NCBI GenBank assembly: GCA_964612665.1
Contig: CAZTCI010000003.1
Coordinates: forward strand, 128,969-192,968
DNA length: 64,000 nt
Reading direction: 5' to 3'
Source of the DNA: an uncultured Planctomycetales bacterium
Lineage (GTDB): Bacteria > Omnitrophota > Gorgyraeia > Zapsychrales > JAHFFX01
Part shown: piece after piece, positions 1 through 64,000 of the stretch
How positions within the stretch are numbered: the first letter of the stretch is position 1
How the letters are laid out: the number at the start of each line of letters is the position of its first letter
Notes under the pieces: generated by a model
Database searches by the model: none
What the model was told of the DNA's origin: nothing
The model's input: only the letters and a program-made list of their open reading frames with translations
Translations under genes and position numbers: made by a program

Positions 1-817
1 GGAAAGGAATCGGCAGATCAATCCCCTTAATTTCCTTTAAAATGGCTTTAAACATCCGTTCGGTCAGCGAAAAAACATCTTCTTCTTCGGCGAACGACAT
101 TTCCATATCAATCTGAGTGAATTCCGGCTGACGGTCAGCCCGCAAATCCTCATCGCGGAAACATTTGACGATCTGGTAATATTTATCCATGCCAGAGACC
201 ATCAAGATTTGCTTGAAAAGCTGTGGTGACTGCGGCAGCGCAAAAAATTCACCTGGGCGCAAACGCGAAGGCACCAAAAAATCCCGCGCGCCTTCGGGCG
301 TTGATTTGGTGAGAACCGGTGTTTCAATTTCCATAAAATTTTCTTTGTTAAGAAACTGACGAATGGTGTTACAAAGTTTATGCCGCGTCAAAAACGCTTT
401 GGCAACACTAGGCCGGCGCAAATCCAGATAACGGTATTCTAAACGTAATTCTTCCGACGGATTAACCGCATCATCAATTTCAAAAACCGGCACGAGCGCT
501 GGATTAAGGATTTCGAGTCCCATTGCCAAAAGTTCAATCTCCCCGGTCGAAACATCAGGATTGACATTTTTAGGCGGCCGGACATTGACTTTGCCTGTAA
601 TCTTGACCACAAATTCCGGCCCCAATGTCTGCGCGACTTTATGCGCCTCGGGCGCGACCGACGGCACAAACACAACCTGCGTCATGCCGTAGCGGTCTCG
701 GATATCAATAAAAATCAATTTCCCATGATCCCGCCGGCGGTGAACCCATCCGCACAAAATGACTTCCTGATCTTTATGATCTTTATTAAGTTCTCCGCAA
801 GTATGAGTACGCAGCAT
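1..817 (-). CDS. aspS: Aspartyl-tRNA synthetase, N-terminal part; the gene continues past the window start
   Basis: My own minus-strand translation begins MLRTHTCGELNKDHKDQEVILCGWVHRRRDHGKLIFIDIRDRYG and reaches ...FRDEDLRADRQPEFTQIDMEMSF. These are the AspRS anticodon-binding OB fold and class II motifs. The start lies 17 nt downstream of the hisS stop. Confidence 0.85.
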   Translation of the reverse strand, partial: MLRTHTCGELNKDHKDQEVILCGWVHRRRDHGKLIFIDIRDRYGMTQVVFVPSVAPEAHKVAQTLGPEFVVKITGKVNVRPPKNVNPDVSTGEIELLAMGLEILNPALVPVFEIDDAVNPSEELRLEYRYLDLRRPSVAKAFLTRHKLCNTIRQFLNKENFMEIETPVLTKSTPEGARDFLVPSRLRPGEFFALPQSPQLFKQILMVSGMDKYYQIVKCFRDEDLRADRQPEFTQIDMEMSFAEEEDVFSLTERMFKAILKEIKGIDLPIPF

Positions 818-833
818 GGATGATTCCTTTCAA

Positions 834-2174
834 TTATTTCTTTAACAGATTAATAACTTCGTTTGAGTCAACTTTTTCTTGTGTGCCTGCCTGCATATTT
901 TTTAAAGTAATATAATTATTTTTCAATTCATCTTCCCCAATAATAATAACGCGCCGGGATTGGAGTTTGTCGGCGAGACGCATTTGGCTTTTCATGGAGG
1001 CGCGGTTGTAATTCATTTCCGCGGCAATGCCGTTTGAACGGAGTTGATTAAGCAGTTTGAAAGCTGCTTTGTAAGCGTCGTCTTTTCCTTCTGAATCAAG
1101 CGTTACTATAAAAGCATCCAACCCAGAGGCTTGTTTTTTTTGATCATCGGGCTGGACCAGTAGAATCCGTTCGATGCCTAACGCAAAACCGATCGCGCCG
1201 ATCTCACCTTTGGGATCGCCGCCTAATTCTTGGACCAATCCATTGTAGCGGCCGCCTGCGCCGACGGCATCCTGGCTGCCTAAACCGGCATGGGAAATCT
1301 CAAAAACCGTGTGCGTGTAATAATCAAGCCCGCGGACTAAAAGCGATTCAACTTCAAAGGGAATGTTAAGCAAGGTCAATGCTTCTTTGACTTTGGAAAA
1401 ATACGCCCGGCTTTCCGGCGACAAATGATCTTCGCCCAAAGAAAGCTGGCTCACGACTTTTTTGCAGGATTCATTCTTACAATCCAAAATTCGAAAGACA
1501 TTGCGTTCAAATCGGTCCTGACAATCTTGGCAGAGTTTCGATAGATCATTGCACAAACGATCGCGCAAAATAACGGAAAGATTATTTTTATCGTCTTTAG
1601 TGCCGAGACTGTTGATTTTTAATTTATAGCCACTTAATCCAAAAGCGTTTAATAAACGAACGCTTAAGGCGATCACTTCGGCATCGAGGTAAGGTGAAAA
1701 TGATTCGGGGCCGATCGCTTCGACACCAATCTGGTGGAATTGGCGCAGACGTCCTTTTTGCGGGCGTTCACCGCGGAACATCGGGCCGATGTAGTAGAAT
1801 TTGGAAAGACCTTCTTTATGAGCAAAACTGTTTTGAATGTAGGAACGAACGATTGAGGCGGTGCCTTCGGGGCGAAGCGACAGGCCGTCGCGGGCCTCGG
1901 CGCTTTCCGTTGAATCGCCGGCGCCGAGGCCCGTCGCCATTTTCGCCGCCGCAGCGCCAGCTAAATTCAACATCTGCTTCTGCACAACATCACTAGTCGT
2001 CCCCAACGACCGCGCAAACAGCGCCGTTTCTTCAAAATAAGGCGTGCGGATTTCTTTATAGCCGTAATTTTTGAGAATAGTATGCGCGTCCGATTCGATA
2101 TTATGCCAACGTGAAATTTCTTCCGGCAAAATATCATTGGTACCGCGAGGATTATTATATTTCTTAGAGGTCAT
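834..2174 (-). CDS. hisS: Histidyl-tRNA synthetase with an Ala/Gly-rich insertion
   Basis: Full-length HisRS similarity is seen in LRPEGTAS and GPMFRGERPQKGRLRQFHQIG. An extra segment of about 25 aa, NLAGAAAAKMATGLGAGDSTESAEARDG, is encoded by a GC-rich stretch. Confidence 0.9.
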   Translation of the reverse strand: MTSKKYNNPRGTNDILPEEISRWHNIESDAHTILKNYGYKEIRTPYFEETALFARSLGTTSDVVQKQMLNLAGAAAAKMATGLGAGDSTESAEARDGLSLRPEGTASIVRSYIQNSFAHKEGLSKFYYIGPMFRGERPQKGRLRQFHQIGVEAIGPESFSPYLDAEVIALSVRLLNAFGLSGYKLKINSLGTKDDKNNLSVILRDRLCNDLSKLCQDCQDRFERNVFRILDCKNESCKKVVSQLSLGEDHLSPESRAYFSKVKEALTLLNIPFEVESLLVRGLDYYTHTVFEISHAGLGSQDAVGAGGRYNGLVQELGGDPKGEIGAIGFALGIERILLVQPDDQKKQASGLDAFIVTLDSEGKDDAYKAAFKLLNQLRSNGIAAEMNYNRASMKSQMRLADKLQSRRVIIIGEDELKNNYITLKNMQAGTQEKVDSNEVINLLKK

Positions 2175-2259
2175 ATATGAAATCTTTATAACGATAAAGC
2201 GGAGACAAACTTAAATTTATCTCCGCCTTAGAAAATTTCCATAAAAAACCGCCCAAGGT

Positions 2260-2538
2260 CTATTTGATTTTATATTTCATCTCCAAGCCAGGCTTGAAGA
2301 CAACGACTTTGCGCGGGGGAACCGGAACACTGGCGCCGGTCCTGGGATTTCTTCCAAACCGGGCGCGGCGTTCTTTGATCTTGAAAACACCGAAGTTACG
2401 AAGCTCAACTTTTTCGGAACGGGCCAGACTTTCCACAATCACATCAAAAGTCTTTTGCACGATCTTTTTGACATCAACTTGTTTGATGCCCGTCATATCG
2501 GTGATTTTCAAGACTATATCTTTCTTAGTCATGGTCAT
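2260..2538 (-). CDS. hup: DNA-binding protein HU/IHF family
   Basis: The 92-aa product has the HU fold signature: RNFGVFKIKERRARFGRNPRTGASVPVPPRKVVVFKPG. Confidence 0.85.
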   Translation of the reverse strand: MTMTKKDIVLKITDMTGIKQVDVKKIVQKTFDVIVESLARSEKVELRNFGVFKIKERRARFGRNPRTGASVPVPPRKVVVFKPGLEMKYKIK

Positions 2539-2668
2539 ATGTTTGCTCCCTTTTTAGCAGTCAAAACCAAGAACTCGGTTTCGGATCTGACCTTTTTTAA
2601 CTTAAAATTGCTGATTGACATTTATGGAAAATGCCGCAAAAAAGATTTCTCTACGGTATGACGTAAAC

Positions 2669-2698
2669 ATAGTATCAACAAGCTCTTAGAGTGTCAAG
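2669..2698 (-). promoter_or_regulatory. Putative sigma70 promoter for hup
   Basis: On the minus strand the sequence reads TTGACA, an 18-nt spacer, then TACTAT. An AAGGGAG Shine-Dalgarno lies before the hup ATG. Confidence 0.35.
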
Positions 2699-2738
2699 CA
2701 ATTTATCTGCCGTCGGAGGTACGTTATTTAAAAAATCT

Positions 2739-5700
2739 TTAAATCGTCAATGAAAACCGGTCTTCTCCCACCAACTCTTTTAATTCGGTCATCAATACTT
2801 CACCCGGTTCAACAAAAAGATCTTCACCGACTAAAATTTGTACGCTTTTATAAGCTTTGGTATTTAAACGCAAATAAACCGGCACTTTCCCCGGAAATTT
2901 CGTTAATTTTTCTTTAAGCGCTGTTAAACCTTTTTCATTCAAGTTGGATAAATCCACATTAATCGATTTGATCGCCCGATAAACTTCATCAATCGGTTTC
3001 ATGTCGCTGGCGACAAGTTTGGCCGCCTCTTCGCGGAATCCAACTTTACCTTTTAAAACCACTACGTCTCCCTCCTTTAACATGGGAGCGAGCGTTGGGT
3101 AAGATGACGGGAAGACAACGACTTCTACTTCCCCATCAAGATCTTCAATTTTAAAAATGGCCATGCGTTCATTGGTTTTCTTGGTGACGGTAAGTTTAAC
3201 CATGCTGATTAAGCCCACAATCTTAACTTCTTGACCATCAATCGCTTTTTTTAAATCCTTCGTCGAGTAATCACTGAATTCTTTCGCCTCAGCCCGGTAA
3301 TGCACCAAAGGATGCCCGCTCACATAAAATCCTAACAATTCTTTCTCGTAAGATAAAATTTCTTTCTTGGGCCATTCCTTAATATCGGGTAAAGTTTCCT
3401 GGCCCTGTTGAAACCCTTCAAATCCACCTTCGGGGCCCGCATCAAAAAACGAGAATTGTCCGACGGCCTTTTCTTTCTGCTGCCGCGCGCCCATTTCTAA
3501 AGCTTTCTCAGCGCAAGCCATCATTTGCGAACGCAACGCCTTAAAACAATCAAACGCGCCACATTTAATCAAACTTTCAACCACCTTCCGATTGGCGACC
3601 CGCAAATCGACACGGTTACAAAAATCAAAAATCGATGCAAACGGCCCATTGGTTTTCCGGTTTTCAGCAATCGATTCAATCGCCGTTAGCCCGACATTCT
3701 TAACCGCTAAAAGTCCAAATCGAATTGTCTTTTGATCGACAACGCTAAACTGCGCGACACTTTCATTCACATCCGGCGGCAAAACCTGGATGCCGATCGC
3801 TTCGCATTCCTTAACATATTCCACAATCTTATCGGTGTTATCTTTTTCACTGGTGAGTAACGCGCACATAAATTCAACCGGATAATTCGCCTTCAAATAC
3901 GCTGTCCGGTAAGTGATGAGCGCGTAAGCGGCCGAATGACTGCGGTTAAAACCATAACCAGAGAAATAATCAATCAAATCAAAAAGCTTGTTGCTCATTT
4001 CTTCTTTCATGTGGCTGGTCTTCTTACAGCCTTCCACAAAATCTTTGCGTACTTTTTCCATCTCTTCGGGATTCTTTTTACTCATCGCCCGACGGAGATG
4101 ATCGGCTTGCGTCATGGTAAAACCTGCCAAGCTGGATGCGATTTGCATGACCTGCTCTTGATAAATGATAATGCCGTAGGTGTCTTTGAGAATCGGTTCG
4201 AGTTTTGGATGGTCGTACTTGACGGGAATTTCACCGCGCTTACGCTTACTAAAATCATCCAACATCCCGCTTCCGATCGGCCCGGGGCGGTAAAGTGCTA
4301 GAATGGAAATAATATCTTCAAATTGATTCGGCCGCACCCGCTTTAAAAGATCGCGCATCCCTCCGCTTTCCAACTGGAAAATTCCAAAACTATTGGCCTG
4401 ACCCAACAGGTCGTAAGTTTTTTTATCTTCCAAAGAAACTTTATTGATATCAACATCCATGCCACGCGTCTTTTTAATGAGCTTCACCGTTTCACTAATA
4501 ACGGTCAAAGTCCTTAAGCCCAAGAAATCCATCTTGAGAAGACCAATTTTGGCAATGCCGTCCATGGAAAAGCCGGTTGTGATTTGATCGTCGGAGGTTT
4601 TAAAAAGCGGAACGTATTCAGTTAAAGCTTTGTCAGCGATGACAACACCGGCGGCATGGATTGAGGCGTGGCGGGAAAGTCCTTCGAGAACTTTGGCGGT
4701 TTCGATGATCTGGGCGGCGTTTTGATCTTGTTCGCAAAGTTGCCGCAATTGCGGTTCAATTTTTAAAGCGTCTTCAAGTGTAATATTGGGGTCACCTGGA
4801 ATCATTTTGGCAATTTTATCAACATCCGCATAAGTGACGCCCATGACGCGGCCGACGTCGCGAATGGCGGCGCGGGCCTGCATACTTCCAAAGGTAATGA
4901 TTTGCGCGACGTTGTCTTTGCCATATTTCTTGGTTACATATTCAATGACTTCGCCGCGGCGTTCGAAACAAAAATCAATATCAATATCCGGCATGCTGAT
5001 ACGTTCGGGATTTAAAAACCGTTCAAACAAAAGCCCATATTTTAATGGATCAAGGTCTGTGATTCCTAAAAGATAACTTACCAAACTCCCGGCTGCTGAT
5101 CCACGGCCAGGCCCGACGGGAATTCCGTTTTGCTTAGCATAATGAATAAAATCCCACACAATCAAAAAGTAACTAATAAAACCCATTTTTTCGATTGTCT
5201 TGAGTTCATGCTCAAGCCGGGCCTCTAGTTCAGGGGTCATTCTTTCGTAACGTTCTTTAAACCCTTCCTGACAGAGCTCCCGTAAAAATTCTTCTTTGGT
5301 TTTTCCGACGGGCGTTTCATAACGCGGCAGGTGAAATTTGTTGAATTGCAATTCGAGATTACATTTGTCCGCAATCTCAAGGGTGTTACGGATCGCCTCA
5401 GGCGCGTAACTAAAGGCCTGCTTCATGACTTCCGGATCTTTAAAATAAAATTGATCCGTTTTAAGCCGCATGCGGTTGGGATCATTAAGAAAGGTCTGGG
5501 TTTGAATGCACAAAAGCGCTTCGTGGGCGGTGAAATATGATTGTTCGAGATAATGAACGTCGTTGGTGGCGACAAGCGGCAGGTTTAAATCTTTGGAAAT
5601 TTTAAGCAGGCCTTCATTGACGATTTTCTGGTCGGGAATCCCGTTTTCCATCAATTCCAAATAAAAATTCCCTTTGCCGAAGATTTGGTGGTATTCGTCG

Positions 5701-6209
5701 GCGGCTTTAAGTGCGGCGTTGTAATTGTTGTGGCGGATATTCCAGGCCACTTCGCCGCGAAGACAAGCTGATGTCGCCAGCAATCCTTCTGCATACTGCG
5801 CGAGAATGCTTTTATCCATACGGGGCTTGTAATAAAATCCCTCGAGATAACCAAGCGAAACCAGTTTCATTAAATTCCGGTAACCGGTTTCATCCCGCAC
5901 AAATAAAACTAAATGAGAAATTCCGCCTTGATCGGTCGTTTTATCAAAACGGCTTTTGGGGGCGACGTAAGCTTCGCAGCCAATAATTGGTTTAACGCCT
6001 AATTTAATTGCTGTCTGATAAAAATCGATGGCGCCAAACATATTCCCATGATCGGTCATGCCGAGTGCGGGCATTTTATAGGCGGCGGCTTTTTGGATGA
6101 GTTCTTTAATACGACAGGCGCCATCCAGAAGGCTGTATTGGGTGTGAACGTGGAGGTGGACGAAATCGGAGTGATACATCTTTTTAAAATCCCAATAGAC
6201 AAATTCCAA
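2739..6209 (-). CDS. dnaE: DNA polymerase III alpha subunit
   Basis: The 1156-aa product has a PHP domain (HLHVHTQYSLLDG), a polymerase core and an OB domain. The true start may be the internal MYHSDF. Confidence 0.95.
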   Translation of the reverse strand: MEFVYWDFKKMYHSDFVHLHVHTQYSLLDGACRIKELIQKAAAYKMPALGMTDHGNMFGAIDFYQTAIKLGVKPIIGCEAYVAPKSRFDKTTDQGGISHLVLFVRDETGYRNLMKLVSLGYLEGFYYKPRMDKSILAQYAEGLLATSACLRGEVAWNIRHNNYNAALKAADEYHQIFGKGNFYLELMENGIPDQKIVNEGLLKISKDLNLPLVATNDVHYLEQSYFTAHEALLCIQTQTFLNDPNRMRLKTDQFYFKDPEVMKQAFSYAPEAIRNTLEIADKCNLELQFNKFHLPRYETPVGKTKEEFLRELCQEGFKERYERMTPELEARLEHELKTIEKMGFISYFLIVWDFIHYAKQNGIPVGPGRGSAAGSLVSYLLGITDLDPLKYGLLFERFLNPERISMPDIDIDFCFERRGEVIEYVTKKYGKDNVAQIITFGSMQARAAIRDVGRVMGVTYADVDKIAKMIPGDPNITLEDALKIEPQLRQLCEQDQNAAQIIETAKVLEGLSRHASIHAAGVVIADKALTEYVPLFKTSDDQITTGFSMDGIAKIGLLKMDFLGLRTLTVISETVKLIKKTRGMDVDINKVSLEDKKTYDLLGQANSFGIFQLESGGMRDLLKRVRPNQFEDIISILALYRPGPIGSGMLDDFSKRKRGEIPVKYDHPKLEPILKDTYGIIIYQEQVMQIASSLAGFTMTQADHLRRAMSKKNPEEMEKVRKDFVEGCKKTSHMKEEMSNKLFDLIDYFSGYGFNRSHSAAYALITYRTAYLKANYPVEFMCALLTSEKDNTDKIVEYVKECEAIGIQVLPPDVNESVAQFSVVDQKTIRFGLLAVKNVGLTAIESIAENRKTNGPFASIFDFCNRVDLRVANRKVVESLIKCGAFDCFKALRSQMMACAEKALEMGARQQKEKAVGQFSFFDAGPEGGFEGFQQGQETLPDIKEWPKKEILSYEKELLGFYVSGHPLVHYRAEAKEFSDYSTKDLKKAIDGQEVKIVGLISMVKLTVTKKTNERMAIFKIEDLDGEVEVVVFPSSYPTLAPMLKEGDVVVLKGKVGFREEAAKLVASDMKPIDEVYRAIKSINVDLSNLNEKGLTALKEKLTKFPGKVPVYLRLNTKAYKSVQILVGEDLFVEPGEVLMTELKELVGEDRFSLTI

Positions 6210-6330
6210 ATCACAAATAATTCCAAATTACAATACCAAAATTCAAAACGAATTCAATCTATTTTCAGTTTGGAATTTGATAATTGTATATTGTTTGTAA
6301 TTTGGTGCTTGTGTATTGGAAATTATAAAG
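6181..6330. repeat. CAAAT/ATTTG-rich imperfect palindromic intergenic element, copy A
   Basis: The left half, caaattccaaatcacaaataattccaaattacaataccaaaattc, is mirrored by gtttggaatttgataattgtatattgtttgtaatttggtgcttg. Copy A closely resembles the element at 16200-16350, sharing atttgataattg.a.atttgtttg..atttgg. Confidence 0.5.
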
Positions 6331-6331
6331 A

Positions 6332-8023
6332 TTATTCCCACTCAATTGTAGCTGGCGGTTTGGAGCTGACATCATATACGACACGGTTGACACCGGCCAC
6401 TTCGTTGATAATGCGGTTGGCGATTTTGCCTAAGATATCATAAGGAAGCTGAACCCAGTCGGCGGTCATGCCGTCGATCGAGTTGACGCAGCGGATGGCA
6501 ATGACATTTTCATAGGTTCGCTGGTCGCCCATGACACCGACGGTCTTAAAAGGCAGCAAAACTGCGAACGATTGCCAAATATCATTATAGAGATTTGATT
6601 TTTTAATTTCCTCTAAAACAATTTCATCAGCCTCGCGCAGCATTTCCAAACGTTCTTTAGTCAATTCGCCAATGATGCGAATCGCCAATCCCGGCCCGGG
6701 AAACGGCTGGCGCTTTAAAATATTCTCGGGCATGTTTAGAATCTTGCCAATGACCCGTACTTCATCTTTAAAAAGTTCGCGCAGCGGTTCAACTAGTTTC
6801 ATCTTCATTATTTTCGGAAGCCCACCCACATTATGATGGCTTTTGATCACAACCGATGGTCCGCCGATCGGAGAAAAAGATTCAATGACATCCGGATATA
6901 ACGTCCCTTGTCCTAAGAAATCAGCGCCCTTAATTTTATGCGCGGCGTCTTGAAACACTTTCACAAATTCATCACCGATCGTTTTACGTTTTTCTTCCGG
7001 ATCAGAAACACCCTTGAGCCGGTTTAAAAAGCGGTCTTGCGCGTCGACAGTATGGAGATTCATATTAAAGTGGCCTTTAAAAGTCTTCTGCACACTCGCC
7101 ACTTCATTTTTACGCAACAATCCATTGTCAACGAATATACAATGCAAACGGTTGCCAATGGCCTTTTGAATAATAGCCGCCGCGACGGCGGAATCAACGC
7201 CACCACTTAATCCTAAAACGACTTTACCGGTATTACCGACGTTTTCATTGATCTCTTTCACTGCAGCGTGGACAAATTTATCCATAGTCCAGCGCGGCAG
7301 GCATCCGCAGATTTGAAAAAGAAAATTAGCGATGATCTGATTACCACGTTGCGTGTGTACGACTTCAGGATGAAATTGAACGCCATATATCTTTTTATGA
7401 CGGTTAGCAATCGCGGCGATGGGGGCATTTAAGGTATGAGCAATTTTTATGAAGCCAGCAGGCATTTTCTTTATTGCATCCCCATGGCTCATCCAGCAGG
7501 TTAAATTCGTCGGGAGATTAAGAAAAAGATCTTTGTTGCTATCAATAAAAAGCTCGGCGCGGCCGAATTCACGCTCCTTACTTTTTTCAACGCTGCCGTC
7601 AAAAAGATGTGTGATCGCCTGCATGCCGTAGCAAACACCAAGAATAGGTTTGTTTAATTTAAAAAGTTCTTTGCGGGGTAAAGGCGCACCTTTGTCATAA
7701 ACACTCATCGGTCCGCCCGAGAAAATCAATCCTTTCGGGTTGATCGCCAAGACTTCTTCAGGAGTAATATTATAGGGAACAATCTTACTATAAACTTTAT
7801 TTTCCCGTACCCGACGGGCAATCAACTGAGTATATTGAGAACCAAAATCTAAGACAAGAATAACATCTTTAACACGGTTGGAAGTTGTACTAACTGAGGC
7901 CTTATGCATAAGACCTTTTCGAAGAGTAGAAAATCCTTTTTTGAAGAATTTCTTTGGTTTGTGAATTTTACGCAGGGGTCTTGGGGAAAATTTTTTTACT
8001 TTCTTGACGGATTTTTTCTTCAT
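6332..8023 (-). CDS. guaA: GMP synthase (glutamine-hydrolysing) with a Lys-rich N-terminal extension or a mis-called start
   Basis: GATase (GVCYGMQ), the ATP-PPase SGGVDS motif and the C-terminal dimerisation domain are present. The first ~38 aa, [29 protein letters not shown], are non-canonical, and MHKASV is an alternative start. Confidence 0.9.
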
Positions 8024-8090
8024 AGTTTCATCTTTGTAATGGGTTAACCTTATGAGCGCATTTTAAGTTCTAAACTGTTTGTCATTCGCA

Positions 8091-9251
8091 TTACTTTCCC
8101 ATCCCCACGCGTTGGCCGACCTGAAAGACCTTCCCTTCAGTTTGGATGGAAGGCGCGATAATTATTTCCACATCATGCATTTGTCTTATGTTTGAAGCGC
8201 CCAATGATCCCATTGAGGTGCGTAAAGCTCCCACTAAATTTTGAGATCCGTCATCAACTTGAGCAGGGCCGAAAAGAATTTCTTTAAGAGTTCCGGTTGT
8301 TCCGACCCGAATGCGCGTGCCTCTGGGTAAATTGGCATGCGAGGTCGCCATTCCCCAATGATAACCTTTGCCAGGAGCTTCTTTGGCCTTGGCAAAAGCT
8401 GAACCGACCATTACCGCATCAGCACCCGCCGCAAAGGCCTTACAGATTTCTCCACCAATCCGCATGCCCCCGTCGGTAATAATTGGAATATACTTTCCTT
8501 GTTTTTTATAAAAATAATCACGAGCCGCACCCGCATCAACTGTCGAGGTTATTTGCGGGACACCGATCCCCAGGACACCGCGTGTTGTGCAGGCGGCACC
8601 AGGGCCAATGCCAACTAAAAGCGCTGAGGCTCCGGCTTCCATTAATTCAAGTGAAACATCATAAGTAACACAATTGCCAATGATGACGGGGATTTTTAAT
8701 TCCTGGCAAAATTTGGCAATGTCTAAGGCTTTATATTCAGTAGCGATATGTTTGATTGTGGCCACGGTTGACTGCATAACAAAAATATCACAGCCCGCTT
8801 CTTGGGCTATTTCTGCAAACCGTTTGGCATTTTGAGGAATACAACTGACAATGGAAGGAACTTTTTTTGATTTGATTTCTTTAATACGCTTAGCAATTAA
8901 TTTTTCTTTGACGGGTTTGAGGTAAACGCTTTGAAGAAGTTTGGTGGCTTCTTCAGGTGTGGCATGAGCAATTTCGGTTAGTACTTCATCGGGATTTTCA
9001 TAACGGGTTTGAATACCATCGAGATTTAAAACCGCCATGGCACCTAACTGTCCCATGGCAACAGCAAAATCAACATTAACAACGCCATCCATCCCTGAAG
9101 CGAGGATTGGAATATCAAATTTTTTATCACCGATGGCCCAGCTTATATCAACTTCATTGGGATTAACTGTAACACGTCCAGGTACAAGTGCTATTTCATC
9201 AAAACCATAACAGCGTCGTGCGCGGCGCCCGATTCCAATCCACTCCGCCAT
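8091..9251 (-). CDS. IMP dehydrogenase / GMP reductase family protein, short form without the CBS pair
   Basis: The 386-aa product has a TIM barrel with the active-site loop [11 protein letters not shown] and lies adjacent to guaA. Confidence 0.7.
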
Positions 9252-9340
9252 ACAAAGAACCTCCAGCTTTTTTCAAAAAATTGCTAAAGAAGTAAAAAAT
9301 AATTAGCAATAATATAAAGAGTTTAAAGTCAAATGTCAAC

Positions 9341-9372
9341 AATAAAAACAAAAGCCCCGTCTAGAACGGGGC
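9341..9372 (-). terminator. Rho-independent terminator after groEL
   Basis: On the minus strand, the hairpin gccccgttctagacggggc is followed by TTTTGTTTTTATT. Confidence 0.5.
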
Positions 9373-9417
9373 GTTTGTTTCTTCTTAACTCCAAGAGCAA
9401 TAAATACTTCCAACCAA

Positions 9418-11064
<1,647 letters not shown>

Positions 11065-11164
11065 TTATATCCTCCTTGAGTGAGTCTTCGCGAGTTTTAA
11101 GGGCTTAGCGGGCACCTTCACTTCGCTTTAGAATGAATTCTAATATAAAAATTTACAATGCCTC

Positions 11165-11455
11165 TTATTTAATCACCGCCAAAACGTCTTCTTCTCTCAT
11201 AATTAAAAGCTCATCACCCTCTTTAGTTGTAATCTCATTACCGCTGTATTTTCCGTAGAGGATTCTGTCGCCTACTTTAACTTCCAAAGGTTGGAGCTGG
11301 CCGTTTTCCATATATTTTCCTTTGCCAACGGCAACGATTTTGCCTTCTTGAGGTTTTTCCTTGGCTGTGTCAGGTAAAACAATGCCGCCCTTAGTCTTTT
11401 CTTCGGCTTCCAAGGGTTTTACAACAATTCGATCTCCTAGCGGTTTAATATCCAC
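11165..11455 (-). CDS. groS: Co-chaperonin GroES
   Basis: The 96-aa product begins [29 protein letters not shown]. Confidence 0.95.
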
Positions 11456-11526
11456 TTTGGCACCTCCTTTTAAAATTTTTCTTTGTATGGTTTATAGTTT
11501 GATTGGTTATTTTGCTCTTTTTCTAC

Positions 11527-11553
11527 TTAGCACTAAATCTATGGGAGTGCTAA
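11527..11553 (-). promoter_or_regulatory. CIRCE operator (HrcA binding site) upstream of groES
   Basis: The sequence TTAGCACTAAATCTATGGGAGTGCTAA matches the consensus TTAGCACTC-N9-GAGTGCTAA with one mismatch. An isolated half-site, TTAGCACTC, sits at about 11610-11618. Confidence 0.8.
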
Positions 11554-11580
11554 TATATAAATTAAAATTTTTTTTGTCAA
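11552..11580 (-). promoter_or_regulatory. Putative sigma70 promoter for groESL, abutting CIRCE
   Basis: On the minus strand the sequence is TTGACA, then aaaaaaaattttaattt, then (T)ATATAT. CIRCE follows immediately. Confidence 0.4.
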
Positions 11581-11655
11581 GATTTTTTTGTGTACAAAAA
11601 ACCAATTTCTTAGCACTCGTCGCAAAAAGCGCAAAAAACTACTTTCCAATTTTTA

Positions 11656-12453
11656 TTAATTAAAATCAACGCGGCGGGAAAGCAATGATATTCCTTTAAA
11701 AACAAGAAAAGGATCAATGCGGTGAATCTTTTTGCTGATAAATTTTTTCATTATATGACTGTAACCGCCTGTAACGATAATCTGGGCGGAAATTTTCAAA
11801 GATTTTTCGATTAAATCAATCAAGCCGTCAGCCAGAGCTCCATAGCCAAAAAAGATACCACTTAAAATACTATTTTTTGTATCACGGCCGATCAACTCTT
11901 TGGGCGGCATGATACGCACTTTGGGCAGCATTGCGGTTTTTTTGAAAAGCGATTCAGCCGTCAAACGGATTCCCGGAACAATAATGCCGCCTAAATAAAA
12001 TCCTTTGGGTGAAACCACATCAAAAGTAATCGCCGTGCCAAAATCAATGACAATAATTGGACGTCCATACAACTCTTTCGCCGCAAAAGCACAGACCAGA
12101 CGGTCTTGGCCGACTTGCTTGGGATTACGGTAATGATTTCGAATTGGAACGATCACATCTTTTCCGATGACAAGAGGTTTTAAACCGCACTTCTGTAAAA
12201 CAAGGAAGACAACAGCAAGAGCCGTGGGAACAACACTACAAATAATAACTTGGTCAAAGATGAATTCTTTTCGAAGAATACTAAGTGTTTGAAATAATTT
12301 TTGCATTAGGATCTTTTGAGACAAGCCGGTTTCAATCTGACGGGTCAATAAAACGTGATCCTGTTTCAGGACGCCAAGTGAAATCGTAGTATTCCCGATA
12401 TCAACGGCCAGCAAAGTCTTCTTTGATTTTAAGCGTGAAAGTTTCTTATGCAT
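11656..12453 (-). CDS. coaX: Type III pantothenate kinase
   Basis: The N-terminus has LLAVDIGNTTISLGV, the ASKHA fold and Bvg accessory factor family signature. The start overlaps the uvrB stop by 8 nt. Confidence 0.85.
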   Translation of the reverse strand: MHKKLSRLKSKKTLLAVDIGNTTISLGVLKQDHVLLTRQIETGLSQKILMQKLFQTLSILRKEFIFDQVIICSVVPTALAVVFLVLQKCGLKPLVIGKDVIVPIRNHYRNPKQVGQDRLVCAFAAKELYGRPIIVIDFGTAITFDVVSPKGFYLGGIIVPGIRLTAESLFKKTAMLPKVRIMPPKELIGRDTKNSILSGIFFGYGALADGLIDLIEKSLKISAQIIVTGGYSHIMKKFISKKIHRIDPFLVFKGISLLSRRVDFN

Positions 12454-14524
12454 TCAATCCGGATTTTCTTTTCTTGGACGACGAGAAACGCCGGGCGCCC
12501 CCGCGGGCTGGCCGATCCGCTGGCCTCTTAAAATCCGACGAAGACGCCCCCGCAGGGGCGCCTATCTCCTTCATCTCTCTAATCTTATCCCTAATCATCG
12601 CCGCTTTCTCAAATTGCAAATTCCGCGCCGCCACTTCCATCTGCCGTTCCAAATCCGCAAGAAGCGACGACATTGCGTAAGCTTCTTCATCTTGTCCGAC
12701 GATATTCATGACAAACTCCTTGGCCTCAGCAAGTTCTTCAATGCCTTCGCGGATCGCTTTTTCTATAGAACGCGGTGTAATGTTATGCGTTTTATTAAAT
12801 TCAATTTGAATTTTCCGACGGCGTTCGCTCTCATCGATCGTTGCTTTCATAGCTGGCGTTCTTTTATCGGCGTACATGATCACCATGCCGTTAACATTGC
12901 GCGCGGCACGTCCCGCGGTTTGAATCAACGATGTTTGCGACCGTAAAAATCCTTCTTTGTCGGCATCCAAAATAACTACAAGAGAAACTTCTGGCAAATC
13001 CAACCCTTCTCTTAACAGATTCACGCCCACCAGGCAATCGAATTTTTTTAAACGTAATTCTTTTAGAATTTGAGAACGCTCGATGGTTTCAATGTCGGAG
13101 TGAAGATACTTTACTTTGACGCCGCGCTCCTCGAGAAAACTGGTTAAATCTTCGGACATTTTCTTAGTTAAAGTTGTCACAAGGGTACGCTCGCTGCGTT
13201 TGACACGCTCTTGGATTTCGAAAAGAAGGTCTTCAATTTGACCCGTCGTTGGCCTCACTTCAATCGGCGGATCGACAATACCCGTCGGACGGATGATTTG
13301 TTCAACAACATAATTCTTGCTTTCTTTATATTCAAAACCGCCCGGCGTTGCTGAGACATAAATCCGCTGCCCCATAATAGACATGAGTTCGTGAAATTTA
13401 AGCGGCCGGTTATCCAAACACGACGGCAAACGGAATCCGTAGTTGACCAGCATGTCCTTGCGTGAACGATCGCCTTCGTACATGCCGTTTAATTGCGGAA
13501 CGGTGACATGCGATTCATCAATGACAACTAGAAAATCTTTTGGAAAATAATCGAGTAAACAAAACGGCCGGCTGCCCGGCGGGCGGCCGGCTAAAATCCT
13601 CGAATAGTTTTCAATCCCGTGACAAAATCCCATTTCGCGTAACATTTCCATGTCATAACGGGTCCGGGAATTTAAACGCTGGGATTCCAATAATTTTCCC
13701 TGCTTGTTAAGTTCAACGACGCGGGCAACTAATTCCCGTTCTATTTCATTCAACGCTTCTTCCAATCGCGGTTGAGAGACAATAAAATGTTTCGCCGGAT
13801 AAATAGCAATTTTTTCTAAATCCGCTATGACTTCGGCAGAAACCGGATTGATTTGGACAATACTTTCAATGTGATCGTCGTTAAACTGAATGCGAAGCGC
13901 GTCTTGACGATAAGCTGGAAAAACTTCCACAACATCGCCACGAACACGGAATTTGCCGCGGCTAAAATCAACATCGTTACGTTCATATTGAATGCCGACT
14001 AAGCTACGCAAGACTTCATCGCGGTCAACGGTTTGGCCTTTCGCCAAATAAATTAAAAATTCTTTGTAATCTTCCGGTGAGCCGAGATTGTAAATGCAAG
14101 AAACGCTCGCCACGATTAAAACGTCCCGGCGGGACATTAAAGAAGTGGTCGCCGCCAAACGCAAACGGTCCAAGCGGTCGTTGATTGAAGCGTCCTTCTC
14201 TATATAGACGTCGGTTTGAGGCACATAAGCTTCAGGCTGATAATAATCGTAGTAACTGACAAAATATTCAACAGCGTTTTGGGGAAAGAATTCTTTGAAT
14301 TCGCTGTAAAGCTGGGCGGCGAGCGTTTTATTGTGGGAAATTACTAGCGTTGGGCGGTTAATCTTTTCGATGGCGTTGGCTAAGGTAAAAGTCTTGCCGC
14401 TTCCAGTCACGCCAAGCAAAACCTGCGACGAAACACCCTGATTAATATTCTTAACCAGCTGATCGATCGCTTTGTCTTGTTCGATGATGGGTTTGAAGTT
14501 GCTTTTGAGGAGGAATTTTTCCAT
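12446..14524 (-). CDS. uvrB: Excinuclease ABC subunit B
   Basis: The 692-aa product has helicase motifs (GVTGSGKT), a beta-hairpin and a UvrC-binding domain. It also carries an unusual basic Ser/Arg-rich C-terminal tail. Confidence 0.95.
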   Translation of the reverse strand: MEKFLLKSNFKPIIEQDKAIDQLVKNINQGVSSQVLLGVTGSGKTFTLANAIEKINRPTLVISHNKTLAAQLYSEFKEFFPQNAVEYFVSYYDYYQPEAYVPQTDVYIEKDASINDRLDRLRLAATTSLMSRRDVLIVASVSCIYNLGSPEDYKEFLIYLAKGQTVDRDEVLRSLVGIQYERNDVDFSRGKFRVRGDVVEVFPAYRQDALRIQFNDDHIESIVQINPVSAEVIADLEKIAIYPAKHFIVSQPRLEEALNEIERELVARVVELNKQGKLLESQRLNSRTRYDMEMLREMGFCHGIENYSRILAGRPPGSRPFCLLDYFPKDFLVVIDESHVTVPQLNGMYEGDRSRKDMLVNYGFRLPSCLDNRPLKFHELMSIMGQRIYVSATPGGFEYKESKNYVVEQIIRPTGIVDPPIEVRPTTGQIEDLLFEIQERVKRSERTLVTTLTKKMSEDLTSFLEERGVKVKYLHSDIETIERSQILKELRLKKFDCLVGVNLLREGLDLPEVSLVVILDADKEGFLRSQTSLIQTAGRAARNVNGMVIMYADKRTPAMKATIDESERRRKIQIEFNKTHNITPRSIEKAIREGIEELAEAKEFVMNIVGQDEEAYAMSSLLADLERQMEVAARNLQFEKAAMIRDKIREMKEIGAPAGASSSDFKRPADRPARGGARRFSSSKKRKSGLNA

Positions 14525-14542
14525 GATTGGATGAATTTAGCG

Positions 14543-14590
14543 CGTTGGGCCGGCCTGAATTTAAATCACCGGCCGGCCCACAGGCGCTTT
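14543..14590 (-). terminator. GC-rich hairpin between the splB-like gene and uvrB
   Basis: The hairpin gggccggcc-N14-ggccggccc is flanked by agcgc/gcgct. It has no clear U-tract, so it could be a terminator or an attenuator. Confidence 0.3.
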
Positions 14591-14592
14591 AT

Positions 14593-15696
14593 TTAAAAAG
14601 CTCCAACTAACTGTCCTAAACTTACTTTCCGAAATGCTTGGGTTGACAATTGCACCCCATGTTCTTTAATGCCAGCCCGGCGGCAGCCAATGACAAATAA
14701 ATCCGCCAGCTGCTCGGCAAAAACACCTTTCCCTTCCATCCTAGAATTAAAATTGGGGTCATTCAATTTCCCACCGCGCATCGCTCGAATACGATTTAAA
14801 ATTTTGTCCTTACGTTCCGGAAAATGTTGTCCCAGCCATTGTTCAAAAATTTCTTTAACGGCATAAAGCAATCGTACAGGAATATAACCAGCCGACTGCG
14901 CGCCCGCTTCGACAGCCGCTTTGATAATATCCGGCATTTGATGATCAGTCAATCCTGGAATAACCGGGGCCACATTAACCCCGACGGGAATCCCCGCTTG
15001 CGACAATTTTTTAATCGCTTCAAGCCGGCGCCAAGGTGGACACGCTCGTGGTTCCATTAATCGAAACAATTGACCATCCAACGTCGTGACAGAAACACAA
15101 ACGACAACTGCGTGATACTTGGCCAGTTCTTGTAAAACATCAATGTCACGTGTCACCAAAAAGTTTTTCGTAATGATCACAACCGGATTACGGAATTCGG
15201 CCAACACCTCCAAACATTGCCGCGTCAGTTTAAAATAACGCTCCGCCGGCTGATAACAATCCGTGATACCGCTCATACCAATGACCTGCGGCTGCCAATT
15301 TTTCGCGCTTAATTCCTTGCGCAATAAAACCGGCGCGTTTTCTTTAACCATAATTTTTGATTCAAAATCCAATCCCGAAGAAAATCCAAGATATTCATGC
15401 GTCGGGCGGGCATAACAATAGATGCATCCGTGTTCACAGCCGCGGTAAGGATTCACCGACGCGCCCATGCCAACATCAGGACTGTCATTATAAGCAATAA
15501 TACTTTTCGTTTTCTCGCGCAAAAAAATTGTCTTAGGCGAAATGCGTTCATAAGTGTCAACTTCCTCGAGCAACGCGTCTTTCTCAAAATAAATTTGTTC
15601 AAAGCGGTTAATAGGATTATCGGACGCCCCCCGGCCATGAAAAGGCTCGGCGATACCACGGCTTTTAGAAAGCTTATTAAAAGATGGGCTGTTCAT
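14593..15696 (-). CDS. Radical SAM DNA repair photolyase (SplB-like, COG1533 family)
   Basis: A CEHGCIYCY radical-SAM cluster motif is present. The overall layout resembles spore-photoproduct lyase-like proteins, and the gene sits immediately upstream of uvrB. Confidence 0.75.
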   Translation of the reverse strand: MNSPSFNKLSKSRGIAEPFHGRGASDNPINRFEQIYFEKDALLEEVDTYERISPKTIFLREKTKSIIAYNDSPDVGMGASVNPYRGCEHGCIYCYARPTHEYLGFSSGLDFESKIMVKENAPVLLRKELSAKNWQPQVIGMSGITDCYQPAERYFKLTRQCLEVLAEFRNPVVIITKNFLVTRDIDVLQELAKYHAVVVCVSVTTLDGQLFRLMEPRACPPWRRLEAIKKLSQAGIPVGVNVAPVIPGLTDHQMPDIIKAAVEAGAQSAGYIPVRLLYAVKEIFEQWLGQHFPERKDKILNRIRAMRGGKLNDPNFNSRMEGKGVFAEQLADLFVIGCRRAGIKEHGVQLSTQAFRKVSLGQLVGAF

Positions 15697-15751
15697 AAGT
15701 CCGATTTAAAATAAATTTAATGTTGAGCCAAAACGAGGATTTGTTTTGGCC

Positions 15752-16351
15752 TTAATTGCCTAACGCGGTGGCGATTTGATCTAACAAACGGTTGGCGTAA
15801 TGGTCGTTACGGTAGCCGCGTAATTGTTTCAAAGGCAACGCGGTGATCACGCCGTAACGGATTTCTACTTCAGTGGCGTTTTGTAACGAACGGACATAAA
15901 CATTAAGCTGAGTGTAACGCGAATACAAAAACATGGAAGTTTCTTTAAGTTCAGTCAAGATGATCGTCTGTTTGGAGGCAGGATGTCGTTCACTTTGAAC
16001 CTCTTCATACACCGATGGGTCGGTCGTTTTGGCAATTTTCCAATTATTGTTTTTTAAAACTTTTTTTACAACTCTAAGAGTTTGATCATAACTGGCATAG
16101 TATTCACGTGTGTAAGGATTTTTGTCTTGAAGATACTGGGACATTGGAGTGCTGACGCAGCTACTTAACGATAGAAGAACTGGAATATATAGAATTCTCC
16201 GTCGCCAAGCTAAACTCCAAATCCTAAATACCAAATTACAAATAATTATCAAATTCCAATAACCAAAATTCCAAACCGCTGAATTCTTCGAAAAATTTGA
16301 TAATTGAAATTTGTTTGCGATTTGGGATTTGAGATTTGAAAATTGATTCAT
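15752..16351 (-). CDS. Hypothetical lipoprotein; the start is uncertain
   Basis: A signal peptide RRRILYIPVLLSLSSC carries a lipobox. The annotated N-terminal ~45 aa are the translation of the repeat element at 16200-16350. Confidence 0.4.
   Translation of the reverse strand: MNQFSNLKSQIANKFQLSNFSKNSAVWNFGYWNLIIICNLVFRIWSLAWRRRILYIPVLLSLSSCVSTPMSQYLQDKNPYTREYYASYDQTLRVVKKVLKNNNWKIAKTTDPSVYEEVQSERHPASKQTIILTELKETSMFLYSRYTQLNVYVRSLQNATEVEIRYGVITALPLKQLRGYRNDHYANRLLDQIATALGN
16200..16350. repeat. CAAAT/ATTTG-rich imperfect palindromic intergenic element, copy B
   Basis: One half reads ccaaattacaaataattatcaaattccaataaccaaaattccaaacc. The other reads aaaaatttgataattgaaatttgtttgcgatttgggatttgagatttg. 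It is similar to copy A. Confidence 0.5.
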
Positions 16352-16369
16352 CGTTTTTACGTCGAGTTT

Positions 16370-16684
16370 TTAACAAATCTTCCCATGTTTATACGGCCGT
16401 TGCTTATTGCGCAGAGCCTTCTTTTCAATCTCGGAAGCAATATCAATATTCAATCCGCCGCACAAATCAAATAAACGAATAAAAGTATCGGCCAGCTCTT
16501 CTTTAAAGTTGGCCTGATCTTGAACGCGGTGCGCCTCCATAGCCTCGGCGAGTTCTGTGACAATTAACATTAAAGCCTCGCCAATATTCCGCTGTTCATC
16601 CCAAAATCCCTTTTCTTTAGCGGTTTGGTGACATAACTCAGTTAACTCTTGAAGATTTTTTTCTTTAATATTGATCGTTTCCAT
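16370..16684 (-). CDS. MazG-like nucleotide pyrophosphohydrolase
   Basis: The 104-aa product has the EALMLIVTELAEAMEAHR and EELADTFIRLFDL helices, matching the MazG EExxE pattern. Confidence 0.7.
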   Translation of the reverse strand: METINIKEKNLQELTELCHQTAKEKGFWDEQRNIGEALMLIVTELAEAMEAHRVQDQANFKEELADTFIRLFDLCGGLNIDIASEIEKKALRNKQRPYKHGKIC

Positions 16685-16686
16685 AG

Positions 16687-17370
16687 TTAATTTTTGGAAC
16701 GGAATTGTCCCATATCCTCCGGTAAAGGTGAGTTGATGTTGATTTGTCTTTTAATAATGGGATGAATAAATTGAAGGTTAAGTGCATGCAAAGCGGTGCG
16801 GCGGAACTTTAAATCATAATCACGTCCAAAAGCATATTTGCGTTCTCCGACTAATGGATGTCCCATTTCACTAAACTGAATTCTAATTTGATTTGTACGG
16901 CCAGTCAAGGGAGTGACCTCCACTACACAAAATTTTTTCTTAACTTCAAGGACTTTGTAACGCGTAATACTTAATTTAGGAGCTGATTTCTTATGAAACC
17001 TCTTTTCATCGAAATCTTTAATGACACTTTTAATTTCACCGGCCATGTGCCGCAATCGGCCATGCACGAAGGTGATGTAGGTTTTTTTAATTTTTTGATA
17101 TTTAAAAAGATCCATCATGACCTGCTGATTCCTCTTACCCTTAGCAAAAAGGATAACACCGGAGGTGTCGCGGTCTAAACGATGGCAGGGATGCAGTCCA
17201 TATTCAGGTTGACCATAACTATGATTGACAAGTGTTTGCAGAGTGTGTTTTTCTTTTTTCGGGGTGGGAATAACCAAAAGTCCAGCGGGTTTATTAAAGG
17301 CCATGAGGTGGTCGTCTTCATACAAAACCGGAATCGCCGCGGCGGCGCCGGTTATGCGGTTATCATTCAT
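16687..17370 (-). CDS. RluA-family pseudouridine synthase
   Basis: The catalytic motif HRLDRDTSGVILFAKG is present. Confidence 0.85.
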   Translation of the reverse strand: MNDNRITGAAAAIPVLYEDDHLMAFNKPAGLLVIPTPKKEKHTLQTLVNHSYGQPEYGLHPCHRLDRDTSGVILFAKGKRNQQVMMDLFKYQKIKKTYITFVHGRLRHMAGEIKSVIKDFDEKRFHKKSAPKLSITRYKVLEVKKKFCVVEVTPLTGRTNQIRIQFSEMGHPLVGERKYAFGRDYDLKFRRTALHALNLQFIHPIIKRQININSPLPEDMGQFRSKN

Positions 17371-17373
17371 GTA

Positions 17374-17538
17374 TTAAGATTCTTCTTCCTGCGTCGGCAA
17401 GTAGGCTTCCAAAAGAGTTGTCAGATTGTTGAGCTTGCGAATGACCAACAAAGGAAAAATCACGAACAGCCACACCTGAAGTGTCAGGGCTATGTATGTT
17501 TGTATCGGTGCATAAGCCAAACTGCTCATCGGATCCAT
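17374..17538 (-). CDS. Small hydrophobic protein of 54 aa
   Basis: My translation gives MDPMSSLAYAPIQTYIALTLQVWLFVIFPLLVIRKLNNLTTLLEAYLPTQEEES. It is preceded by a strong Shine-Dalgarno, TAAGGAGG, and its stop is 4 nt from the rluA start. The ORF is absent from the supplied track because it is under 60 aa. Confidence 0.4.
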   Translation of the reverse strand: MDPMSSLAYAPIQTYIALTLQVWLFVIFPLLVIRKLNNLTTLLEAYLPTQEEES

Positions 17539-17563
17539 GTGGACCTCCTTACAACCTTAAGTA

Positions 17564-17947
17564 TCAGCTTTTAGCTTTAGCTACTTTTCTTTGTTCAAGA
17601 ACTGAAAGGATATAAGCGTTTAAACTATCTACATCACGCTGCTGAATGTCGTTAAAAAAGATGGCAACATTGAAATAAGGTTCGCCCGGTACTGACTCTG
17701 AGCGAACAATCACCCCTTGGCAGGAAATTTTCTTAGTGGTGACTTTATTGTACTTTTTAATGGGTAAAAGCAGATGAATTTTAAGCTTCGACATCGGTTC
17801 CAAGTATTTATTGACCCTGCAATAAGCCCCGCTGCAGCTTAAGTTTTGGGTCTCGGTCACCAAATCAAACTCATCACTGCAAATTTTAAGCGGAATATTG
17901 CCTTCTAAACGCGGATGACGACGACGTTCGGGAGTAGGATTAGCCAC
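17564..17947 (-). CDS. PilZ domain protein (c-di-GMP receptor)
   Basis: The RRHPRL and (D)LSCSGAY motifs match the PilZ RxxxR and DxSxxG signatures. Confidence 0.7.
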   Translation of the reverse strand: MANPTPERRRHPRLEGNIPLKICSDEFDLVTETQNLSCSGAYCRVNKYLEPMSKLKIHLLLPIKKYNKVTTKKISCQGVIVRSESVPGEPYFNVAIFFNDIQQRDVDSLNAYILSVLEQRKVAKAKS

Positions 17948-18131
17948 CTTTATCCTCTTTCTTAGCTGCTTTGCCTTTACCTTTAAAGCAATTGTTATTG
18001 CAATAATATTTGCCGTTACGATAATAACGCCGGGCTCTTTTAATGGGTTTGCCGCAGCCGGCGCAACTTTTTACTTCTTCAAGTACTGCTTCTTTTTTTT
18101 CATCTGCCATGTTACTTAAAACTCCTTTCAA
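17940..18131 (-). CDS. Small zinc-ribbon protein with a Lys-rich tail
   Basis: The sequence contains CAGCGK...CNNNC. It is translationally coupled to the downstream PilZ gene by an 8-nt overlap. Confidence 0.45.
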   Translation of the reverse strand: MKGVLSNMADEKKEAVLEEVKSCAGCGKPIKRARRYYRNGKYYCNNNCFKGKGKAAKKEDKGG

Positions 18132-18157
18132 ACTACCGTGTCTGTGATGTTAATGTT

Positions 18158-18529
18158 TTATGCTGTTTGAGTGGTAACGTATTCATAGATTTCTTGTTGG
18201 GCGTGAACGTAAGAATCGGTGGGAGAAAATTGAATACCTAGTTGATAGCGGTCCGAATAAGGGGTCATCGCGATCCAAACGACTTTTCCCATGACATCAA
18301 TAATTCTGGCGCCAGGCTTGGTGCCCAGACGTAATTTAAAGGATATATCCTTATTGATAGGAACGAAATCCTCAAAATGGATTTTCAAACCGCCTTCACT
18401 TATATCTTGTGCCAGACAGCCGCCGAAACCATGCCGTGCTTCTAAGGAAAACTGCACAGCTTCACGAAACGAAATCCGCTGGAATCGGCGTCTTTCTTCT
18501 CTAACTTTAACATCTTGGGGAAAAACCAT
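18158..18529 (-). CDS. PilZ domain protein (c-di-GMP receptor)
   Basis: The RRRFQR and DISEGG motifs are present. Confidence 0.7.
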   Translation of the reverse strand: MVFPQDVKVREERRRFQRISFREAVQFSLEARHGFGGCLAQDISEGGLKIHFEDFVPINKDISFKLRLGTKPGARIIDVMGKVVWIAMTPYSDRYQLGIQFSPTDSYVHAQQEIYEYVTTQTA

Positions 18530-18572
18530 GGGAGCCTTTTTTAGAAAAATTAGAGGTGTTGAAAAACGGTGT

Positions 18573-18622
18573 GATTATAGCATAAGAATTTTGCTTAACA
18601 AATATTTTCTTATGCTATAATC
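18573..18622. promoter_or_regulatory. 16-bp perfect inverted repeat in the divergent PilZ / gspA control region
   Basis: The arms are GATTATAGCATAAGAA and TTCTTATGCTATAATC with an 18-nt spacer. Each arm contains a TATAAT-like -10 element facing the divergent genes. Confidence 0.4.
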
Positions 18623-18628
18623 CGCCTA

Positions 18629-19432
18629 ATGTATCAACAATTCTATCAACTTAAAAAAAATCCTTTCAATATTACGGCTGATCCTGAGTTCTTTTTTTCA
18701 AGCAGCCGTCATACCGAAGCTTTTAATCATCTAATGTACGGTATCAAAGAACGTAAAGGGATTATAGTCTTGACGGGCGAAATTGGAACCGGAAAAACCA
18801 CCGTTTGCCGGACGATTTTAAACAGCTTGGATGAAACCGCCACCAAAACCGCCTTTATCATGAATCCAAATCTATCCGAAAGCCAATTATTGCAAATGAT
18901 TTTAAAAGATTTAGGCTTAACCACCAAAAATTCTAATAAATTCTTGCTCATTAATATTCTCAATGAATTTCTCCTGGAACAAAGCAGTCTAGGCAACAAT
19001 GTGGTCATCATTATTGATGAAGCCCAAAATCTCAGGGTCTCTCAGCTTGAATATGTACGCCTCCTCTCCAATTTGGAAACAGAAAAAGATAAATTACTCC
19101 AAATCATTCTCGTTGGGCAACCCGAACTTTTTGATAAGCTTAAACTTTCAGAATTACGCCAGCTTAACCAACGTGTTTCCGTCCGGTTCCATATGTTGCC
19201 TTTAGAACAAGCTGAAGTACGGGATTATATTTTTCACCGGCTGCGCGTCGCTAATGCTCATCTTCAGTTGCACTTTACACCAGACGCAATTGAAGCCATT
19301 TATAACCATTCACATGGGACACCAAGGCTCATCAATATTATCTGTGACCGGGCCCTTTTGGCTGGCTACACTGAGGAAACTTTTATTATTAATGATAAAA
19401 TTATTGATCGTTGCGCCAGGGAGGTAAGATAA
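18629..19432 (+). CDS. ExeA/GspA-like AAA ATPase (secretin assembly / MshM family)
   Basis: A Walker A motif, GEIGTGKTT, is present. The family signatures are IIIDEAQNL and ...TPRLINIICDRAL. Confidence 0.75.
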   Translation: MYQQFYQLKKNPFNITADPEFFFSSSRHTEAFNHLMYGIKERKGIIVLTGEIGTGKTTVCRTILNSLDETATKTAFIMNPNLSESQLLQMILKDLGLTTKNSNKFLLINILNEFLLEQSSLGNNVVIIIDEAQNLRVSQLEYVRLLSNLETEKDKLLQIILVGQPELFDKLKLSELRQLNQRVSVRFHMLPLEQAEVRDYIFHRLRVANAHLQLHFTPDAIEAIYNHSHGTPRLINIICDRALLAGYTEETFIINDKIIDRCAREVR

Positions 19433-20121
19433 CGATGAGTATCATCAATGATGCTTTAAAAAAGACTCAGGAAAAGTTAAAACAAGCGGCTGACGGAACA
19501 AACTCTACCGCTCCAACACAACCTGTTAAAAAAACATTAGCGACCATTGAACAAGAAGAAAAAGATAGACAACAGCGCGAAGCACATCAAAAGCCAGCCG
19601 CGCCGTCAGCTTCTCAAACGGCAGCTAAACCCGCCTCCTCATTTTCTAAAGCAACTCTTCTGCTATTCGTTCTGCTGATCTGTGCCGGCATTCTTGCTTA
19701 TATCTGTTATCCTCAATACAAATCTAAAATTCCAAATATTAAAAGAATGTTTGCTAAGTTTTTCCATCATCAGAACTCGGGCCTTTCGTCAATTCAGTTA
19801 GAAACGAAAAAGCAACTCCCCAAAATTGTTTCTTTATCAGCCAGTAAACCAGCAATTGGACAGGTGTCGATGAGTCAATCGCCCACTTCTGTCCAAACAA
19901 CGCTGCCCACCGCATCGAATAATTCTACTCAAACCACAAAAATTCCTGGACTTGTCCTAAAAGGCATCTTAAAACAAGACAACAAAAACACCGCGCTTAT
20001 CAATGATTCTGTTTATGAAGAAGGTTCAACAGTTTTGGAAAGAAAAATTTTGAAAATCGAATCAGACCGGGTGGAATTATCCGACAATGGAAAAGTAGAA
20101 ATTCTTACGATTAATCCCTGA
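19411..20121 (+). CDS. GspB/ExeB-like single-pass membrane protein; putative, with the real start likely MSIINDAL near 19435
   Basis: It lies immediately downstream of the ExeA-like gene. It has one TM helix and a Thr/Ser/Gln-rich linker. The conserved C-terminal region reads LVLKGILKQDNKNTALINDSVYEEG...VELSDNGKVEIL. Confidence 0.4.
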   Translation: MRQGGKITMSIINDALKKTQEKLKQAADGTNSTAPTQPVKKTLATIEQEEKDRQQREAHQKPAAPSASQTAAKPASSFSKATLLLFVLLICAGILAYICYPQYKSKIPNIKRMFAKFFHHQNSGLSSIQLETKKQLPKIVSLSASKPAIGQVSMSQSPTSVQTTLPTASNNSTQTTKIPGLVLKGILKQDNKNTALINDSVYEEGSTVLERKILKIESDRVELSDNGKVEILTINP

Positions 20122-20133
20122 TGCTCATTAAAT

Positions 20134-21222
20134 TCAAGCTTCACATTCCTTAAGAGCGGCTTCAATAATTTTTAACGGGATATCCATTACCACTTGAACT
20201 TTTCCAATATCACGTGCCAGGACAAAACGATTTTTTCCCGCCACAAACTTCTTGTCATGACGCATGGCTTTTAAAATATCAGATGTGGAAATCTTTTTAA
20301 AATAAAGCGGCAATCCGACGGCTTGTATCAAATCCTTTAAACGTTTTAATTGAACCCTAGAAAATAATTGCAGATTAACTGAAATCAATGCCGCCGCATG
20401 AATTCCGATCGCGATAGCTTCCCCATGCTGATATTGATTGTAACGGCCTGCAGACTCAATCGCATGGCCGAGCGTGTGGCCAAAGTTTAGAATGGTGCGT
20501 ATCCCTTTTGTTTCTTTCTCATCGCGTTTAACCACATCCGCTTTAATACGGCTGCAAACAGTTACCAATTTTATTAAAGCTGCCGGTTTTAAACTCAAAA
20601 TGTCTTTATAATCTTTTTCTAAATAATTAAAAAGATTTTTATCCGTGATGACACCATACTTAATGGCCTCAGCCAGGCCGTTGCGGATTTGACGTTCGCT
20701 TAATGTCGATAAAACTGCTACGTCACTGACAACAGCCCTCGGTTGGCAAAAACTTCCGACTAAATTCTTTCCGACCGGCAAATCGATGGCAACCTTTCCT
20801 CCAATGGCCGAATCGATTTGAGCCAATAATGTCGTTGGAATTTGAATATACGGAATTCCCCGCTTATACACACTAGCCACAAACCCAGCCAAATCGCCAA
20901 CCACACCACCGCCAAATGCTAGAATAAAAATCTTTCTCCCGACATCATAGGCAGCGATTTGATTTAAAAGTTTAAAGGCTTGCTCGGCCGATTTACTTCG
21001 CTCGCCATCAGGAACAACTAAGAATTTGGCTGAAAACTTTTCACGCTCTAATCCGGAGCTGATGCTATTTTTGTACCGTCGTAAAATACCGGGGTTCGTA
21101 ATAACAACGGCATCATGTCCGACGTTTAACGGTTTAATAATCGTCCCCAATTTTTCTAAAATTTTATACCCGACGTGTATATCATAACTATTTTCTTTTA
21201 ACGCTAACTTGATTTTGTTCAT
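20134..21222 (-). CDS. aroB: 3-dehydroquinate synthase
   Basis: The motif GGGVVGDLAGFVASVYKRGIPYIQIPTTLLAQIDSAIGGKVAIDL is present. Confidence 0.9.
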   Translation of the reverse strand: MNKIKLALKENSYDIHVGYKILEKLGTIIKPLNVGHDAVVITNPGILRRYKNSISSGLEREKFSAKFLVVPDGERSKSAEQAFKLLNQIAAYDVGRKIFILAFGGGVVGDLAGFVASVYKRGIPYIQIPTTLLAQIDSAIGGKVAIDLPVGKNLVGSFCQPRAVVSDVAVLSTLSERQIRNGLAEAIKYGVITDKNLFNYLEKDYKDILSLKPAALIKLVTVCSRIKADVVKRDEKETKGIRTILNFGHTLGHAIESAGRYNQYQHGEAIAIGIHAAALISVNLQLFSRVQLKRLKDLIQAVGLPLYFKKISTSDILKAMRHDKKFVAGKNRFVLARDIGKVQVVMDIPLKIIEAALKECEA

Positions 21223-21839
21223 ACGAGTTCAACTCCCAAATATCTAGCTAACCAAACGACAATAGGCAAAACTACACGTTGAAATCCCCCGCCCGAATAT
21301 AAAAAAAGGACAACCAGTAAAAGTCCGTATGGTTCCAATTGCGCATACCAATAGGCCAGAGGCTTCGGCAGTATTCCCAAAATAAATCTCGACCCGTCCA
21401 AAGGCGGAATGGGCATCAAATTAAATACCGCCAATAAAAGATTAATAAAAACCGCCGACGCTGCGATTTCCAAAATGATTGGTGAGGATTTAAGCCTTAA
21501 CAATTGACTAAAGATAATGGCAAAAACAATATTAACCGCTGGACCAGCCAGCGCCACCAAAATCATATCGCGTTTAGGATTTCTTAATGCGTTAAAATTA
21601 ACCGGCACGGGCTTCGCCCAGCCTAATATCGGAAGCTGCGCTCCTAACGAACGCAAAACTAAAATGATTCCAGGCAGCACAATTGTTCCCATCGGATCAA
21701 TATGCTTAAGCGGGTTTAACGTCAATCGCCCAGCGATCTTGGCCGTCGGATCACCCAAACGCCACGCTACCCATCCGTGAGCACATTCATGCAGGATAAC
21801 CGCGGGTATTAAAATAAAAAGTAGGACAAAAATTTCCAT
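21219..21839 (-). CDS. Site-2 protease family (peptidase M50) zinc metalloprotease
   Basis: An HECAHG (HExxH) motif sits in a TM helix. The LDG motif appears as PIPPLDGSR. The protein is polytopic. Confidence 0.75.
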   Translation of the reverse strand: MEIFVLLFILIPAVILHECAHGWVAWRLGDPTAKIAGRLTLNPLKHIDPMGTIVLPGIILVLRSLGAQLPILGWAKPVPVNFNALRNPKRDMILVALAGPAVNIVFAIIFSQLLRLKSSPIILEIAASAVFINLLLAVFNLMPIPPLDGSRFILGILPKPLAYWYAQLEPYGLLLVVLFLYSGGGFQRVVLPIVVWLARYLGVELV

Positions 21840-21845
21840 GGAAAT

Positions 21846-22679
21846 TTACAAAACTAATTGGATTTTTGAAACATCCAGGGCTGAAGGATTAGCCCAATCA
21901 GGAAGAGATTTTTTGAGAACACCCTCAACCGTTACTTGCGCGTTAACAAACTGTTCGAAGACATCGTTGGTGTTTTCTATATTGTATACAGTTCCATCTT
22001 GCGTCATCAATTTATATTTAAAATGAAATGATGGATCTGAAAAGTGGACGAGGTGACCAACGATGGTTAAGTTTGATTCCGGCTCCGGCGTTGGTGCGGG
22101 CGGATTGTTTCCTATCTCCGGTTTGGCAGCCGTTTCTACCGTCGGAGCTGAGGTATTAATGGTTTTTCGGGCAGATTCCGGAACAATTTTGGCCGTGACA
22201 GTTTCAGGAATTTGAACTGATTTGAATTTTAAGAATTGCACCGAAACCCAGCCAAAGGTTCCTTCCACTGCTTCAATTTGGATCCACCCATTTATTTTTT
22301 GAACCACGTGAACCCGCGCGCCCTGCACCAATTGTCCCAGCGACACAAAATTCGGACCGGCACCAGCTCGGATATTGACCCGGTGACCAGTGATCTCAGC
22401 GGTATGTTCGTCGATCATCGAGACAAAATCTTGACTGATAAAACTCTTAGCCTCCGCTGGAAGTTTGATTTTATACCAATCAAAACTTTTTCCAACGACA
22501 ATGACTTCTGAACCACGGCTTAAACGGCAGAGTTTTTCAAAATTTGTATTCTGTCCGGCACGGACGTTGACACTTTCAACACTCACTTCGGCGAGAAACG
22601 GAAATTTTTCTTCAGCATTCGCAATAAAAAAAGGCAACAGGCAAAAAAATAGTATTGTTAAAACTAATTTCTTTGCCAT
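21846..22679 (-). CDS. Secreted protein with two bacterial SH3 domains
   Basis: A signal peptide is present. The SH3b-like segments are VNVRAGQNTNFEKL...WYKIKLP and VNIRAGAGPNF...GWIQIE. Confidence 0.6.
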   Translation of the reverse strand: MAKKLVLTILFFCLLPFFIANAEEKFPFLAEVSVESVNVRAGQNTNFEKLCRLSRGSEVIVVGKSFDWYKIKLPAEAKSFISQDFVSMIDEHTAEITGHRVNIRAGAGPNFVSLGQLVQGARVHVVQKINGWIQIEAVEGTFGWVSVQFLKFKSVQIPETVTAKIVPESARKTINTSAPTVETAAKPEIGNNPPAPTPEPESNLTIVGHLVHFSDPSFHFKYKLMTQDGTVYNIENTNDVFEQFVNAQVTVEGVLKKSLPDWANPSALDVSKIQLVL

Positions 22680-22709
22680 GTTGCCCTCAATTGATTTGAA
22701 TAGAAAGGA

Positions 22710-23003
22710 TTACTTCTTAGCGCCAGCTTCAGGTTTTTTGGCTGCTTCCGGTTTCTTAGCGGCAGCGTCGGCTTTGGGTGCCGCGGCACCACCGGCGGCT
22801 GGAGCGGCCCCTTCTTTAGCTTCGGCTTTGGCAGCCTTCTTGGCTTTAAGCCTGACCACCTTTGTTTTCGGTAAACCAGTTGGACGTTGACTTTCTTTCC
22901 ACAAATTTTTCTTCATTAAATCTTTAAGGCGTTCAATACGGGAAAGAACCGAACGCTGCTGGCTTCCAGCGGGATCAGTCTTTAATGACGGGTGTAATGA
23001 CAT
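22710..23003 (-). CDS. Hypothetical basic protein with a histone H1-like Ala/Lys-rich tail
   Basis: The C-terminus reads KAKKAAKAEAKEGAAPAAGGAAAPKADAAAKKPEAAKKPEAGAKK. The stop abuts the SPOR gene. Confidence 0.4.
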   Translation of the reverse strand: MSLHPSLKTDPAGSQQRSVLSRIERLKDLMKKNLWKESQRPTGLPKTKVVRLKAKKAAKAEAKEGAAPAAGGAAAPKADAAAKKPEAAKKPEAGAKK

Positions 23004-23659
23004 TACATTCTCCTTACCAAGCTGTCTTTGTATTGTTTTCTTAGTTTACCTAAAATTTTGTCTGCTTCATTCTTATTAGCAAACTTACCGACGCACAAAA
23101 TAAAATAATTTCCTTTTTGCATGAGGAAACCGGTGGTTCCTTTTTTCTTTAACAACTCGATTTCCTGCTGGCCGTATTTCTCGGCTTTATAAGAAGCAAC
23201 CTGAATAGTATATCCGGTTTCTTCGGCGGGTGCCATAGAAGTTTGCGCCGTCGGCAAATTGGAAGGTGACATTCTATCATTAATTTCTAAATGGTCAACG
23301 TTATTTTCAGGGGAAGAAACAGAAACGGGAACGATTTGCGCGACGGAAGGCTGAGGATGAACAGCTGTCGCGCCGTTAACTCGGGTAATGGTTTGATTTT
23401 GAACCGGCGCCGTGACTTTAACAATAGGAGCAGGCCGCTGTGCCGAAATCTGGGGAACCTGTTTTATGTTCTTACCCCGCTCAACACCCATCGAAAAAAC
23501 CAAAACCATCGACATTAACGCGACAATACTTACGACAACCAAATTTTCCAACGATAATGTTAAGTTCGCAAAAAGATACCGCGGCTTACCGGCCTCCGAC
23601 GAACTTCCAGGGGTTCCTGGGAAAAGTTCGAATTGGGATTGCTTGTAGGTGATATTCAT
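23003..23659 (-). CDS. SPOR domain membrane protein (septal peptidoglycan binding)
   Basis: It has an N-terminal TM helix. The C-terminal SPOR fold reads GYTIQVASYKAEKYGQQEIELLKKKG...FILCVGKFANKNEADKI. Confidence 0.7.
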   Translation of the reverse strand: MNITYKQSQFELFPGTPGSSSEAGKPRYLFANLTLSLENLVVVSIVALMSMVLVFSMGVERGKNIKQVPQISAQRPAPIVKVTAPVQNQTITRVNGATAVHPQPSVAQIVPVSVSSPENNVDHLEINDRMSPSNLPTAQTSMAPAEETGYTIQVASYKAEKYGQQEIELLKKKGTTGFLMQKGNYFILCVGKFANKNEADKILGKLRKQYKDSLVRRM

Positions 23660-23778
23660 ACATCCTCTTTCTTGATATCTATCTTTCTTAGCCTAAATAA
23701 TTTTATATTTGAGCTTCGAACTATGTTCGGTCAAAAATAAGCTGATGTAAATAATTGGAATTGATCGCTATTATAAAA

Positions 23779-24849
23779 TCATCGTTGAATTGAACTCAAG
23801 TACTTTCTAAACTTTTTTTGACGAGCGAGATCACAAAAAGAATCGACCACTTTGGGATCAAATTGGGTGCCGCTGTTTTGCTTAATTTCATGAACGGCTT
23901 CATCCAATGTTAATGTTCCCTTATAAGGCCGGCCTAAAATCATCGCTTCAAAAGCATCGACGAGTGCCATAACGCGCGCTCCGAGCGGAATCTCTTCTTT
24001 CTTTAACCCCGACGGGTAGCCCGTTCCGTCGTATTTTTCATGATGATATAAAATAATCGGTAAGACTGGTTTAAGAAAATCAACCGGCCGAATCAATTCA
24101 ACACTTTTAGCCGGATGATTGCGGATGATTTTAAATTCCTCCGGCGTTAAACGGCTGGCTTTGGAAAGGATTTCAAACGGCACGTCGATCGCGCCGGCGT
24201 CGTGCAGGACGCTCGCATAATAAAGCGATTCAATCCCATCTTGTCCCATGGATAATTTTTCAGCCAAGGCCTTGGCAATTTTGAAATAGATAGGTGTGTG
24301 TTTGGAACTCAAATGGCTTTGCTTTTCCAAAAGATTTCCAATAAATTTCATGCTGCCTAAAATGGCGCGCTGATGTTCTTCATGCAGCTGCAAATTTTTA
24401 ATGGCGGTCACGGCCTGCTCGGCAAAAACGGTCAGCATCTCTTTGTCGAATTCGGTAAAGGCCGGTTCGTACGGTTTACGCCGCACTAAAATTGATCCAA
24501 TATTGTCGTCGCCAACAAGCGGTAACGCAATTAAATGTTTTTCAGAAATCGCAAGCCCTATTGTAACTTTTCTTTCCCTCAAGGGAATTTTAAAAAGGTC
24601 CTTTTTTTTATCAATCACTGTATTGATTTCATTATTAAAGACGGCGACCAAGCTGATCCGCTTTTTGACAGGATCCAAAATGTAAACGCTCGCCGAACTG
24701 GCATGAATAAATTGGCACAACAGGCGGGTCAAACGCAAAGAAAGTTCTTTGACGTTATACGTCGAATTCACCAGCCGGTACACCATGTGCACGGCGGATA
24801 AAATCTTTTTATACTTTTTCGTATGGATTGAAGAGTTTCTTGTGCTCAT
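23779..24849 (-). CDS. GAF-domain HD-GYP phosphodiesterase (c-di-GMP hydrolysis)
   Basis: The HD...HHEKYDGTGYP motif is present, with an N-terminal GAF-like region. The alternative start MVYRLV would remove the 41-nt overlap with the upstream dGTPase-like gene. Confidence 0.8.
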   Translation of the reverse strand: MSTRNSSIHTKKYKKILSAVHMVYRLVNSTYNVKELSLRLTRLLCQFIHASSASVYILDPVKKRISLVAVFNNEINTVIDKKKDLFKIPLRERKVTIGLAISEKHLIALPLVGDDNIGSILVRRKPYEPAFTEFDKEMLTVFAEQAVTAIKNLQLHEEHQRAILGSMKFIGNLLEKQSHLSSKHTPIYFKIAKALAEKLSMGQDGIESLYYASVLHDAGAIDVPFEILSKASRLTPEEFKIIRNHPAKSVELIRPVDFLKPVLPIILYHHEKYDGTGYPSGLKKEEIPLGARVMALVDAFEAMILGRPYKGTLTLDEAVHEIKQNSGTQFDPKVVDSFCDLARQKKFRKYLSSIQR

Positions 24850-25978
24850 CTAAAGCAAACCGGTCGGTCATGCCGGCGATATGGTTGCAAATAATTTCAT
24901 ATTCAGCCTTTTTAGTATATTTTTTGTCACGCAAATAAATAGAATACGGCAGCTGCGTTGGATTTTCTTTATAGACTTCGAACAAGTCATAAATAATCCG
25001 TCGAGCTTTGGAGGTCATCCGCTCGACGCGGTAATGATGATACAGCTTTTCATTTAACAGCAGCTGCAAACGGTTGCGCTGATTTTCCATCGTTGGACTA
25101 AAGGCGATAGTTCTTTTTTTACTTTTTTTAACATCCTTAGAAGATTTAAATCCCGATGAGCTGATATTCTGACTTGATGCCTTTAAAAGGTCTTTGACCT
25201 GCATATCGATTAGTTCCTTGACGATTTGATACTTTATCATCTCACGGTTGTGCGCTTTTAAAGTGGCGGTCACTTTATTAAGCGCAGCCTGCCACAAACC
25301 GCTTTCACGCAAATCATCTTCACAAATGCATCCCGACGTCAATCCGTCATCGATATCATGATTCAAATACGCCAGCGAATCCGCGATATCGACGATCTGC
25401 GCTTCCAGCGTCGGTCCTTCCTGTGTCAGGCGCTTTTCAATGCTAGGCATATCAAACGGTGTATGGTGTTTTAAAATGCCGACCAGGACTTCGCGCGAAA
25501 GATTTAATCCGTCAAAATTAGGATAGCGCTTTTCAAATTTGGTTACAATTTCAAAGCTGCGCTTGTTGTGGTTGAACCCTTTAAACCCGGCCGTGACCAT
25601 AATTTTATTTAAAGCTTCTTCGCCGGCGTGGCCGAAAGGCGGATGCCCCAAATCATGCGCGAGGGCGATTGCTTCAATCAGATCTTCGTTAAGACATAAA
25701 TTCCGGCCGATCGTGCGGCCGATTTGGGCAACTTCAATTGTGTGTGTGAGGCGCGTGCGGTAATAATCACCTTCAAAAATAATAAAAACCTGCGTCTTAT
25801 ATTCAAGTTTCCGGAAAGCTTCTGAGTGAATAATCCGGTCACGGTCGCGCTGATACGCGGTGCGCGTTTCGTGCGGCGCTTCAAAATATTCACGCCCCGA
25901 CGAATCCTTGCTTTTCATGGCGTACGGCGCCAAAATTCTATCTTCGAGCTCTTCGAGGTTTTGCCTGGTTCGCATCAT
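24809..25978 (-). CDS. dGTP triphosphohydrolase-like HD-domain protein
   Basis: The HD motif HDLGHPPFGHAGE is present, with dGTPase family architecture in a protein of about 380 aa. Confidence 0.85.
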   Translation of the reverse strand: MMRTRQNLEELEDRILAPYAMKSKDSSGREYFEAPHETRTAYQRDRDRIIHSEAFRKLEYKTQVFIIFEGDYYRTRLTHTIEVAQIGRTIGRNLCLNEDLIEAIALAHDLGHPPFGHAGEEALNKIMVTAGFKGFNHNKRSFEIVTKFEKRYPNFDGLNLSREVLVGILKHHTPFDMPSIEKRLTQEGPTLEAQIVDIADSLAYLNHDIDDGLTSGCICEDDLRESGLWQAALNKVTATLKAHNREMIKYQIVKELIDMQVKDLLKASSQNISSSGFKSSKDVKKSKKRTIAFSPTMENQRNRLQLLLNEKLYHHYRVERMTSKARRIIYDLFEVYKENPTQLPYSIYLRDKKYTKKAEYEIICNHIAGMTDRFALDEHKKLFNPYEKV

Positions 25979-26447
25979 AAAGTCGCTGCCACAGATCTAA
26001 AAGCGATTGAGAAACAATTTTAGTGTTCGCCACAACCGGCATAAAATTGACATCACCTTTCCAGCGGGGCACAATATGAATATGCAGGTGCCCAGGAAAA
26101 CCGGCACCCGCCGCCTTGCCTAAATTGATACCAATATTATAACCGTTAGGCTTCATGGTTTTATCTAATAATTTTTTTGTTTTTTCCATGAGCTCAAACA
26201 ATTCCAATTTCTCCGGCGAAGTCAATTTCGTCAAATCAGCAACATGACGATACGGAACAATCATAATGTGCCCATTATTATAAGGATAAATATTTAAAAC
26301 TGAAAATGTATGCTGAGCGCGTTCCACAATAAATGTGGCTTTATCGTTTTTTTGTTTAATCATCTGGCAAAAAACACATTGCCCCTGATCCCGTTTCTTC
26401 AAACGAAAAATATACTTAACACGCCAAGGCGCCCAAAGATAATCCAT
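25938..26447 (-). CDS. HIT family nucleotide hydrolase/transferase
   Basis: The histidine triad HLHIHIV and a CxxC zinc site are present. Confidence 0.75.
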   Translation of the reverse strand: MDYLWAPWRVKYIFRLKKRDQGQCVFCQMIKQKNDKATFIVERAQHTFSVLNIYPYNNGHIMIVPYRHVADLTKLTSPEKLELFELMEKTKKLLDKTMKPNGYNIGINLGKAAGAGFPGHLHIHIVPRWKGDVNFMPVVANTKIVSQSLLDLWQRLYDANQAKPRRARR

Positions 26448-26930
26448 TTATTTGACCTTAATAATTTTGCTGCGAATTGTTTTGCCGGAGTTGACTTCTA
26501 ATATGCCATAAGACCGGTAAGGAGCGGTGATGGTATCGGTGGGACTTCCAGGATTAAAATATAAAACGTCACCCACTCTCTCATTAAACGCCATATGCGA
26601 GTGGCCAAAAACCACACATTCAACCGCATCACTTTTAAATTCTCGACGGACACTATCTAAAACCTGCTGAGGCGAACCGGTACCATGGAAGACGCCAATC
26701 GCATGTCCTTCGAGATTTAAAATTTGCTTACCCGGCAGACGGCGCGCCAAAGAAACCTCATCCATATTTCCATGCACGGCTTTAATTTCTTTAATTTCTG
26801 CCAATCTTTCAAAATCCTTAAGTGTACAAAAATCTCCCGCATGAATAATCAAATCCAGCCGGTTAAATTCTTTCACCATTTGCTGTGGCAAAAGACCTGA
26901 ATGCGTATCAGCGACAACGCCTATTTTCAT
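26448..26930 (-). CDS. YfcE-like metallophosphoesterase
   Basis: Motifs VADTHSG, ...GDF..., and GHSH are present. Confidence 0.75.
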   Translation of the reverse strand: MKIGVVADTHSGLLPQQMVKEFNRLDLIIHAGDFCTLKDFERLAEIKEIKAVHGNMDEVSLARRLPGKQILNLEGHAIGVFHGTGSPQQVLDSVRREFKSDAVECVVFGHSHMAFNERVGDVLYFNPGSPTDTITAPYRSYGILEVNSGKTIRSKIIKVK

Positions 26931-28573
26931 TTCACAATAAAAGGTTTATCATAAAAACTTAAAAGCGCGTTTAATTCTTTCTCATTCCAAATCCACATGC
27001 GTTCTTGCAAGGCCTTGACCCGCGTATTTTCGTCTAAATTTTCTAACGAAATAATTATCCGTCGCTGAGGTTTCTCTTGGGACTTTTTTAAGGCGGCCAA
27101 AAAAGTATTAACGTCATTTTCACATAAGCCGTCTTTTTTAAAGACAATGAACCAAGGCCCTTCTTCGCTGACCGCTTTAATCACTTCAAACTCGGTTTTC
27201 GTTGTATCTTCCCATGAAATCGGCATGATCTCTTGAAAGGCCGGCAATTTATATTTCCGGCCGTTGAGACTGAAAGCTTCATTATCAAAACACGTTAAAA
27301 GCTCGACGATACGCGAAGAAAATTCCTGCTCAGAAATCAGCTGAAAATTATTAACCGCTCGTCTTAGGTCTTCGCGCAAGCGTTCTTTTTGTTTTGAGAA
27401 CGGGCGTTCAACCGATTGGATTCTTTTTTGAAACACATACTGAATCCAATATTTGAGCAGTTTATCCTGAAAATGAAAAAGCTGGCCGTGCTTAACAATC
27501 ACACCTATTTCCAAAAGACAGTTAATGCGGTTATTAAGTGTCGCAGATTTAATACCCAAATGATCGGAAATGTCTTTAATTTTATTTTTGCCGTTGGCTA
27601 AGGCAATCAAAAGTGACGCCATGCCATGATTATTTTTCCCCTGGCACAAATCGCGCACAATCGTTTCGAAATGCCGACTTAAAATCCCCCAGCTGTCTAA
27701 AATTACATTTTCAATCGCCTCGGTCACGAGAGGCATATAAACTTCCGTCTGCTTATGCAGAAGACTTAAACGGCTTAATTCTTTAACAATTAAATTCAAG
27801 TAAAGTGGATGCCCGCCAGTAAAATCGGCCAGAAAGTTACGCGGCTGTTCGTTGATATGCACTTCATTAAGATGGTATTGAATAAACTGCTGGCTGGTTT
27901 GGGAATCAAATGGTTCAATCTCGATAACTTCGAAATTGCCGAAAAGCAGTGAAAGTTTTTCAGAAAGGATTTTTTTGGCGATAATGGGAAATGAACTGGT
28001 CACGATATAAATACATTTTTGCTGGGTCATGATTTTTTTACCCAGTTCTTGAAATACCTCCAGGATATCAAACCCCTGTAGATCCTGGAACTCATCCAAA
28101 ATAATGACGCAGTATTTGCCCGATTCAATGGTGAAAACATCCGGCAACGAAATCAACTGACGGTAAGCTTCATCGACCTTCTCTTTGGCAAGATGCGCTT
28201 GAACACTTTTAATCACTTCAATTGTCTGCGGAATAAACGGATGGGCATTTTCGATAAGCAGTGTTATGTCGTCGAATAAAGGAAGATTTTTGGATTTAGA
28301 AAAATTATATAAAAGACTGCGGATAAATTTCGCGAAAAAATAATAAAGATCTTTATGATCCAAATCAATGTCAATAACAATAAGAGAATCTTCTTCAAGT
28401 TCAGCGGTAAACTTTTCCAAAATTGAGGTTTTACCGACAAACCGGTTGCCTAAAAAAGCAACATTCTGCCGGTACCCTTCTTTAAGGTCAAGGACCCGGC
28501 GTTTCAATATCTCTAGAGTTGTTTTGCGTCCAAAAAAATGACTGCCCATAAAACCTACATGTACGGATTGCAC
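26927..28573 (-). CDS. Archaeal-type P-loop ATPase (ATPase_2/DUF234-like) with a C-terminal winged helix-turn-helix
   Basis: A Walker A motif, GNRFVGKTS, and Walker B, VIILDEFQD, are present. A C-terminal wHTH reads NRINCLLEIGVIV. The stop overlaps the phosphoesterase start by 4 nt. Confidence 0.6.
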   Translation of the reverse strand: MQSVHVGFMGSHFFGRKTTLEILKRRVLDLKEGYRQNVAFLGNRFVGKTSILEKFTAELEEDSLIVIDIDLDHKDLYYFFAKFIRSLLYNFSKSKNLPLFDDITLLIENAHPFIPQTIEVIKSVQAHLAKEKVDEAYRQLISLPDVFTIESGKYCVIILDEFQDLQGFDILEVFQELGKKIMTQQKCIYIVTSSFPIIAKKILSEKLSLLFGNFEVIEIEPFDSQTSQQFIQYHLNEVHINEQPRNFLADFTGGHPLYLNLIVKELSRLSLLHKQTEVYMPLVTEAIENVILDSWGILSRHFETIVRDLCQGKNNHGMASLLIALANGKNKIKDISDHLGIKSATLNNRINCLLEIGVIVKHGQLFHFQDKLLKYWIQYVFQKRIQSVERPFSKQKERLREDLRRAVNNFQLISEQEFSSRIVELLTCFDNEAFSLNGRKYKLPAFQEIMPISWEDTTKTEFEVIKAVSEEGPWFIVFKKDGLCENDVNTFLAALKKSQEKPQRRIIISLENLDENTRVKALQERMWIWNEKELNALLSFYDKPFIVK

Positions 28574-28589
28574 CGTTTAAAAAAAATTT

Positions 28590-29279
28590 TTATTGCGGCA
28601 GATAAAATAATGGATTATCTGCCCGAGCATTTCTTCTTATTTCAAAATGTTCAAACGCTAAATCGCCTTTTTTACCAACTTGCGCAACTGGCTTCCCTTG
28701 GTCGACTGCCTCATCCAAACCAACGAGCAGTTTGGAATTCTGCGCATAAACTGAATGATATCCGTCGGAGTGGGCAACAATAACGGTATAAGCATAGCCG
28801 TTTAAATAATCGGCAAAAACAACTTTGCCGGAACGGGCCGCTTTCACAACCTCACCTTCACTGGCCTGAATATCAATGCCTCGGTTGACATCCAAGCCTT
28901 TATGATTTCCAAAATAAGAAATAACAGTTCCCTTGATTGGCCATTGAAAGTCATTATCCTTAGGTCCTTTTTCAGGGATAGTGACCGTCCGGACTTCATC
29001 AGCGCCAGGAATAAAAATCAGTTGGTCTTTTTCAATTTTGGCGACATTAGGAATATTGTTGCTTTTGATGACTTCGTCAATACCGACCCCATACGTCTGT
29101 GCGATCCGCCAAAGCGTTTCACCGGGATGAACTTTGTGGTAAACACCCTTGCCTACCGGCTTGGTTGCCGTGGGCAAGACAGCTGTTTTCGTTGCCGACG
29201 GGGGTGTTGTGGTCGCGCAACCGGCGATGATTGAAACTAAGCCCAGCAAAATTCCGGTCAGGATTTTTTTAGTGCTCAA
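28590..29279 (-). CDS. LysM plus degenerate M23 (LytM) lipoprotein, NlpD/EnvC-like
   Basis: A lipobox IIAGC is present. The LysM segment is GETLWRIAQTYGVGIDEV. The M23 fold lacks the catalytic HxxxD and HxH residues. Confidence 0.75.
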   Translation of the reverse strand: MSTKKILTGILLGLVSIIAGCATTTPPSATKTAVLPTATKPVGKGVYHKVHPGETLWRIAQTYGVGIDEVIKSNNIPNVAKIEKDQLIFIPGADEVRTVTIPEKGPKDNDFQWPIKGTVISYFGNHKGLDVNRGIDIQASEGEVVKAARSGKVVFADYLNGYAYTVIVAHSDGYHSVYAQNSKLLVGLDEAVDQGKPVAQVGKKGDLAFEHFEIRRNARADNPLFYLPQ

Positions 29280-29360
29280 TTTTATACCTTTAATTTCATG
29301 CTGGGTTTTTCCTTCACGAAAAATTTAGTCTTTTAATCAAAGGAAAAACCTTAGCATTAA

Positions 29361-29391
29361 ATTTTGTCATCCCTTGGGACGACAAAATTTA
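29361..29391 (-). terminator. Hairpin terminator downstream of tRNA-Gly
   Basis: The sequence aaattttgtc-atcccttgggac-gacaaaattt has a perfect 10-bp stem, followed by T-rich sequence on the minus strand. Confidence 0.4.
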
Positions 29392-29463
29392 AGCGAGGGA
29401 CGGGGATTGAACCCGCGACGTCAAGCTTGGGAAGCTTGCATTCTACCACTGAATTACCCTCGC
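29392..29463 (-). tRNA. tRNA-Gly (anticodon CCC)
   Basis: The sequence folds by hand into a cloverleaf: GCGAGGGTAATTCAGTGGTAGAATGCAAGCTTCCCAAGCTTGACGTCGCGGGTTCAATCCCCGTCCCTCGCT. The acceptor is 7 bp, the anticodon loop is TTCCCAA, and the T-loop is GTTCAATCC. CCA is not encoded. Confidence 0.8.
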
Positions 29464-29481
29464 ATATTCGTTGGTCCGTTG

Positions 29482-29546
29482 TTCGTTGTTCGGGGAATTC
29501 ATGTTTTTATTTAAAAAAATAGAAGAACGAATTCCACGAACAACGA
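29482..29546. repeat. Interrupted hairpin between thiE and tRNA-Gly
   Basis: The stems ttcgttgttcg / cgaacaacgaa (11 bp) and ggaattc / gaattcc flank an AT-rich loop. Confidence 0.4.
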
Positions 29547-29575
29547 AAGCAGAGACTGTTGAATGATAACATTTG

Positions 29576-29645
29576 AACGCGAATTCTCGCGAATTGCACA
29601 CAAATATTCGCGAATATTAGTGTGCAATTCGCGAGAATTCGCGTT
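29576..29645. repeat. 70-bp near-perfect palindrome upstream of tRNA-Gly
   Basis: The 26-bp arms are aacgcgaattctcgcgaattgcacac and gtgtgcaattcgcgagaattcgcgtt. They flank a self-palindromic core, aatattcgcgaatatt. There is one mismatch overall. The TCGCGA and GAATTC sub-motifs recur. Confidence 0.6.
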
Positions 29646-29687
29646 AACCTTTCGATTTTTCAACAATCTCAAAGCACGAACGACGAT

Positions 29688-30317
29688 TCAACTCATGACC
29701 TTCAAAAATCTTTTAGTTGCCTCTAACGGCGAAGGCGCTTCACAAATCGCCCGGCAAACAGCGATACGATTAATCCCTTGCGTTTTCAAAATCTGCGCTT
29801 TTTTTAAATCAATCCCGCCGATCGCAAAAATAGGCAGCGGCGTTTTTCGAATCGCTACTGTTAGCAAATTTAAATCCATCGGCTCACGGTCTGGTTTGGT
29901 TTTCGTTTTAAAGACTGAACCAAACCCGATGTAATCAGCACCCTCATGCACGGCGTTTTTTAGCTGCGGCCATTTCTGACAAGAAGTCCCGATAATCGCT
30001 TGAGGTCCTAAGATTTTTCTCGCCAGCGAAACGGGTAAATCATCTTGTCCGACATGAACTCCGTCGGCGCCTGAAGCCGAGGCCAAATCCGCGCGGTCAT
30101 TTAAGATAAAAGGCACGCGGCCTTTTAACAATTTAACGAGCTTCTTAGAAAAATCGAAAATTGCTTTGGCCGAACTCTGTTTATCGCGAAGCTGTATAAT
30201 ATCAATACCGCCGGCAACCGCCTGCCGCGCGGTTTCAAACAACGCCTCGAAACCCGCCACATCTCGGTCTAAAATCAAATAAATCTTAGCGCCCAACAAT
30301 TTTTGTTTCGACTGCAT
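29688..30317 (-). CDS. thiE: Thiamine-phosphate synthase
   Basis: The 209-aa product has a TIM barrel. The motifs are IIQLRDK and GADGVHVGQDD. Confidence 0.85.
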   Translation of the reverse strand: MQSKQKLLGAKIYLILDRDVAGFEALFETARQAVAGGIDIIQLRDKQSSAKAIFDFSKKLVKLLKGRVPFILNDRADLASASGADGVHVGQDDLPVSLARKILGPQAIIGTSCQKWPQLKNAVHEGADYIGFGSVFKTKTKPDREPMDLNLLTVAIRKTPLPIFAIGGIDLKKAQILKTQGINRIAVCRAICEAPSPLEATKRFLKVMS

Positions 30318-30699
30318 AAGTCTGATAACGCAATTTCTTTAACCGTTCGGCGGTGCGGGTATCGATCAGCTTCACGAATTCTTCCAAAACCCGTAACGAT
30401 TCTTTAAGCCGCTGTGAATTTGCGTAAAGAATGTCGTCGACATCTTCCCGCTTTAGTTCTGAAACTTGCGAACGAACGCCGATATCGCCTTCAATGTTAC
30501 GTTCTTTTATTAACTTTTTTACATCTAAAGCTTCAACCGCCGCGGTTAATTCGTGGCGGATTCTTTTATAAGCCCGCGTGTTGGCTGAATCATCCCGGAT
30601 AAAACGGCAAACATCTTCACAAACCCGCGCCGCTTCTTTGGCCCGGTTAAAATTAGCATCGATCGTCCGCCAAATTTTCTTGTCATCTATTTTGGACAC
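30286..30699 (-). CDS. Hypothetical protein overlapping the thiE start; possibly a ThiE-associated domain
   Basis: The 137-aa product is helical and charged. Its stop overlaps the thiE start by 32 nt. No confident family match was made by eye. Confidence 0.35.
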   Translation of the reverse strand: MSKIDDKKIWRTIDANFNRAKEAARVCEDVCRFIRDDSANTRAYKRIRHELTAAVEALDVKKLIKERNIEGDIGVRSQVSELKREDVDDILYANSQRLKESLRVLEEFVKLIDTRTAERLKKLRYQTYAVETKIVGR

Positions 30700-31175
30700 T
30701 GCTTTAAAATATTTTCGATGATATTCGTCGTGGAGAATGAATCCACATATTTGATAAATTCAACCCGGCCGCCGTTTTTCTTAACGATATCAGCACCGAC
30801 GACTTCTTTGCCTTTCCAATCCGCACCTTTAATCAAGACATCAGGTTTAAGAGCTTCAATAACTTTAATCGGCGTTGGTTCGTCAAAAATGGTGACAAAA
30901 TCAACACACGCAAGTCCTGCCATTAAGGCCGCGCGTTCCTTTTGACCAACAATAGGTCTTAGCGGTCCTTTAATCGCCTGCACGGATTGATCACTATTTA
31001 AAGCCACAATCAAAATACGGTTATTCTTTTTAGCGCTTTCTAAATAACTAACATGACCAAAATGTAAAATATCAAAACACCCATTAGTCAACGCAATTGC
31101 TTGTCCTTTGCGACGTAATGGCGCAAGACGTTTTTTCAAAGAAGCCAGATTTAAAATTTTGTTTTGCGAATTCAT
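30687..31175 (-). CDS. D-beta-D-heptose 1-phosphate adenylyltransferase (RfaE domain II / HldE C-terminal domain, stand-alone)
   Basis: The cytidylyltransferase-like motif GCFDILHFGH is present in a 162-aa protein. Confidence 0.8.
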   Translation of the reverse strand: MNSQNKILNLASLKKRLAPLRRKGQAIALTNGCFDILHFGHVSYLESAKKNNRILIVALNSDQSVQAIKGPLRPIVGQKERAALMAGLACVDFVTIFDEPTPIKVIEALKPDVLIKGADWKGKEVVGADIVKKNGGRVEFIKYVDSFSTTNIIENILKQCPK

Positions 31176-31216
31176 TTTGTCAAATTACGAGCATCCACAA
31201 AACGCGGAATGTTTTC

Positions 31217-31792
31217 TTAAGAAAATTGATTTTCAACGAGTTCGCAAATGGTATGCGCCATACAGATGTGTGATTCTTGAATGCGGGCGGTTATTTTTGA
31301 AGCGGCAATTAAATTGACATCGCATAGCGGCGCCAAATTTCCGCCGCTGCCACCGGTCAAAGAAATAACTTTAAGCCCTAGCTCCTTAGCTTTTTTTACA
31401 CCTTCAATAACATCTTTGGAATTACCACTGGTTGAAATCGCGACAACCACATCACCGGGGCGGCCAAGGGCTTCGAGCTGGCGGGCAAAAACGATGTCGA
31501 AGCTGTAATCATTTCCGAGGGCGGTTAGAATGGAGGTGTCGGTCGTTAAGGCCAAAGCGGCTAAAGCGCGTCTTTCCTTTTGGAAACGCCCGACGAATTC
31601 AGCTGCAATATGCTGACTGTCGGCGGCAGACCCGCCGTTTCCCATAAATAAAATCTTGCTGTTATTCTTTAAAGCGGCAGCAATGATCTCAACCGCTTTA
31701 ATCATGGCATCAAGATTATTCTTTAACGTTTCTTGTTTAACGCGGATCGATTCCGCGAAAATGGATTGAATAATTTCTTTCATAAATATCAC
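31217..31792 (-). CDS. gmhA: Phosphoheptose isomerase (SIS domain)
   Basis: The motif GNGGSAADSQHIAAEFVGRF is present. The likely start codon is GTG. Confidence 0.85.
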   Translation of the reverse strand: MIFMKEIIQSIFAESIRVKQETLKNNLDAMIKAVEIIAAALKNNSKILFMGNGGSAADSQHIAAEFVGRFQKERRALAALALTTDTSILTALGNDYSFDIVFARQLEALGRPGDVVVAISTSGNSKDVIEGVKKAKELGLKVISLTGGSGGNLAPLCDVNLIAASKITARIQESHICMAHTICELVENQFS

Positions 31793-31796
31793 GAAA

Positions 31797-31905
31797 CAGC
31801 GGGTCCTGCCACGATGATACGTTCGTGGGCCCCTCCGCCCGGTGTAGATCCTCCCACTCTCTCCTCACCGCGTCACCCGCTGTCAACGAATGGCTTTAAT
31901 AATTA
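31797..31905 (-). promoter_or_regulatory. GC-rich structured 5' leader upstream of gmhA; candidate cis-regulatory RNA
   Basis: The minus-strand RNA has a 9-bp closing helix, ACAGCGGGU...ACCCGCUGU, which encloses about 75 nt. Inner hairpins are GUGGG...CCCAC and CACGA...UCGUG. The 3' arm of the helix lies next to an AGGA Shine-Dalgarno and the start codon. Confidence 0.25.
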
Positions 31906-31911
31906 TAGTGA

Positions 31912-32946
31912 TTAATAAGCGCAAAAAACTTTGGCCATGTCATAAAGATCCATGTCAACTGTCTTACGGCGCTTTAAGGCCTCTTCAATTTCAACGGATT
32001 GGAGTTTGTTATCTCGGATGCTCACCATCTTGCCGAATTTATTTTCTTTAACCAATTCAACCGCTTTAACTCCAAAACGGGTCGCGATGATGCGGTCATA
32101 GGCACTGGGCGCGCCACCGCGTTGAATGTGGCCCAAAACACTCACGCGCGTGTCGTAGCCGGTGTTTTCTTCAATGGCTTGCGCTAAAATTTCACCGACC
32201 GCGCCGAAACGAAAATGCCCAAAATCATCGACGTGATTTTTGCGTTTCGTGTCCGGACAACCCTGCACTTGGGTTCCTTCGGCGATCACAATCAAGGTTG
32301 AATTTTTTCCGCGTTTATGGCGGATCTTAACCAAATCGCAGATGTCTTTAATATCGACGGGAATTTCAGGAATCAAAATCATGTCCGCGCCGCCGGCAAT
32401 TCCCGATTCAAGTGCGATCCATCCGGTATAAATTCCCATGACTTCGATAACCATGATCCGGTGATGGCTTTCGGCGGTTGTATGCAAACGATCGATGCAT
32501 TCAGTTGCGATATTAACCGCGGTGTCGAATCCAAAAGCGTAATCCGTTCCCCACAACGCGTTGTCAATCGATTTAGGAACTCCGACGACCTTCACAATAT
32601 TTTCCTGCTGAAAATTCAAAGCAACCCGCAGTGTATCTTCACCACCGATCGCAATCAGCGCATCGATGCCGCTGCGTTTGTAATTTTCCTTAATTTGTTT
32701 AATGGATTCGTCATCTTTGAGAGGATTAATGCGGCTTGTGCCCAGGATCGTACCGCCGCGGTCCAAAATGCCGGAAACCGCGCGCAAATCCAAAACGCGC
32801 ATGTCATTTTCGATCAATCCGGCCCAGCCGTTTTTGATTCCCGTCACAACGTAACCTTCTTGCATCGCCTTACGCACGACGGCGCGGATAACCGAGTTTA
32901 GCCCCGGACAATCCGCTCCTCCTGTTAGCACGCCAATTTTTTTCAT
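31912..32946 (-). CDS. pfk: 6-phosphofructokinase, likely PPi-dependent type
   Basis: The PFK fold is clear. The motifs GGEDT and PKSIDNA have Lys at the position diagnostic for PPi-PFKs, in place of the ATP-PFK motifs GGDGS and PGTIDND. Confidence 0.85.
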   Translation of the reverse strand: MKKIGVLTGGADCPGLNSVIRAVVRKAMQEGYVVTGIKNGWAGLIENDMRVLDLRAVSGILDRGGTILGTSRINPLKDDESIKQIKENYKRSGIDALIAIGGEDTLRVALNFQQENIVKVVGVPKSIDNALWGTDYAFGFDTAVNIATECIDRLHTTAESHHRIMVIEVMGIYTGWIALESGIAGGADMILIPEIPVDIKDICDLVKIRHKRGKNSTLIVIAEGTQVQGCPDTKRKNHVDDFGHFRFGAVGEILAQAIEENTGYDTRVSVLGHIQRGGAPSAYDRIIATRFGVKAVELVKENKFGKMVSIRDNKLQSVEIEEALKRRKTVDMDLYDMAKVFCAY

Positions 32947-32976
32947 AGATCAAACTTTCTCAAGGTTAGCGTAAAT

Positions 32977-33600
32977 TCATGCCCGATACCCCTGGAAGGG
33001 AATCGTTGGTGTCGGTTGATCAGGACGCTCCGGGAAATCACCTTTATAACGTTTTGATTTAACTTCTTCCGTCGATATTTTCATGACGTGAATACGGACG
33101 GTCACGGTTTCTTCGAGGCCGATCATTTCTTGAATTTTGTATTTAATAGAATCTTGTAGACGAGCGGTCAATTCGGGGATATTGACATCAGCTTTCAAAG
33201 TTAAACGCGCTTCAATGTCGAGTCCTTTTTTGGTGGCGATCATATTGGCTCGTACTTCCTTAACTTCTGGTTCGCGCATCGCTAAACGCTTGACCATATC
33301 TTCCATCGCGAATAGCGAGATCGTAACACGGCCGGAAGGATTATCGAAGGCAATCGTTCGTTCTTTCTGACGGGCGCCGGAAATAATACGGGCGAACAGA
33401 AAACTCAACATGATAAAAGCTATACCGACGACACCAATAATAAGTCGAATTTGTAAATCATTAGCGGTGATATTCAAATAATAGGTAGCTTGGCTTACTA
33501 AATTAGAATCAATTCGTGAGGCAAATAAAATCATTAAAACCCCAATGGCGGTTATGGTGATCACATAAAAAAGCAACGCAATCCTGGTAAAAAATTTCAT
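32977..33600 (-). CDS. Asp23/Gls24-family membrane anchor protein (AmaP-like)
   Basis: Two N-terminal TM helices precede a DUF322-like domain. Confidence 0.55.
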   Translation of the reverse strand: MKFFTRIALLFYVITITAIGVLMILFASRIDSNLVSQATYYLNITANDLQIRLIIGVVGIAFIMLSFLFARIISGARQKERTIAFDNPSGRVTISLFAMEDMVKRLAMREPEVKEVRANMIATKKGLDIEARLTLKADVNIPELTARLQDSIKYKIQEMIGLEETVTVRIHVMKISTEEVKSKRYKGDFPERPDQPTPTIPFQGYRA

Positions 33601-33956
33601 GTCTTCCCCCTCTCTATACCTTGGACGTTGACATTGACTTCACGTAAATGAACATCCGTGGATTTTTCAACCGCCATACGGACAACATCTTGAACCTGGC
33701 GCGCCGCTTCGGGAATATTAATGCCGTAACGGACATAAACTTTGAGTTCGATCGTGACTTGATTATTTTTGTCGACGGAAACGAGTACTCCGGGCGTTTT
33801 TTTATGACCGAATAAATCCAAAAATTGAAGACCCATATCTTTGGGGATTAAAGAAACACCGTCGATTTCTTCTACAGCGAGTGCTGCAATATCGCCGATG
33901 ACTTTTTTATGGATCTGAATCGATCCGAGATCAACTTTTTGGTCGGTAAGCATCAA
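33597..33956 (-). CDS. Asp23/Gls24 family stress protein
   Basis: The 119-aa product begins ...[15 protein letters not shown].... Confidence 0.75.
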
Positions 33957-35311
33957 TGTCCCTCCGCGTCATTTTTCATTAATTTTTCCAGGAAATGCGT
34001 TGAGACCGTCCCATTTAAAAAGTCCGGATGATGCAGGATGTCTTGATGAAGACCAATCGTTGTTTTAATGGGACTGACATAAAATTCTTCCAAAGCGCGA
34101 AGCATAATGCGAATCGCTTCCCCTCTATTTTTACCATAAGTAATTAATTTGGCAACCATAGAATCATAGTACGGGCCGATCACATAGCCGGGATAAATAT
34201 GCGTGTCGATACGCAAACCTGGCCCGCCGGGCAAATTCAGTTCTTCAATCTTGCCGGGAGACGGCATAAAATTATTTTGCGGATCTTCGGCGTTAATCCG
34301 GCATTCGATGGCAGCGCCGGTCATTTTTACGTCATCTTGTTTTAGTTTAAGCTTTTCGCCGGCGGCAATCTTGATTTGTTCCTTAACTAAATCTATGCCG
34401 GTCACCATTTCAGTCACCGGGTGTTCGACTTGAATCCGTGTATTCATTTCCATGAAATAAAATTCACCGGAAGCATCCAATAAAAATTCAACTGTTCCCA
34501 ATCCACGGTAGTTAACGCTTTTGGCCGCCCGCACTGCTGTTTCGCCCATTTTCCGTCGGAGTTTAACGTTAAGTCCGGGTGACGGCGCTTCTTCCAATAA
34601 TTTTTGGTGGCGGCGTTGAATGCTGCAATCCCGTTCGCCTAAATGGATGATATGCCCGTGATGATCACCCATGATTTGAATTTCAACATGGCGCGGTTCG
34701 TTGACATATTTTTCGATGTAAACATCTGGATTGCCGAAGTTCGCTTCCGCTTCGGTGCGAGCCATATTAAAAGAACTGATCAAGCTCACATCATTATGAC
34801 AAACCCGCATGCCTTTACCGCCGCCGCCGGCCGCGGCTTTGATAATAACAGGATATCGAATCCGCTTCGCGATATCGAGCGCTTCTTCTTGGCCCTTGAT
34901 GACACCTTTACCGCCGGGCGTTAAAGGGACGCCGATTTTACGGACCGTTTCGCGCGCGATCACTTTGTCACCCATCGCACGGATGGCTTGCGGTGTCGGA
35001 CCTATGAATTTAATGTTACAAGATTCACAAATCTCGGCAAAGTGGGCGTTCTCCGCCAAAAATCCGTAACCGGGATGAATCGCTTCGACATCGGTAATTT
35101 CGGCGGCGGATATGATGGCTGGAATATTTAAATAACTCTCCCGGCTCGCCGGAGCGCCGATACAAATCGCCTCGTCGGCAAAACGAACATGCAATGAGTT
35201 TCGGTCCGCCTGCGAATAAATCGCAACCGTGCGGATGTTCATTTCTTTACAAGCGCGAATAATGCGCAGGGCAATTTCCCCGCGGTTAGCAATCAGAATT
35301 TTTGAAAACAT
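33953..35311 (-). CDS. accC: Acetyl-CoA carboxylase biotin carboxylase subunit
   Basis: An ATP-grasp fold is present. The N-terminus is [23 protein letters not shown]. Confidence 0.92.
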
Positions 35312-35326
35312 AGATTTGATTTGAGA

Positions 35327-35800
35327 TTAAACCGGTTCTACAACAAAAAGAACCTGACCGAATTCAACCGGCTCCGCATTTTGAACCGTTACTTCGATAA
35401 CCTTACCTCTAACCTCAGATTTAATTTCATTCATGAGTTTCATGGCTTCAATAATACAAACGACTTGCCCTACTTCAACGGTTTGACCAACTTCAACAAA
35501 AGGGGCTGACTCTGGTGAAGGGGCGCGATAAAAAGTTCCGACCATGGGCGAGGTAATTTCAACTGTTTTTCTAGATGATACTGGCGCAGCGGAGGGTATT
35601 TCAGCGGAGGGTTTGGATGGAGTTGCGGAAGGAAGCGATTCGACACGGTACGACGGGGGTTGGAGGCGAAAAGATTCTGGAATGTCGTAGGAGATCGCTT
35701 TTTTAATCCTAATTTTTGTCCCTTCTTTTTCGATCTCCAATTCGGTTAGGTCGTTCTCATTCATGAGATTGACCATTTCCTTGATCTCTTTTAAGTTCAT
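35327..35800 (-). CDS. accB: Biotin carboxyl carrier protein
   Basis: The biotinylation motif EAMKLMNEI is present. Confidence 0.85.
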   Translation of the reverse strand: MNLKEIKEMVNLMNENDLTELEIEKEGTKIRIKKAISYDIPESFRLQPPSYRVESLPSATPSKPSAEIPSAAPVSSRKTVEITSPMVGTFYRAPSPESAPFVEVGQTVEVGQVVCIIEAMKLMNEIKSEVRGKVIEVTVQNAEPVEFGQVLFVVEPV

Positions 35801-36363
35801 TTTTGTACCCTTTCGACGTATTGGCCGTTACGGGTATCGATTTTTACCCAATCACCTTTATCAATAAAAAGTGGAACCTGCACAACAGCGCTTGTGTCAA
35901 TCGTGGCCGGTTTGTTGCCTGAACGGGAAGAATCCCCGCGGATACCGGGTTCACTTTCGATGATTTGAGCAATGATGAAATTGGGGAGATAAATTCGTTG
36001 GATTTGGCTGTTATAGTAAACGCCGATCACTTCCATATTGTCCTGCAGAAATTTGACGGCGTCGCCGATTTGTTTAAGGGTAAGCGTTTTTTCTTCAAAG
36101 CTGTTTTGATCCATGAAATGAAAATCATCGCCGGAGCGATAGAGATATTGCAGTTTGTTTTCTTCTAAGTTAACATCGTCGATTTTATCGGCAGAACGAA
36201 AGGTACGTTCGAGATTTAAATCTGTTTTGAGATTTTTCAGTTTGAGCCGGACAAAGGCCGCGCCTTTTCCGGGTTTGACGTGGGTCACTTCATTTACAAT
36301 ATAAACTTCATTATTAACTAAAATGCCAATGCCTGTACTTATTTCGTTAATGGATATCGTCAC
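35797..36363 (-). CDS. efp: Elongation factor P
   Basis: The product is 188 aa and contains KPGKGAAFVRLKLKNL. Confidence 0.9.
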   Translation of the reverse strand: MTISINEISTGIGILVNNEVYIVNEVTHVKPGKGAAFVRLKLKNLKTDLNLERTFRSADKIDDVNLEENKLQYLYRSGDDFHFMDQNSFEEKTLTLKQIGDAVKFLQDNMEVIGVYYNSQIQRIYLPNFIIAQIIESEPGIRGDSSRSGNKPATIDTSAVVQVPLFIDKGDWVKIDTRNGQYVERVQK

Positions 36364-37399
36364 TTAAGACCTCACATCCTTTTTGGGTTACCAGAACCAT
36401 TTCTTCAAGTCGAATGCCAAATTTCCCCGGCAGGTAAACCGCCGGCTCAACTGTCACAATCATCCCTGCTTTCAAAATAGCATTCGAATGAGGCGAAAGC
36501 CGCGGAGCTTCATGAATTTCAAGACCAACCCCGTGTCCCAAACCATGCCCGAAAAATTTATCTAAACGGTTTTTCTTTAAAAAGTTACGCGCTTCAAAGT
36601 CGACTTCTTTGGCCGGGATGCCAGCCGTAATCTTTTGGATTGCTCTTTGCTGCGCTTCCTTCACCAAATCATTAATTTGGCTCACAAAGCGCGGTATTCT
36701 ACCCAAAAAGAACATACGTGTCAAGTCGGACTTATAGCCATTTATGTCGATTCCCATATCAAGAAGAACCGGCTCGTCTCGACGGATTTTACGGGTTGTT
36801 GGCTTGGCATGCGGGTAGGCGGCATTCGGGCCTGAGGCGATAATCGGTGGGAAAGAAAACGTCACATCTTTAAATTTTACAAAAGTTTCTAGCTTACTTA
36901 AAATTTCTTTTTCGGTTACACCTGGTTTAATGGAAGGCTTGATAAAGTTCAGGGCTTCTTGGTGTAGACTTAAGGCCTGTCGCATCATGTCGACTTCAGC
37001 AGGCGATTTTATTTCTCGTAAGTATTCAACCAAATTGTTCACTGGCTTTAAAGTAACTGTCTTAGGACAATGATGGGCTAATTGCTTAAAAGCAGCGAAT
37101 GAAATATGCCGATCATCGAATCCAATTGCTTTAATTTTTAGGGTATCCGCAATCTCAAAAACCGTCTCATCCATTATTTTATGATAACGTTTAACGCTAA
37201 TGCCTTTCAACCCCTGCTGGGCTTCTGAGATGTAACGAAAATCGGTGATATAAAAAGTTTTCTTAGGCGTGACGAAAAGCCAAGATTCTGAAGCGGGAAA
37301 GTCCGTTAAATACCGGATATTAACATCTTTGGTAACGAGATAAGCATCAATTGTTTGTTTTTGGAAAGATGAAACGAGTTGTTTAAGGCATGGATTCAC
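36347..37399 (-). CDS. Xaa-Pro aminopeptidase (M24 family)
   Basis: The M24 metal ligands appear as HGLGHGVGLEIHE. Confidence 0.8.
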   Translation of the reverse strand: MNPCLKQLVSSFQKQTIDAYLVTKDVNIRYLTDFPASESWLFVTPKKTFYITDFRYISEAQQGLKGISVKRYHKIMDETVFEIADTLKIKAIGFDDRHISFAAFKQLAHHCPKTVTLKPVNNLVEYLREIKSPAEVDMMRQALSLHQEALNFIKPSIKPGVTEKEILSKLETFVKFKDVTFSFPPIIASGPNAAYPHAKPTTRKIRRDEPVLLDMGIDINGYKSDLTRMFFLGRIPRFVSQINDLVKEAQQRAIQKITAGIPAKEVDFEARNFLKKNRLDKFFGHGLGHGVGLEIHEAPRLSPHSNAILKAGMIVTVEPAVYLPGKFGIRLEEMVLVTQKGCEVLSDDIH

Positions 37400-37405
37400 T
37401 TCGAA

Positions 37406-37855
37406 TTAATTATCTTTTTGAGACAAAAAACTTATGATGGCTTGTAGACCTAGCACATAGCTAAGAACGCCAAAGCCGCTAATCTGACCGACGGCCACTG
37501 GCGCAATGAGTGATGTGTGGCGGAAATGTTCCCGTGCGTAAATGTTGGATAAGTGAACTTCAACGGTAGGAATGCGAACAGCAAGCAAGGCATCGCGAAT
37601 CGCCACACTGGTATGTGTATATGCAGCCGGATTGATTAAAATCGCGTTTACCCCGTCAGTTTTTGCTTGCCCGATCGTATCGACAATGTCGCCTTCGTGG
37701 TTGGATTGCATGATCTTTAAAGAGAACTCATATTTAGCGGCAAGATCTTCGAGTTTCGCATTAATGTCAGCGAGTGTTGCTTTTCCATAAATTTCGGTTT
37801 CACGCTGGCCGAGAAGATTCAAGTTCGGCCCGTGAATGACTAAAATTTTCTTCAT
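37406..37855 (-). CDS. aroQ: Type II 3-dehydroquinate dehydratase
   Basis: The N-terminus is [19 protein letters not shown]. Confidence 0.9.
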
Positions 37856-37858
37856 AAA

Positions 37859-38014
37859 CTATTTCTCCGCTTCATCAATCAGCAAAACCGGAATGCCGTC
37901 TTTAATCGGATATTTGCGGCCGCATTTGGTGCAGACAATCTTGTTATCTTTTAAAATGACATCCGCCTGACAGGCCGGACACGCTAAAATCGCTAACAGT
38001 TCTTTATCGATCAT
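37859..38014 (-). CDS. Trm112/YcaR-like small zinc-finger protein of 51 aa
   Basis: My translation gives MIDKELLAILACPACQADVILKDNKIVCTKCGRKYPIKDGIPVLLIDEAEK. The ORF is missing from the supplied track because it is under 60 aa. Confidence 0.6.
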   Translation of the reverse strand: MIDKELLAILACPACQADVILKDNKIVCTKCGRKYPIKDGIPVLLIDEAEK

Positions 38015-38406
38015 GTGGTCGGTTTCCCTTCCTTACCAGCCAATTCCACATAACGCAGCTGCAATTGGTATAAGGAATTGGTTAGAAGCTCATTTTCTTC
38101 CTGGGTGAGATTACCGACGGTCTTTTCTTTAAGTAACCCGAGTGTATCGATTAAAAACCGCGCTTGTTTTAAATTCTTTTCCGTTTGATTGGTCAAGGGA
38201 TGGGGCATGTCGCCTAAAAAAATCATGGCTTGGAACGCCAGGCTTGAGATATAACTAAAAAAATCGAGCCCGGAAAAATCATCTGGATCGGAGGCTTGGG
38301 GATTGGACTGGTTGTCTACCGGGGATTGAGACGCTACTGGCTCTTTTGTTTTTTCGCTTTCAACAGCGTCTTTCCAAGATTCATCTACAAATTTATCGTC
38401 GTGCAT
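38011..38406 (-). CDS. DUF1844-like protein
   Basis: It has an acidic N-terminus and the conserved segment LDFFSYISSLAFQAMIFLG. Confidence 0.6.
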   Translation of the reverse strand: MHDDKFVDESWKDAVESEKTKEPVASQSPVDNQSNPQASDPDDFSGLDFFSYISSLAFQAMIFLGDMPHPLTNQTEKNLKQARFLIDTLGLLKEKTVGNLTQEENELLTNSLYQLQLRYVELAGKEGKPTT

Positions 38407-38419
38407 AGGAATATCCTTA

Positions 38420-38480
38420 TTAAGTGGTAAGCATCAAATTTCCAATTCCAATGTTATTAGAATTTGGTGCTTGAAATTTT
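38420..38480. repeat. Partial copy of the CAAAT/ATTTG-rich element, copy C
   Basis: The segment caaatttccaattccaat ... aatttggtgcttg shares the aatttggtgcttg block with copy A. Confidence 0.3.
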
Positions 38481-38548
38481 TTGTTAAGTTCAATAGCGGT
38501 CTAGAATATCATTTGCCCTCTAAGTTGTCAACCGACCCTCTGCTATCT

Positions 38549-39073
38549 TTATTCCCTTAAAATCTGTGCAGCCACTTTTAAAATATCATACTGGGTGACA
38601 ATACCTGCCAGATAAAAATTTTTGTCTACAATAGGAATACAGCCATATTTATTATCCACCATAAGCATGATCGCCTTGGCCACGGCATCTTCGGGATGAA
38701 GTGTACAAGGATTTTTTGTCATAACATTTTTTAAAATATGTGTATTCAGACTATTTTGATCATAATACCAGCTTCCGTCATCCAAAATCCGGGGCGCCTG
38801 AATCCGGTATAAGTCCCGCTGAGTTACGAGCCCGGTCAATTTATTGTTCTTGTCTATAATGGGCAGATGCCGGATTGTAAATTGGCGAAATCTGTCTTCA
38901 ACGCAACTAAACGGTTCATCCTCATGAAGGCCTATCACTTTAGTGGTCATAATTTCTTGTAAGGTTACTTTATTCAGGAGAAGCTTAATGTAATAATCTT
39001 CAGGATGGTTCAGCGCCATTAGTATTACCTTTTTTCGAACCGTTAATTTTTTCATAAATCGCCTTAATCTCAA
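38549..39073 (-). CDS. CBS-pair domain protein
   Basis: Two CBS motifs are present. Confidence 0.7.
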   Translation of the reverse strand: MRLRRFMKKLTVRKKVILMALNHPEDYYIKLLLNKVTLQEIMTTKVIGLHEDEPFSCVEDRFRQFTIRHLPIIDKNNKLTGLVTQRDLYRIQAPRILDDGSWYYDQNSLNTHILKNVMTKNPCTLHPEDAVAKAIMLMVDNKYGCIPIVDKNFYLAGIVTQYDILKVAAQILRE

Positions 39074-39992
39074 AAGGCTTTAAAGCCCGGCGATAATACC
39101 GAAAATCATCAATGGCGCCTTTAAAAAAGGAATCCTCACCTTTCCCGGCCATATTTCTCGAGCCAATTCTTCCATTATTAAAATTCGGATAATCTACAAA
39201 CCACGTTGTAAAATTGTCTTTCTCGTCAATACCATTTAAGGGCACTGGTTGTCCATTTAAGTATATCTGGGGTTTAATCCCATCTTGAACTAAAGCGAAA
39301 TGCCACCAAGGATTACTAACAGACTTTCTTTTGGTGATTAAATTCCAGGAGGGATTTAATCGACCTTTGAAACCTGAAATTATCTGCTCCGTACGAGTAT
39401 CTTCATTTATGATAAATTTCAGTGATTCACTATAACTTCCAAATGAAAGTAGCGTTCCATCCCCTCCATCACTTTTAGCCCAAAACATGATTGTGCCAAT
39501 AGCATCATGACTAACAGCTTTCTGAAGGCTATCAATATTAATGCTCTGATTAAAACCATTGAAGCTCAAAGCATTGCCAACGACCCCAGCGACAATTATA
39601 AATTGCGGCCCAATCAAAAAACCATTATGTCCGCCGGTACCTTTATCAAGAATGATATTTCCTTGGATACTGTCAAAAGTGTAATAAACATAGGGCTCAT
39701 TCAAATCCTGAGAAATTTCTTCTTCATTTCTCGAGGGAAACAATCGTTCAGCCTGATTCAGCCTTAACCCTAAGTTTTTTACAACATCATTCTTCGCTTC
39801 TAAGCGGTCAACTTTCCAAGTTATAGACGAAAGGTTTTGGAGCTCCGTTTCCATAGGAACTATTTTAGAACTTGTAGCCTCAATATTTTTAAGACGACTT
39901 TCTAGCTGTTGTAAACGCTGACCTTGGTAATCAACAATAACGCCAAAAATAATAATTATAATTATAGAAATGAAAAAATATTGTGTTTTCAT
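39000..39992 (-). CDS. Membrane-anchored LamG-like (concanavalin A-like lectin) domain protein
   Basis: An N-terminal TM helix and a coiled coil precede the LamG-like segment LSFNGF...IMFWAKSDGG...FRYY. Confidence 0.5.
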   Translation of the reverse strand: MKTQYFFISIIIIIIFGVIVDYQGQRLQQLESRLKNIEATSSKIVPMETELQNLSSITWKVDRLEAKNDVVKNLGLRLNQAERLFPSRNEEEISQDLNEPYVYYTFDSIQGNIILDKGTGGHNGFLIGPQFIIVAGVVGNALSFNGFNQSINIDSLQKAVSHDAIGTIMFWAKSDGGDGTLLSFGSYSESLKFIINEDTRTEQIISGFKGRLNPSWNLITKRKSVSNPWWHFALVQDGIKPQIYLNGQPVPLNGIDEKDNFTTWFVDYPNFNNGRIGSRNMAGKGEDSFFKGAIDDFRYYRRALKPFEIKAIYEKINGSKKGNTNGAEPS

Positions 39993-41404
39993 ACTGATTC
40001 AATTTGATTGTGGTCTTTAGAAAGTTTTTTGTCAATTTCTATACAAGCCACCACAACGGCCATAAGGACCCACATTAAATTCCCCAATTGAACAGAATAA
40101 AAATTGGTATCAACAAAACTATGAACGAGAAACCCAAACAGCCCATATAAACTTCCCGAAGCGGTTAAAAACAAAAAAGGGTCATGAACCTTAGACAAAT
40201 TAAAAAGGGCATATCGAAAAAGAGTCCAGATAATAAAAAGCAACGATATTAATCCAACAAGACCCATTTCAGCTGTCAGCTGCAAATAGCAATTATGCGG
40301 GTATCCGCCCCAAATAATTTTATAATTCTTAGCGACCATAGAATAAGCATTGATGCCAATGCCAAAAACTGGATAGCGTCGAATAATAGATAACGCTTCT
40401 TCCCAATAGGTGGATCTTCCTGAACCGCTAAAATGCAAAAAGAATTCTGAAATTTTTCCCCAAGGAGATGAGACATTTAATAACATCCTCTCAGCTTCTA
40501 GTTCTTCATGTGTTTCCGGTGTTCCTTCACGTAATAAAGATATATTGCGTTCCTCTTTCATTTTCGGAAAAAAAATAAGCCAAAAAATAATAATTGTAAT
40601 TACTGATAAATAAAATTTTCTGGGATGATGAATTCCCCAAAACAACAACGCCAAAAAGAAAGCCAGCCAAGCACCCCGGGAATATGTCCAACCTAAACAG
40701 GCCGCCGTCAATAAGAAAAACACAGCGCAAAAAATCTGCAGCCAGATCAACGAATTTTGATTTTGGGAGGCAACGTGATCTTTTTTTGTCAAAAAAATAA
40801 AATTAAATAATATAAGACAAATGACTACCAAATAACCCCCAAAATCATTCGGATGACGAAAAGATGACATAATCCGTCCAAATTCAATAGCTTTATGCCA
40901 GATAAATTCCCGGCCAGTGATCAATTGAACAATACCATTGATCGTCGCCAACAAAGCCGAAACAAAAAAGACGCCCATAAAAATTTTCAGCGACCTTTTA
41001 TCTTTAAAAGCTTCAACGAATATAAAATACGTAAAGGTCCATTCTAACAATTTAAACATAAACCCTTTAATACTTAGCATTTTGTATTGACTTACAAAAA
41101 TAGAAACGAATCCAGCCAAAATAAATAAAGCCATCGGCCCACTAAGGCAGCTTGAATAAGGTTTTATTGTTATAAGAAACTTCTGGAGACGCTGTTTAAA
41201 CGATTGGAAGTGTTCTGATGAAGATTTACTGAAAAATGCAAAAGTGAGAATCACCCGCTTTATAAGGAAAAAAAAAAGAGCCAAAGAAAAAAAACTCTCT
41301 ACAAGCCCAATTGATATTGGGACGGAATATATCATCGCGCATAATGAGAAAACCATTACCCGCTCGCAACAAGCAATGGAACGCTCAATCGACATAAAGG
41401 ACAA
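39989..41404 (-). CDS. O-antigen ligase/polymerase family (Wzy_C) membrane protein
   Basis: It is a multi-TM protein with a loop motif GWTYSRGAWLAFFLAL. Confidence 0.65.
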   Translation of the reverse strand: MSFMSIERSIACCERVMVFSLCAMIYSVPISIGLVESFFSLALFFFLIKRVILTFAFFSKSSSEHFQSFKQRLQKFLITIKPYSSCLSGPMALFILAGFVSIFVSQYKMLSIKGFMFKLLEWTFTYFIFVEAFKDKRSLKIFMGVFFVSALLATINGIVQLITGREFIWHKAIEFGRIMSSFRHPNDFGGYLVVICLILFNFIFLTKKDHVASQNQNSLIWLQIFCAVFFLLTAACLGWTYSRGAWLAFFLALLFWGIHHPRKFYLSVITIIIFWLIFFPKMKEERNISLLREGTPETHEELEAERMLLNVSSPWGKISEFFLHFSGSGRSTYWEEALSIIRRYPVFGIGINAYSMVAKNYKIIWGGYPHNCYLQLTAEMGLVGLISLLFIIWTLFRYALFNLSKVHDPFLFLTASGSLYGLFGFLVHSFVDTNFYSVQLGNLMWVLMAVVVACIEIDKKLSKDHNQIESV

Positions 41405-41410
41405 ATTAGT

Positions 41411-42697
41411 TCAAATATGTTTATGATTTAGTTGGACGACCGCAACTTCTAAGGCAGCCATTATCCAAAATAAAGCCACAAGCTGTAGAGAAAAGAAATT
41501 CGTATCGACAAAGCTATGTAGCAAAAATGCTAGCAGACCACTTAAGACCGCAGCACTTAAAGTTTGAAATTTATCTAGTGGTACCTTGCCGCGAATAAAT
41601 TTTAAACTGTTAGTAAATAAAGCGCCCAGAATAGTTCCAAAGGCCAAAAGTCCTAAAAAACCCACCTCCGCAGCCAATTGGATATAACAGTTATGCGCAT
41701 AAGTCGGCGTATAATAAGCGGGACCTCTTAATAAACGCCCAAATTCGCTGAAGGTCGTCATGAAAGTATTCGGACCGTAACCGAAACAAGGGCGGATTAA
41801 AATCATTTTTAAACTATCAAGCCATAGTTGCGTGCGCCAGCTCGCCGTTAAATGAAGATTTTGTTGATCCAGTCTAGCGGCTTTTAAATGAATTGTAAAG
41901 AAAATACCCACCGAAATTAAGGCAATTATGCTACTTATGATAATAAAAAATCTAAACTTCTGCGCCGCTTTTATCCAAATAAAAAAGACGACTAATCCCA
42001 CCATCACCGCTACCCAAGCCCCCCGTGAAAATGTCAGGAACAAACTGCATAAACTCAAAACGAATAAAACCTCATAAACTATTCTTAATTTCCGGTTCAC
42101 TTCTTTAAGGCAAAACCATAAATTAACAAAAACCACAAAAATCAAATAGGCCGAAAGATTGTTAGCGTGTTGTAAGCTGGCCGTCGCACGGCCATCGGTT
42201 ATCCGATAACCCAAGAAAATATCTCTATTAGTCACGAAGAATTGTTGGAGTGTGTCCAATATAATTGCCGCCGATGTAATCAAAAATATATTAAAAGCCC
42301 ACATAATGTGTTTCTTCTCTCGAAAAACTTCTAAAAAAAGAAAATAAATTACAAACCATTCGAGTGTCTTAAAAGCTAACCCATTCAAGCAATAAACAGG
42401 CATTGCACTCGTAATGGCGGAAACAAAAGCGAAAATGATAAAAATACTTATTGGGATGTTGAGAAAACTGGCTGGTAGTTTAAAGGCTTCAGCTAACCGA
42501 GATCGAGTGGTTAAGGTTTTATCTTGGAATGAATAGATATAAAGCCAAGTTTTTTTGACAACGAATAATAGTAAGGCTGTTACAACTGAACTTTCGACGA
42601 CAGCTTTGCTGTAAGGCAGCCAAAAAATCAATACATACAAAAAAAATCGGATCGCTGTATCGATCCGCCGCGCGACATTCTCTTTTTGAAAAATCAT
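41411..42697 (-). CDS. O-antigen ligase/polymerase family (Wzy_C) membrane protein, paralog
   Basis: It is a multi-TM protein with the motif TFSRGAWVAVMVGL. Confidence 0.65.
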   Translation of the reverse strand: MIFQKENVARRIDTAIRFFLYVLIFWLPYSKAVVESSVVTALLLFVVKKTWLYIYSFQDKTLTTRSRLAEAFKLPASFLNIPISIFIIFAFVSAITSAMPVYCLNGLAFKTLEWFVIYFLFLEVFREKKHIMWAFNIFLITSAAIILDTLQQFFVTNRDIFLGYRITDGRATASLQHANNLSAYLIFVVFVNLWFCLKEVNRKLRIVYEVLFVLSLCSLFLTFSRGAWVAVMVGLVVFFIWIKAAQKFRFFIIISSIIALISVGIFFTIHLKAARLDQQNLHLTASWRTQLWLDSLKMILIRPCFGYGPNTFMTTFSEFGRLLRGPAYYTPTYAHNCYIQLAAEVGFLGLLAFGTILGALFTNSLKFIRGKVPLDKFQTLSAAVLSGLLAFLLHSFVDTNFFSLQLVALFWIMAALEVAVVQLNHKHI

Positions 42698-42703
42698 TTC
42701 TGG

Positions 42704-44131
42704 CTAATATGCCCCTTTCCCTTTAATAACTACAGGAAAAGTCTGAAATAAAATGTTTAGATCCAACCAAAAAGACCAGTTATTAATGTACCAAATATCC
42801 CATCTTAATAGACGGGAAAAAGAAATATCGCTGCGGCCGCGAATCTGCCATAATCCGGTGATTCCTGGCCGGACCTCTAAGCGTTTTAGCTGCCGGAAAT
42901 CTTCTTTTTCCACCTGATGAATCGGCAGCGGCCGCGGTCCGACAAAACTCATTTCTCCTTTAACCACATTAATAATCTGGGGCAACTCATCTAAGCTGTA
43001 CTTCCGCAAAATTTGTCCAAAAGGTGTAACCCTCGGATCTTTCTTAATTTTAAAAATCGGACCGTCCACTTCATTTTGGTGGTGTAATTTAGGCAACAAA
43101 TCATCGGCATTGAAAACCATGCTGCGGAATTTATACATTTTAAAAATCCGTCCTCCCCGGCCATACCGCTGAGACTGATAGAAAACCGGTCCGGGGCTAT
43201 CAAGCTTAATCATCAAAGCAATCACGAGCAAAATAGGCAAAAATAATATAAAAGCGCATAAGCCCATAAAAAGGTCAAAAATTCTTTTGCCCGATTGTTT
43301 GCTAGAATGTTCCGCATCACAATATTCCAAAATGGGAATGAAACCAATGTTGTATTTACAAAATTCTCCCGTCGTCAATTCGAATCCCTGCGGCACAACG
43401 CGGACAGTCACGTGCAGATCTTTGGCTTGTTCAAGCAAATTTAGAAAGACCCGGCTGTCATGGTGAATCGTAATAAAAACTTTATTAACAAATTCTTTTC
43501 GCGATATTTGCATGAAATCGGAAAGCTTTCCCAATACTTTTAAAGATGAATCCGGATAAGGTGTCCCGATTTTAAAATCATCCAGAAAACCGATGACCTT
43601 AATTCCAAGCTCGGGCTTGGCCTGAATTTCATGGGCCAGCGCCCGTCCGACTTTACCGGCGCCGATAATAACTGCGTTGAAATTATTATAACCACGTGAC
43701 ACAAGGAAATTCACAAAATACCGTTTCAAGATCCGCCACAACGACAAAAAGAAAATCTGCGACAAAACGGTAATTACAAAAATCGTCCGCGGAAAGCCTT
43801 CGATCTTAAAAATATATTTGACCACAATAATTAAAAGCGCAGCCAATCCCACCGATTTCACAACCGTCCAAACCTCAACCGATTCGCCTAATTCCCGTCG
43901 GGTTTGATATAGATTGTTGGCGTTATTGACAAAAATAACAGAGACTAACCAGGCGATAAAAATCAAACGGAAATAATTGGAGGATTCAAATAATAAATAA
44001 TCAAACCGGACGGGGAAAGATAAAAGCTCTTGTCGGGCCCAACAAGCGCCGTAGATAGATAAATAGAGGAAGAATAAATCAATGCCGATGTAGGCAAGTT
44101 GGATAACAACGTGTTTAGAAATGAATTTCAT
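42704..44131 (-). CDS. Initiating polyprenyl-phosphate sugar-1-phosphate transferase (WbaP/WcaJ family)
   Basis: Four or five N-terminal TM helices precede a Rossmann-like domain. The C-terminal sugar transferase domain reads KRIFDLFMGLCAFILF...GPRP...PGITGLWQI. Confidence 0.85.
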   Translation of the reverse strand: MKFISKHVVIQLAYIGIDLFFLYLSIYGACWARQELLSFPVRFDYLLFESSNYFRLIFIAWLVSVIFVNNANNLYQTRRELGESVEVWTVVKSVGLAALLIIVVKYIFKIEGFPRTIFVITVLSQIFFLSLWRILKRYFVNFLVSRGYNNFNAVIIGAGKVGRALAHEIQAKPELGIKVIGFLDDFKIGTPYPDSSLKVLGKLSDFMQISRKEFVNKVFITIHHDSRVFLNLLEQAKDLHVTVRVVPQGFELTTGEFCKYNIGFIPILEYCDAEHSSKQSGKRIFDLFMGLCAFILFLPILLVIALMIKLDSPGPVFYQSQRYGRGGRIFKMYKFRSMVFNADDLLPKLHHQNEVDGPIFKIKKDPRVTPFGQILRKYSLDELPQIINVVKGEMSFVGPRPLPIHQVEKEDFRQLKRLEVRPGITGLWQIRGRSDISFSRLLRWDIWYINNWSFWLDLNILFQTFPVVIKGKGAY

Positions 44132-44136
44132 AACAA

Positions 44137-44916
44137 TTAATGTGATTGTACCGACTGTGGTTTCGGTTTAAATAGATCGCCCAAGGCCAGATAAATAAAA
44201 ATACTGTTGCCAACCAGATACCTTTTCCACAAACGCCGTGGTTCACAAATCAGACGGAAAAACCATTCGAGCCCGGCTCGCTGCATCCAACGCGGGGCCT
44301 GCTTTTTAACGCCCGATAGAAAATCAAACGCGGCGCCCACGCCTATCATGACCGGCACATCCAATTTATCGCGGTGGTTTTTCATCCAAAAATCTTGTTT
44401 GGGCGAACCTAAACTAACCCACAAAATATCCGGCTGTGATTTATTAATCAATTCTAAAACATCTTCTTTCTCCGGATGAAAATCTTTCGTAAATTCCGGT
44501 GAATAATGGCCGACAATATTGATCTGTGGAAATTCCGTTTTTAATTTAGTTATCAATTTTAAACAAACTTCTGCCGTTGAGCCATAAAAAAAATGTTTAT
44601 AATCTTCGCGCTGGCTGACCAAACAAACTTCTTGCATCAAATCCGGGCCATAAGTCCGGGCGATTGTTTTGTGACCTTTGAGTCTGGCGAGCCAAACAAC
44701 AGGAACTCCATCGGGCGTTACCATTCCTGCTTCATTCACGATCTTATAGTAAGCTGAATCTCTACGGCATTCAACGATCGTTGAAACCGGCGCTACGCAA
44801 ATATACGTTTTATATTTATTTTTGATCCAAGTACCAATGTAGTCCGCTGCAGAAGATAAATTCACCGCGCTGACGCGCACGCCGCAGATGTCGACTGAAG
44901 GAATCGGGTTTGTCAT
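44137..44916 (-). CDS. WecB/TagA/CpsF family glycosyltransferase
   Basis: Family similarity runs over the full 259 aa. Confidence 0.8.
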   Translation of the reverse strand: MTNPIPSVDICGVRVSAVNLSSAADYIGTWIKNKYKTYICVAPVSTIVECRRDSAYYKIVNEAGMVTPDGVPVVWLARLKGHKTIARTYGPDLMQEVCLVSQREDYKHFFYGSTAEVCLKLITKLKTEFPQINIVGHYSPEFTKDFHPEKEDVLELINKSQPDILWVSLGSPKQDFWMKNHRDKLDVPVMIGVGAAFDFLSGVKKQAPRWMQRAGLEWFFRLICEPRRLWKRYLVGNSIFIYLALGDLFKPKPQSVQSH

Positions 44917-46166
44917 GAGGTTAATAATTTCTCATAAATGCCGCAAGCTCGTTTAGCGATATTATCCCAGTCATATGCCTGCACAATCTCCCGCGAAATG
45001 CGTCCTTGAGTTTTTAGTTGATTAAGCTTAAAAAGTTTAATGACCGCGGCACTAATCGTCGCCGGATCATTGTTAGCTAACACAAGGCCATTACGTTCCT
45101 GGTCAACGAGCCAAGGTTGAGCGGTCGTGATAACCGGTAAACCGCAGGCCATGGCTTCAAGCGTGCTGACACTGGAACCGGGATAAGAAAACGCACAAAT
45201 ATAAATATCAGACAAAGCATAATAGCGATACAAATCTTTTTCCGGGACTTCTTGAAAATGCCGGATGTGAGTTTGTAATCCGTTGGCGTCAATTAATTGT
45301 TTCAATTCTCCTTCGAGATAACCTTTGCCTACAATTATTAGTTTGGCTTGAGGGATTTGTTGAAGAATTTCCGGTAAAGCCAGAATAATTTTGTCAACCC
45401 CTTTGTCCGCTGCCAGCCGATTGACGGTAATTAAAACCAAGTCGTTGTCTTTTAAACCAAGCGTCTCGCGTTTTATCTGCGTATTTAAAAAGCTGTCGAC
45501 CGAACCAACGTCTGTCCCGACGGGCAATACATGGCTGCGTTTAAGATCCAGCTCAAAAAGGTTTGAAACTTCCTTAAGATACACCTCTTCTTCAAATAAA
45601 ACCGCCTCTGATTTTTTAAAAATAGTTTCCATCGGTTTGATTTTGAAAAAATATTGAACAGGATATTTTAATATAAGACTGTTGTTCTCACGAGTGGAAA
45701 TTTTTACTTTTTCTTTTTTAATATTCTGCGTTCGACGTCCGATAAGACTTAGAATATTTAAAGGATTAATAATGGAAATCGGATTGGTGAGATAATTGTC
45801 CGTAAAAATTTGCGAAACAACCAGCTTGCGTTTAGACAATTGTAAATATTGGTAACTCACCATATCAAAGCTGTGCAGGATATCAAAATTAATTTTTTGC
45901 AGATAACCGGCGAGCTTTTGGTTAAAAAGGTGAACGCCGAACCAGCCGATAGGATACTCTAAATACCAGTAAATCGCCGGCGGCAAAAAGGTGTATTGAA
46001 TCGATTCGAAATTTTCCAAACGCGGGTTTCCCTTATCTAACGGCGCGACAATTTCAACATCAAGGCCTTTTTTCTTTAAAGCTTTCGCGAAATAATAAAC
46101 ATATTTTTGAACGCCGCCTACAGGGTGAAACGGATAAACGCTTTTGGCCGCTAGAATAATTTTCAT
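44913..46166 (-). CDS. Glycosyltransferase family 4
   Basis: A C-terminal GT-B domain with an EAMACGLPVI-type motif is present. Confidence 0.75.
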   Translation of the reverse strand: MKIILAAKSVYPFHPVGGVQKYVYYFAKALKKKGLDVEIVAPLDKGNPRLENFESIQYTFLPPAIYWYLEYPIGWFGVHLFNQKLAGYLQKINFDILHSFDMVSYQYLQLSKRKLVVSQIFTDNYLTNPISIINPLNILSLIGRRTQNIKKEKVKISTRENNSLILKYPVQYFFKIKPMETIFKKSEAVLFEEEVYLKEVSNLFELDLKRSHVLPVGTDVGSVDSFLNTQIKRETLGLKDNDLVLITVNRLAADKGVDKIILALPEILQQIPQAKLIIVGKGYLEGELKQLIDANGLQTHIRHFQEVPEKDLYRYYALSDIYICAFSYPGSSVSTLEAMACGLPVITTAQPWLVDQERNGLVLANNDPATISAAVIKLFKLNQLKTQGRISREIVQAYDWDNIAKRACGIYEKLLTS

Positions 46167-46921
46167 AGTTTACAAGCGACTGCTGTCACATCCCAAGTAT
46201 TAGAACTAATTTTCCCGTCGATATTAAGAAAAGGATAAAAGTCCAAGACTTCTAGCCCGCATTGCTTAAAAGTGGTTTTGATTTCCTCAGGCGAGAAATA
46301 ACGCAAGATATGCTTCTCTCTCAAAAGATTTTTTGTATTTTTCGAATCTAATAACCGGCATGTGTATTTCACTTCACATAGGTTTCGCTTGGTTAATAAA
46401 CGTGTTTCAGACCGGCGTTCAACTTTTTTATTGTTCCACTCAAAAACTTTCCGTTTTTTCGCCGTGTAATGTTTCACAACCGCGGGAGCATTCCAAAAAT
46501 CCAGAATAAAAAGCGATCGTTGACCCATGTGATTACTAATATTCATCAAGGTTTGCTTAATGTCGTGGTCTTTTATTAAATAATCAAAGACCGAGAACAT
46601 ACAAATAATCAGATCAAATTTTTGTGAGAATTGAAACCGTTGCAACGGTTGGCAAGACAACTTTGCTTGCAACATTTTCTGCTTCAATTTCATTTTAGCC
46701 ACGCTCAACATATCTTTCGATGCGTCCATGCCGGTCACTACATATCCTCGTTCGGCCAATGGGATTAAATGATTCGCCGTGCCACAACCTAAATCGAGAA
46801 TGGTTTTGAAAGAATTAATGTTATGCCGACGGGCTAAGGCTTCTAGGAAAAGACATTCTTCCTTGTAATCTTTGGTTTGATAGAACGCGTCGTAATAGCG
46901 GGCGTAGGTTTTAAAAACCAT
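46163..46921 (-). CDS. Class I SAM-dependent methyltransferase
   Basis: The SAM-binding motif ILDLGCGTANH is present. Confidence 0.7.
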   Translation of the reverse strand: MVFKTYARYYDAFYQTKDYKEECLFLEALARRHNINSFKTILDLGCGTANHLIPLAERGYVVTGMDASKDMLSVAKMKLKQKMLQAKLSCQPLQRFQFSQKFDLIICMFSVFDYLIKDHDIKQTLMNISNHMGQRSLFILDFWNAPAVVKHYTAKKRKVFEWNNKKVERRSETRLLTKRNLCEVKYTCRLLDSKNTKNLLREKHILRYFSPEEIKTTFKQCGLEVLDFYPFLNIDGKISSNTWDVTAVACKL

Positions 46922-48094
46922 TTAGGCATGACCTTTAATTTTTTTGATGGCGTGGCAGACGGTTCGAATTTCTGACTCAGTTAAACCACTTGAGGAAGGA
47001 AGATAAAATCCGGTTTGCGAAATGCGTTCAGTTACTGGGAATTTTTCTTTAGGGCACAAACCCATTTTCTTAAAAATAGGCTGACGGTGCATCGGAATAA
47101 AAAATGTCCGGGTTTCGATGCCGCTTTCATACAGCTTTGTCATTAATGTATCGCGGTTCATGCCAAAATTTTTGTCGACCAAAACACCGTACATCCAATA
47201 AACGTTTTTTGTTTCTGGTCTTTCAATTGGCAAAGTAAGACCTCGAACATCTTTTAATAAGGTTTGATACTTTGAAGCATTGTTCCGACGGCGTTCAATA
47301 AATTCATTGATTTTTTCAAACTGGGCCAGACCTAACGCGGCTTGAAGATTGGTCATCCGGAAATTAAATCCGATTTCTTTGTGAAAAAATCTTTTTTTCT
47401 TCAGAAACGCCAGGTTTCTCAGCAAGCGAGCGCGTTCAGCGATGCGCGGATTATTGGTAATGACCATTCCACCTTCGCCGCTCGTTATAATTTTGTTAGC
47501 GTAAAAACTAAAAATACCGACGTGACCGATGCCGCCGGCCACTTTTCCTTTATACGTCGCGCCGTGCGCTTCGGCGGCGTCTTCAATCACCATGAGTTTG
47601 TATTTCTTCGCCAGCGCTATAATCGAATCCATATCACAAGGATGCCCGTAGATATGAACCGGCATAATCGCTTTGGTACGTTTGGTTATTTTCTTTTCGA
47701 TTAAAGCCGGATTAAGGTTCCAGGTGTCAGGCTCAACATCCACGAAGATAGGTTTCGCTCCACAATAAATGACCGCAAAGGCGCAGGCGGCGATTGTAAA
47801 ATCTGGAATAATTACTTCATCGCCAGGGCCAATGCCTAGCGCGGCGACAGCCAGATGTAACGCGGTTGTGCCGCTTGTTGTCCCGACGCCAAAATGAACG
47901 CCGCAATAAGCACTAAATGCGTTTTCAAAGGCTTCCAGGTAACGCCCCCCAGATGAAATCTCGTTTTTCTCGATACAGTCGACGAGATATTTTTTTTCGT
48001 TGCCGGTTATGAGTGGTGTGCAGACTTGAATCATAATGATAAATGATTTTTTACACTTGGGGCGCTTCACGTGCCGTAAAAGTCGGCGCCCCAA
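46922..48094 (-). CDS. DegT/DnrJ/EryC1-family PLP-dependent sugar aminotransferase
   Basis: The motif DAAEAHGATYKGK...SFYANKIITSGEGG is present. The start is probably the internal MIQVCTP. Confidence 0.9.
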   Translation of the reverse strand: MGRRLLRHVKRPKCKKSFIIMIQVCTPLITGNEKKYLVDCIEKNEISSGGRYLEAFENAFSAYCGVHFGVGTTSGTTALHLAVAALGIGPGDEVIIPDFTIAACAFAVIYCGAKPIFVDVEPDTWNLNPALIEKKITKRTKAIMPVHIYGHPCDMDSIIALAKKYKLMVIEDAAEAHGATYKGKVAGGIGHVGIFSFYANKIITSGEGGMVITNNPRIAERARLLRNLAFLKKKRFFHKEIGFNFRMTNLQAALGLAQFEKINEFIERRRNNASKYQTLLKDVRGLTLPIERPETKNVYWMYGVLVDKNFGMNRDTLMTKLYESGIETRTFFIPMHRQPIFKKMGLCPKEKFPVTERISQTGFYLPSSSGLTESEIRTVCHAIKKIKGHA

Positions 48095-48113
48095 GCCCGC
48101 GTTTTTATTAGCG

Positions 48114-48512
48114 CTACAAATCCCGCCGATTCTCCGGCGTATACGGTCCTTGCTTCACTTCGAGCATGACGGTTTTTTCCAACATTTCAAAACTATGCCC
48201 GCCGTTCATTAAAAGCAGTGTGTCACCTGTCTTAACAATACGCGAACAAACCCATTTATCTTCCGTCGAATAAAACGCCACCTTCACTTTTCCCGTCTCA
48301 ATATACAAAACCTCCTGCGGCGGTTGATCCGACTCGATATGCACCGGCGTATGCTTATGCGGCTTAATTCTTTTTCCCGGCGGATGGATAAGTTTACCGA
48401 TTTGAATAAGGCTGTCGTTAGAAGTGTAAAAATGCACGCCCTCTTCCAAATCATTTTTGTAAACGATCTTCGCCAGAATAACACCGTCGTGCTGGATTGT
48501 TTCTTTTTCCAT
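48114..48512 (-). CDS. Cupin-fold protein, possibly a sugar keto-isomerase/epimerase (WxcM/FdtA-like)
   Basis: The 132-aa cupin has HKH. It lies adjacent to the DegT aminotransferase. Confidence 0.45.
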   Translation of the reverse strand: MEKETIQHDGVILAKIVYKNDLEEGVHFYTSNDSLIQIGKLIHPPGKRIKPHKHTPVHIESDQPPQEVLYIETGKVKVAFYSTEDKWVCSRIVKTGDTLLLMNGGHSFEMLEKTVMLEVKQGPYTPENRRDL

Positions 48513-48525
48513 AAATTTTAGAGCT

Positions 48526-49428
48526 TTAAGCGAACTTTAGCACAGCCCGCATTTTATCCATCACTTTATTTCTTAATCTCATTCGGTTTTTAAAATAATT
48601 AGCCACCGCTTCAAAAACTTCCGGTGTTTCTTTAATGATCTCAGGATATCTAGTCACAGGATGATCCAAAAGGGAAGTTTCAAATCGTTTCGTCCTATAA
48701 GTATTGGTGCCCGTTCCATCAAGACCGATATTTTTGACGAGAGAAAAGGTTGGCACCAGAGTCAAACCATTTCGAAAAAATATACTGGCGGCCCACCGGA
48801 TATCCCAGCCCCCAATCCGCCCCTTCACCTGGTCTTGTAATAGACCATAATAATCATGAGAATTCTTAAAATTATACTCATACTTCATTTTCTCGTCAGT
48901 GAATCTAGCCAATAATTTGGTGCCGCTGGGTTCAAAATATTTCCACGCGCGGGCCCACGTGGCCCATCCCCACCCGACACTGCCGCGCAAAAATCCGGAT
49001 TCGGCGTTCAGGGATTTTATAGGATACATATATCCGCTGATTTCCATAACTTTCTCTTCGTTTGAGTACCGTTCCAAAGCTGCGTTCATATAATTCAAAA
49101 AATGCGAAGACAATACCAGATCATCTTCCAACACGATCACCCGTCCATGCTCAGCACAAAAACGTGTTACAGTATCAATGACTTGCCGCGGACAACCGCG
49201 GTTCTCCACAGAAGCATGTATCTCAACTTTTTGACACCACATTCTGCTTTTAACGACATCTTTGACCGCATTAATTTTTTCTTGGTCAGCCTCAGTCTTA
49301 GGCCCGTCGATAAAGACATGTAATTCACTCGATTTCGCTTCGGCATTTGCGGTTAAAGATTCTAAAACATTACGCACATGATCCGGACGTTTATAAGCAA
49401 ATAAAACAATGGGGGCTAACTTTGTCAT
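48526..49428 (-). CDS. Putative GT-A fold glycosyltransferase
   Basis: The N-terminal motif PIVLFAYKRPDHVRNVLESL and an acidic VLEDDLVL motif are present. Confidence 0.5.
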   Translation of the reverse strand: MTKLAPIVLFAYKRPDHVRNVLESLTANAEAKSSELHVFIDGPKTEADQEKINAVKDVVKSRMWCQKVEIHASVENRGCPRQVIDTVTRFCAEHGRVIVLEDDLVLSSHFLNYMNAALERYSNEEKVMEISGYMYPIKSLNAESGFLRGSVGWGWATWARAWKYFEPSGTKLLARFTDEKMKYEYNFKNSHDYYGLLQDQVKGRIGGWDIRWAASIFFRNGLTLVPTFSLVKNIGLDGTGTNTYRTKRFETSLLDHPVTRYPEIIKETPEVFEAVANYFKNRMRLRNKVMDKMRAVLKFA

Positions 49429-49443
49429 TGAATTATCCAGACT

Positions 49444-50610
49444 TCATGGTCTCCATTTTGAAATCGGCGGGATCTTATTGATATTCACACGATCTTTGTA
49501 CCGGTTGGCCACGTCCATAATCTCAACCAAAAGACTGTCATCTAAAGTCGTCGGCGTTAAACCTTTCTTCAGAAAACATTCGTTGGACACCTTCAGATCA
49601 TTTTTATCCGCTTCCCGGCGAGGATTTTCAATAAAAGCAATTTTCGCGCCTGTCAGCGCCGAAACTTTTTTAGCCAGATCAACCAAACGGTGGGTCTCGG
49701 TCATCTGGTTATAAATGTGAACGCGATCGCCTTTTTTCGGCGGATTAATGAGCGCGAGCTCAATACAACGCACGGAATCCTTAATATGGATGAAAGCTCG
49801 CGTCTGTCCGCCGGTCCCATAAACTGTTAAGGGATGCCCGACGGCCGCTTCCATCAAAAATCGGTTCAAAACAGTTCCGTAATCACTATCATAATCAAAA
49901 CGGTTGATCAACCGCTCGTCTTTTTTCGTTTGATCCGTATCGGTTCCCCAGACGATTCCTTGATGAAGGTCGGTAATACGCAGTTCATAATTTTTGTTAT
50001 AAAAATAAAAAAATAAAGCGTCCTGGGTTTTGGTCATATGATAAATACTGCCCGGATCCGCCGGATAAAGAATCTCTTTTTCAATCCCGCCCTCGGGACC
50101 CGTGACATTAATGCGCAGATACCCTTCGGGAATAACCGCACCCAGCGTTCCATAACCATACACACCCATGGTTCCCAAATGAACCACATGAGTATCAAGT
50201 TTCAATTCAACAATGGCGCTGAGCAAATTATTCGTGGCATTTAAATTATTATCAACGGTATACCGGCGGTGTTTGGAGGATTTCATGGAATAAGGCGCCG
50301 CACGCTGCTCGGCGAAATGAACAACCGCATCCGGCTTTTGCTTTTGAAGGACTTCGAGAAGATAGTGGTAATCTTTCGCCAGATCAAAATTAATAAATTC
50401 AATTTTCTTTCCGCTAATCTCCTGCCAAGCTTTAATGCGGTCGCCGATAGGCCGGATGGGGGTTAAAGACCAGCATTCGAGTTCATTATCAATATTCCGA
50501 CGGGATAAATTATCAACAATGACAACGTCATGTCCTTTGTGAGACAAGTGGAGCGATGTAGGCCAGCCACAGAAACCATCCCCACCGAAGATAATTACTT
50601 TCATCGACAA
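49444..50610 (-). CDS. sqdB: UDP-sulfoquinovose synthase (SQD1/SqdB family SDR)
   Basis: Near-collinear similarity to plant SQD1 was recalled from memory. Matching segments are GGDGFCGW, VDNLSRR, VVHFAEQRAAPYSM, LGTMGVYGY, LNRF..EAAVGHPLTVYGTGGQTRAFIHI and the C-terminal KWR. Confidence 0.85.
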   Translation of the reverse strand: MSMKVIIFGGDGFCGWPTSLHLSHKGHDVVIVDNLSRRNIDNELECWSLTPIRPIGDRIKAWQEISGKKIEFINFDLAKDYHYLLEVLQKQKPDAVVHFAEQRAAPYSMKSSKHRRYTVDNNLNATNNLLSAIVELKLDTHVVHLGTMGVYGYGTLGAVIPEGYLRINVTGPEGGIEKEILYPADPGSIYHMTKTQDALFFYFYNKNYELRITDLHQGIVWGTDTDQTKKDERLINRFDYDSDYGTVLNRFLMEAAVGHPLTVYGTGGQTRAFIHIKDSVRCIELALINPPKKGDRVHIYNQMTETHRLVDLAKKVSALTGAKIAFIENPRREADKNDLKVSNECFLKKGLTPTTLDDSLLVEIMDVANRYKDRVNINKIPPISKWRP

Positions 50611-50719
50611 CCTCTCTTTTTATTAAACTCCCATCAAACTGTGTCGTCTAAAGTCCAATCAAACTTTAAAACCAAACCTTCTACGAAATACCATAAAATA
50701 ACGCCTGGATACATTTTTC

Positions 50720-51769
50720 TTAAGCACTCGGTTGATAAATCCGTCCGTTTTTTTTCGACCAAGCGAAATTAATCCGTTTAAATTTACGGATCAAGCTCGT
50801 ATAGCGGTTATCGTTGTTGGTATTGGTAATGGAACACGTGCCGCAGCCTTTTAACTCGCTTCTCTTATTATGAAACATTAAATCCAAGAAATGTCGTCGG
50901 GAAGCCGAATGCCAGATTTGAGCCAGAGTGTTATTCTTTAAGTCCCCGTATTCCGTCGCGCCTTTCAAATCCATACAGCATTTGGAAATAAATCCTGAAC
51001 TCGACAGCGTGACATTATTAAAGACAAAGGAACAAAAACTTTTGGCGGGTTTATAAACTTTCTGCGGTTTGTTAAACGATTCGTTCCAATATTCCGGACG
51101 CCAAAACGTCACATAATCCGCTTCACCGAAGAGCTCTTTAAATTCTTCACATAAAGCCTTGCCCTGCGAGCGATCATCGCGTCCATTATTGATCTGAATA
51201 AAAACCGGATGGCCGAGCTCCTTATTGCGCTTCAATAAATAACGCATGTTCTTTAACATGACAGGAAATTTCGCGGGCGGCCGCATATCTTCAAAGGTCA
51301 GGCCGTCATGGCCGTCGATGCTGCAGATCAATTGACGGACAACACCGGAGGTTAAAATCAAATCCGCCCGGCGCTCATCCATCAAAACCAAATTATCATT
51401 GAGAATAACATGCGGCCGGAAATGCGGGTGCTCATTCATATATTGGCGGGTTATTGCAATCACTTTCTCAAACTCGGGATAAACAAAAAACTCACCGCTG
51501 ATCGGCCAGTCCATGACTTTAATACGGTATTGTGGATTCTCGGCGATTTCCTTAATGAGCTTCTCATAAATTTTGATGTCCAATGTTTTAGGGCGTTCCA
51601 ATTTTTCCAGAAAACAATATTTACAACGCAAATTACATACCGATGAAAATTCCACCGACAAAATTTTGATATCCCCCAAGGTATTAAACCCTAATTTTAA
51701 ACGCAGGTATCGCAACAACCACACGCCATAATAACCTGCCCATGCCATGCGCTTGATTATTTTTTTCAA
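50720..51769 (-). CDS. Radical SAM / SPASM-domain enzyme
   Basis: The radical-SAM motif CNLRCKYC is present. A C-terminal Cys-rich SPASM/twitch segment reads CCMDLKG...CGTCS. Confidence 0.7.
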   Translation of the reverse strand: MKKIIKRMAWAGYYGVWLLRYLRLKLGFNTLGDIKILSVEFSSVCNLRCKYCFLEKLERPKTLDIKIYEKLIKEIAENPQYRIKVMDWPISGEFFVYPEFEKVIAITRQYMNEHPHFRPHVILNDNLVLMDERRADLILTSGVVRQLICSIDGHDGLTFEDMRPPAKFPVMLKNMRYLLKRNKELGHPVFIQINNGRDDRSQGKALCEEFKELFGEADYVTFWRPEYWNESFNKPQKVYKPAKSFCSFVFNNVTLSSSGFISKCCMDLKGATEYGDLKNNTLAQIWHSASRRHFLDLMFHNKRSELKGCGTCSITNTNNDNRYTSLIRKFKRINFAWSKKNGRIYQPSA

Positions 51770-51867
51770 CTTGCCTCACATTTTGTTGATAAAAATTTTA
51801 TTTGCCTAAATTCTCTCAAAAAAAATTTTGAGTTCAAGCTCTTTCTTCTTTAGCTTGCTAACCTGCA

Positions 51868-53079
51868 CTAGTTCTTCAACCAACCTACTTGCTTAAGAGA
51901 AATAAATAGTTGTTCGGCTGTAAACCGATGACCATGAGGATTAAAATGAACTTCTCCATTTTTGGGGAAAAACCTCTCTTTTGGTTGACCCTTCATAAGC
52001 GGCAATAAATCCAAAGATTGAATATTGTTTTTCTTAAGCCATGGCTTCAATTCATCAAAATAATTTCTTTCTATCTTAAATTTATCAGATCCCAGGACTT
52101 GTTTTAAAAAATTCGGATCAACCTGGAAATTGATTGGGATCATCAGCAATAAAAATTGGGCGTGGTTCTCTCCAGCAACTTCAGCCATTCCTTTAACCAA
52201 ATCCTTAAAACGCTCTTCTTCTTTAAGCATAACGGCATCACTTTGTTTTTTCAAAATGAATGGAAACGGATCTTCACCCCACCAGGTGTGGTGTTTCTGA
52301 TTTTGTAAATAGGAGCACATTTTTTCCCAGTGGTTATAAAGAAAAACGCAGAAATGACTCTCTCGTAATAATGGGACCCGATAAATTCCTTCACTGCCCA
52401 CGGTTTTATTATCCTCGTTCTTTGAGCGAATAATTCCCTCTCCGTCGACATAGATAGCAGGGTTGCTGACCTGAAGAGGCAGACCTCGTTGATCTTTCTT
52501 AGACCAAACTAAATTTTTGGGATCAATGTCATTACCAATAAAAAAACCATAAATGATAATATCCGGCTTAAATTTAATTCCTTTGTTAACCAGCCAGGCG
52601 TAATGTTCGTCAGGATCCCATCCATCAGCATAACCGGCATTGATCACTTCTACGTTCTGATGATCATGTTGAAAAAGTTTCTCCAGCAACACACTATAAG
52701 TCTCACTGTCATCCACGTACACACCGTAGGTGTAAGAATCGCCCAGAATCAAAATGCGTTTTGTGCCTAGCGGTTTCTGAATCGCAATTTCTTTTCCTCT
52801 TAATCCCAATGAATTCGTGGAAGCCTCGACAAATTTCCCCGGATATTCCATTGAAGGGACCTTATCATGAAAGTTAGGTTTTAATGTGAAGGGAATGATG
52901 TCATCAGGAAGAAAAGTCCCTGTTTGAACCAAGGCTTTAAGCCGAGCGTAAATCGGTTGGGGTTTAAATATCCGCAAGACAACTTCAGCTAACAAAAATA
53001 CAATAAATATAGATAGGCTCGTCGTAAGAATCCAGAAAAATCTTAATTTGCTTGAGGAAATTTTTGGATCATCTTTCAT
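51868..53079 (-). CDS. Membrane-anchored SGNH/GDSL hydrolase
   Basis: An N-terminal TM helix precedes the GDS block ILILGDSYTYG. Confidence 0.6.
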   Translation of the reverse strand: MKDDPKISSSKLRFFWILTTSLSIFIVFLLAEVVLRIFKPQPIYARLKALVQTGTFLPDDIIPFTLKPNFHDKVPSMEYPGKFVEASTNSLGLRGKEIAIQKPLGTKRILILGDSYTYGVYVDDSETYSVLLEKLFQHDHQNVEVINAGYADGWDPDEHYAWLVNKGIKFKPDIIIYGFFIGNDIDPKNLVWSKKDQRGLPLQVSNPAIYVDGEGIIRSKNEDNKTVGSEGIYRVPLLRESHFCVFLYNHWEKMCSYLQNQKHHTWWGEDPFPFILKKQSDAVMLKEEERFKDLVKGMAEVAGENHAQFLLLMIPINFQVDPNFLKQVLGSDKFKIERNYFDELKPWLKKNNIQSLDLLPLMKGQPKERFFPKNGEVHFNPHGHRFTAEQLFISLKQVGWLKN

Positions 53080-53150
53080 TAAACAATCCTTTTTTTAATT
53101 ATTTGGTCATTCTAATACACGCTATACATTCAGAACTAAACCTTAAACAC

Positions 53151-53981
53151 TTATTTATTTTTCATTATGATCCGAAATTCCGGATCATACCAGCCTTTGC
53201 CATTGGCTAAAATTGTGGTCTGTTTAAATTGCTTCATCCAGAAAGGATCACCGGATTGATCTTTATAATTTTCGCAAATAAAACAATAACACCAATACAA
53301 TCCAGCACTATAAGAACCTAAAGGCTTGCCTATAATCTGCAGAAGCCTCATGACAACTTGCAACAACCGCAGTAATACCAGACAAAGCCAATTGTATCTA
53401 ACCTTTGTTTTTAACCATATTCCAACGTTGTCTTTATTCCAGACCGCTCCCCACATCCGAAAGCGAATAATCTTAAAAAAATTCTGATGTAGAAAGGCGC
53501 GAAGAAATCTTGATGTCATTAAGCCTGGATAAATCATGAGATGGCCGCCCCAAGAATTCGGGATACTTAAAACTAATTTCCCCCGGGGTTTTAGAACCCG
53601 CTGGATTTCCGCCAGCGCCTGATAAGGATTTTGCAGATGTTCAAAAACCTCCAGGCATATTACCGTATCAAATTGATTATCTTTAAACTTTAATTTCTGA
53701 TTAGAAATATCAGCCAGCTGACTGTCTTTTGTAAATTCTTTTATGCCTTCTAACGCCGATTCCGAAACATCAACAGCGTAAAATTCTACTTTCTTATGTT
53801 GTCGAATATGCTGAGCAATCTCTCCTTTGCCGACTCCAATTTCTAAAACGCAATCATTGTCTTGCACTTCGTCCACGGCCCACTTAAGACGGTCGGTAAG
53901 GATATTGTTCTGTGTTTGGTAGATTGTTTTGGAGGCGGTAATAATATTATTCATTTGGTCAGTTTGAGACAAGCAATACAC
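53151..53981 (-). CDS. Class I SAM-dependent methyltransferase
   Basis: The motif VLEIGVGKGE is present, with a Methyltransf_11-like core. Confidence 0.75.
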   Translation of the reverse strand: MYCLSQTDQMNNIITASKTIYQTQNNILTDRLKWAVDEVQDNDCVLEIGVGKGEIAQHIRQHKKVEFYAVDVSESALEGIKEFTKDSQLADISNQKLKFKDNQFDTVICLEVFEHLQNPYQALAEIQRVLKPRGKLVLSIPNSWGGHLMIYPGLMTSRFLRAFLHQNFFKIIRFRMWGAVWNKDNVGIWLKTKVRYNWLCLVLLRLLQVVMRLLQIIGKPLGSYSAGLYWCYCFICENYKDQSGDPFWMKQFKQTTILANGKGWYDPEFRIIMKNK

Positions 53982-54832
53982 TCCGAGGCTGCCAGGTTTT
54001 TGGGATTAGAAGTAACGGTGTTATCGCGAACGTCAAAATAGATTCCTGTTTGGCAAGAAGCTTTGTCGGCATAATTCCATTGATTGTTTTCATATTTAAA
54101 ATAAGCCGTTGTCATCGATTCAGGCGCGAAGGTCTCCTGCAATTTATCAATCATAGATTCATCAAAAATCTGAAACCACCGGTGATTTTTATAGAGCCCA
54201 TACGGCACCGTAATATAAACCGTTCCTCCTTTTTTTAAAATACGTTTAAATTCTGTAATAGCCTTCAGATATTCATATTTTTGATAATTGAAGCGGTCTT
54301 CTTTTCCCGTATAAAATGAATTGTCCATGCCAACGTGTTCCAAACTTGAAATACAAACAACGGCGTCGAAGTAGTCGGATTGAAAACAAGTTGACCGCAG
54401 ATCGCCATATATATAGGAAGGCGACTGGGCGGAAAAGCACATTCCCTCATAGGCGAGCGTCATAATATATAATTGCCGGTCTCGTAAATTGGCCGTGGAT
54501 AAAATTTCGCCGTGGTTGAGACTCGAACCGGCATCGAGAATAATTTTGTCAGAAGCTTTAAGCTGCGCGAAAACCCATGGATATTCAACCGCGCGTTCAT
54601 CCAGCCCTCGGGCGTAACCCTTAGGCAATTGGGATCGACGAAAAGTTTCCAGATTCTTTTGAATAACTTGAAAAATATAATTAAATTTATAAATTGAATA
54701 ACCTAAACTCCATGGCCGCTGACCGCTCATCTGATAATAAAAACATAGTAAATTTCTTAAAGGTTGGCATCGCGAGACGACAGATCTCAGAAACTTTTTA
54801 AAATCAGTCATTTTAGATAATAGATTTATCAA
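53951..54832 (-). CDS. Putative SAM-dependent methyltransferase-like protein
   Basis: It has a Rossmann-like ILDAGSSLNHG motif. Confidence 0.45.
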   Translation of the reverse strand: MINLLSKMTDFKKFLRSVVSRCQPLRNLLCFYYQMSGQRPWSLGYSIYKFNYIFQVIQKNLETFRRSQLPKGYARGLDERAVEYPWVFAQLKASDKIILDAGSSLNHGEILSTANLRDRQLYIMTLAYEGMCFSAQSPSYIYGDLRSTCFQSDYFDAVVCISSLEHVGMDNSFYTGKEDRFNYQKYEYLKAITEFKRILKKGGTVYITVPYGLYKNHRWFQIFDESMIDKLQETFAPESMTTAYFKYENNQWNYADKASCQTGIYFDVRDNTVTSNPKNLAASECIACLKLTK

Positions 54833-56123
54833 AAAGAAGCATAGGGTTAAAGGCCCTCAGCTGTAAAAAAAACATATCGCGTGTTTTTCGGCTAAACAGG
54901 TTTGACAAAGAAGTCGCGAAGAATTGGGAAATGACCGTCGCGATAGCTGCGCCGTTGATTCCCCATTTAGGGATTAAGAAAAGATTTAAAATGATATTAA
55001 AAACGGCGCCAGCCACCGCATAAATCAGCGTATAGATCTGAAGTTTTTCGGTGATCATCCATTTGCTCCGGGCAACGCCCAAGAACACAAAAATCCCGGC
55101 CCACACATGAATCACCAAAACCTGCGCCGCCGGCAAATAAGCCTGCCCAAATAAAATCTTAATTAACGGGCCCGCCAAAAACATTAAACTCAATGAAAAC
55201 CCAATTGCCAGCCACACGAGAACGGAAAATAAAACTTCCAAACGGTTTAAATACAAAACCTCATCTCTTTTCTTGGCGTTCACAATCGCCGGGAACAAAG
55301 ACGCGGTAACCAACATGGGGATAAAATAAAAGCCCTCACTAATTTTGACCGCAGCAGAGTAATATCCGACGGCAGCAACGCCCAGCATATTCTTGATCAT
55401 GATCTGATCAATCCGCATATAAATAGAAATCGCAACGCCTGACAGCGCGAGCGGCCACGATTCTCTAAACAACTGAGCAAGTCTATCCCAGTTAAAAAGC
55501 AATTTGATGGGAGCTACTTTTTTAAGCTCATAAAGAAAAATGAGACCAATACAAATCAACACCGCTTCCAGCAATAAGACTTCGGCGAACGCTATAAGCG
55601 GGGCCTTGATATAAATGAGAAAAATATAAATTAACGATGTAACGAACAATGAAAACAGTTGCGCATAAGTAACATACTTTGAAGCCACCTTAGACTGAAA
55701 ATAGAAATCAATAACATCCGCCGTCTGAAAAAACATCCGCAACGACATAATCCAAACCATAACCGCCGTATAAAAGGGGATAGAAAAAATCCAAATACAT
55801 AAGCTGATAAGAATGAACGCCAAAAAACTTCCAATCAACTTTAAAAAAAAAGCCTCCGTTAAAATCTGGTTTTTTGCCCCGGCATGATGAACCAGATCCC
55901 TGACCACAACCGCTTCCAGTCCCAAATCTGAAAAAAGATTAAACAGAAAAACAAAGCTTAAAGCATAACTGTACAACCCGAAACGCTCCGGCCCGAGATA
56001 GCGAACGACCATCGCCCAAACAGTCACAACCATTACCGCGCGGATAATTTTTTCTAAAAAAAGAAATCCCGTATTGCTCGCGTATTTTTGAAATCCGGAA
56101 GACTGTAAAAGCGTCTTGATCAT
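54813..56123 (-). CDS. Wzx-type oligosaccharide flippase (polysaccharide biosynthesis / MOP family)
   Basis: The protein is 436 aa with about 12 TM helices. Confidence 0.7.
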   Translation of the reverse strand: MIKTLLQSSGFQKYASNTGFLFLEKIIRAVMVVTVWAMVVRYLGPERFGLYSYALSFVFLFNLFSDLGLEAVVVRDLVHHAGAKNQILTEAFFLKLIGSFLAFILISLCIWIFSIPFYTAVMVWIMSLRMFFQTADVIDFYFQSKVASKYVTYAQLFSLFVTSLIYIFLIYIKAPLIAFAEVLLLEAVLICIGLIFLYELKKVAPIKLLFNWDRLAQLFRESWPLALSGVAISIYMRIDQIMIKNMLGVAAVGYYSAAVKISEGFYFIPMLVTASLFPAIVNAKKRDEVLYLNRLEVLFSVLVWLAIGFSLSLMFLAGPLIKILFGQAYLPAAQVLVIHVWAGIFVFLGVARSKWMITEKLQIYTLIYAVAGAVFNIILNLFLIPKWGINGAAIATVISQFFATSLSNLFSRKTRDMFFLQLRAFNPMLLFDKSII

Positions 56124-57304
56124 CGTTTGGCGTAACGTTCTTTAGCTTGTTCGTAAATTTTCATCAAATATTCATAATTACGGCCGGGGGTGTAGTGGCT
56201 TTCATATTCTCGACGGGCTTCTTGGCCCATGAATGCCATTCTTTTTTTATCATTCAGGAATTTTTGAAGCTGCTTTGCTAAATCCGCTGCATTGCCTGTC
56301 TCAAACAGAAGCCCAGTTCTCCCTTCAGCAATATATTCTTTAATTCCATCGAGCCGACTCGCGATCACTGGCACACCATAAGAGAACGCTTCAACAATCG
56401 TGCGCGGAAAATTGTCGTGGCAGATCGACGGCACAACAACACACGCGGCAGATTTCAAATGACGAATATAATCTTCATCGGAACAATAGCCCAGGACTTG
56501 AACGCGTTTTAAATTTTCTTGAGCAACGGATTCTTTTATTTCCGTAAGGAGCGGACCTTCACCGATGATTTTCAAAGGGACATCCGGCAGTGAAGTCCAG
56601 GCCCTTAAAAGCACGCGCACACCTTTTTCTGCAGAAATGCGGCCGATGTAAAGTGCGTAACCTTGGTCATTTTCACGGCGGCCGTTTTGGTTTTCATAAA
56701 AATGCGGTTTGACGGTGACCTTTTCCGCTGGAATTCCCGCTTCGCCATGTTTGCGCCGGCTGAATTCCGTCGCCGTAATGTAACCGTCGATCAATTGGTT
56801 CCAAGTTCCTTTCTGCCAGTGCTTGTTTAACATCCGAACAACGAGCGCTGTAAAAAGTTTTGAACCTTTATAACAACCATACTTCACCCCGCGCCAGCGC
56901 GAATGATGCAGACATTCTTCACAATGCCGTCCCTCTCTTAAAAACAACGCATTAGCGCACATCAAACGGTAATTATAAAGACTCTGCACAACCGGGACCT
57001 TTGCGTCACGGCAGGCATAATAAACCGCGGGTGTCACCATAAAGAACGTATTGTAAACATGACAAATATCCGCGGCAAAACCTTTAAGAATGCCTTGAAT
57101 CTCATTGTAAGTCTTTTTGGACCAATCCATTTGAAGGATATGTCTTTGCTTTTCAAGAAAATTGTACTGATTAATTTCAGCGTTGCTACGTTCATATAAA
57201 TAAACCTCATGACCATGCCGTCGGAGTAATTCGCTTTCCGCCTGAAAAACAGCATCTTCGCCGCCGAATTGCTGATAGCGGTTGTGGACCATTAGGATTT
57301 TCAT
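56120..57304 (-). CDS. Glycosyltransferase family 4
   Basis: A GT-B C-terminal domain with EAFSYGVPVI-type motif is present. Confidence 0.8.
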   Translation of the reverse strand: MKILMVHNRYQQFGGEDAVFQAESELLRRHGHEVYLYERSNAEINQYNFLEKQRHILQMDWSKKTYNEIQGILKGFAADICHVYNTFFMVTPAVYYACRDAKVPVVQSLYNYRLMCANALFLREGRHCEECLHHSRWRGVKYGCYKGSKLFTALVVRMLNKHWQKGTWNQLIDGYITATEFSRRKHGEAGIPAEKVTVKPHFYENQNGRRENDQGYALYIGRISAEKGVRVLLRAWTSLPDVPLKIIGEGPLLTEIKESVAQENLKRVQVLGYCSDEDYIRHLKSAACVVVPSICHDNFPRTIVEAFSYGVPVIASRLDGIKEYIAEGRTGLLFETGNAADLAKQLQKFLNDKKRMAFMGQEARREYESHYTPGRNYEYLMKIYEQAKERYAKR

Positions 57305-57418
57305 AACTCGAAATTAAGGAGAGAGTTCTTCTTCGCTCTTATACTTTTGTGTAAGAGCTTCGAAGGAATTCCTGCGAAGCCCAAACATAAGAATATTTGG
57401 GCGAAGCAGAACTCCTCG

Positions 57419-58135
57419 CTACTCTTTAAAGAATTGAGTCTTATTCTTCTCAAAAACATCCTGTGCCGCTTGGAGATCAACCATACGGCCCAAATCAAAC
57501 CACATATCGTTCATCTCAAAGCAGTAAACGGACTGGTTGTTTTGTTTTATACGAAGCATCAATTCAGGCATGCCCAAAATTTCTTTGGAGCGGACAAATT
57601 CCGTGCATTGTTTATTGAGAACATTGATTCCTAAACTTAAAAAAGATTCCGCCTTCGGTTTCTCAACGTAATCCGTCATGAGCAAATTTTTATTAAAAGT
57701 GATGACGCCAAAATCGTTTTGCGTCACGCATTTCTTAACGGCAATCGTCGCCAGGCCTTTTCTTTTTTTGTGGAAGTCGAACAGACTGCGGAAATTTAAA
57801 TCGGTCAACGTATCACCGTTGATGACCAGAAAATTATCTTTCAGTTTTGGAATCGCTTTAAGCGCGCCGGCGGTCCCCAGCGGTTCGTCTTCACGCACGT
57901 AACGGATGGAAACGCCCCAGCGTTTTCCGTCGGCAAAATAAGCTTCAATCAATTCCGCCAGATGCCCGGTTGAAATCACAATATCGGTGATACCATAAAA
58001 TTTAAGCTGGCGGATGATAATTTCAGCGATGGGAAATTCACCGATTGGAATGAGCGGTTTGGGTAAAATCGTTGTGTATGGCCGCAAGCGCGATCCTTTT
58101 CCGCCGGCGAGAATGACCGCCTGCCAATTAGACAT
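57419..58135 (-). CDS. Sugar-1-phosphate nucleotidyltransferase
   Basis: The motif AVILAGGKGSRLRPYTTILPKPL is present. Confidence 0.85.
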   Translation of the reverse strand: MSNWQAVILAGGKGSRLRPYTTILPKPLIPIGEFPIAEIIIRQLKFYGITDIVISTGHLAELIEAYFADGKRWGVSIRYVREDEPLGTAGALKAIPKLKDNFLVINGDTLTDLNFRSLFDFHKKRKGLATIAVKKCVTQNDFGVITFNKNLLMTDYVEKPKAESFLSLGINVLNKQCTEFVRSKEILGMPELMLRIKQNNQSVYCFEMNDMWFDLGRMVDLQAAQDVFEKNKTQFFKE

Positions 58136-59120
58136 TGTAGATCTCCGCTTTATAGTGTTTTAATTTTTCCTGAATCCACGCGCAGGTTTTTTGAAGGCCG
58201 TCTTCCAAAGAAACATCGGGTTTCCAGCGGCAGACTTTTGTTAGTGCGGTGCTGTCGCAGACCAAACGCTCCACTTCACTTTTTCCGGGCCGGAAACGTT
58301 TTTCATCCGTCGTGATTTCAACCGGTTTATCCAAGATTTTTCCGATCAGCGCGGCTAATTCGCGGATGGAAATTTCTCGGTTGCTGCCGCTGTTAAACGT
58401 GAAACCGATCGTTTTGTCATGGAGGGCCACAGTTAAGAAAGCATCGACGGTGTTTGTGACATAATTAAAATCGCGGGTAGTTTCGACATTGCCTAATTTA
58501 ATTTTCTTCTGCCCGGAAAAAATTTGGGTGATGATCGTCGGAATAACTGCGCGGGCGGATTGGCGCGGACCAAAGGTGTTGAAAGGACGAAGTACGGTGA
58601 CAGGAAGATTAAAGGAACGGTAAAAAGAAATCGCAAGCTGGTCGGCGGCGGCTTTGGTTGCCGCGTAAGGTGATTGAGGTTCAATCGGATGTTTCTCATC
58701 CATCGGCACGTATTGAGCTGTGCCAAAAACTTCGCTGGTTGAGGTATGAATAATCCGTCCAACATTCAGCCGGCGCGCCGCTTGCAAAATATTAAGCGTC
58801 CCTTTGACATTGGTGTCGACGTAACTATCCGGAGAATGAAAACTAAATGGAATCCCAATAAGCGCGGCCAAATGAAAAACAATATCTATTCCTTCCATCG
58901 CCTTGGCAACGCCGTGCGGATCGCGGACGTCGCCGGTAAAAACATCCAGTTTACTCAAGAGCTTCGGCGGCAGCGTCTCAAGCCAGCCCCAGCTATTAAA
59001 GGAATTGTAATAAACAAATGCTCTGACTTCGGCGCCTTCTTTAGCTAAACGTTCAGTTAAATGACTTCCAATGAATCCATCAGCACCTGTTACAAGAATC
59101 TTACGTTTTTTCCAAGACAT
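58128..59120 (-). CDS. NAD-dependent sugar epimerase/dehydratase (extended SDR)
   Basis: The nucleotide-binding glycine motif is GADGFIGSH. The catalytic YxxxK appears as YAATKAA. Confidence 0.85.
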   Translation of the reverse strand: MSWKKRKILVTGADGFIGSHLTERLAKEGAEVRAFVYYNSFNSWGWLETLPPKLLSKLDVFTGDVRDPHGVAKAMEGIDIVFHLAALIGIPFSFHSPDSYVDTNVKGTLNILQAARRLNVGRIIHTSTSEVFGTAQYVPMDEKHPIEPQSPYAATKAAADQLAISFYRSFNLPVTVLRPFNTFGPRQSARAVIPTIITQIFSGQKKIKLGNVETTRDFNYVTNTVDAFLTVALHDKTIGFTFNSGSNREISIRELAALIGKILDKPVEITTDEKRFRPGKSEVERLVCDSTALTKVCRWKPDVSLEDGLQKTCAWIQEKLKHYKAEIYNV

Positions 59121-59187
59121 AATTTTTTTCTCAGCCTTTTTCTGTAGACCACTGCTTTTTAAAAAAAATTCCGGAGCATTATAGAGC

Positions 59188-61389
59188 TCACACTTTCTGA
59201 GCGATAGTCGAGGATAAAAGATAATGACAATACGCCAGCGTCATGCCAAATAAGCTCCAGAACAAAATCGCATGATACGGCACTTCTAAAATCACACTCA
59301 CGTTAGCCATGGCCATCCAATAAATCAAAGCGCCCGTCAACAAAATACCCGGCACTGATTTTAAACGTATAAAATTCTTAATCATATAAACGAGAACAAC
59401 CAACACGGTAATAATAAAAGCTATACTTATTAAACCAGCCCGATAAATCATATCAAAAAAAGCATTATGCATCTCAATCCAGCCATCGCGCCTCCATTCG
59501 CCTTCAGCCCACGAAAGAATTTCCAGCCGTTTTGAGCGAAACGGCTTTCCAAAATTAAAACCGACAAACGGCTTCTCTTTAATCAGGTCATCCCAAATAT
59601 CCTGCCAAATAAAAACGCGAAAAAGACTATTGCCGATGGCCGCTTCTTCGCTTCTTTTTCGAACAAGAATAGTTCCAATCACCCACCCAGCCGTTTCGTC
59701 ATCTCTAAGGTAAAGTACTTTCCTTAGTTTTATAGGAAGCAGACCTTTTTCTTCCGTGTTTTTTAGATTAAAACGATTTTCAAGCTCTTCCGTTATTTGA
59801 TTTCTCGCCTCATCAGAACCACTGACGAGTCTGGATTCCAAATTCTTGTCGAGATTATAACGTTTAATAAGATCTTTGATTATTCTTAGCTTTATCTGCA
59901 ATGCTTTAATATCATCGCTGGATAAGCCGCTGGGAGGATTTTGAATATTATCTGTTAAATAAAGATCCGGTCTTAGCGTCGGAATCTTTCCAGCCAGGGT
60001 AGTTAGCTTTTCCATTAATTCGGGCGAAATGGTTGAAATATCTATATTAATTGTTTTCAGAAATGCTGGTTGATTATTTATGGATTGATTTGGAACAGCT
60101 CTGGGCGGAAGAATTTCATGCATTGTTGTTTGGGTTTTAACTTTCTCTAACGTATGGTTGGACGTCGCGGTCTTAACGGGCGTCGTCTGATTTTTTTGGT
60201 CTTTTGCATGGGAGGGATTGACGGGGCTAGCAACATAAGCCGTTGTCTTGTGATTTGTTGCTTCAAGAGCAATCTTTGTCTCATTAGATCGCTCTTTGAT
60301 ATGAATTGGATTGACAGGGGTCTTTACATCAGTCGTTGTTTGATGATTCACTGCTCCGAGCGCAATCTTTGTCTCATCGGATTTAGTTATTTCTTTTCTT
60401 TTTTGCGTTGTATCGACAGCATTAACGGACTCGGTTTCTGGTTTCGATAAAGTTGTCTTTTGTTGTTGGGAATAGACATTTGTTAAAAACTGATTTTGGG
60501 CATCCTTTACGGCCTGGGTCTTTTCTTTATTGTAAAGTTTGACTTCCTTTAATGGCTTAAAATGAAATGTGGGCAAATCAGCTTGGATTTTTTGATTATT
60601 AACGTCATATTCGGCTTTTGTTTTATCGATTTTAAACAAAGAATTAAGATTACTTTTATTCTCAAGAAAAAATAAACTCACCACAAAAGCCCCAAGCAAA
60701 GACAATCCAATCACAATTTTAAGTCTGGGGTCGCATTTTAAAATAATCGAAAAAGCAATAAAAAGATATAGACTCGTAAGCATGATAGCAACCAGTTCTG
60801 TTCTTGATACCAATACAAAATGTTTATACGGAAGGACGACCAAAAGGATTAATGCCGCGATCAGCTTAAATCTCTTCTCAGGATGCGTCAGAATAAGAAC
60901 ACCCGTCAAAAAGAACCCCAGCAGAAAATCCGGCCGCAGAAAGGCGTCCAGTTTAAATGTGATCATCATCAAAAGCACGAGTCCCGCTTTTTTCCAAGAG
61001 GTAAAAAAGCGGTGATTAAAAAAAGCATAGCCTAAGACGGCAAATAAAGAATAATAAAACAACGCCGCGTGCCGAAAGGCCAATGGTCCAAAAAGATGAC
61101 AGCCCCATAAAGCCTTTAGCCCAATAAACGCTATCCAAGTTAAAATACTAATCTGAAAAACTGGAGCGATCTTTCTTAAATTTTCTTGGCGATTTAGAAA
61201 AAACAGAATTAGACAGATGCCCAGCAGAATCTCTCCAATAAAAATTGGGAATCCAAACCCTGGAATGACAATACTTTTCTCGGCAAAATAACGGCTCCAA
61301 ACAAAATAACAATAAGACGCCAAGCCTATCAAGATCAATCCCAGGTCGTTGGTTGTTAAAGAAAAACGCTTGAAGTATTCACTCATCAT
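59188..61389 (-). CDS. Large Wzy/WaaL-like polytopic membrane protein with a repeat-containing periplasmic loop
   Basis: The 733-aa protein has TM bundles at both ends. A hydrophilic central region contains two tandem copies of about 31 aa, ETKIAL(G/E)A(V/T)NH(Q/K)TT...PVNP. Confidence 0.5.
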   Translation of the reverse strand: MMSEYFKRFSLTTNDLGLILIGLASYCYFVWSRYFAEKSIVIPGFGFPIFIGEILLGICLILFFLNRQENLRKIAPVFQISILTWIAFIGLKALWGCHLFGPLAFRHAALFYYSLFAVLGYAFFNHRFFTSWKKAGLVLLMMITFKLDAFLRPDFLLGFFLTGVLILTHPEKRFKLIAALILLVVLPYKHFVLVSRTELVAIMLTSLYLFIAFSIILKCDPRLKIVIGLSLLGAFVVSLFFLENKSNLNSLFKIDKTKAEYDVNNQKIQADLPTFHFKPLKEVKLYNKEKTQAVKDAQNQFLTNVYSQQQKTTLSKPETESVNAVDTTQKRKEITKSDETKIALGAVNHQTTTDVKTPVNPIHIKERSNETKIALEATNHKTTAYVASPVNPSHAKDQKNQTTPVKTATSNHTLEKVKTQTTMHEILPPRAVPNQSINNQPAFLKTINIDISTISPELMEKLTTLAGKIPTLRPDLYLTDNIQNPPSGLSSDDIKALQIKLRIIKDLIKRYNLDKNLESRLVSGSDEARNQITEELENRFNLKNTEEKGLLPIKLRKVLYLRDDETAGWVIGTILVRKRSEEAAIGNSLFRVFIWQDIWDDLIKEKPFVGFNFGKPFRSKRLEILSWAEGEWRRDGWIEMHNAFFDMIYRAGLISIAFIITVLVVLVYMIKNFIRLKSVPGILLTGALIYWMAMANVSVILEVPYHAILFWSLFGMTLAYCHYLLSSTIAQKV
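60190..60400. repeat. In-frame tandem repeat of about 93 bp, two copies, inside the Wzy-like gene
   Basis: Direct DNA repeats (ttgacrggg...caatctttgtctcat...) encode the duplicated 31-aa peptide. Confidence 0.6.
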
Positions 61390-61417
61390 AGTTAATTAAA
61401 ACTGTGCGATTGATTTT

Positions 61418-62503
61418 TTATCCCAGGGACAAAGCGCCCAATGAATTTTGAAATTTGGGATTATTGAAAAAATAAACTTTCAGAATCTTTCTATAAAACT
61501 TGGAATCAAAAACTAAGCCGGGATACTTCAAAAAGATTTTCAAGGCAGAAATCATGCTGAAGCACTTGGTCGTCTTAAAAAGCACCGGCACATAAAAAAG
61601 TTTCATCCGCTCTATCGTCCGTCGGACAATCGGTGATGAATAATCGCTGCCCATGTAGGCTTTAATGTATTCATCAAAGAGCCGGAAGACTTGTTTACAA
61701 TCGGCCGCGGATTGTTGAGGCTGATATTCCAACATGCGTAAAATAATTTTGGTCTCTTGAGATTGAACTGCTGGTAAATACGTTTGGATTTTTTTAAGAC
61801 TGACTTCTTGTCTGGCATCTATCTGTCTTCGGTTATCAAGACGGGAATCAGAACGTTCTAGTATACGATACTGTAATAAAACTCTTCCAATATTAGCAAA
61901 TTGATGTTTCGGTAAAATCCTGGACCATAATTCGTAATCCTGAGGAAAACCGCTGCCTTGACCGTTCATCTCATCGTAAAGCCCAACCTCTTTAAAAACT
62001 GACCGCCGTATCAAAACACTCGGGTGAGTGATACACCAAAAAGAAAGATCACCGCACGCGGCCATGAAACATTTGATTTCCAAAGGATCAACCGGCACTT
62101 TAAAAACGCTTAGCGGCTGCCCAGACTCATTCATGTCCAAACGCCATGTCCCGACGACCGCGGCCGTGGGATGCGCGTCCAAAAAATCACGCTGTAGTTC
62201 CAAACGCTCCGGCAAAGACACATCATCAGCGTCCATACGCGCGATATAAGTCCCGCGGCTGGCCCGAATCCCGATGTTTAATGATTTCGTTTGGCCAAAA
62301 TTTTTTTCGTTCTTCAGTGAAACAATACGGTCGTCCAGAAATGAGGCAATGATATCTTCTGTTGCGTCACTGCTGGCATCATTAACAATGATGAATTCAA
62401 AATCAGTAAAAGTTTGATTCAAAATGCTTTCAATCGCTTCTCTAAGATATTTTTCCCCGTTAAAAACGGTCATGACAACGCTTATTTTGGGATTATTTAT
62501 CAT
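61418..62503 (-). CDS. Glycosyltransferase family 2
   Basis: The GT-A N-terminal motif ISVVMTVFNGEKYL is present, with a DxD-type motif RMDADD. Confidence 0.85.
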   Translation of the reverse strand: MINNPKISVVMTVFNGEKYLREAIESILNQTFTDFEFIIVNDASSDATEDIIASFLDDRIVSLKNEKNFGQTKSLNIGIRASRGTYIARMDADDVSLPERLELQRDFLDAHPTAAVVGTWRLDMNESGQPLSVFKVPVDPLEIKCFMAACGDLSFWCITHPSVLIRRSVFKEVGLYDEMNGQGSGFPQDYELWSRILPKHQFANIGRVLLQYRILERSDSRLDNRRQIDARQEVSLKKIQTYLPAVQSQETKIILRMLEYQPQQSAADCKQVFRLFDEYIKAYMGSDYSSPIVRRTIERMKLFYVPVLFKTTKCFSMISALKIFLKYPGLVFDSKFYRKILKVYFFNNPKFQNSLGALSLG

Positions 62504-62537
62504 GCGCTTCGGAGAGTTTAGAATCTAAAACGATTCT

Positions 62538-63323
62538 TTACTTTAAGTCTTTGATCAAGAATGCCTGGCCCGAAGGAAGAGGGATTAAAAATCCGCCGCC
62601 GATTTCCGCAAGATGTTGATCGACAGCCTTTTTCGCGCCGGGGAATTGCATACAACCGTAATCATCGAAAACCATAACGCCGTGCTTCACAAGCCGCGGA
62701 TAAAAAAACTTGATCGAATCATAAATCGGTTGATAAAGATCAACATCAACATGAACAAAAGAAAATTTTTTATTCTGAACGTCAGGAAATTTAGTTGGAA
62801 TCCACCCTTTATGATATTGGATAAAGTTAAACTCACATAAATTTTGACTGACAATTTCAAGTGGACAAGCGTATTCCTTGCGCAAAGTTTCATTATTTTG
62901 ACGACGATCATGAGGCACATCAACAGGCAAAAGTTCTGACAATCCTTCGAAGGAATCAAAAATATGAAAAATGATTTTTCTGTTCAGCGTTTTGATATGA
63001 GTGGCAATTTGGTAAGCGGATAAACCCCGGCGGCAACCGAGCTCGCAGACCTCTCCATCATTTAAATTCGTGTTCCATAAAAGATAATTGAGCGTGTAAT
63101 GACGCTGGCGGCGGATCGGATGGTCAGTGTCCCGCATCTGCGTTTTATTCTGTGCAAACTCATACAGATCATGAAATTTTTCATCGATTTCAAAATAAGT
63201 TTGTGCAATCTGTTCTTGCCCCGGCCAACAAGGCCATCGGGTATCGCGGTTATTATATTTTCTTATTCGGGTTAACTGATAACCGGTTGTGCTGATGGCC
63301 TGCTGAATCAACTGCTTTAACAT
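62538..63323 (-). CDS. TylF/MycF-family (macrocin-type) sugar O-methyltransferase
   Basis: The C-terminal block VMVFDDYGCMQFPGAKKAVD is typical of the TylF family. Confidence 0.8.
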   Translation of the reverse strand: MLKQLIQQAISTTGYQLTRIRKYNNRDTRWPCWPGQEQIAQTYFEIDEKFHDLYEFAQNKTQMRDTDHPIRRQRHYTLNYLLWNTNLNDGEVCELGCRRGLSAYQIATHIKTLNRKIIFHIFDSFEGLSELLPVDVPHDRRQNNETLRKEYACPLEIVSQNLCEFNFIQYHKGWIPTKFPDVQNKKFSFVHVDVDLYQPIYDSIKFFYPRLVKHGVMVFDDYGCMQFPGAKKAVDQHLAEIGGGFLIPLPSGQAFLIKDLK

Positions 63324-63331
63324 GCTTCCCC

Positions 63332-64000
63332 CTAGGTTAATGAAAGCGTTATGGTTTCTCTATTATCTGCAAGTTTGTTAACAGCTTGATAGAAATTATC
63401 GTAGTATTGTTTAGGATCCGGATAAATCGACAAATAATCGGACATGACTTTCCGGTATTCAAGAACATCAACGGATCTTTTGCCAGCCATGATTTCATTG
63501 ACGACAGACAACAACTTCTCGGCACTGTTTACATAAATCGGAATCCGGCTGATTCCAGAGAGAGGACACAAGTCCACAATCTCATAAAGGTTCGGCACAA
63601 TAACTGGGATTTCATGATGAACCGCCCAAAACACCGACGAGGATTCTTTAACCATCATCACGCTTGATTCCGGCACAATCTCCTGCAGATCGCGGGTGGT
63701 CAGTTCAAAATTCTTCTCATTGAATTTCAAACCGATTCTGTCAATTGTCTTTTGAAGCGGATCGCACGGATGGCCTTTAAGCAAAATTTTATAATTCAAC
63801 GTCTGATTGTTAAACGCATCATGAAGCAAACGTAACATTTCAATATTCTCAAAAGGCGACAGTGAAAAGGCGACAACAATATGGCGTTTTTTACTGCGCG
63901 TTTCGGTTTCCGCTCCCTCTTTTCTTAAAAGAGCCTGATAACGGAATCCGCCGAGGATGAAAACATCGCTTTCTTTCCAGCCGTTGTTAAGAAAAAGTCT
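63332..64000 (-). CDS. Polysaccharide biosynthesis protein, partial; possibly capsule/teichoic-type transferase-like
   Basis: The reading frame stays open upstream of the annotated Met through the window end (...KRHIVVAFSLSPFENIEMLRLL...). There is no confident family assignment. Confidence 0.35.
   Translation of the reverse strand, partial: RLFLNNGWKESDVFILGGFRYQALLRKEGAETETRSKKRHIVVAFSLSPFENIEMLRLLHDAFNNQTLNYKILLKGHPCDPLQKTIDRIGLKFNEKNFELTTRDLQEIVPESSVMMVKESSSVFWAVHHEIPVIVPNLYEIVDLCPLSGISRIPIYVNSAEKLLSVVNEIMAGKRSVDVLEYRKVMSDYLSIYPDPKQYYDNFYQAVNKLADNRETITLSLT

Follow-up and report, generated by a model that had tools for sequence, protein, structure and literature searches.

A surface-glycan locus with a sulfoquinovose synthase in an uncultured Candidatus Omnitrophota bacterium

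The stretch of DNA analysed here, referred to below as the window, is a 64,000-nucleotide metagenomic sequence from an uncultured bacterium whose UvrB is 74% identical to that of Omnitrophota MAGs. Between positions 39000 and 64000 it contains 23 ORFs, all on the minus strand and positioned as an earlier note on this DNA had given them (Table 1). That note had counted 26 or more genes; 22 are complete, the twenty-third, which encodes a 666-aa protein, has only its last 168 codons here, and further genes cannot fit because the intergenic spacing is only -31 to +115 bp. The incomplete reading frame is still open at base 64000, where gene and locus leave the window; the gene is present in full in loci L001/L083. 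The 25-kb size proposed earlier is correct for the part of the locus inside the window, but the window cuts the locus, which continues upstream for at least 10 kb with additional glycan genes. This upstream module is of the CMP-sugar-acid type and has two CMP-transferases. In the downstream direction the co-directional run reaches ~20.1 kb and there comprises housekeeping genes (aroB, pfk, accBC, efp and aroQ), and the visible border of the locus directly abuts CBS, DUF1844, aroQ, pepP, efp and accBC genes.

Table 1. Genes of the glycan locus within the window, with the matches on which their assignments rest
Position	Strand	Assignment	Evidence
39000..39992	(-)	330-aa protein, N-terminal hydrophobic segment and Laminin_G_3 (concanavalin-like lectin/glucanase) domain	PF13385 46.4 bits, E 5.9e-12
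39989..41404	(-)	Wzy_C/O-antigen-ligase membrane protein, paralog A, 471 aa	PF04932 81.5 bits
41411..42697	(-)	Wzy_C/O-antigen-ligase membrane protein, paralog B, 428 aa	PF04932 88 bits
42704..44131	(-)	Initiating polyprenyl-phosphate hexose-1-phosphate transferase, large WbaP/WcaJ-type phosphoglycosyltransferase (PGT)	Bac_transf 231 bits; CoA_binding_3 74 bits; TIGR03025 417 > 295.6
44137..44916	(-)	WecG/TagA/CpsF (GT26) glycosyltransferase	PF03808 216.6 bits; TIGR00696 180 bits > cut-off 69
44913..46166	(-)	GT4 glycosyltransferase (a)	Glycos_transf_1 105.7 bits; Glyco_transf_4 39 bits
46163..46921	(-)	Class I SAM methyltransferase, directly downstream of aminotransferase	Methyltransf_25 65 bits
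46922..48094	(-)	PLP-dependent sugar aminotransferase, Per/LegC (GDP-sugar C4) type	DegT_DnrJ_EryC1 427.7 bits
48114..48512	(-)	Small cupin, WbuC-like, sub-threshold	TIGR04366 33 bits, cut-off 42
48526..49428	(-)	GT-A glycosyltransferase, GT13 (GnT-I/POMGnT1)-like fold, 300 aa	AF2 model and Foldseek; Pfam matches sub-threshold
49444..50604	(-)	UDP-sulfoquinovose synthase, SqdB/SQD1/Agl3 type, 386 aa	ATG at 50604; SQD1 match; NF041015
50720..51769	(-)	Radical SAM enzyme	Radical_SAM 35.7 bits; SPASM 31.6 bits
51868..53079	(-)	Weak SGNH/GDSL protein, 403 aa	Lipase_GDSL_2 26.7 bits, cut-off 32.9
53151..53981	(-)	Class I SAM methyltransferase	Methyltransf_11 77.8 bits
53951..54832	(-)	Probable divergent methyltransferase, 293 aa	Methyltransf_11 27.1 bits, partial, sub-threshold
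54813..56123	(-)	Wzx-type MOP-family flippase	Polysacc_synt and Polysacc_synt_3 83.4 bits each; Wzx_EPS E 6e-13
56120..57304	(-)	GT4 glycosyltransferase (b)	Glycos_transf_1 122.7 bits
57419..58135	(-)	Sugar-1-phosphate nucleotidylyltransferase	NTP_transferase 136 bits
58128..59120	(-)	LegB-type NAD-dependent NDP-sugar 4,6-dehydratase	TIGR04180 484.2 bits > cut-off 475
59188..61389	(-)	Third WaaL/Wzy_C-like membrane protein, 733 aa	Family relatives and predicted fold
61418..62503	(-)	GT2 glycosyltransferase	Glycos_transf_2 117.8 bits
62538..63323	(-)	TylF-type (macrocin O-methyltransferase family) sugar O-methyltransferase	PF05711 60.5 bits
63332..64000	(-)	TIGR04326-like 'surface carbohydrate biosynthesis protein', C-terminal part of 666 aa	TIGR04326 181.5 bits, cut-off 250

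The gene content found by HMM supports the earlier view of a Wzx-dependent, lipid-carrier surface-glycan locus with unusually rich tailoring. Both the WbaP-like initiating transferase (TIGR03025, 417 bits, cut-off 296) and the flippase (Polysacc_synt, 83 bits; ~11 hydrophobic segments) are recovered, as are the five glycosyltransferases that had been put forward as a minimum: the GT26, two GT4 and GT2 enzymes by HMM, and a GT13-like enzyme by predicted fold, its Pfam matches being sub-threshold. The GT2 has a 43% identical homolog in locus L091, where, as in the window, it lies directly upstream of the gene for the 733-aa protein or its homolog. The three proposed Wzy_C/WaaL-like proteins are likewise present, two by PF04932 and the third by its family and predicted fold, a Pfam search having given no match of its own. 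Paralogs A and B are 29.5% identical across 454 aa (E 5e-54); A has about 10-12 TM segments and the motif HNCYLQLTAEMGLVG at residue 370, and B has HNCYIQLAAEVGFLG at residue 335 together with weak matches to TIGR03097, RfaL and TIGR04370. The 733-aa protein consists of an N-terminal TM block (residues 1-290), a linker of ~290 aa that is disordered, rich in Thr, Lys and Asn and contains two 31-aa repeats in tandem (window positions 60190-60375), and a C-terminal catalytic-type block (residues 585-733) with HNAFFDMIYRAGLIS at residue 641. Because the ligase-type motif H-N-x9-G-x2-[GS] is common to all three, none can be singled out as the polymerase. The pathway, described earlier as complete, does include PGT, glycosyltransferases, Wzx and three Wzy_C proteins, but a scan of 41 window proteins, which excluded ~19 ORFs beyond the locus, most of them short, found no Wza, Wzb, Wzc or Wzz, and no LPS core or lipid A genes lie in the window. 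The run closes with the Laminin_G_3 gene, and a 4-bp overlap joins its start to the stop of the Wzy_C gene before it.

The sulfoquinovose synthase is well supported. SqdB matches Arabidopsis SQD1 (1QRR) over its full length (residues 4-387, E 2.7e-98) and is ~70% identical to proteins of cyanobacteria and alphaproteobacteria; JGI gives several of the listed matches the name UDP-sulfoquinovose synthase. Its match to NF041015 is also full length, at 353.5 bits, which is under the equivalog cut-off of 575. The catalytic residues TMG 147-149, Y190-H191 and K194 are conserved, corresponding to the TMG...Y-x3-K fingerprint (PMC8987622) and the Y-H pair. The gene is part of a block (SqdB, GT13-like, radical SAM, cupin, DegT, methyltransferase, GT4 and GT26) that recurs in locus L093 at 39-77% identity and, with unchanged order but no radical SAM gene, in the P0151 contig, which also has Wzy_C and further glycosyltransferases; in L084 a SqdB and GT13-like pair lies beside Wzx and DegT. 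The block is absent from all 40 other loci of the scan in which SqdB could be scored (54-72% identity), with L097 alone among these having a distant GT-A match (29%, opposite strand, ~4 kb away).

The neighbour of SqdB, in the window as in L084, L093 and the P0151 contig, is the GT13-like gene. Its AF2 model (pLDDT 94.8) retrieves POMGnT1 (E 4e-13) and GnT-I (E 6e-11) in Foldseek, and the motif E101-D102-D103 is invariant. These features suggest a candidate inverting UDP-sugar transferase, and the enzyme is the best candidate for a sulfoquinovosyltransferase. The family, however, is large (2062 hits), and a member in Chitinophaga is located beside methyltransferases, FdtA and DegT without SqdB; the donor could therefore be the amino sugar instead of sulfoquinovose.

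The remaining tailoring genes include those of a putative amino-sugar branch. The DegT aminotransferase is confirmed by HMM (428 bits); it scores 366.8 bits against the LegC family, under the cut-off of 420, and its closest solved structure is the GDP-perosamine synthase 3BN1 (343 bits). Its true start is probably ~20 codons inside the ORF, because public gene calls are 370 aa. The cupin gene reported beside it is in place, with a 39% identical homolog in the same position in L093, but its WbuC assignment is sub-threshold (33 against 42 bits), and BLASTP detects no similarity to one FdtA ketoisomerase (Chitinophaga, L090). Methyltransferase and DegT genes are neighbours in L093 and the P0151 contig as well, and the methyltransferase is a candidate to modify the amino sugar at N or O. 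The nucleotidylyltransferase gene shares 8 bp with the dehydratase gene upstream of it, and the best NCBIfam matches of its product are guanylyl- and uridylyl-transferases, every one under cut-off. Three of the four methyltransferases claimed earlier are clear (Methyltransf_25, Methyltransf_11 and TylF); the fourth, of 293 aa, is weak, and an NCBIfam search gave no match. The radical SAM/SPASM enzyme was correctly recognized, both domains being found by HMM, and has a CX3CX2C motif (residues 45-52) and, towards the C-terminus, a SPASM/twitch-like Cys cluster; among solved proteins it comes nearest to BtrN, a sugar-alcohol dehydrogenase (4M7S; weak, E 1.2e-4), and the L093 copy of the block includes a 65% identical homolog. 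The SGNH esterase or acyltransferase-like protein has the signature, but at a sub-threshold 26.7 bits against 32.9. With one N-terminal TM segment and matches to the Leptospira LA_2486/LA_2490 SGNH models (E 1e-7), it may possibly be a glycan O-acyl esterase or transferase.

Taken together, we consider it likely that positions 39000-64000 form the 25-kb downstream portion of a chromosomal locus, operon-like and at least 35 kb long, which in this uncultured Candidatus Omnitrophota bacterium assembles a heavily tailored heteropolysaccharide on polyprenyl-phosphate and exports it via the Wzx route. In the proposed scheme, SqdB would convert UDP-glucose and sulfite to UDP-sulfoquinovose, and the nucleotidyltransferase, LegB-type 4,6-dehydratase and Per/LegC-type aminotransferase would supply an NDP-4-amino-4,6-dideoxyhexose, probably GDP-linked, which the methyltransferase adjoining the aminotransferase may then modify. 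The repeat unit would be begun on the lipid carrier by the WbaP-type transferase and extended by the GT26, two GT4, GT2 and GT13-like GT-A enzymes, the last being the best candidate to add a beta-linked sulfoquinovose, given that SqdB is always its neighbour in the closest relatives. Further decoration is predicted from the several SAM methyltransferases (one TylF-type), the radical SAM/SPASM enzyme and the weak SGNH protein. After flipping by Wzx, the three WaaL-fold/Wzy_C proteins would polymerize the unit on the outer face and/or ligate it to an acceptor, most probably LPS core-lipid A, with proteins or a second polymer as possible additional acceptors.

Two alternatives concern the origin of the locus and the fate of the sulfosugar. 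The earlier note had called the locus an island, and an origin by recent acquisition finds some encouragement in a mean gene GC slightly below that of the core (0.412 vs 0.430, p = 0.02), in the reported hypervariability and partial mobility of Omnitrophota surface-polysaccharide cassettes, in an ISL3 transposase in the related locus L084, and in the fact that contigs from short reads of four runs end within the locus. The GC difference is driven by the Laminin_G and Wzy_C genes (0.36-0.38), whereas GC3 is the same as in the core (0.428 vs 0.423, p = 0.71), and the tetranucleotide correlation (0.91-0.95) falls inside the span of the core segments (0.90-0.97). The visible border shows no tRNA, integrase or transposase gene at the point where housekeeping genes adjoin it, and the source-named closest homologs of the 733-aa protein and the SqdB block are labelled Candidatus Omnitrophica; recent acquisition is thus unsupported and, in our estimation, improbable. 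We would give similarly little credence to SqdB making the membrane sulfolipid SQDG and being merely located among glycan genes, with a GT4 acting SqdX-like on diacylglycerol. Cyanobacteria and alphaproteobacteria, with which SqdB shares its ~70% identity, are lineages known to make SQDG; SqdX is a GT4 enzyme, the locus holds two GT4 genes, and one of them weakly matches a monoglucosyl-diacylglycerol synthase model (65 bits, cut-off 400). Yet the closest SqdB relatives (74-77% identity) all belong to the same multi-gene glycan block and have Wzx, Wzy_C, DegT and GT26 close by, and the block is missing from the loci at 54-72% identity. Moreover, the GT4-like genes close to canonical sqdB loci share just 25-29% identity with GT4 (b), and a Pfam search for a GT8 (SqdD-like) enzyme found none.

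Two further alternatives concern the nature and number of the products. The glycan could be a capsule, an exopolysaccharide or a general protein O-glycosylation glycan rather than an LPS O-antigen, with at least one Wzy_C protein being a PglL/PilO-type oligosaccharyltransferase. PF04932 also takes in PglL/PilO O-oligosaccharyltransferases, as well as ExoQ and other EPS polymerases, paralog B weakly matches the 'putative O-glycosylation ligase' model TIGR03097, the best model for the PGT is of EPS type (TIGR03025), and one O-antigen needs fewer than three ligase-like genes. The lack of export and chain-length genes among the proteins scanned argues against this, as does the position of Omnitrophota in the diderm PVC group, O-antigen ligase and LPS genes having been reported in their genomes; no PglL-specific domain matches were obtained. 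We regard such a product as possible, if on the doubtful side. About as tentative is a composite locus for at least two separate glycans, one involving PGT, GT26, GT4, SqdB, the amino-sugar block and paralogs A and B, the other the GT2, 733-aa ligase-like and TIGR04326-like genes and the upstream CMP-sugar-acid module. Three Wzy_C-type genes and two upstream CMP-transferases would fit this, L093 has the SqdB-to-GT26 block as a unit with no upstream part visible, and the GT2 and 733-aa-type pair is found separately in L091 amid a different gene set. L091, however, also has GT26 and PGT genes at its end, so that the pair is not PGT-independent there, and the 35 kb available shows only one PGT and one Wzx, with the genes packed in a single co-directional run.

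A Wzx-exported heteropolysaccharide stays our preferred reading, and the earlier prediction that it is methylated, aminated and sulfonated is reasonable. The locus itself is a surface-glycan locus of an ordinary kind, with its sulfoquinovose synthase inside a block recurrent in related uncultured bacteria. Because the SqdB-to-GT26 block recurs in other metagenomic contigs, sulfoquinovose would appear to enter the glycan.

Surface-glycan loci like the one considered here are both common and hypervariable, and it is therefore unsurprising in itself, as one more example of a well-known type of system. What sets it apart is a canonical, predicted UDP-sulfoquinovose synthase (SqdB) situated in a recurrent glycan-building block together with a GT13-like transferase. 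The window is chromosomal DNA of an uncultured bacterium of the Omnitrophota (PVC group), as judged by its UvrB, which is 69-74% identical to the proteins of many metagenome-assembled genomes labelled Candidatus Omnitrophota or 'uncultured Planctomycetales' (automated submissions) and at most 60% identical to those of other phyla in the genome collection searched; no species representative in that collection exceeds about 74%.

From 39000 to 64000 all open reading frames of at least 130 amino acids are on the minus strand. They number 23: 22 are complete, and of the remaining one only the C-terminal 168 codons are present, in a frame still open at base 64000. Intergenic distances range from -31 to +115 bp, with overlaps in seven neighbouring pairs, so that the run resembles one operon or a few. 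Downstream, genes of ordinary housekeeping function continue on the same strand as far as about 20.1 kb. These begin with genes for a CBS-pair protein and a DUF1844 protein, followed by aroQ, an M24 peptidase gene, efp, accB, accC, pfk, thiE and aroB, while uvrB, groEL, guaA, dnaE and hisS lie further downstream in the window; on its downstream side, the glycan locus thus ends sharply at about 39.0 kb. The last gene of the locus encodes a membrane-anchored or secreted protein. In its longest form, the neighbouring CBS-pair gene would overlap the 3' end of this gene by 74 bp; its start probably lies further in, which places an intergenic border near 39.0 kb. Consensus scans for promoters and terminators were at background (44 versus 48.9 expected, and 29 versus 22.1 +/- 5.5, respectively).

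In the upstream direction, identical sequence is found on a 28-kb Logan contig that reaches past the window end (L083, the longest extension, reached via the 733-residue protein discussed below). It carries, on the same strand and in this order, genes for a full 666-residue TIGR04326-like 'surface carbohydrate biosynthesis protein', an SDR, a D-2-hydroxyacid dehydrogenase, an FkbM methyltransferase, a KdsB-like cytidylyltransferase (277 bits, cut-off 255), an HpaI-type pyruvate aldolase, an HAD phosphatase, a PseF-like cytidylyltransferase and a LIC12162-like protein. With these glycan genes the locus extends to at least 35 kb. The genes from the SDR to the PseF-like cytidylyltransferase resemble, by sequence, a pathway for a CMP-activated 3-deoxy-ulosonic-type acid in which the pyruvate aldolase would replace a KdsA/NeuB-type synthase.

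Features of the glycan locus, its surroundings and related contigs (L083, extension of the window; L084 and L086, metagenome contigs with a related locus)
Position	Strand	Feature	Evidence or detail
29392		only tRNA	10 kb off
38549-39073	minus	CBS-pair protein, longest reading frame	TTG start
39000-39992	minus	Laminin_G_3 protein	
39989-41404	minus	Wzy_C protein, paralog A	PF04932, 81.5 bits (cut-off 31.7)
41411-42697	minus	Wzy_C protein, paralog B	PF04932, 88 bits (cut-off 31.7)
42704-44131	minus	initiating polyprenyl-phosphate hexose-1-P (or HexNAc-1-P) transferase, WbaP/WcaJ type	Bac_transf, 231 bits; TIGR03025, 417 bits (cut-off 295.6)
48526-49428	minus	GT13-like protein, 300 residues	GT-A matches all sub-threshold by HMM
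49444-50604	minus	predicted UDP-sulfoquinovose synthase	NF041015, 353.5 bits (equivalog cut-off 575), aligned end to end (1-380 of 384)
51868-53079	minus	match to Leptospira surface-carbohydrate model	
54813-56123	minus	MOP-family Wzx	Polysacc_synt, 83.4 bits (cut-off 28.2); about 11 hydrophobic segments
59188-61389	minus	733-residue WaaL-fold protein	no Pfam or NCBIfam match of its own
60190-60375	minus	two tandem 31-residue repeats (residues 339-400 of the 733-residue protein)	19/31 identical
63332-64000	minus	match to Leptospira surface-carbohydrate model	
L083:1-77		match to Leptospira surface-carbohydrate model	
L083:1-6035		sugar-acid-type module	PseF-like and KdsB-like cytidylyltransferases, HAD phosphatase, HpaI-type class II pyruvate aldolase, FkbM, D-2-hydroxyacid dehydrogenase, SDR
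L084:8438-9670		ISL3-family transposase just upstream of SqdB	
L086:1632-2864		ISL3-family transposase just upstream of SqdB	
L084:13501-20739		four copies of a 139-residue retropepsin-like gene (Asp_protease_2 / gag-asp_proteas)	directly downstream of SqdB, GT13-like and GT4 genes

HMM annotation confirms that the locus is real and had mostly been correctly annotated in the earlier note. Besides the initiating transferase and the flippase, clear assignments were obtained for four glycosyltransferases (GT26 WecG/TagA, two GT4 and one GT2), three methyltransferases (class I or TylF), the DegT aminotransferase (428 bits), a radical SAM plus SPASM protein and the SQD1-like enzyme. Assignments are weak for a fourth methyltransferase-like protein, a WbuC-like cupin (33 bits, cut-off 42) and an SGNH-like protein (26.7 bits, cut-off 32.9), the last of which had no phmmer match in the PDB. 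The cupin was also considered as a 3,4-ketoisomerase, an idea that was dropped since it has no detectable relation to FdtA of Chitinophaga. Several poorly characterized proteins of the locus match only models derived from surface-carbohydrate regions of Leptospira (the LA_2486/LA_2490 SGNH esterase, TIGR04326 (LIC13510) and LIC12162), which hints, at the level of sequence, at a shared and little-studied set of glycan-tailoring proteins.

The locus has much in common with Gram-negative O-antigen and EPS clusters of the Wzx/Wzy-dependent kind, for instance Salmonella rfb (WbaP, Wzx, Wzy, WaaL): a WbaP-type transferase, a MOP-family Wzx, several glycosyltransferases, nucleotide-sugar genes within the cluster, membrane proteins of the Wzy_C/WaaL fold and a slightly lower GC content of the membrane-protein genes. 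Unlike such clusters, it belongs to an uncultured Omnitrophota host, is at least 35 kb in length, includes SqdB, a radical SAM/SPASM enzyme and four methyltransferases, and has three WaaL-fold genes, all with a ligase-type motif, among which a separate Wzy is not recognizable. It also differs from them in Wzz, no match to which (or to other PCP proteins) was found among the 23 locus proteins and 18 further proteins of the window, a set that covers all but about 19 mostly short open reading frames outside the locus; such a gene could sit beyond the window. The same 41 proteins include no Wza (OPX), Wzc (PCP-2a kinase) or Wzb. The earlier reading of the region as a complete Wzx/Wzy-type island of about 25 kb with 26 or more genes was right in kind and overstated in its completeness, size, island status and gene count, the spacing of the 23 genes leaving no room for more.

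Its claim of three Wzy_C paralogs holds in substance, two being recognized directly by PF04932 and the third through its family and its fold. BLASTP similarity of the 733-residue protein to paralogs A and B is not significant, and hhalign comparison of its family profile with the single paralog sequences returned only 11-21% probability, though with the H-N motif correctly aligned; paralogs A and B themselves had no phmmer match in the PDB. The relatives of the 733-residue protein (E values down to 1e-88, 460-620 residues) include several with a precomputed PF04932 match and two named 'O-antigen ligase family protein [Candidatus Omnitrophica]', and when 20 family members were scanned singly, Wzy_C was matched by 15 (best E value 2.7e-10). 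Alignment of these 20 sequences shows two conserved parts, an N-terminal transmembrane block (residues 1-290) and a C-terminal block (585-733) in which R591, D597, H641 and N642 are invariant. The linker between the blocks ranges from next to nothing up to about 290 residues, that of the window protein being the longest of the 20. In the AlphaFold model both blocks are confident and residues 298-472 are disordered, giving the polytopic helical bundle and periplasmic catalytic block of the WaaL fold. The tandem repeats, with the pattern ETKIAL..NH.TT....VNP.H.K, lie within this disordered, Thr/Lys/Asn-rich periplasmic linker. Compared with WaaL of Cupriavidus metallidurans (PDB 7TPG/7TPJ), the protein is only 13% identical, has the disordered, repeat-bearing linker of about 290 residues inserted between its transmembrane and catalytic blocks, and belongs to a distinct subfamily, predicted from sequence and model to be ligase-like. 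This subfamily is no one-off: among 1.84 billion representatives its profile recovered 509 relatives at E <= 1e-30 (458-994 residues), documenting a populous, unnamed group of WaaL-fold proteins with a hypervariable linker.

The motif H-[NSQ]-x9-G-x2-[GAS], defined on O-antigen ligases, occurs exactly once and in the expected place in each of the three WaaL-fold proteins and is absent from the other 19 locus proteins. All three share its ligase-type form, H-N-x9-G-x2-[GS], and a polymerase is therefore not distinguishable among them; the TIGR04370 polymerase model scores 19.7 bits on paralog B, against a cut-off of 40. With three proteins of this fold in a diderm host, the most economical reading is an LPS-linked, O-antigen-type polymer. 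Possible alternatives are protein O-glycosylation by a PglL-like member of the three, a capsule or exopolysaccharide with its export genes elsewhere, or two polymers made by a composite locus. A pair comprising a GT2 gene and a gene of the 733-residue type is found again in an Omnitrophota locus of different composition (L091), which also ends with GT26 and an initiating transferase.

The gene at 49444-50604 very probably encodes a UDP-sulfoquinovose synthase. Its start was placed at the ATG at 50604, which gives a protein of 386 residues that is on record exactly; a 388-residue form with a TTG start two codons further out has no database record and was set aside. Homology to Arabidopsis SQD1 (1QRR) is full-length (E value 2.7e-98, query residues 4-387 versus chain residues 3-383), with conservation of Thr in 'GTMG' and of Tyr-His...Lys in 'SIYHMTK' (T147-M148-G149, Y190-H191 and K194 in open reading frame numbering). 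The protein thereby fits the [ST]MG...Y-x3-K fingerprint listed for SQD1 and Agl3 in a review of nucleotide-sugar dehydratases (PMC8987622), and it shares the Tyr-His pair with SQD1. Thousands of proteins are about 68-72% identical to it, among them ones from Thermosynechococcaceae, Moorena, Paracoccus and Hyphobacterium, and many are named UDP-sulfoquinovose synthase by JGI; by sequence, then, it matches the bacterial SqdB-type proteins.

The question of what the product is used for turns on the neighbourhood of the gene. In the literature found, sulfoquinovose is a component of sulfolipids and of the N-glycans of the archaeon Sulfolobus, and the literature searched reports neither sulfoquinovose in a polysaccharide from bacteria nor an O-antigen cluster with sqdB. 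In the sulfolipid (SQDG) pathway, a sulfoquinovosyl-diacylglycerol synthase, SqdX (GT4) or SqdD (GT8), would sit beside sqdB. No GT8 match was obtained here, and the immediate downstream neighbour of sqdB encodes the GT13-like GT-A enzyme; a cyanobacterial sqdB contig examined for comparison has no adjacent sqdX. The GT13-like protein belongs to a family of proteins of about 300 residues (2062 matches) with an invariant E-D-D motif. It had no phmmer match in the PDB, and its structural model (pLDDT 94.8) matches POMGnT1 and GnT-I of GT13 (E values 4e-13 to 1e-10), followed by GnT-II of GT16, which makes it a candidate inverting GT-A transferase of the UDP-sugar type.

The closest relatives of the synthase share this neighbourhood. 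On contig L093 (SqdB 77% identical) one run contains counterparts of all eight genes of the block: SqdB, the GT13-like protein (52%), the radical SAM enzyme (65%), the cupin (39%), the DegT aminotransferase (62%), a methyltransferase (44%), GT4 (55%) and GT26 (58%). The P0151 contig has SqdB, the GT13-like protein, a 144-residue protein, DegT, a methyltransferase and GT4, and then GT2, Wzy_C and more GT4 genes. L084 (SqdB 74% identical) has SqdB, the GT13-like protein (48%) and GT4; Wzx and DegT lie upstream of these, and an ISL3 transposase has been inserted. The radical SAM gene of L084 was rejected as an ortholog of that in the window (27% identity over 150 residues), so that conservation of this gene is supported by L093 only. 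The retropepsin-like copies of L084 are interleaved with toxin-antitoxin genes (ParE, HicA, SocA_Panacea, HepT/MNT and PIN).

At none of the 40 other scorable SqdB loci of the metagenome scan (54-72% identity) was the block found; the only other SqdB locus with a GT-A match, L097, has a distant one (29%) on the opposite strand about 4 kb away. Taken together, the GT13-like neighbour, the shared neighbourhood of the closest SqdB relatives and the absence of the block from the 40 other loci argue for use in a glycan rather than in a sulfolipid. Such use would parallel that of Agl3 of Sulfolobus acidocaldarius, the product of which ends as beta-linked sulfoquinovose in the N-glycan (PMC8993221). 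The genomic setting is that of a bacterial Wzx locus, in contrast to the sqdX/sqdDC genes of the lipid pathway and to the AglB-dependent N-glycosylation of the archaeon. In Chitinophaga, a member of the GT13-like family lies beside methyltransferases, FdtA and DegT, and there is no SqdB; the family as a whole is thus not tied to sulfoquinovose, and the window protein could transfer the amino sugar instead. We tentatively propose, as a reading that is plausible while falling short of probable, that Omnitrophota and their neighbours incorporate sulfoquinovose into a Wzx-exported surface glycan by means of a conserved module, with the GT13-like enzyme as the sulfoquinovosyltransferase.

The amino-sugar branch is of a more familiar type. 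The genes for a sugar-1-phosphate nucleotidyltransferase and a LegB-type 4,6-dehydratase (TIGR04180, 484 bits, cut-off 475) overlap by 8 bp. The closest matches of the aminotransferase are GDP-perosamine synthase (3BN1, 343 bits) and the LegC family, on which it scores 367 bits against a cut-off of 420. Judged on these matches, the three enzymes constitute a standard route to an NDP-4-amino-4,6-dideoxyhexose, probably GDP-linked. The arrangement resembles both the PtmE/LegB/LegC branch of Campylobacter and GDP-perosamine synthesis (Gmd, Per) in its adjacent nucleotidyltransferase and LegB-type dehydratase and its Per/LegC-type aminotransferase. It differs from the Campylobacter legionaminic acid pathway in that the window has no homologs of LegH, LegG or LegI/NeuB and the aminotransferase falls below the LegC cut-off. 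Neither a NeuB-type synthase nor a hydrolysing 2-epimerase nor an N-acetyltransferase was detected in the window or over the 10 kb upstream of it, where only CMP-transferases occur, and a complete legionaminic acid pathway, rejected on these grounds, is therefore not encoded in the visible region. The 4-amino-4,6-dideoxyhexose is likely used as such.

In the radical SAM enzyme, CX3CX2C occupies residues 45-52, and another five cysteines are C-terminal. Its closest solved relative is BtrN, a weak match confined to the N-terminal 110 residues (E value 1.2e-4). BtrN acts with a DegT-family aminotransferase in butirosin synthesis, and it is therefore conceivable that the two enzymes here form a pair that oxidizes and transaminates a sugar of the block. 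As with BtrN/BtrS, a radical SAM protein of the auxiliary-cluster type shares a conserved block with a DegT-family aminotransferase; in place of an aminocyclitol, the substrate here would be a nucleotide sugar, and the parallel is a lead, not a finding. A bolder extension, in which the two enzymes oxidize and transaminate the sulfo-sugar to an amino-sulfo-hexose, is one that we regard as very unlikely.

The suggestion that the locus is a horizontally acquired island was put to a compositional check, which did not bear it out. Genes of the locus have a mean GC of 0.412, versus 0.430 for the 37 flanking genes (p = 0.02), a difference driven by the Laminin_G and two Wzy_C genes (0.36-0.38). GC3 does not differ (0.428 versus 0.423, p = 0.71), and the tetranucleotide correlation of locus segments to the core is 0.91-0.95, as against 0.90-0.97 for the core's own segments. 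No integrase or transposase is present at the visible, downstream border. With its native-like GC3 and tetranucleotides, and no mobility gene at that border, recent horizontal acquisition of the locus is not supported. A preprint describes polysaccharide cassettes of Omnitrophota as recombining and strain-variable, and there are mild hints, namely contig breaks and the L084 transposase, that the present locus is such a cassette. Identical proteins occur on short-read contigs of four related runs (SRR12313477-80). The short-read contigs L001, L087 and L088 break within the locus at about 39.4, 45-46, 51.8-53 and 57.4 kb, which may reflect strain-level cassette variation or uneven coverage. The ISL3 insertion is consistent with mobile elements rearranging such cassettes.

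These results provide a genomic lead that sulfoquinovose may be a component of bacterial surface polysaccharides, consisting of an eight-gene recurrent block and a specific transferase candidate that can be tested in vitro, and they lead to a testable prediction, that of bacterial surface glycans containing sulfoquinovose. If the proposal is true, the GT13-like enzyme would be a first candidate for its class of sulfoquinovosyltransferase, to which, as far as we know, no enzyme has been assigned. If sulfoquinovose glycans are real, they would be an extra source for the environmental sulfoquinovose pool that feeds sulfoglycolysis. Omnitrophota are small, often host-associated bacteria, a lifestyle in which the surface is likely to be central to attachment and to escape from phage, and the locus offers a first look at their cell-surface chemistry.

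Follow-up and report, generated by a model that had tools for sequence, protein, structure and literature searches.

A gene for a putative UDP-sulfoquinovose synthase lies in a 25-kb Wzx/Wzy polysaccharide cluster of the window, the whole stretch of 64 kb of DNA that was analysed. We assign a probability of roughly 0.6 to the reading that the product of this enzyme is built into a surface glycan and that the radical SAM gene beside it encodes a BtrN-like sugar-tailoring enzyme. Incorporation into a surface glycan is the best reading because the synthase gene, termed sqdB here, and the adjoining gene of a GT-A glycosyltransferase recur together in glycan loci and are swapped in syntenic clusters. 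An earlier sequence-only reading had placed an SDR gene and a radical SAM gene here among glycosyltransferases, Wzx and Wzy; both were found as ORFs on the minus strand (49444-50610 and 50720-51769), and the genes around them are as described. The cluster comprises 23 co-directional genes with intergenic gaps of -31 to +119 nt, and its content (Bac_transf, Polysacc_synt, two Wzy_C, GT2, two GT4s, GT26 and GT-A, all on one strand) is that of a Wzx/Wzy cluster. The following features are used below:

54813-63323, minus strand: upstream part of the cluster, with Wzx, GT4, a sugar-1-phosphate nucleotidyltransferase, a LegB-type 4,6-dehydratase, a 733-aa protein, GT2 and a TylF-like methyltransferase
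56120-57304, minus strand: GT4, 394 aa
54813-56123, minus strand: Wzx flippase (Polysacc_synt)
53951-54832 and 53151-53981, minus strand: two methyltransferase-like genes upstream of the radical SAM gene
51868-53079, minus strand: SGNH/GDSL-like protein, also upstream of the radical SAM gene
50720-51769, minus strand: twitch-domain radical SAM enzyme, BtrN-like, 342-349 aa (Cys motifs, BtrN as best profile and fold match)
49444-50604, minus strand: predicted UDP-sulfoquinovose synthase of the SqdB type (386 aa with the ATG start), with full-length SQD1 homology
48526-49428, minus strand: GT-A glycosyltransferase, GT13-like, of 300 aa, which follows sqdB after 15 bp and is a candidate sulfoquinovosyltransferase
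48114-48512, minus strand: WbuC-like cupin of an amino-sugar cassette (46163-48512)
46922-48034, minus strand: DegT/LegC-like aminotransferase of the same cassette
46163-46921, minus strand: TylM1/DesVI-like N,N-dimethyltransferase (TylM1 3pfg, E 4.5e-15 over residues 7-230)
39000-46166, minus strand: downstream part of the cluster, with GT4, WecG/TagA GT26, Bac_transf, two Wzy_C and a LamG-domain protein (gaps of -4 to +6 nt)
44913-46166, minus strand: GT4, 417 aa
42704-44131, minus strand: initiating phosphoglycosyl transferase (Bac_transf)
39989-42697, minus strand: two Wzy_C proteins, polymerase or ligase-like

The LegB-type 4,6-dehydratase scored 484 bits with TIGR04180, over the cut-off of 475. 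Wzz, Wza and Wzc were not found in the 64-kb window, and a scan for promoters and terminators over 48-53.5 kb yielded nothing above chance. The ORFs of at least 150 aa scanned in 1-30 kb are housekeeping genes with none for sulfite supply or sulfur assimilation among them, and the genes of the cluster include none either.

We read the SDR as a UDP-sulfoquinovose synthase (EC 3.13.1.1) from its sequence features. Its ORF opens with a TTG at 50610, and the database gene call (P0001) starts two codons later at an ATG. The protein had been described as near-collinear with SQD1, which is borne out by an end-to-end match to SQD1 (PDB 1qrr; residues 4-387 vs. 3-383, 333 bits, E 3e-98), with the PDB families ranking next scoring below 50 bits. 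The quoted motifs GGDGFCGW, VVHFAEQRAAPYSM and GTMGVYG occur in the translation together with SIYHMTK, and the positions of GTMGVYG and SIYHMTK are identical to those in SQD1 and Sinorhizobium meliloti SqdB. The identities are 62.2% with S. meliloti SqdB, about 70% with cyanobacterial homologues and 44.9% with Arabidopsis thaliana SQD1. Inspection of the active site, which had been proposed as a check, showed that all 17 positions considered are kept, with His95, Arg101, Met146, Thr145, Tyr182, His183, Lys186 and 10 further positions being identical. Alanine mutants at His95, Arg101, Met145, Tyr182 and Lys186 inactivate Agl3 (PMC4388408), and all five of these residues are retained in the SDR, including Arg101, where 30 of the 89 family sequences in the alignment have Pro instead. 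The fingerprint of UDP-sulfoquinovose synthases, [ST]MG...Yx3K (PMC8987622), is likewise present, with the catalytic residues Thr145/Tyr182/Lys186.

The phylogenetic placement came out in favour of the same assignment: in a distance (NJ) tree of 85 sequences without bootstrap support, the SDR falls within the bacterial SqdB clade together with S. meliloti SqdB and the cyanobacterial homologues, and SQD1 branches deeper than this clade, which puts the SDR between verified enzymes. Within it, the window SDR belongs to a distinct subclade of 75-78% mutual identity, the members of which come only from uncultured Omnitrophota-type bacteria. No change of the active site specific to this subclade was found, its sole specific fixed substitution being R113, which is no known catalytic position. 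SqdB homologues number at least 8000, the search having scored the 8000 candidates that shared most words. The score with the NCBIfam equivalog model NF041015 (353.5 bits vs. a cut-off of 575) was dropped as evidence because the verified SQD1 (484.7 bits) and the cyanobacterial homologues (344-348 bits) also miss the cut-off, which shows that the model is too narrow.

The protein encoded next to SqdB, the GT-A enzyme, appears to be the best candidate for sulfoquinovose transfer. A Pfam search with it gave nothing above the cut-off, and a PDB profile search found POMGNT1 at only E 0.05; the best folds for its AlphaFold model (pLDDT 93.7) are POMGNT1 (E 7e-13) and GnT-I. The acidic metal/nucleotide motif E101-D102-D103 is invariant among 35 homologues. 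The donor specificity is uncertain because the family is large, with 2062 homologues, many of them annotated as GT2 or sugar transferase, and because distant members stand beside FdtA/DegT genes without SqdB (Chitinophaga L040, L009). S. meliloti SqdB is encoded in a sqdB-sqdD operon (bioRxiv 10.1101/2022.08.18.504050). Against S. meliloti SqdD, the GT8 transferase of the lipid pathway, the GT-A protein gave a BLASTP E of only 1.9, which ruled it out as a homologue, and it had no Pfam match to Glyco_transf_8.

Adjacent genes for SqdB and the GT-A enzyme were found in five other loci (L007, L038, L048, L049 and JGI contig 18237), in every case among glycan genes, and the metagenomes with the recurring pair are Omnitrophota-type. 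In the syntenic clusters L004 and L047, a GT4 gene and a 242-aa gene occupy the exact site of the window pair. SqdB and GT-A thus behave as a swappable 'donor + transferase' cassette, and the glycan locus that holds it is hypervariable in these bacteria of Omnitrophota/Planctomycetota type. The nearest homologues of the window proteins, from which its lineage is deduced, are named Omnitrophica/Omnitrophota and Planctomycetota. Furthermore, genes for a SqdB homologue and a PAPS reductase lie side by side in ABC-transporter glycan clusters of Paracoccus and of a Pelagovum plasmid. The destination in a surface polysaccharide, earlier argued from gene placement, is strengthened by the cassette, its exchange and these PAPS reductase clusters, and is put forward here as probable.

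The SDR might instead feed the synthesis of the sulfolipid SQDG, which is the role of SqdB in cyanobacteria and rhizobia, with the transferase encoded elsewhere or by one of the GT4 genes of the window and the position in the cluster being incidental. No bacterial role of SqdB other than SQDG synthesis has been established, and a gene for SqdX, SqdD or SqdA may lie outside the window, which is 64 kb of a metagenome-assembled genome. In several cyanobacteria sqdB and sqdX are unlinked, and the cyanobacterial sqdB loci L041 and L045 have no adjoining GT4 gene. The two GT4 enzymes of the window (44913-46166 and 56120-57304) belong to the CAZy family of SqdX/SQD2, so that domain content does not prove the earlier statement that the window has no SqdX/SQD2. 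Both have 40-56% identical counterparts in clusters that lack SqdB (L004, L005, L013 and L018). No SqdD-like protein was found by comparing the GT-A enzyme with S. meliloti SqdD and with Pfam Glyco_transf_8. Considering also that the SqdB–GT-A cassette recurs only inside glycan clusters, where it is swapped against another glycosyltransferase cassette, we regard a role in SQDG synthesis as unlikely, and surface-glycan incorporation remains the preferred reading.

The second enzyme had been described as a radical SAM/SPASM protein, of which the radical SAM part stands (Pfam Radical_SAM E 1e-8, SPASM E 2e-7), whereas the C-terminal part proved to be a twitch domain with a single BtrN-type auxiliary motif rather than a full SPASM domain. 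The gene is called either with 349 aa (TTG start) or with 342 aa (ATG at 51748). Across 28 homologues, the cluster motif C38-x3-C42-x2-C45, the auxiliary motif C239-x12-G252-x4-C257 ... C302-x2-C305 and C142 are all invariant; C258 is the only further conserved C-terminal cysteine in this set, and there is no 7-Cys SPASM cluster. The cysteine pattern of the auxiliary cluster is that of BtrN, which is also the best PDB profile match (E 5e-11) and the first Foldseek match of the structural model (4m7t, TM 0.70 on the target; model pLDDT 88.5), followed by BlsE (7vob). The function suggested for the protein is derived from these structural relatives, which are only about 15-16% identical. The family has 119 homologues, and every inspected locus is a glycan cluster. 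Among the chemistries considered earlier, radical epimerisation on a sugar is kept as a proposal, alongside a related elimination, while C-methylation is unlikely because the protein contains no B12 or other methylase domain.

An obligate coupling of SqdB and the radical SAM enzyme was rejected because each gene occurs without the other: at least L004, L005, L009, L010, L019 and L047 contain the radical SAM gene but no sqdB, and JGI contig 18237 and L038 contain sqdB but no member of this radical SAM family, the SPASM protein of L038 being only 27% identical to the window protein over 146 aa. The most consistent neighbours of the radical SAM gene are those of the cupin–aminotransferase–N,N-dimethyltransferase cassette, which travels with it in L004, L009, L010, L019, L047 and L048. 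Homologues of both methyltransferase-like genes adjoin it in L004, L006, L007 and L017. Most plausibly, the radical SAM enzyme acts in sugar tailoring as a separate module with no specific tie to sulfoquinovose.

A closer connection between the two enzymes would result if the SDR were a UDP-glucose 5,6-dehydratase, or used a nucleophile other than sulfite, and handed an exo-glycal to the radical SAM enzyme to give a C6-branched or chain-extended sugar. Tunicamycin biosynthesis employs such a pair, consisting of the SDR 5,6-dehydratase TunA and the radical SAM enzyme TunB. SqdB, GT-A and the radical SAM enzyme occur together in three gene orders (in the window, in L007, and in L048 and L049), and the lack of a sulfite-supply gene among the scanned ORFs of the window would fit this scheme, as would the release of UDP-glucose-5,6-ene by Agl3 and SQD1 when sulfite is insufficient (PMC4388408, PMC8987622). 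Every tested residue of the SDR nevertheless matches those of sulfite-using enzymes, with no subclade-specific change in the active site, and the radical SAM gene often occurs without sqdB, as does sqdB without the radical SAM gene on contig 18237. These observations render the dehydratase scheme highly improbable compared with a sulfite-using synthase. A peptide or protein maturase of the RiPP or anaerobic sulfatase-maturing type, unrelated to sugars, is just as improbable for the radical SAM protein, as the SPASM peptide maturases among its fold matches and the NCBIfam matches to peptide maturases and an anaerobic sulfatase maturase (18-47 bits, well short of the cut-offs) are set against a 4-Cys twitch-type instead of a 7-Cys SPASM motif, two best structural matches (BtrN and BlsE) whose substrates are sugar-like small molecules, a neighbourhood with genes for neither a precursor peptide nor a sulfatase, and glycan clusters at all inspected related loci. 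The classification of the enzyme, which had been suggested as a check, thus leaves a maturase unsupported and points to a BtrN-like twitch enzyme.

For the preferred pathway to a sulfonated surface glycan, we propose that the SDR would use its bound NAD+ to oxidise UDP-glucose at C4 and eliminate water to form a 4-keto-5,6-ene, as deduced from SQD1 and Agl3, after which sulfite would be added at C6 and C4 be reduced again. The resulting UDP-sulfoquinovose would most likely be consumed by a glycosyltransferase of the operon-like cluster, with the GT-A enzyme as the best candidate, which may place sulfoquinovose on a presumed undecaprenyl-diphosphate-linked repeat unit. With the Bac_transf protein as its initiating enzyme, Wzx as the flippase and Wzy as the polymerase, this unit would give rise to an anionic, sulfonated surface polysaccharide. 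The radical SAM enzyme is predicted to carry one fully cysteine-ligated auxiliary [4Fe-4S] cluster and may abstract a hydrogen from a sugar carbon and turn a secondary alcohol into a ketone, or else catalyse a related radical epimerisation or elimination. Its substrate may be a nucleotide sugar or the lipid-linked glycan, and its product possibly feeds the branch of the cupin, DegT aminotransferase and N,N-dimethyltransferase. As a more speculative and rather doubtful extension, this uncultured Omnitrophota/Planctomycetota-type lineage might build into a sulfonated surface polysaccharide either sulfoquinovose or a radical-tailored derivative, such as a keto- or amino-sulfoquinovose formed by the BtrN-like enzyme and the DegT protein, or a C6-extended sugar derived from the 5,6-ene in a TunA/TunB-like manner.

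Accounts of the sulfoquinovose cycle deal almost wholly with SQDG as a thylakoid lipid, the one exception being an archaeal N-glycan, and none of the literature searched described a bacterial polysaccharide with sulfoquinovose. If the proposed pathway holds, it would represent a new permanently anionic surface polymer that resists sulfatases by its C–S bonds, and an additional source of sulfoquinovose for sulfoglycolytic bacteria. Together with the SqdB and PAPS reductase clusters of marine Rhodobacterales, it would point to an environmental pool of sulfoquinovose that stems neither from lipids nor from phototrophs. The gene pairs would offer themselves for expression as a handle for finding glycan-acting sulfoquinovosyltransferases, and the BtrN-like radical SAM family, uncharacterised and glycan-specific in the inspected loci, would merit an assay.

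Among the systems available for comparison, the Rhodobacterales loci of Paracoccus sp. TK19116 and of the Pelagovum pacificum plasmid p_SM1903_1, for which no characterisation was found, likewise contain a SqdB homologue (67-68% identical) among glycosyltransferases and polysaccharide export genes. They differ from the window by ABC-transporter export and their own sulfite source in the form of the PAPS reductase, whereas the window has the Wzx/Wzy system and no sulfur-assimilation gene was found among its scanned ORFs. The window SDR resembles SqdB, SQD1 and Agl3 in length, domain order, the GxxGxxG NAD motif and the T-M-G...Y-H-x-[ST]-K signature, but differs in its setting in a Wzx/Wzy cluster next to a GT13-like GT-A enzyme instead of sqdX or sqdDC. 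The Agl3 pathway of Sulfolobus acidocaldarius also uses UDP-sulfoquinovose for a polyprenol-linked glycan, as proposed here, and not for a lipid head group. It is an archaeal pathway with a dolichol-linked N-glycan transferred to protein by AglB, in contrast to the bacterial Wzx/Wzy repeat-unit machinery of the window, and Agl3 is a more distant homologue of the SDR, which reaches only 353 bits with the archaeal NCBIfam model. BtrN (PDB 4M7T), the 2-deoxy-scyllo-inosamine dehydrogenase of butirosin biosynthesis, which works with BtrS, shares with the window enzyme the radical SAM core and a twitch domain with the motif for a single auxiliary [4Fe-4S] cluster (Cx12-13Gx4C...CxxC), and the window gene similarly lies near a DegT-family aminotransferase gene. 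Compared with BtrN, the window protein has about 90 more residues, with a helix at the N-terminus and an extended C-terminus, and it possesses the additional invariant Cys142 and a Cys257-Cys258 pair; BtrN belongs to an aminoglycoside pathway, whereas the window enzyme is set in a polysaccharide cluster.

The SqdB-type SDR is encoded by an ORF at 49444–50610 on the minus strand, and public gene calls start it at an ATG at 50604, giving a protein of 386 aa (P0001). The radical SAM gene is called either from a TTG at 51769 (349 aa) or from an ATG at 51748 (342 aa). Both ORFs and all SDR motifs cited in the sequence-only reading were found again in the window. The two genes lie in a series of 23 genes that all point the same way, starting at about 63.8 kb and ending at 39.0 kb; the spacing between neighbours ranges from −31 to +119 nt:

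Gene run in order from the 63.8-kb end
From 63.8 kb, minus strand: TylF-like methyltransferase, GT2
59188–61389, minus strand: 733-aa protein of no assigned domain
57419–59120, minus strand: LegB-type 4,6-dehydratase, sugar-1-P nucleotidyltransferase
Following, minus strand: GT4, Wzx
53151–54832, minus strand: two methyltransferase-like genes overlapping by 31 nt
51868–53079, minus strand: SGNH/GDSL-like protein, 403 aa
50720–51769, minus strand: radical SAM protein
49444–50604, minus strand: SDR
48526–49428, minus strand: 300-aa putative glycosyltransferase (GT-A protein)
46163–48512, minus strand: WbuC-like cupin, DegT/LegC-like aminotransferase, TylM1/DesVI-like N,N-dimethyltransferase (46163–46921)
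Following, minus strand: GT4, WecG-type GT26, Bac_transf initiating transferase
39989–42697, minus strand: two tandem Wzy_C-domain membrane proteins (428 and 468–471 aa)
To 39.0 kb, minus strand: LamG protein

The tandem Wzy_C proteins at the cluster end may represent a polymerase and a ligase, or alternative polymerases. The 733-aa protein is without a Pfam domain, and its approximately 140 C-terminal residues are 46–51% identical to ORFs of three glycan loci (L004, L005, L009). The SGNH/GDSL-like protein has a hydrophobic N-terminus and weak, sub-cut-off matches to the Leptospira LA_2486/LA_2490 esterase families; it could act on glycan O-acyl groups as an esterase or a transferase, and none of the related loci examined had a counterpart. 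Over the window's first 30 kb, the scanned ORFs were housekeeping genes (HisS, DnaE, GuaA, GuaB, GroEL, CoaX, UvrB, AroB), with no sulfate-assimilation genes among them. A separate 367-aa radical SAM protein, unrelated to that of the cluster, is encoded amid housekeeping genes (14593–15696, minus strand), and the sole plus-strand genes found in the window code for an AAA_22 ATPase and an adjoining 236-aa unknown protein (18629–20121).

By every testable criterion, the SDR belongs to the SqdB/SQD1 family. It aligned with Arabidopsis SQD1 (PDB 1qrr) over 384 residues with 333 bits, while all other solved SDR families scored below 50 bits. Its closest database relatives (75–78% identical) come from uncultured bacteria, one named Candidatus Omnitrophica, followed by a large tier at 67–72% identity from cyanobacteria (Thermosynechococcaceae, Moorena), Sulfobacillus and many Alphaproteobacteria. 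Identity amounts to 62.2% with SqdB of Sinorhizobium meliloti, encoded in a sqdB-sqdD operon, and to 44.9% with SQD1, the latter two sharing 43.4%. At all 17 positions drawn from the literature on SQD1 and on Agl3 of Sulfolobus acidocaldarius (PMC4388408; PMC8987622), the SDR carries the residue of SQD1 or S. meliloti SqdB, including the catalytic Thr/Tyr/Lys with the neighbouring His as well as His95, Arg101 and Met, whose mutation inactivates Agl3 (PMC4388408). Its sole negative result, a score under the NCBIfam equivalog cut-off, says nothing either way, as even SQD1 and cyanobacterial homologues miss that cut-off. A neighbour-joining tree was built from 85 sequences, with each 50%-identity cluster represented by one member and the window's LegB-like SDR as the root; in it, the SDR fell into a tight subclade whose sister group contains S. 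meliloti, cyanobacterial and Rhodobacterales sequences, with a much deeper SQD1 branch. The only fixed difference of this subclade is R113, which is no known catalytic position. Collinearity, active site and tree thus bear out the proposed placement in the SQD1/SqdB clade. As a separate observation, 30 of the 89 SqdB-family sequences in the alignment (family representatives P0361–P0510) have Pro in place of Arg101, suggesting a sizeable paralogous branch which may not make UDP-sulfoquinovose.

The GT-A gene follows the SDR gene after 15 bp. Its product had no Pfam assignment above threshold; the roughly 2000 proteins of its family, many of them labelled GT2 or sugar transferase, share an invariant E-D-D motif. 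A confident AlphaFold model (pLDDT 93.7) predicts a GT-A fold, with the GT13 enzymes POMGNT1 and GnT-I as closest folds. The protein shows no relationship to SqdD, which serves lipid synthesis in rhizobia, and that assignment was rejected. The SqdB and GT-A pair recurred in five further loci, every time among glycan genes: in an Omnitrophota MAG (L007: SqdB, GT-A, GT4, radical SAM, methyltransferase), in L038 (SqdB, GT-A, GT4), in L048 and L049 (SqdB, GT-A, radical SAM, second radical SAM), and in JGI contig 18237 (SqdB, GT-A, small protein, DegT, methyltransferase, GT4 and, further on, Wzy). A Planctomycetales MAG (L004) and L047, otherwise syntenic with the window, show the order radical SAM, GT4 (384–391 aa), a 242–244-aa gene, cupin and DegT, and therefore carry a different transferase cassette at the exact site of SqdB and GT-A. 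Such an exchange is expected of a swappable unit of donor synthase and transferase in a variable surface-glycan locus. Because distant GT-A relatives occur without SqdB (Chitinophaga L040; L009), the donor sugar is not certain.

PAPS reductase is a source of sulfite. In Paracoccus sp. TK19116 (L042, 6001–7933) and on plasmid p_SM1903_1 of Pelagovum pacificum (L044, 12001–13907), SqdB homologues 67–68% identical to the SDR are immediately followed by a PAPS reductase gene within glycan clusters containing GT2/GT4 genes, ABC-type polysaccharide export and, additionally, a sulfotransferase (L042) or a DUF4422 protein (L044). These Rhodobacterales pairs look like self-sufficient "sulfite and sulfo-sugar" cassettes outside the lipid pathway and lend independent support to a glycan destination of sulfoquinovose. 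PAPS reductase genes also occur near sqdB in Moorena and Sulfobacillus. We infer, with a probability of about 0.6–0.7, that sulfoquinovose goes into a surface polysaccharide made via Wzx/Wzy; this best-supported reading had been proposed from gene position and now also rests on the recurrent, swappable SqdB and GT-A cassette.

The radical SAM enzyme is a glycan-associated, BtrN-like twitch enzyme. Invariant in 28 aligned homologues were the radical SAM cluster motif C38-x3-C42-x2-C45, Cys142 within an ICSIDG motif, and a single auxiliary-cluster motif, C239-x12-G-x4-C257 ... C302-x2-C305, which has the four-cysteine pattern of the BtrN twitch domain and differs from the seven-cysteine SPASM motif. 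BtrN of the butirosin pathway was the top solved relative (E 1e-4 with the single sequence, 5e-11 with the family profile) and ranked first in Foldseek with an AlphaFold model (pLDDT 88.5; TM 0.70 on target), ahead of the sugar-nucleoside decarboxylase BlsE, followed by peptide maturases, anSME, MoaA and DesII. BtrN is a radical SAM dehydrogenase and hands its product on to a DegT-family enzyme for transamination. By analogy, the enzyme would most likely abstract hydrogen and oxidise a sugar hydroxyl to a ketone, with epimerisation or elimination as alternatives. C-methylation, also suggested previously, is unlikely because the domain search revealed no cobalamin-binding or other methylase domain. 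An unrelated maturase does not apply, since all examined loci of the family are glycan clusters without precursor-peptide or sulfatase context. With 119 matches (E ≤ 1e-3) among the 5.8 billion sequences searched, the family is small, and its named members belong to Omnitrophota, Planctomycetota and a single Rhodospirillaceae MAG.

The window, L007, L048 and L049 have SqdB close to the radical SAM gene, and the gene order takes three forms among them; in L004, L005, L009, L010, L019 and L047 the flanks available contain no SqdB, and JGI contig 18237 and L038 carry SqdB without this family. Since each occurs without the other, we rejected a dedicated partnership and regard the radical SAM enzyme as a separable module. 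It is most often accompanied by the cupin–DegT(–methyltransferase) cassette and by homologues of the methyltransferase-like gene pair that lies upstream. Apart from this cassette, the methyltransferase-like pair are the tightest recurrent neighbours, both adjoining the twitch gene in L004 and L017 and one of them in L006 and L007. A second, unrelated radical SAM gene directly follows the twitch enzyme in L048 (3800–4873) and L049 (6099–7187), and L038 encodes a B12-binding radical SAM protein and a different SPASM-like protein (3568–5073 and 6555–7583); radical SAM enzymes are unusually numerous in these SqdB-containing glycan clusters.

Over its full length, the cassette methyltransferase matched TylM1 and DesVI, two N,N-dimethyltransferases of sugars; together with the LegB-type dehydratase (above the NCBIfam cut-off), this indicates a dimethylamino-deoxy sugar branch. 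Counting the cupin, aminotransferase and nucleotidyltransferase as well, the genes seem to cover the whole pathway to an N,N-dimethylamino-dideoxy sugar, a decoration more familiar in macrolide antibiotics than in surface polysaccharides. In the literature searched, sulfoquinovose was not reported from any bacterial polysaccharide, and a 2026 review frames bacterial sulfoquinovose wholly around SQDG. What is new here is a known enzyme, SqdB, in an unreported pathway context, together with an uncharacterised radical SAM family.
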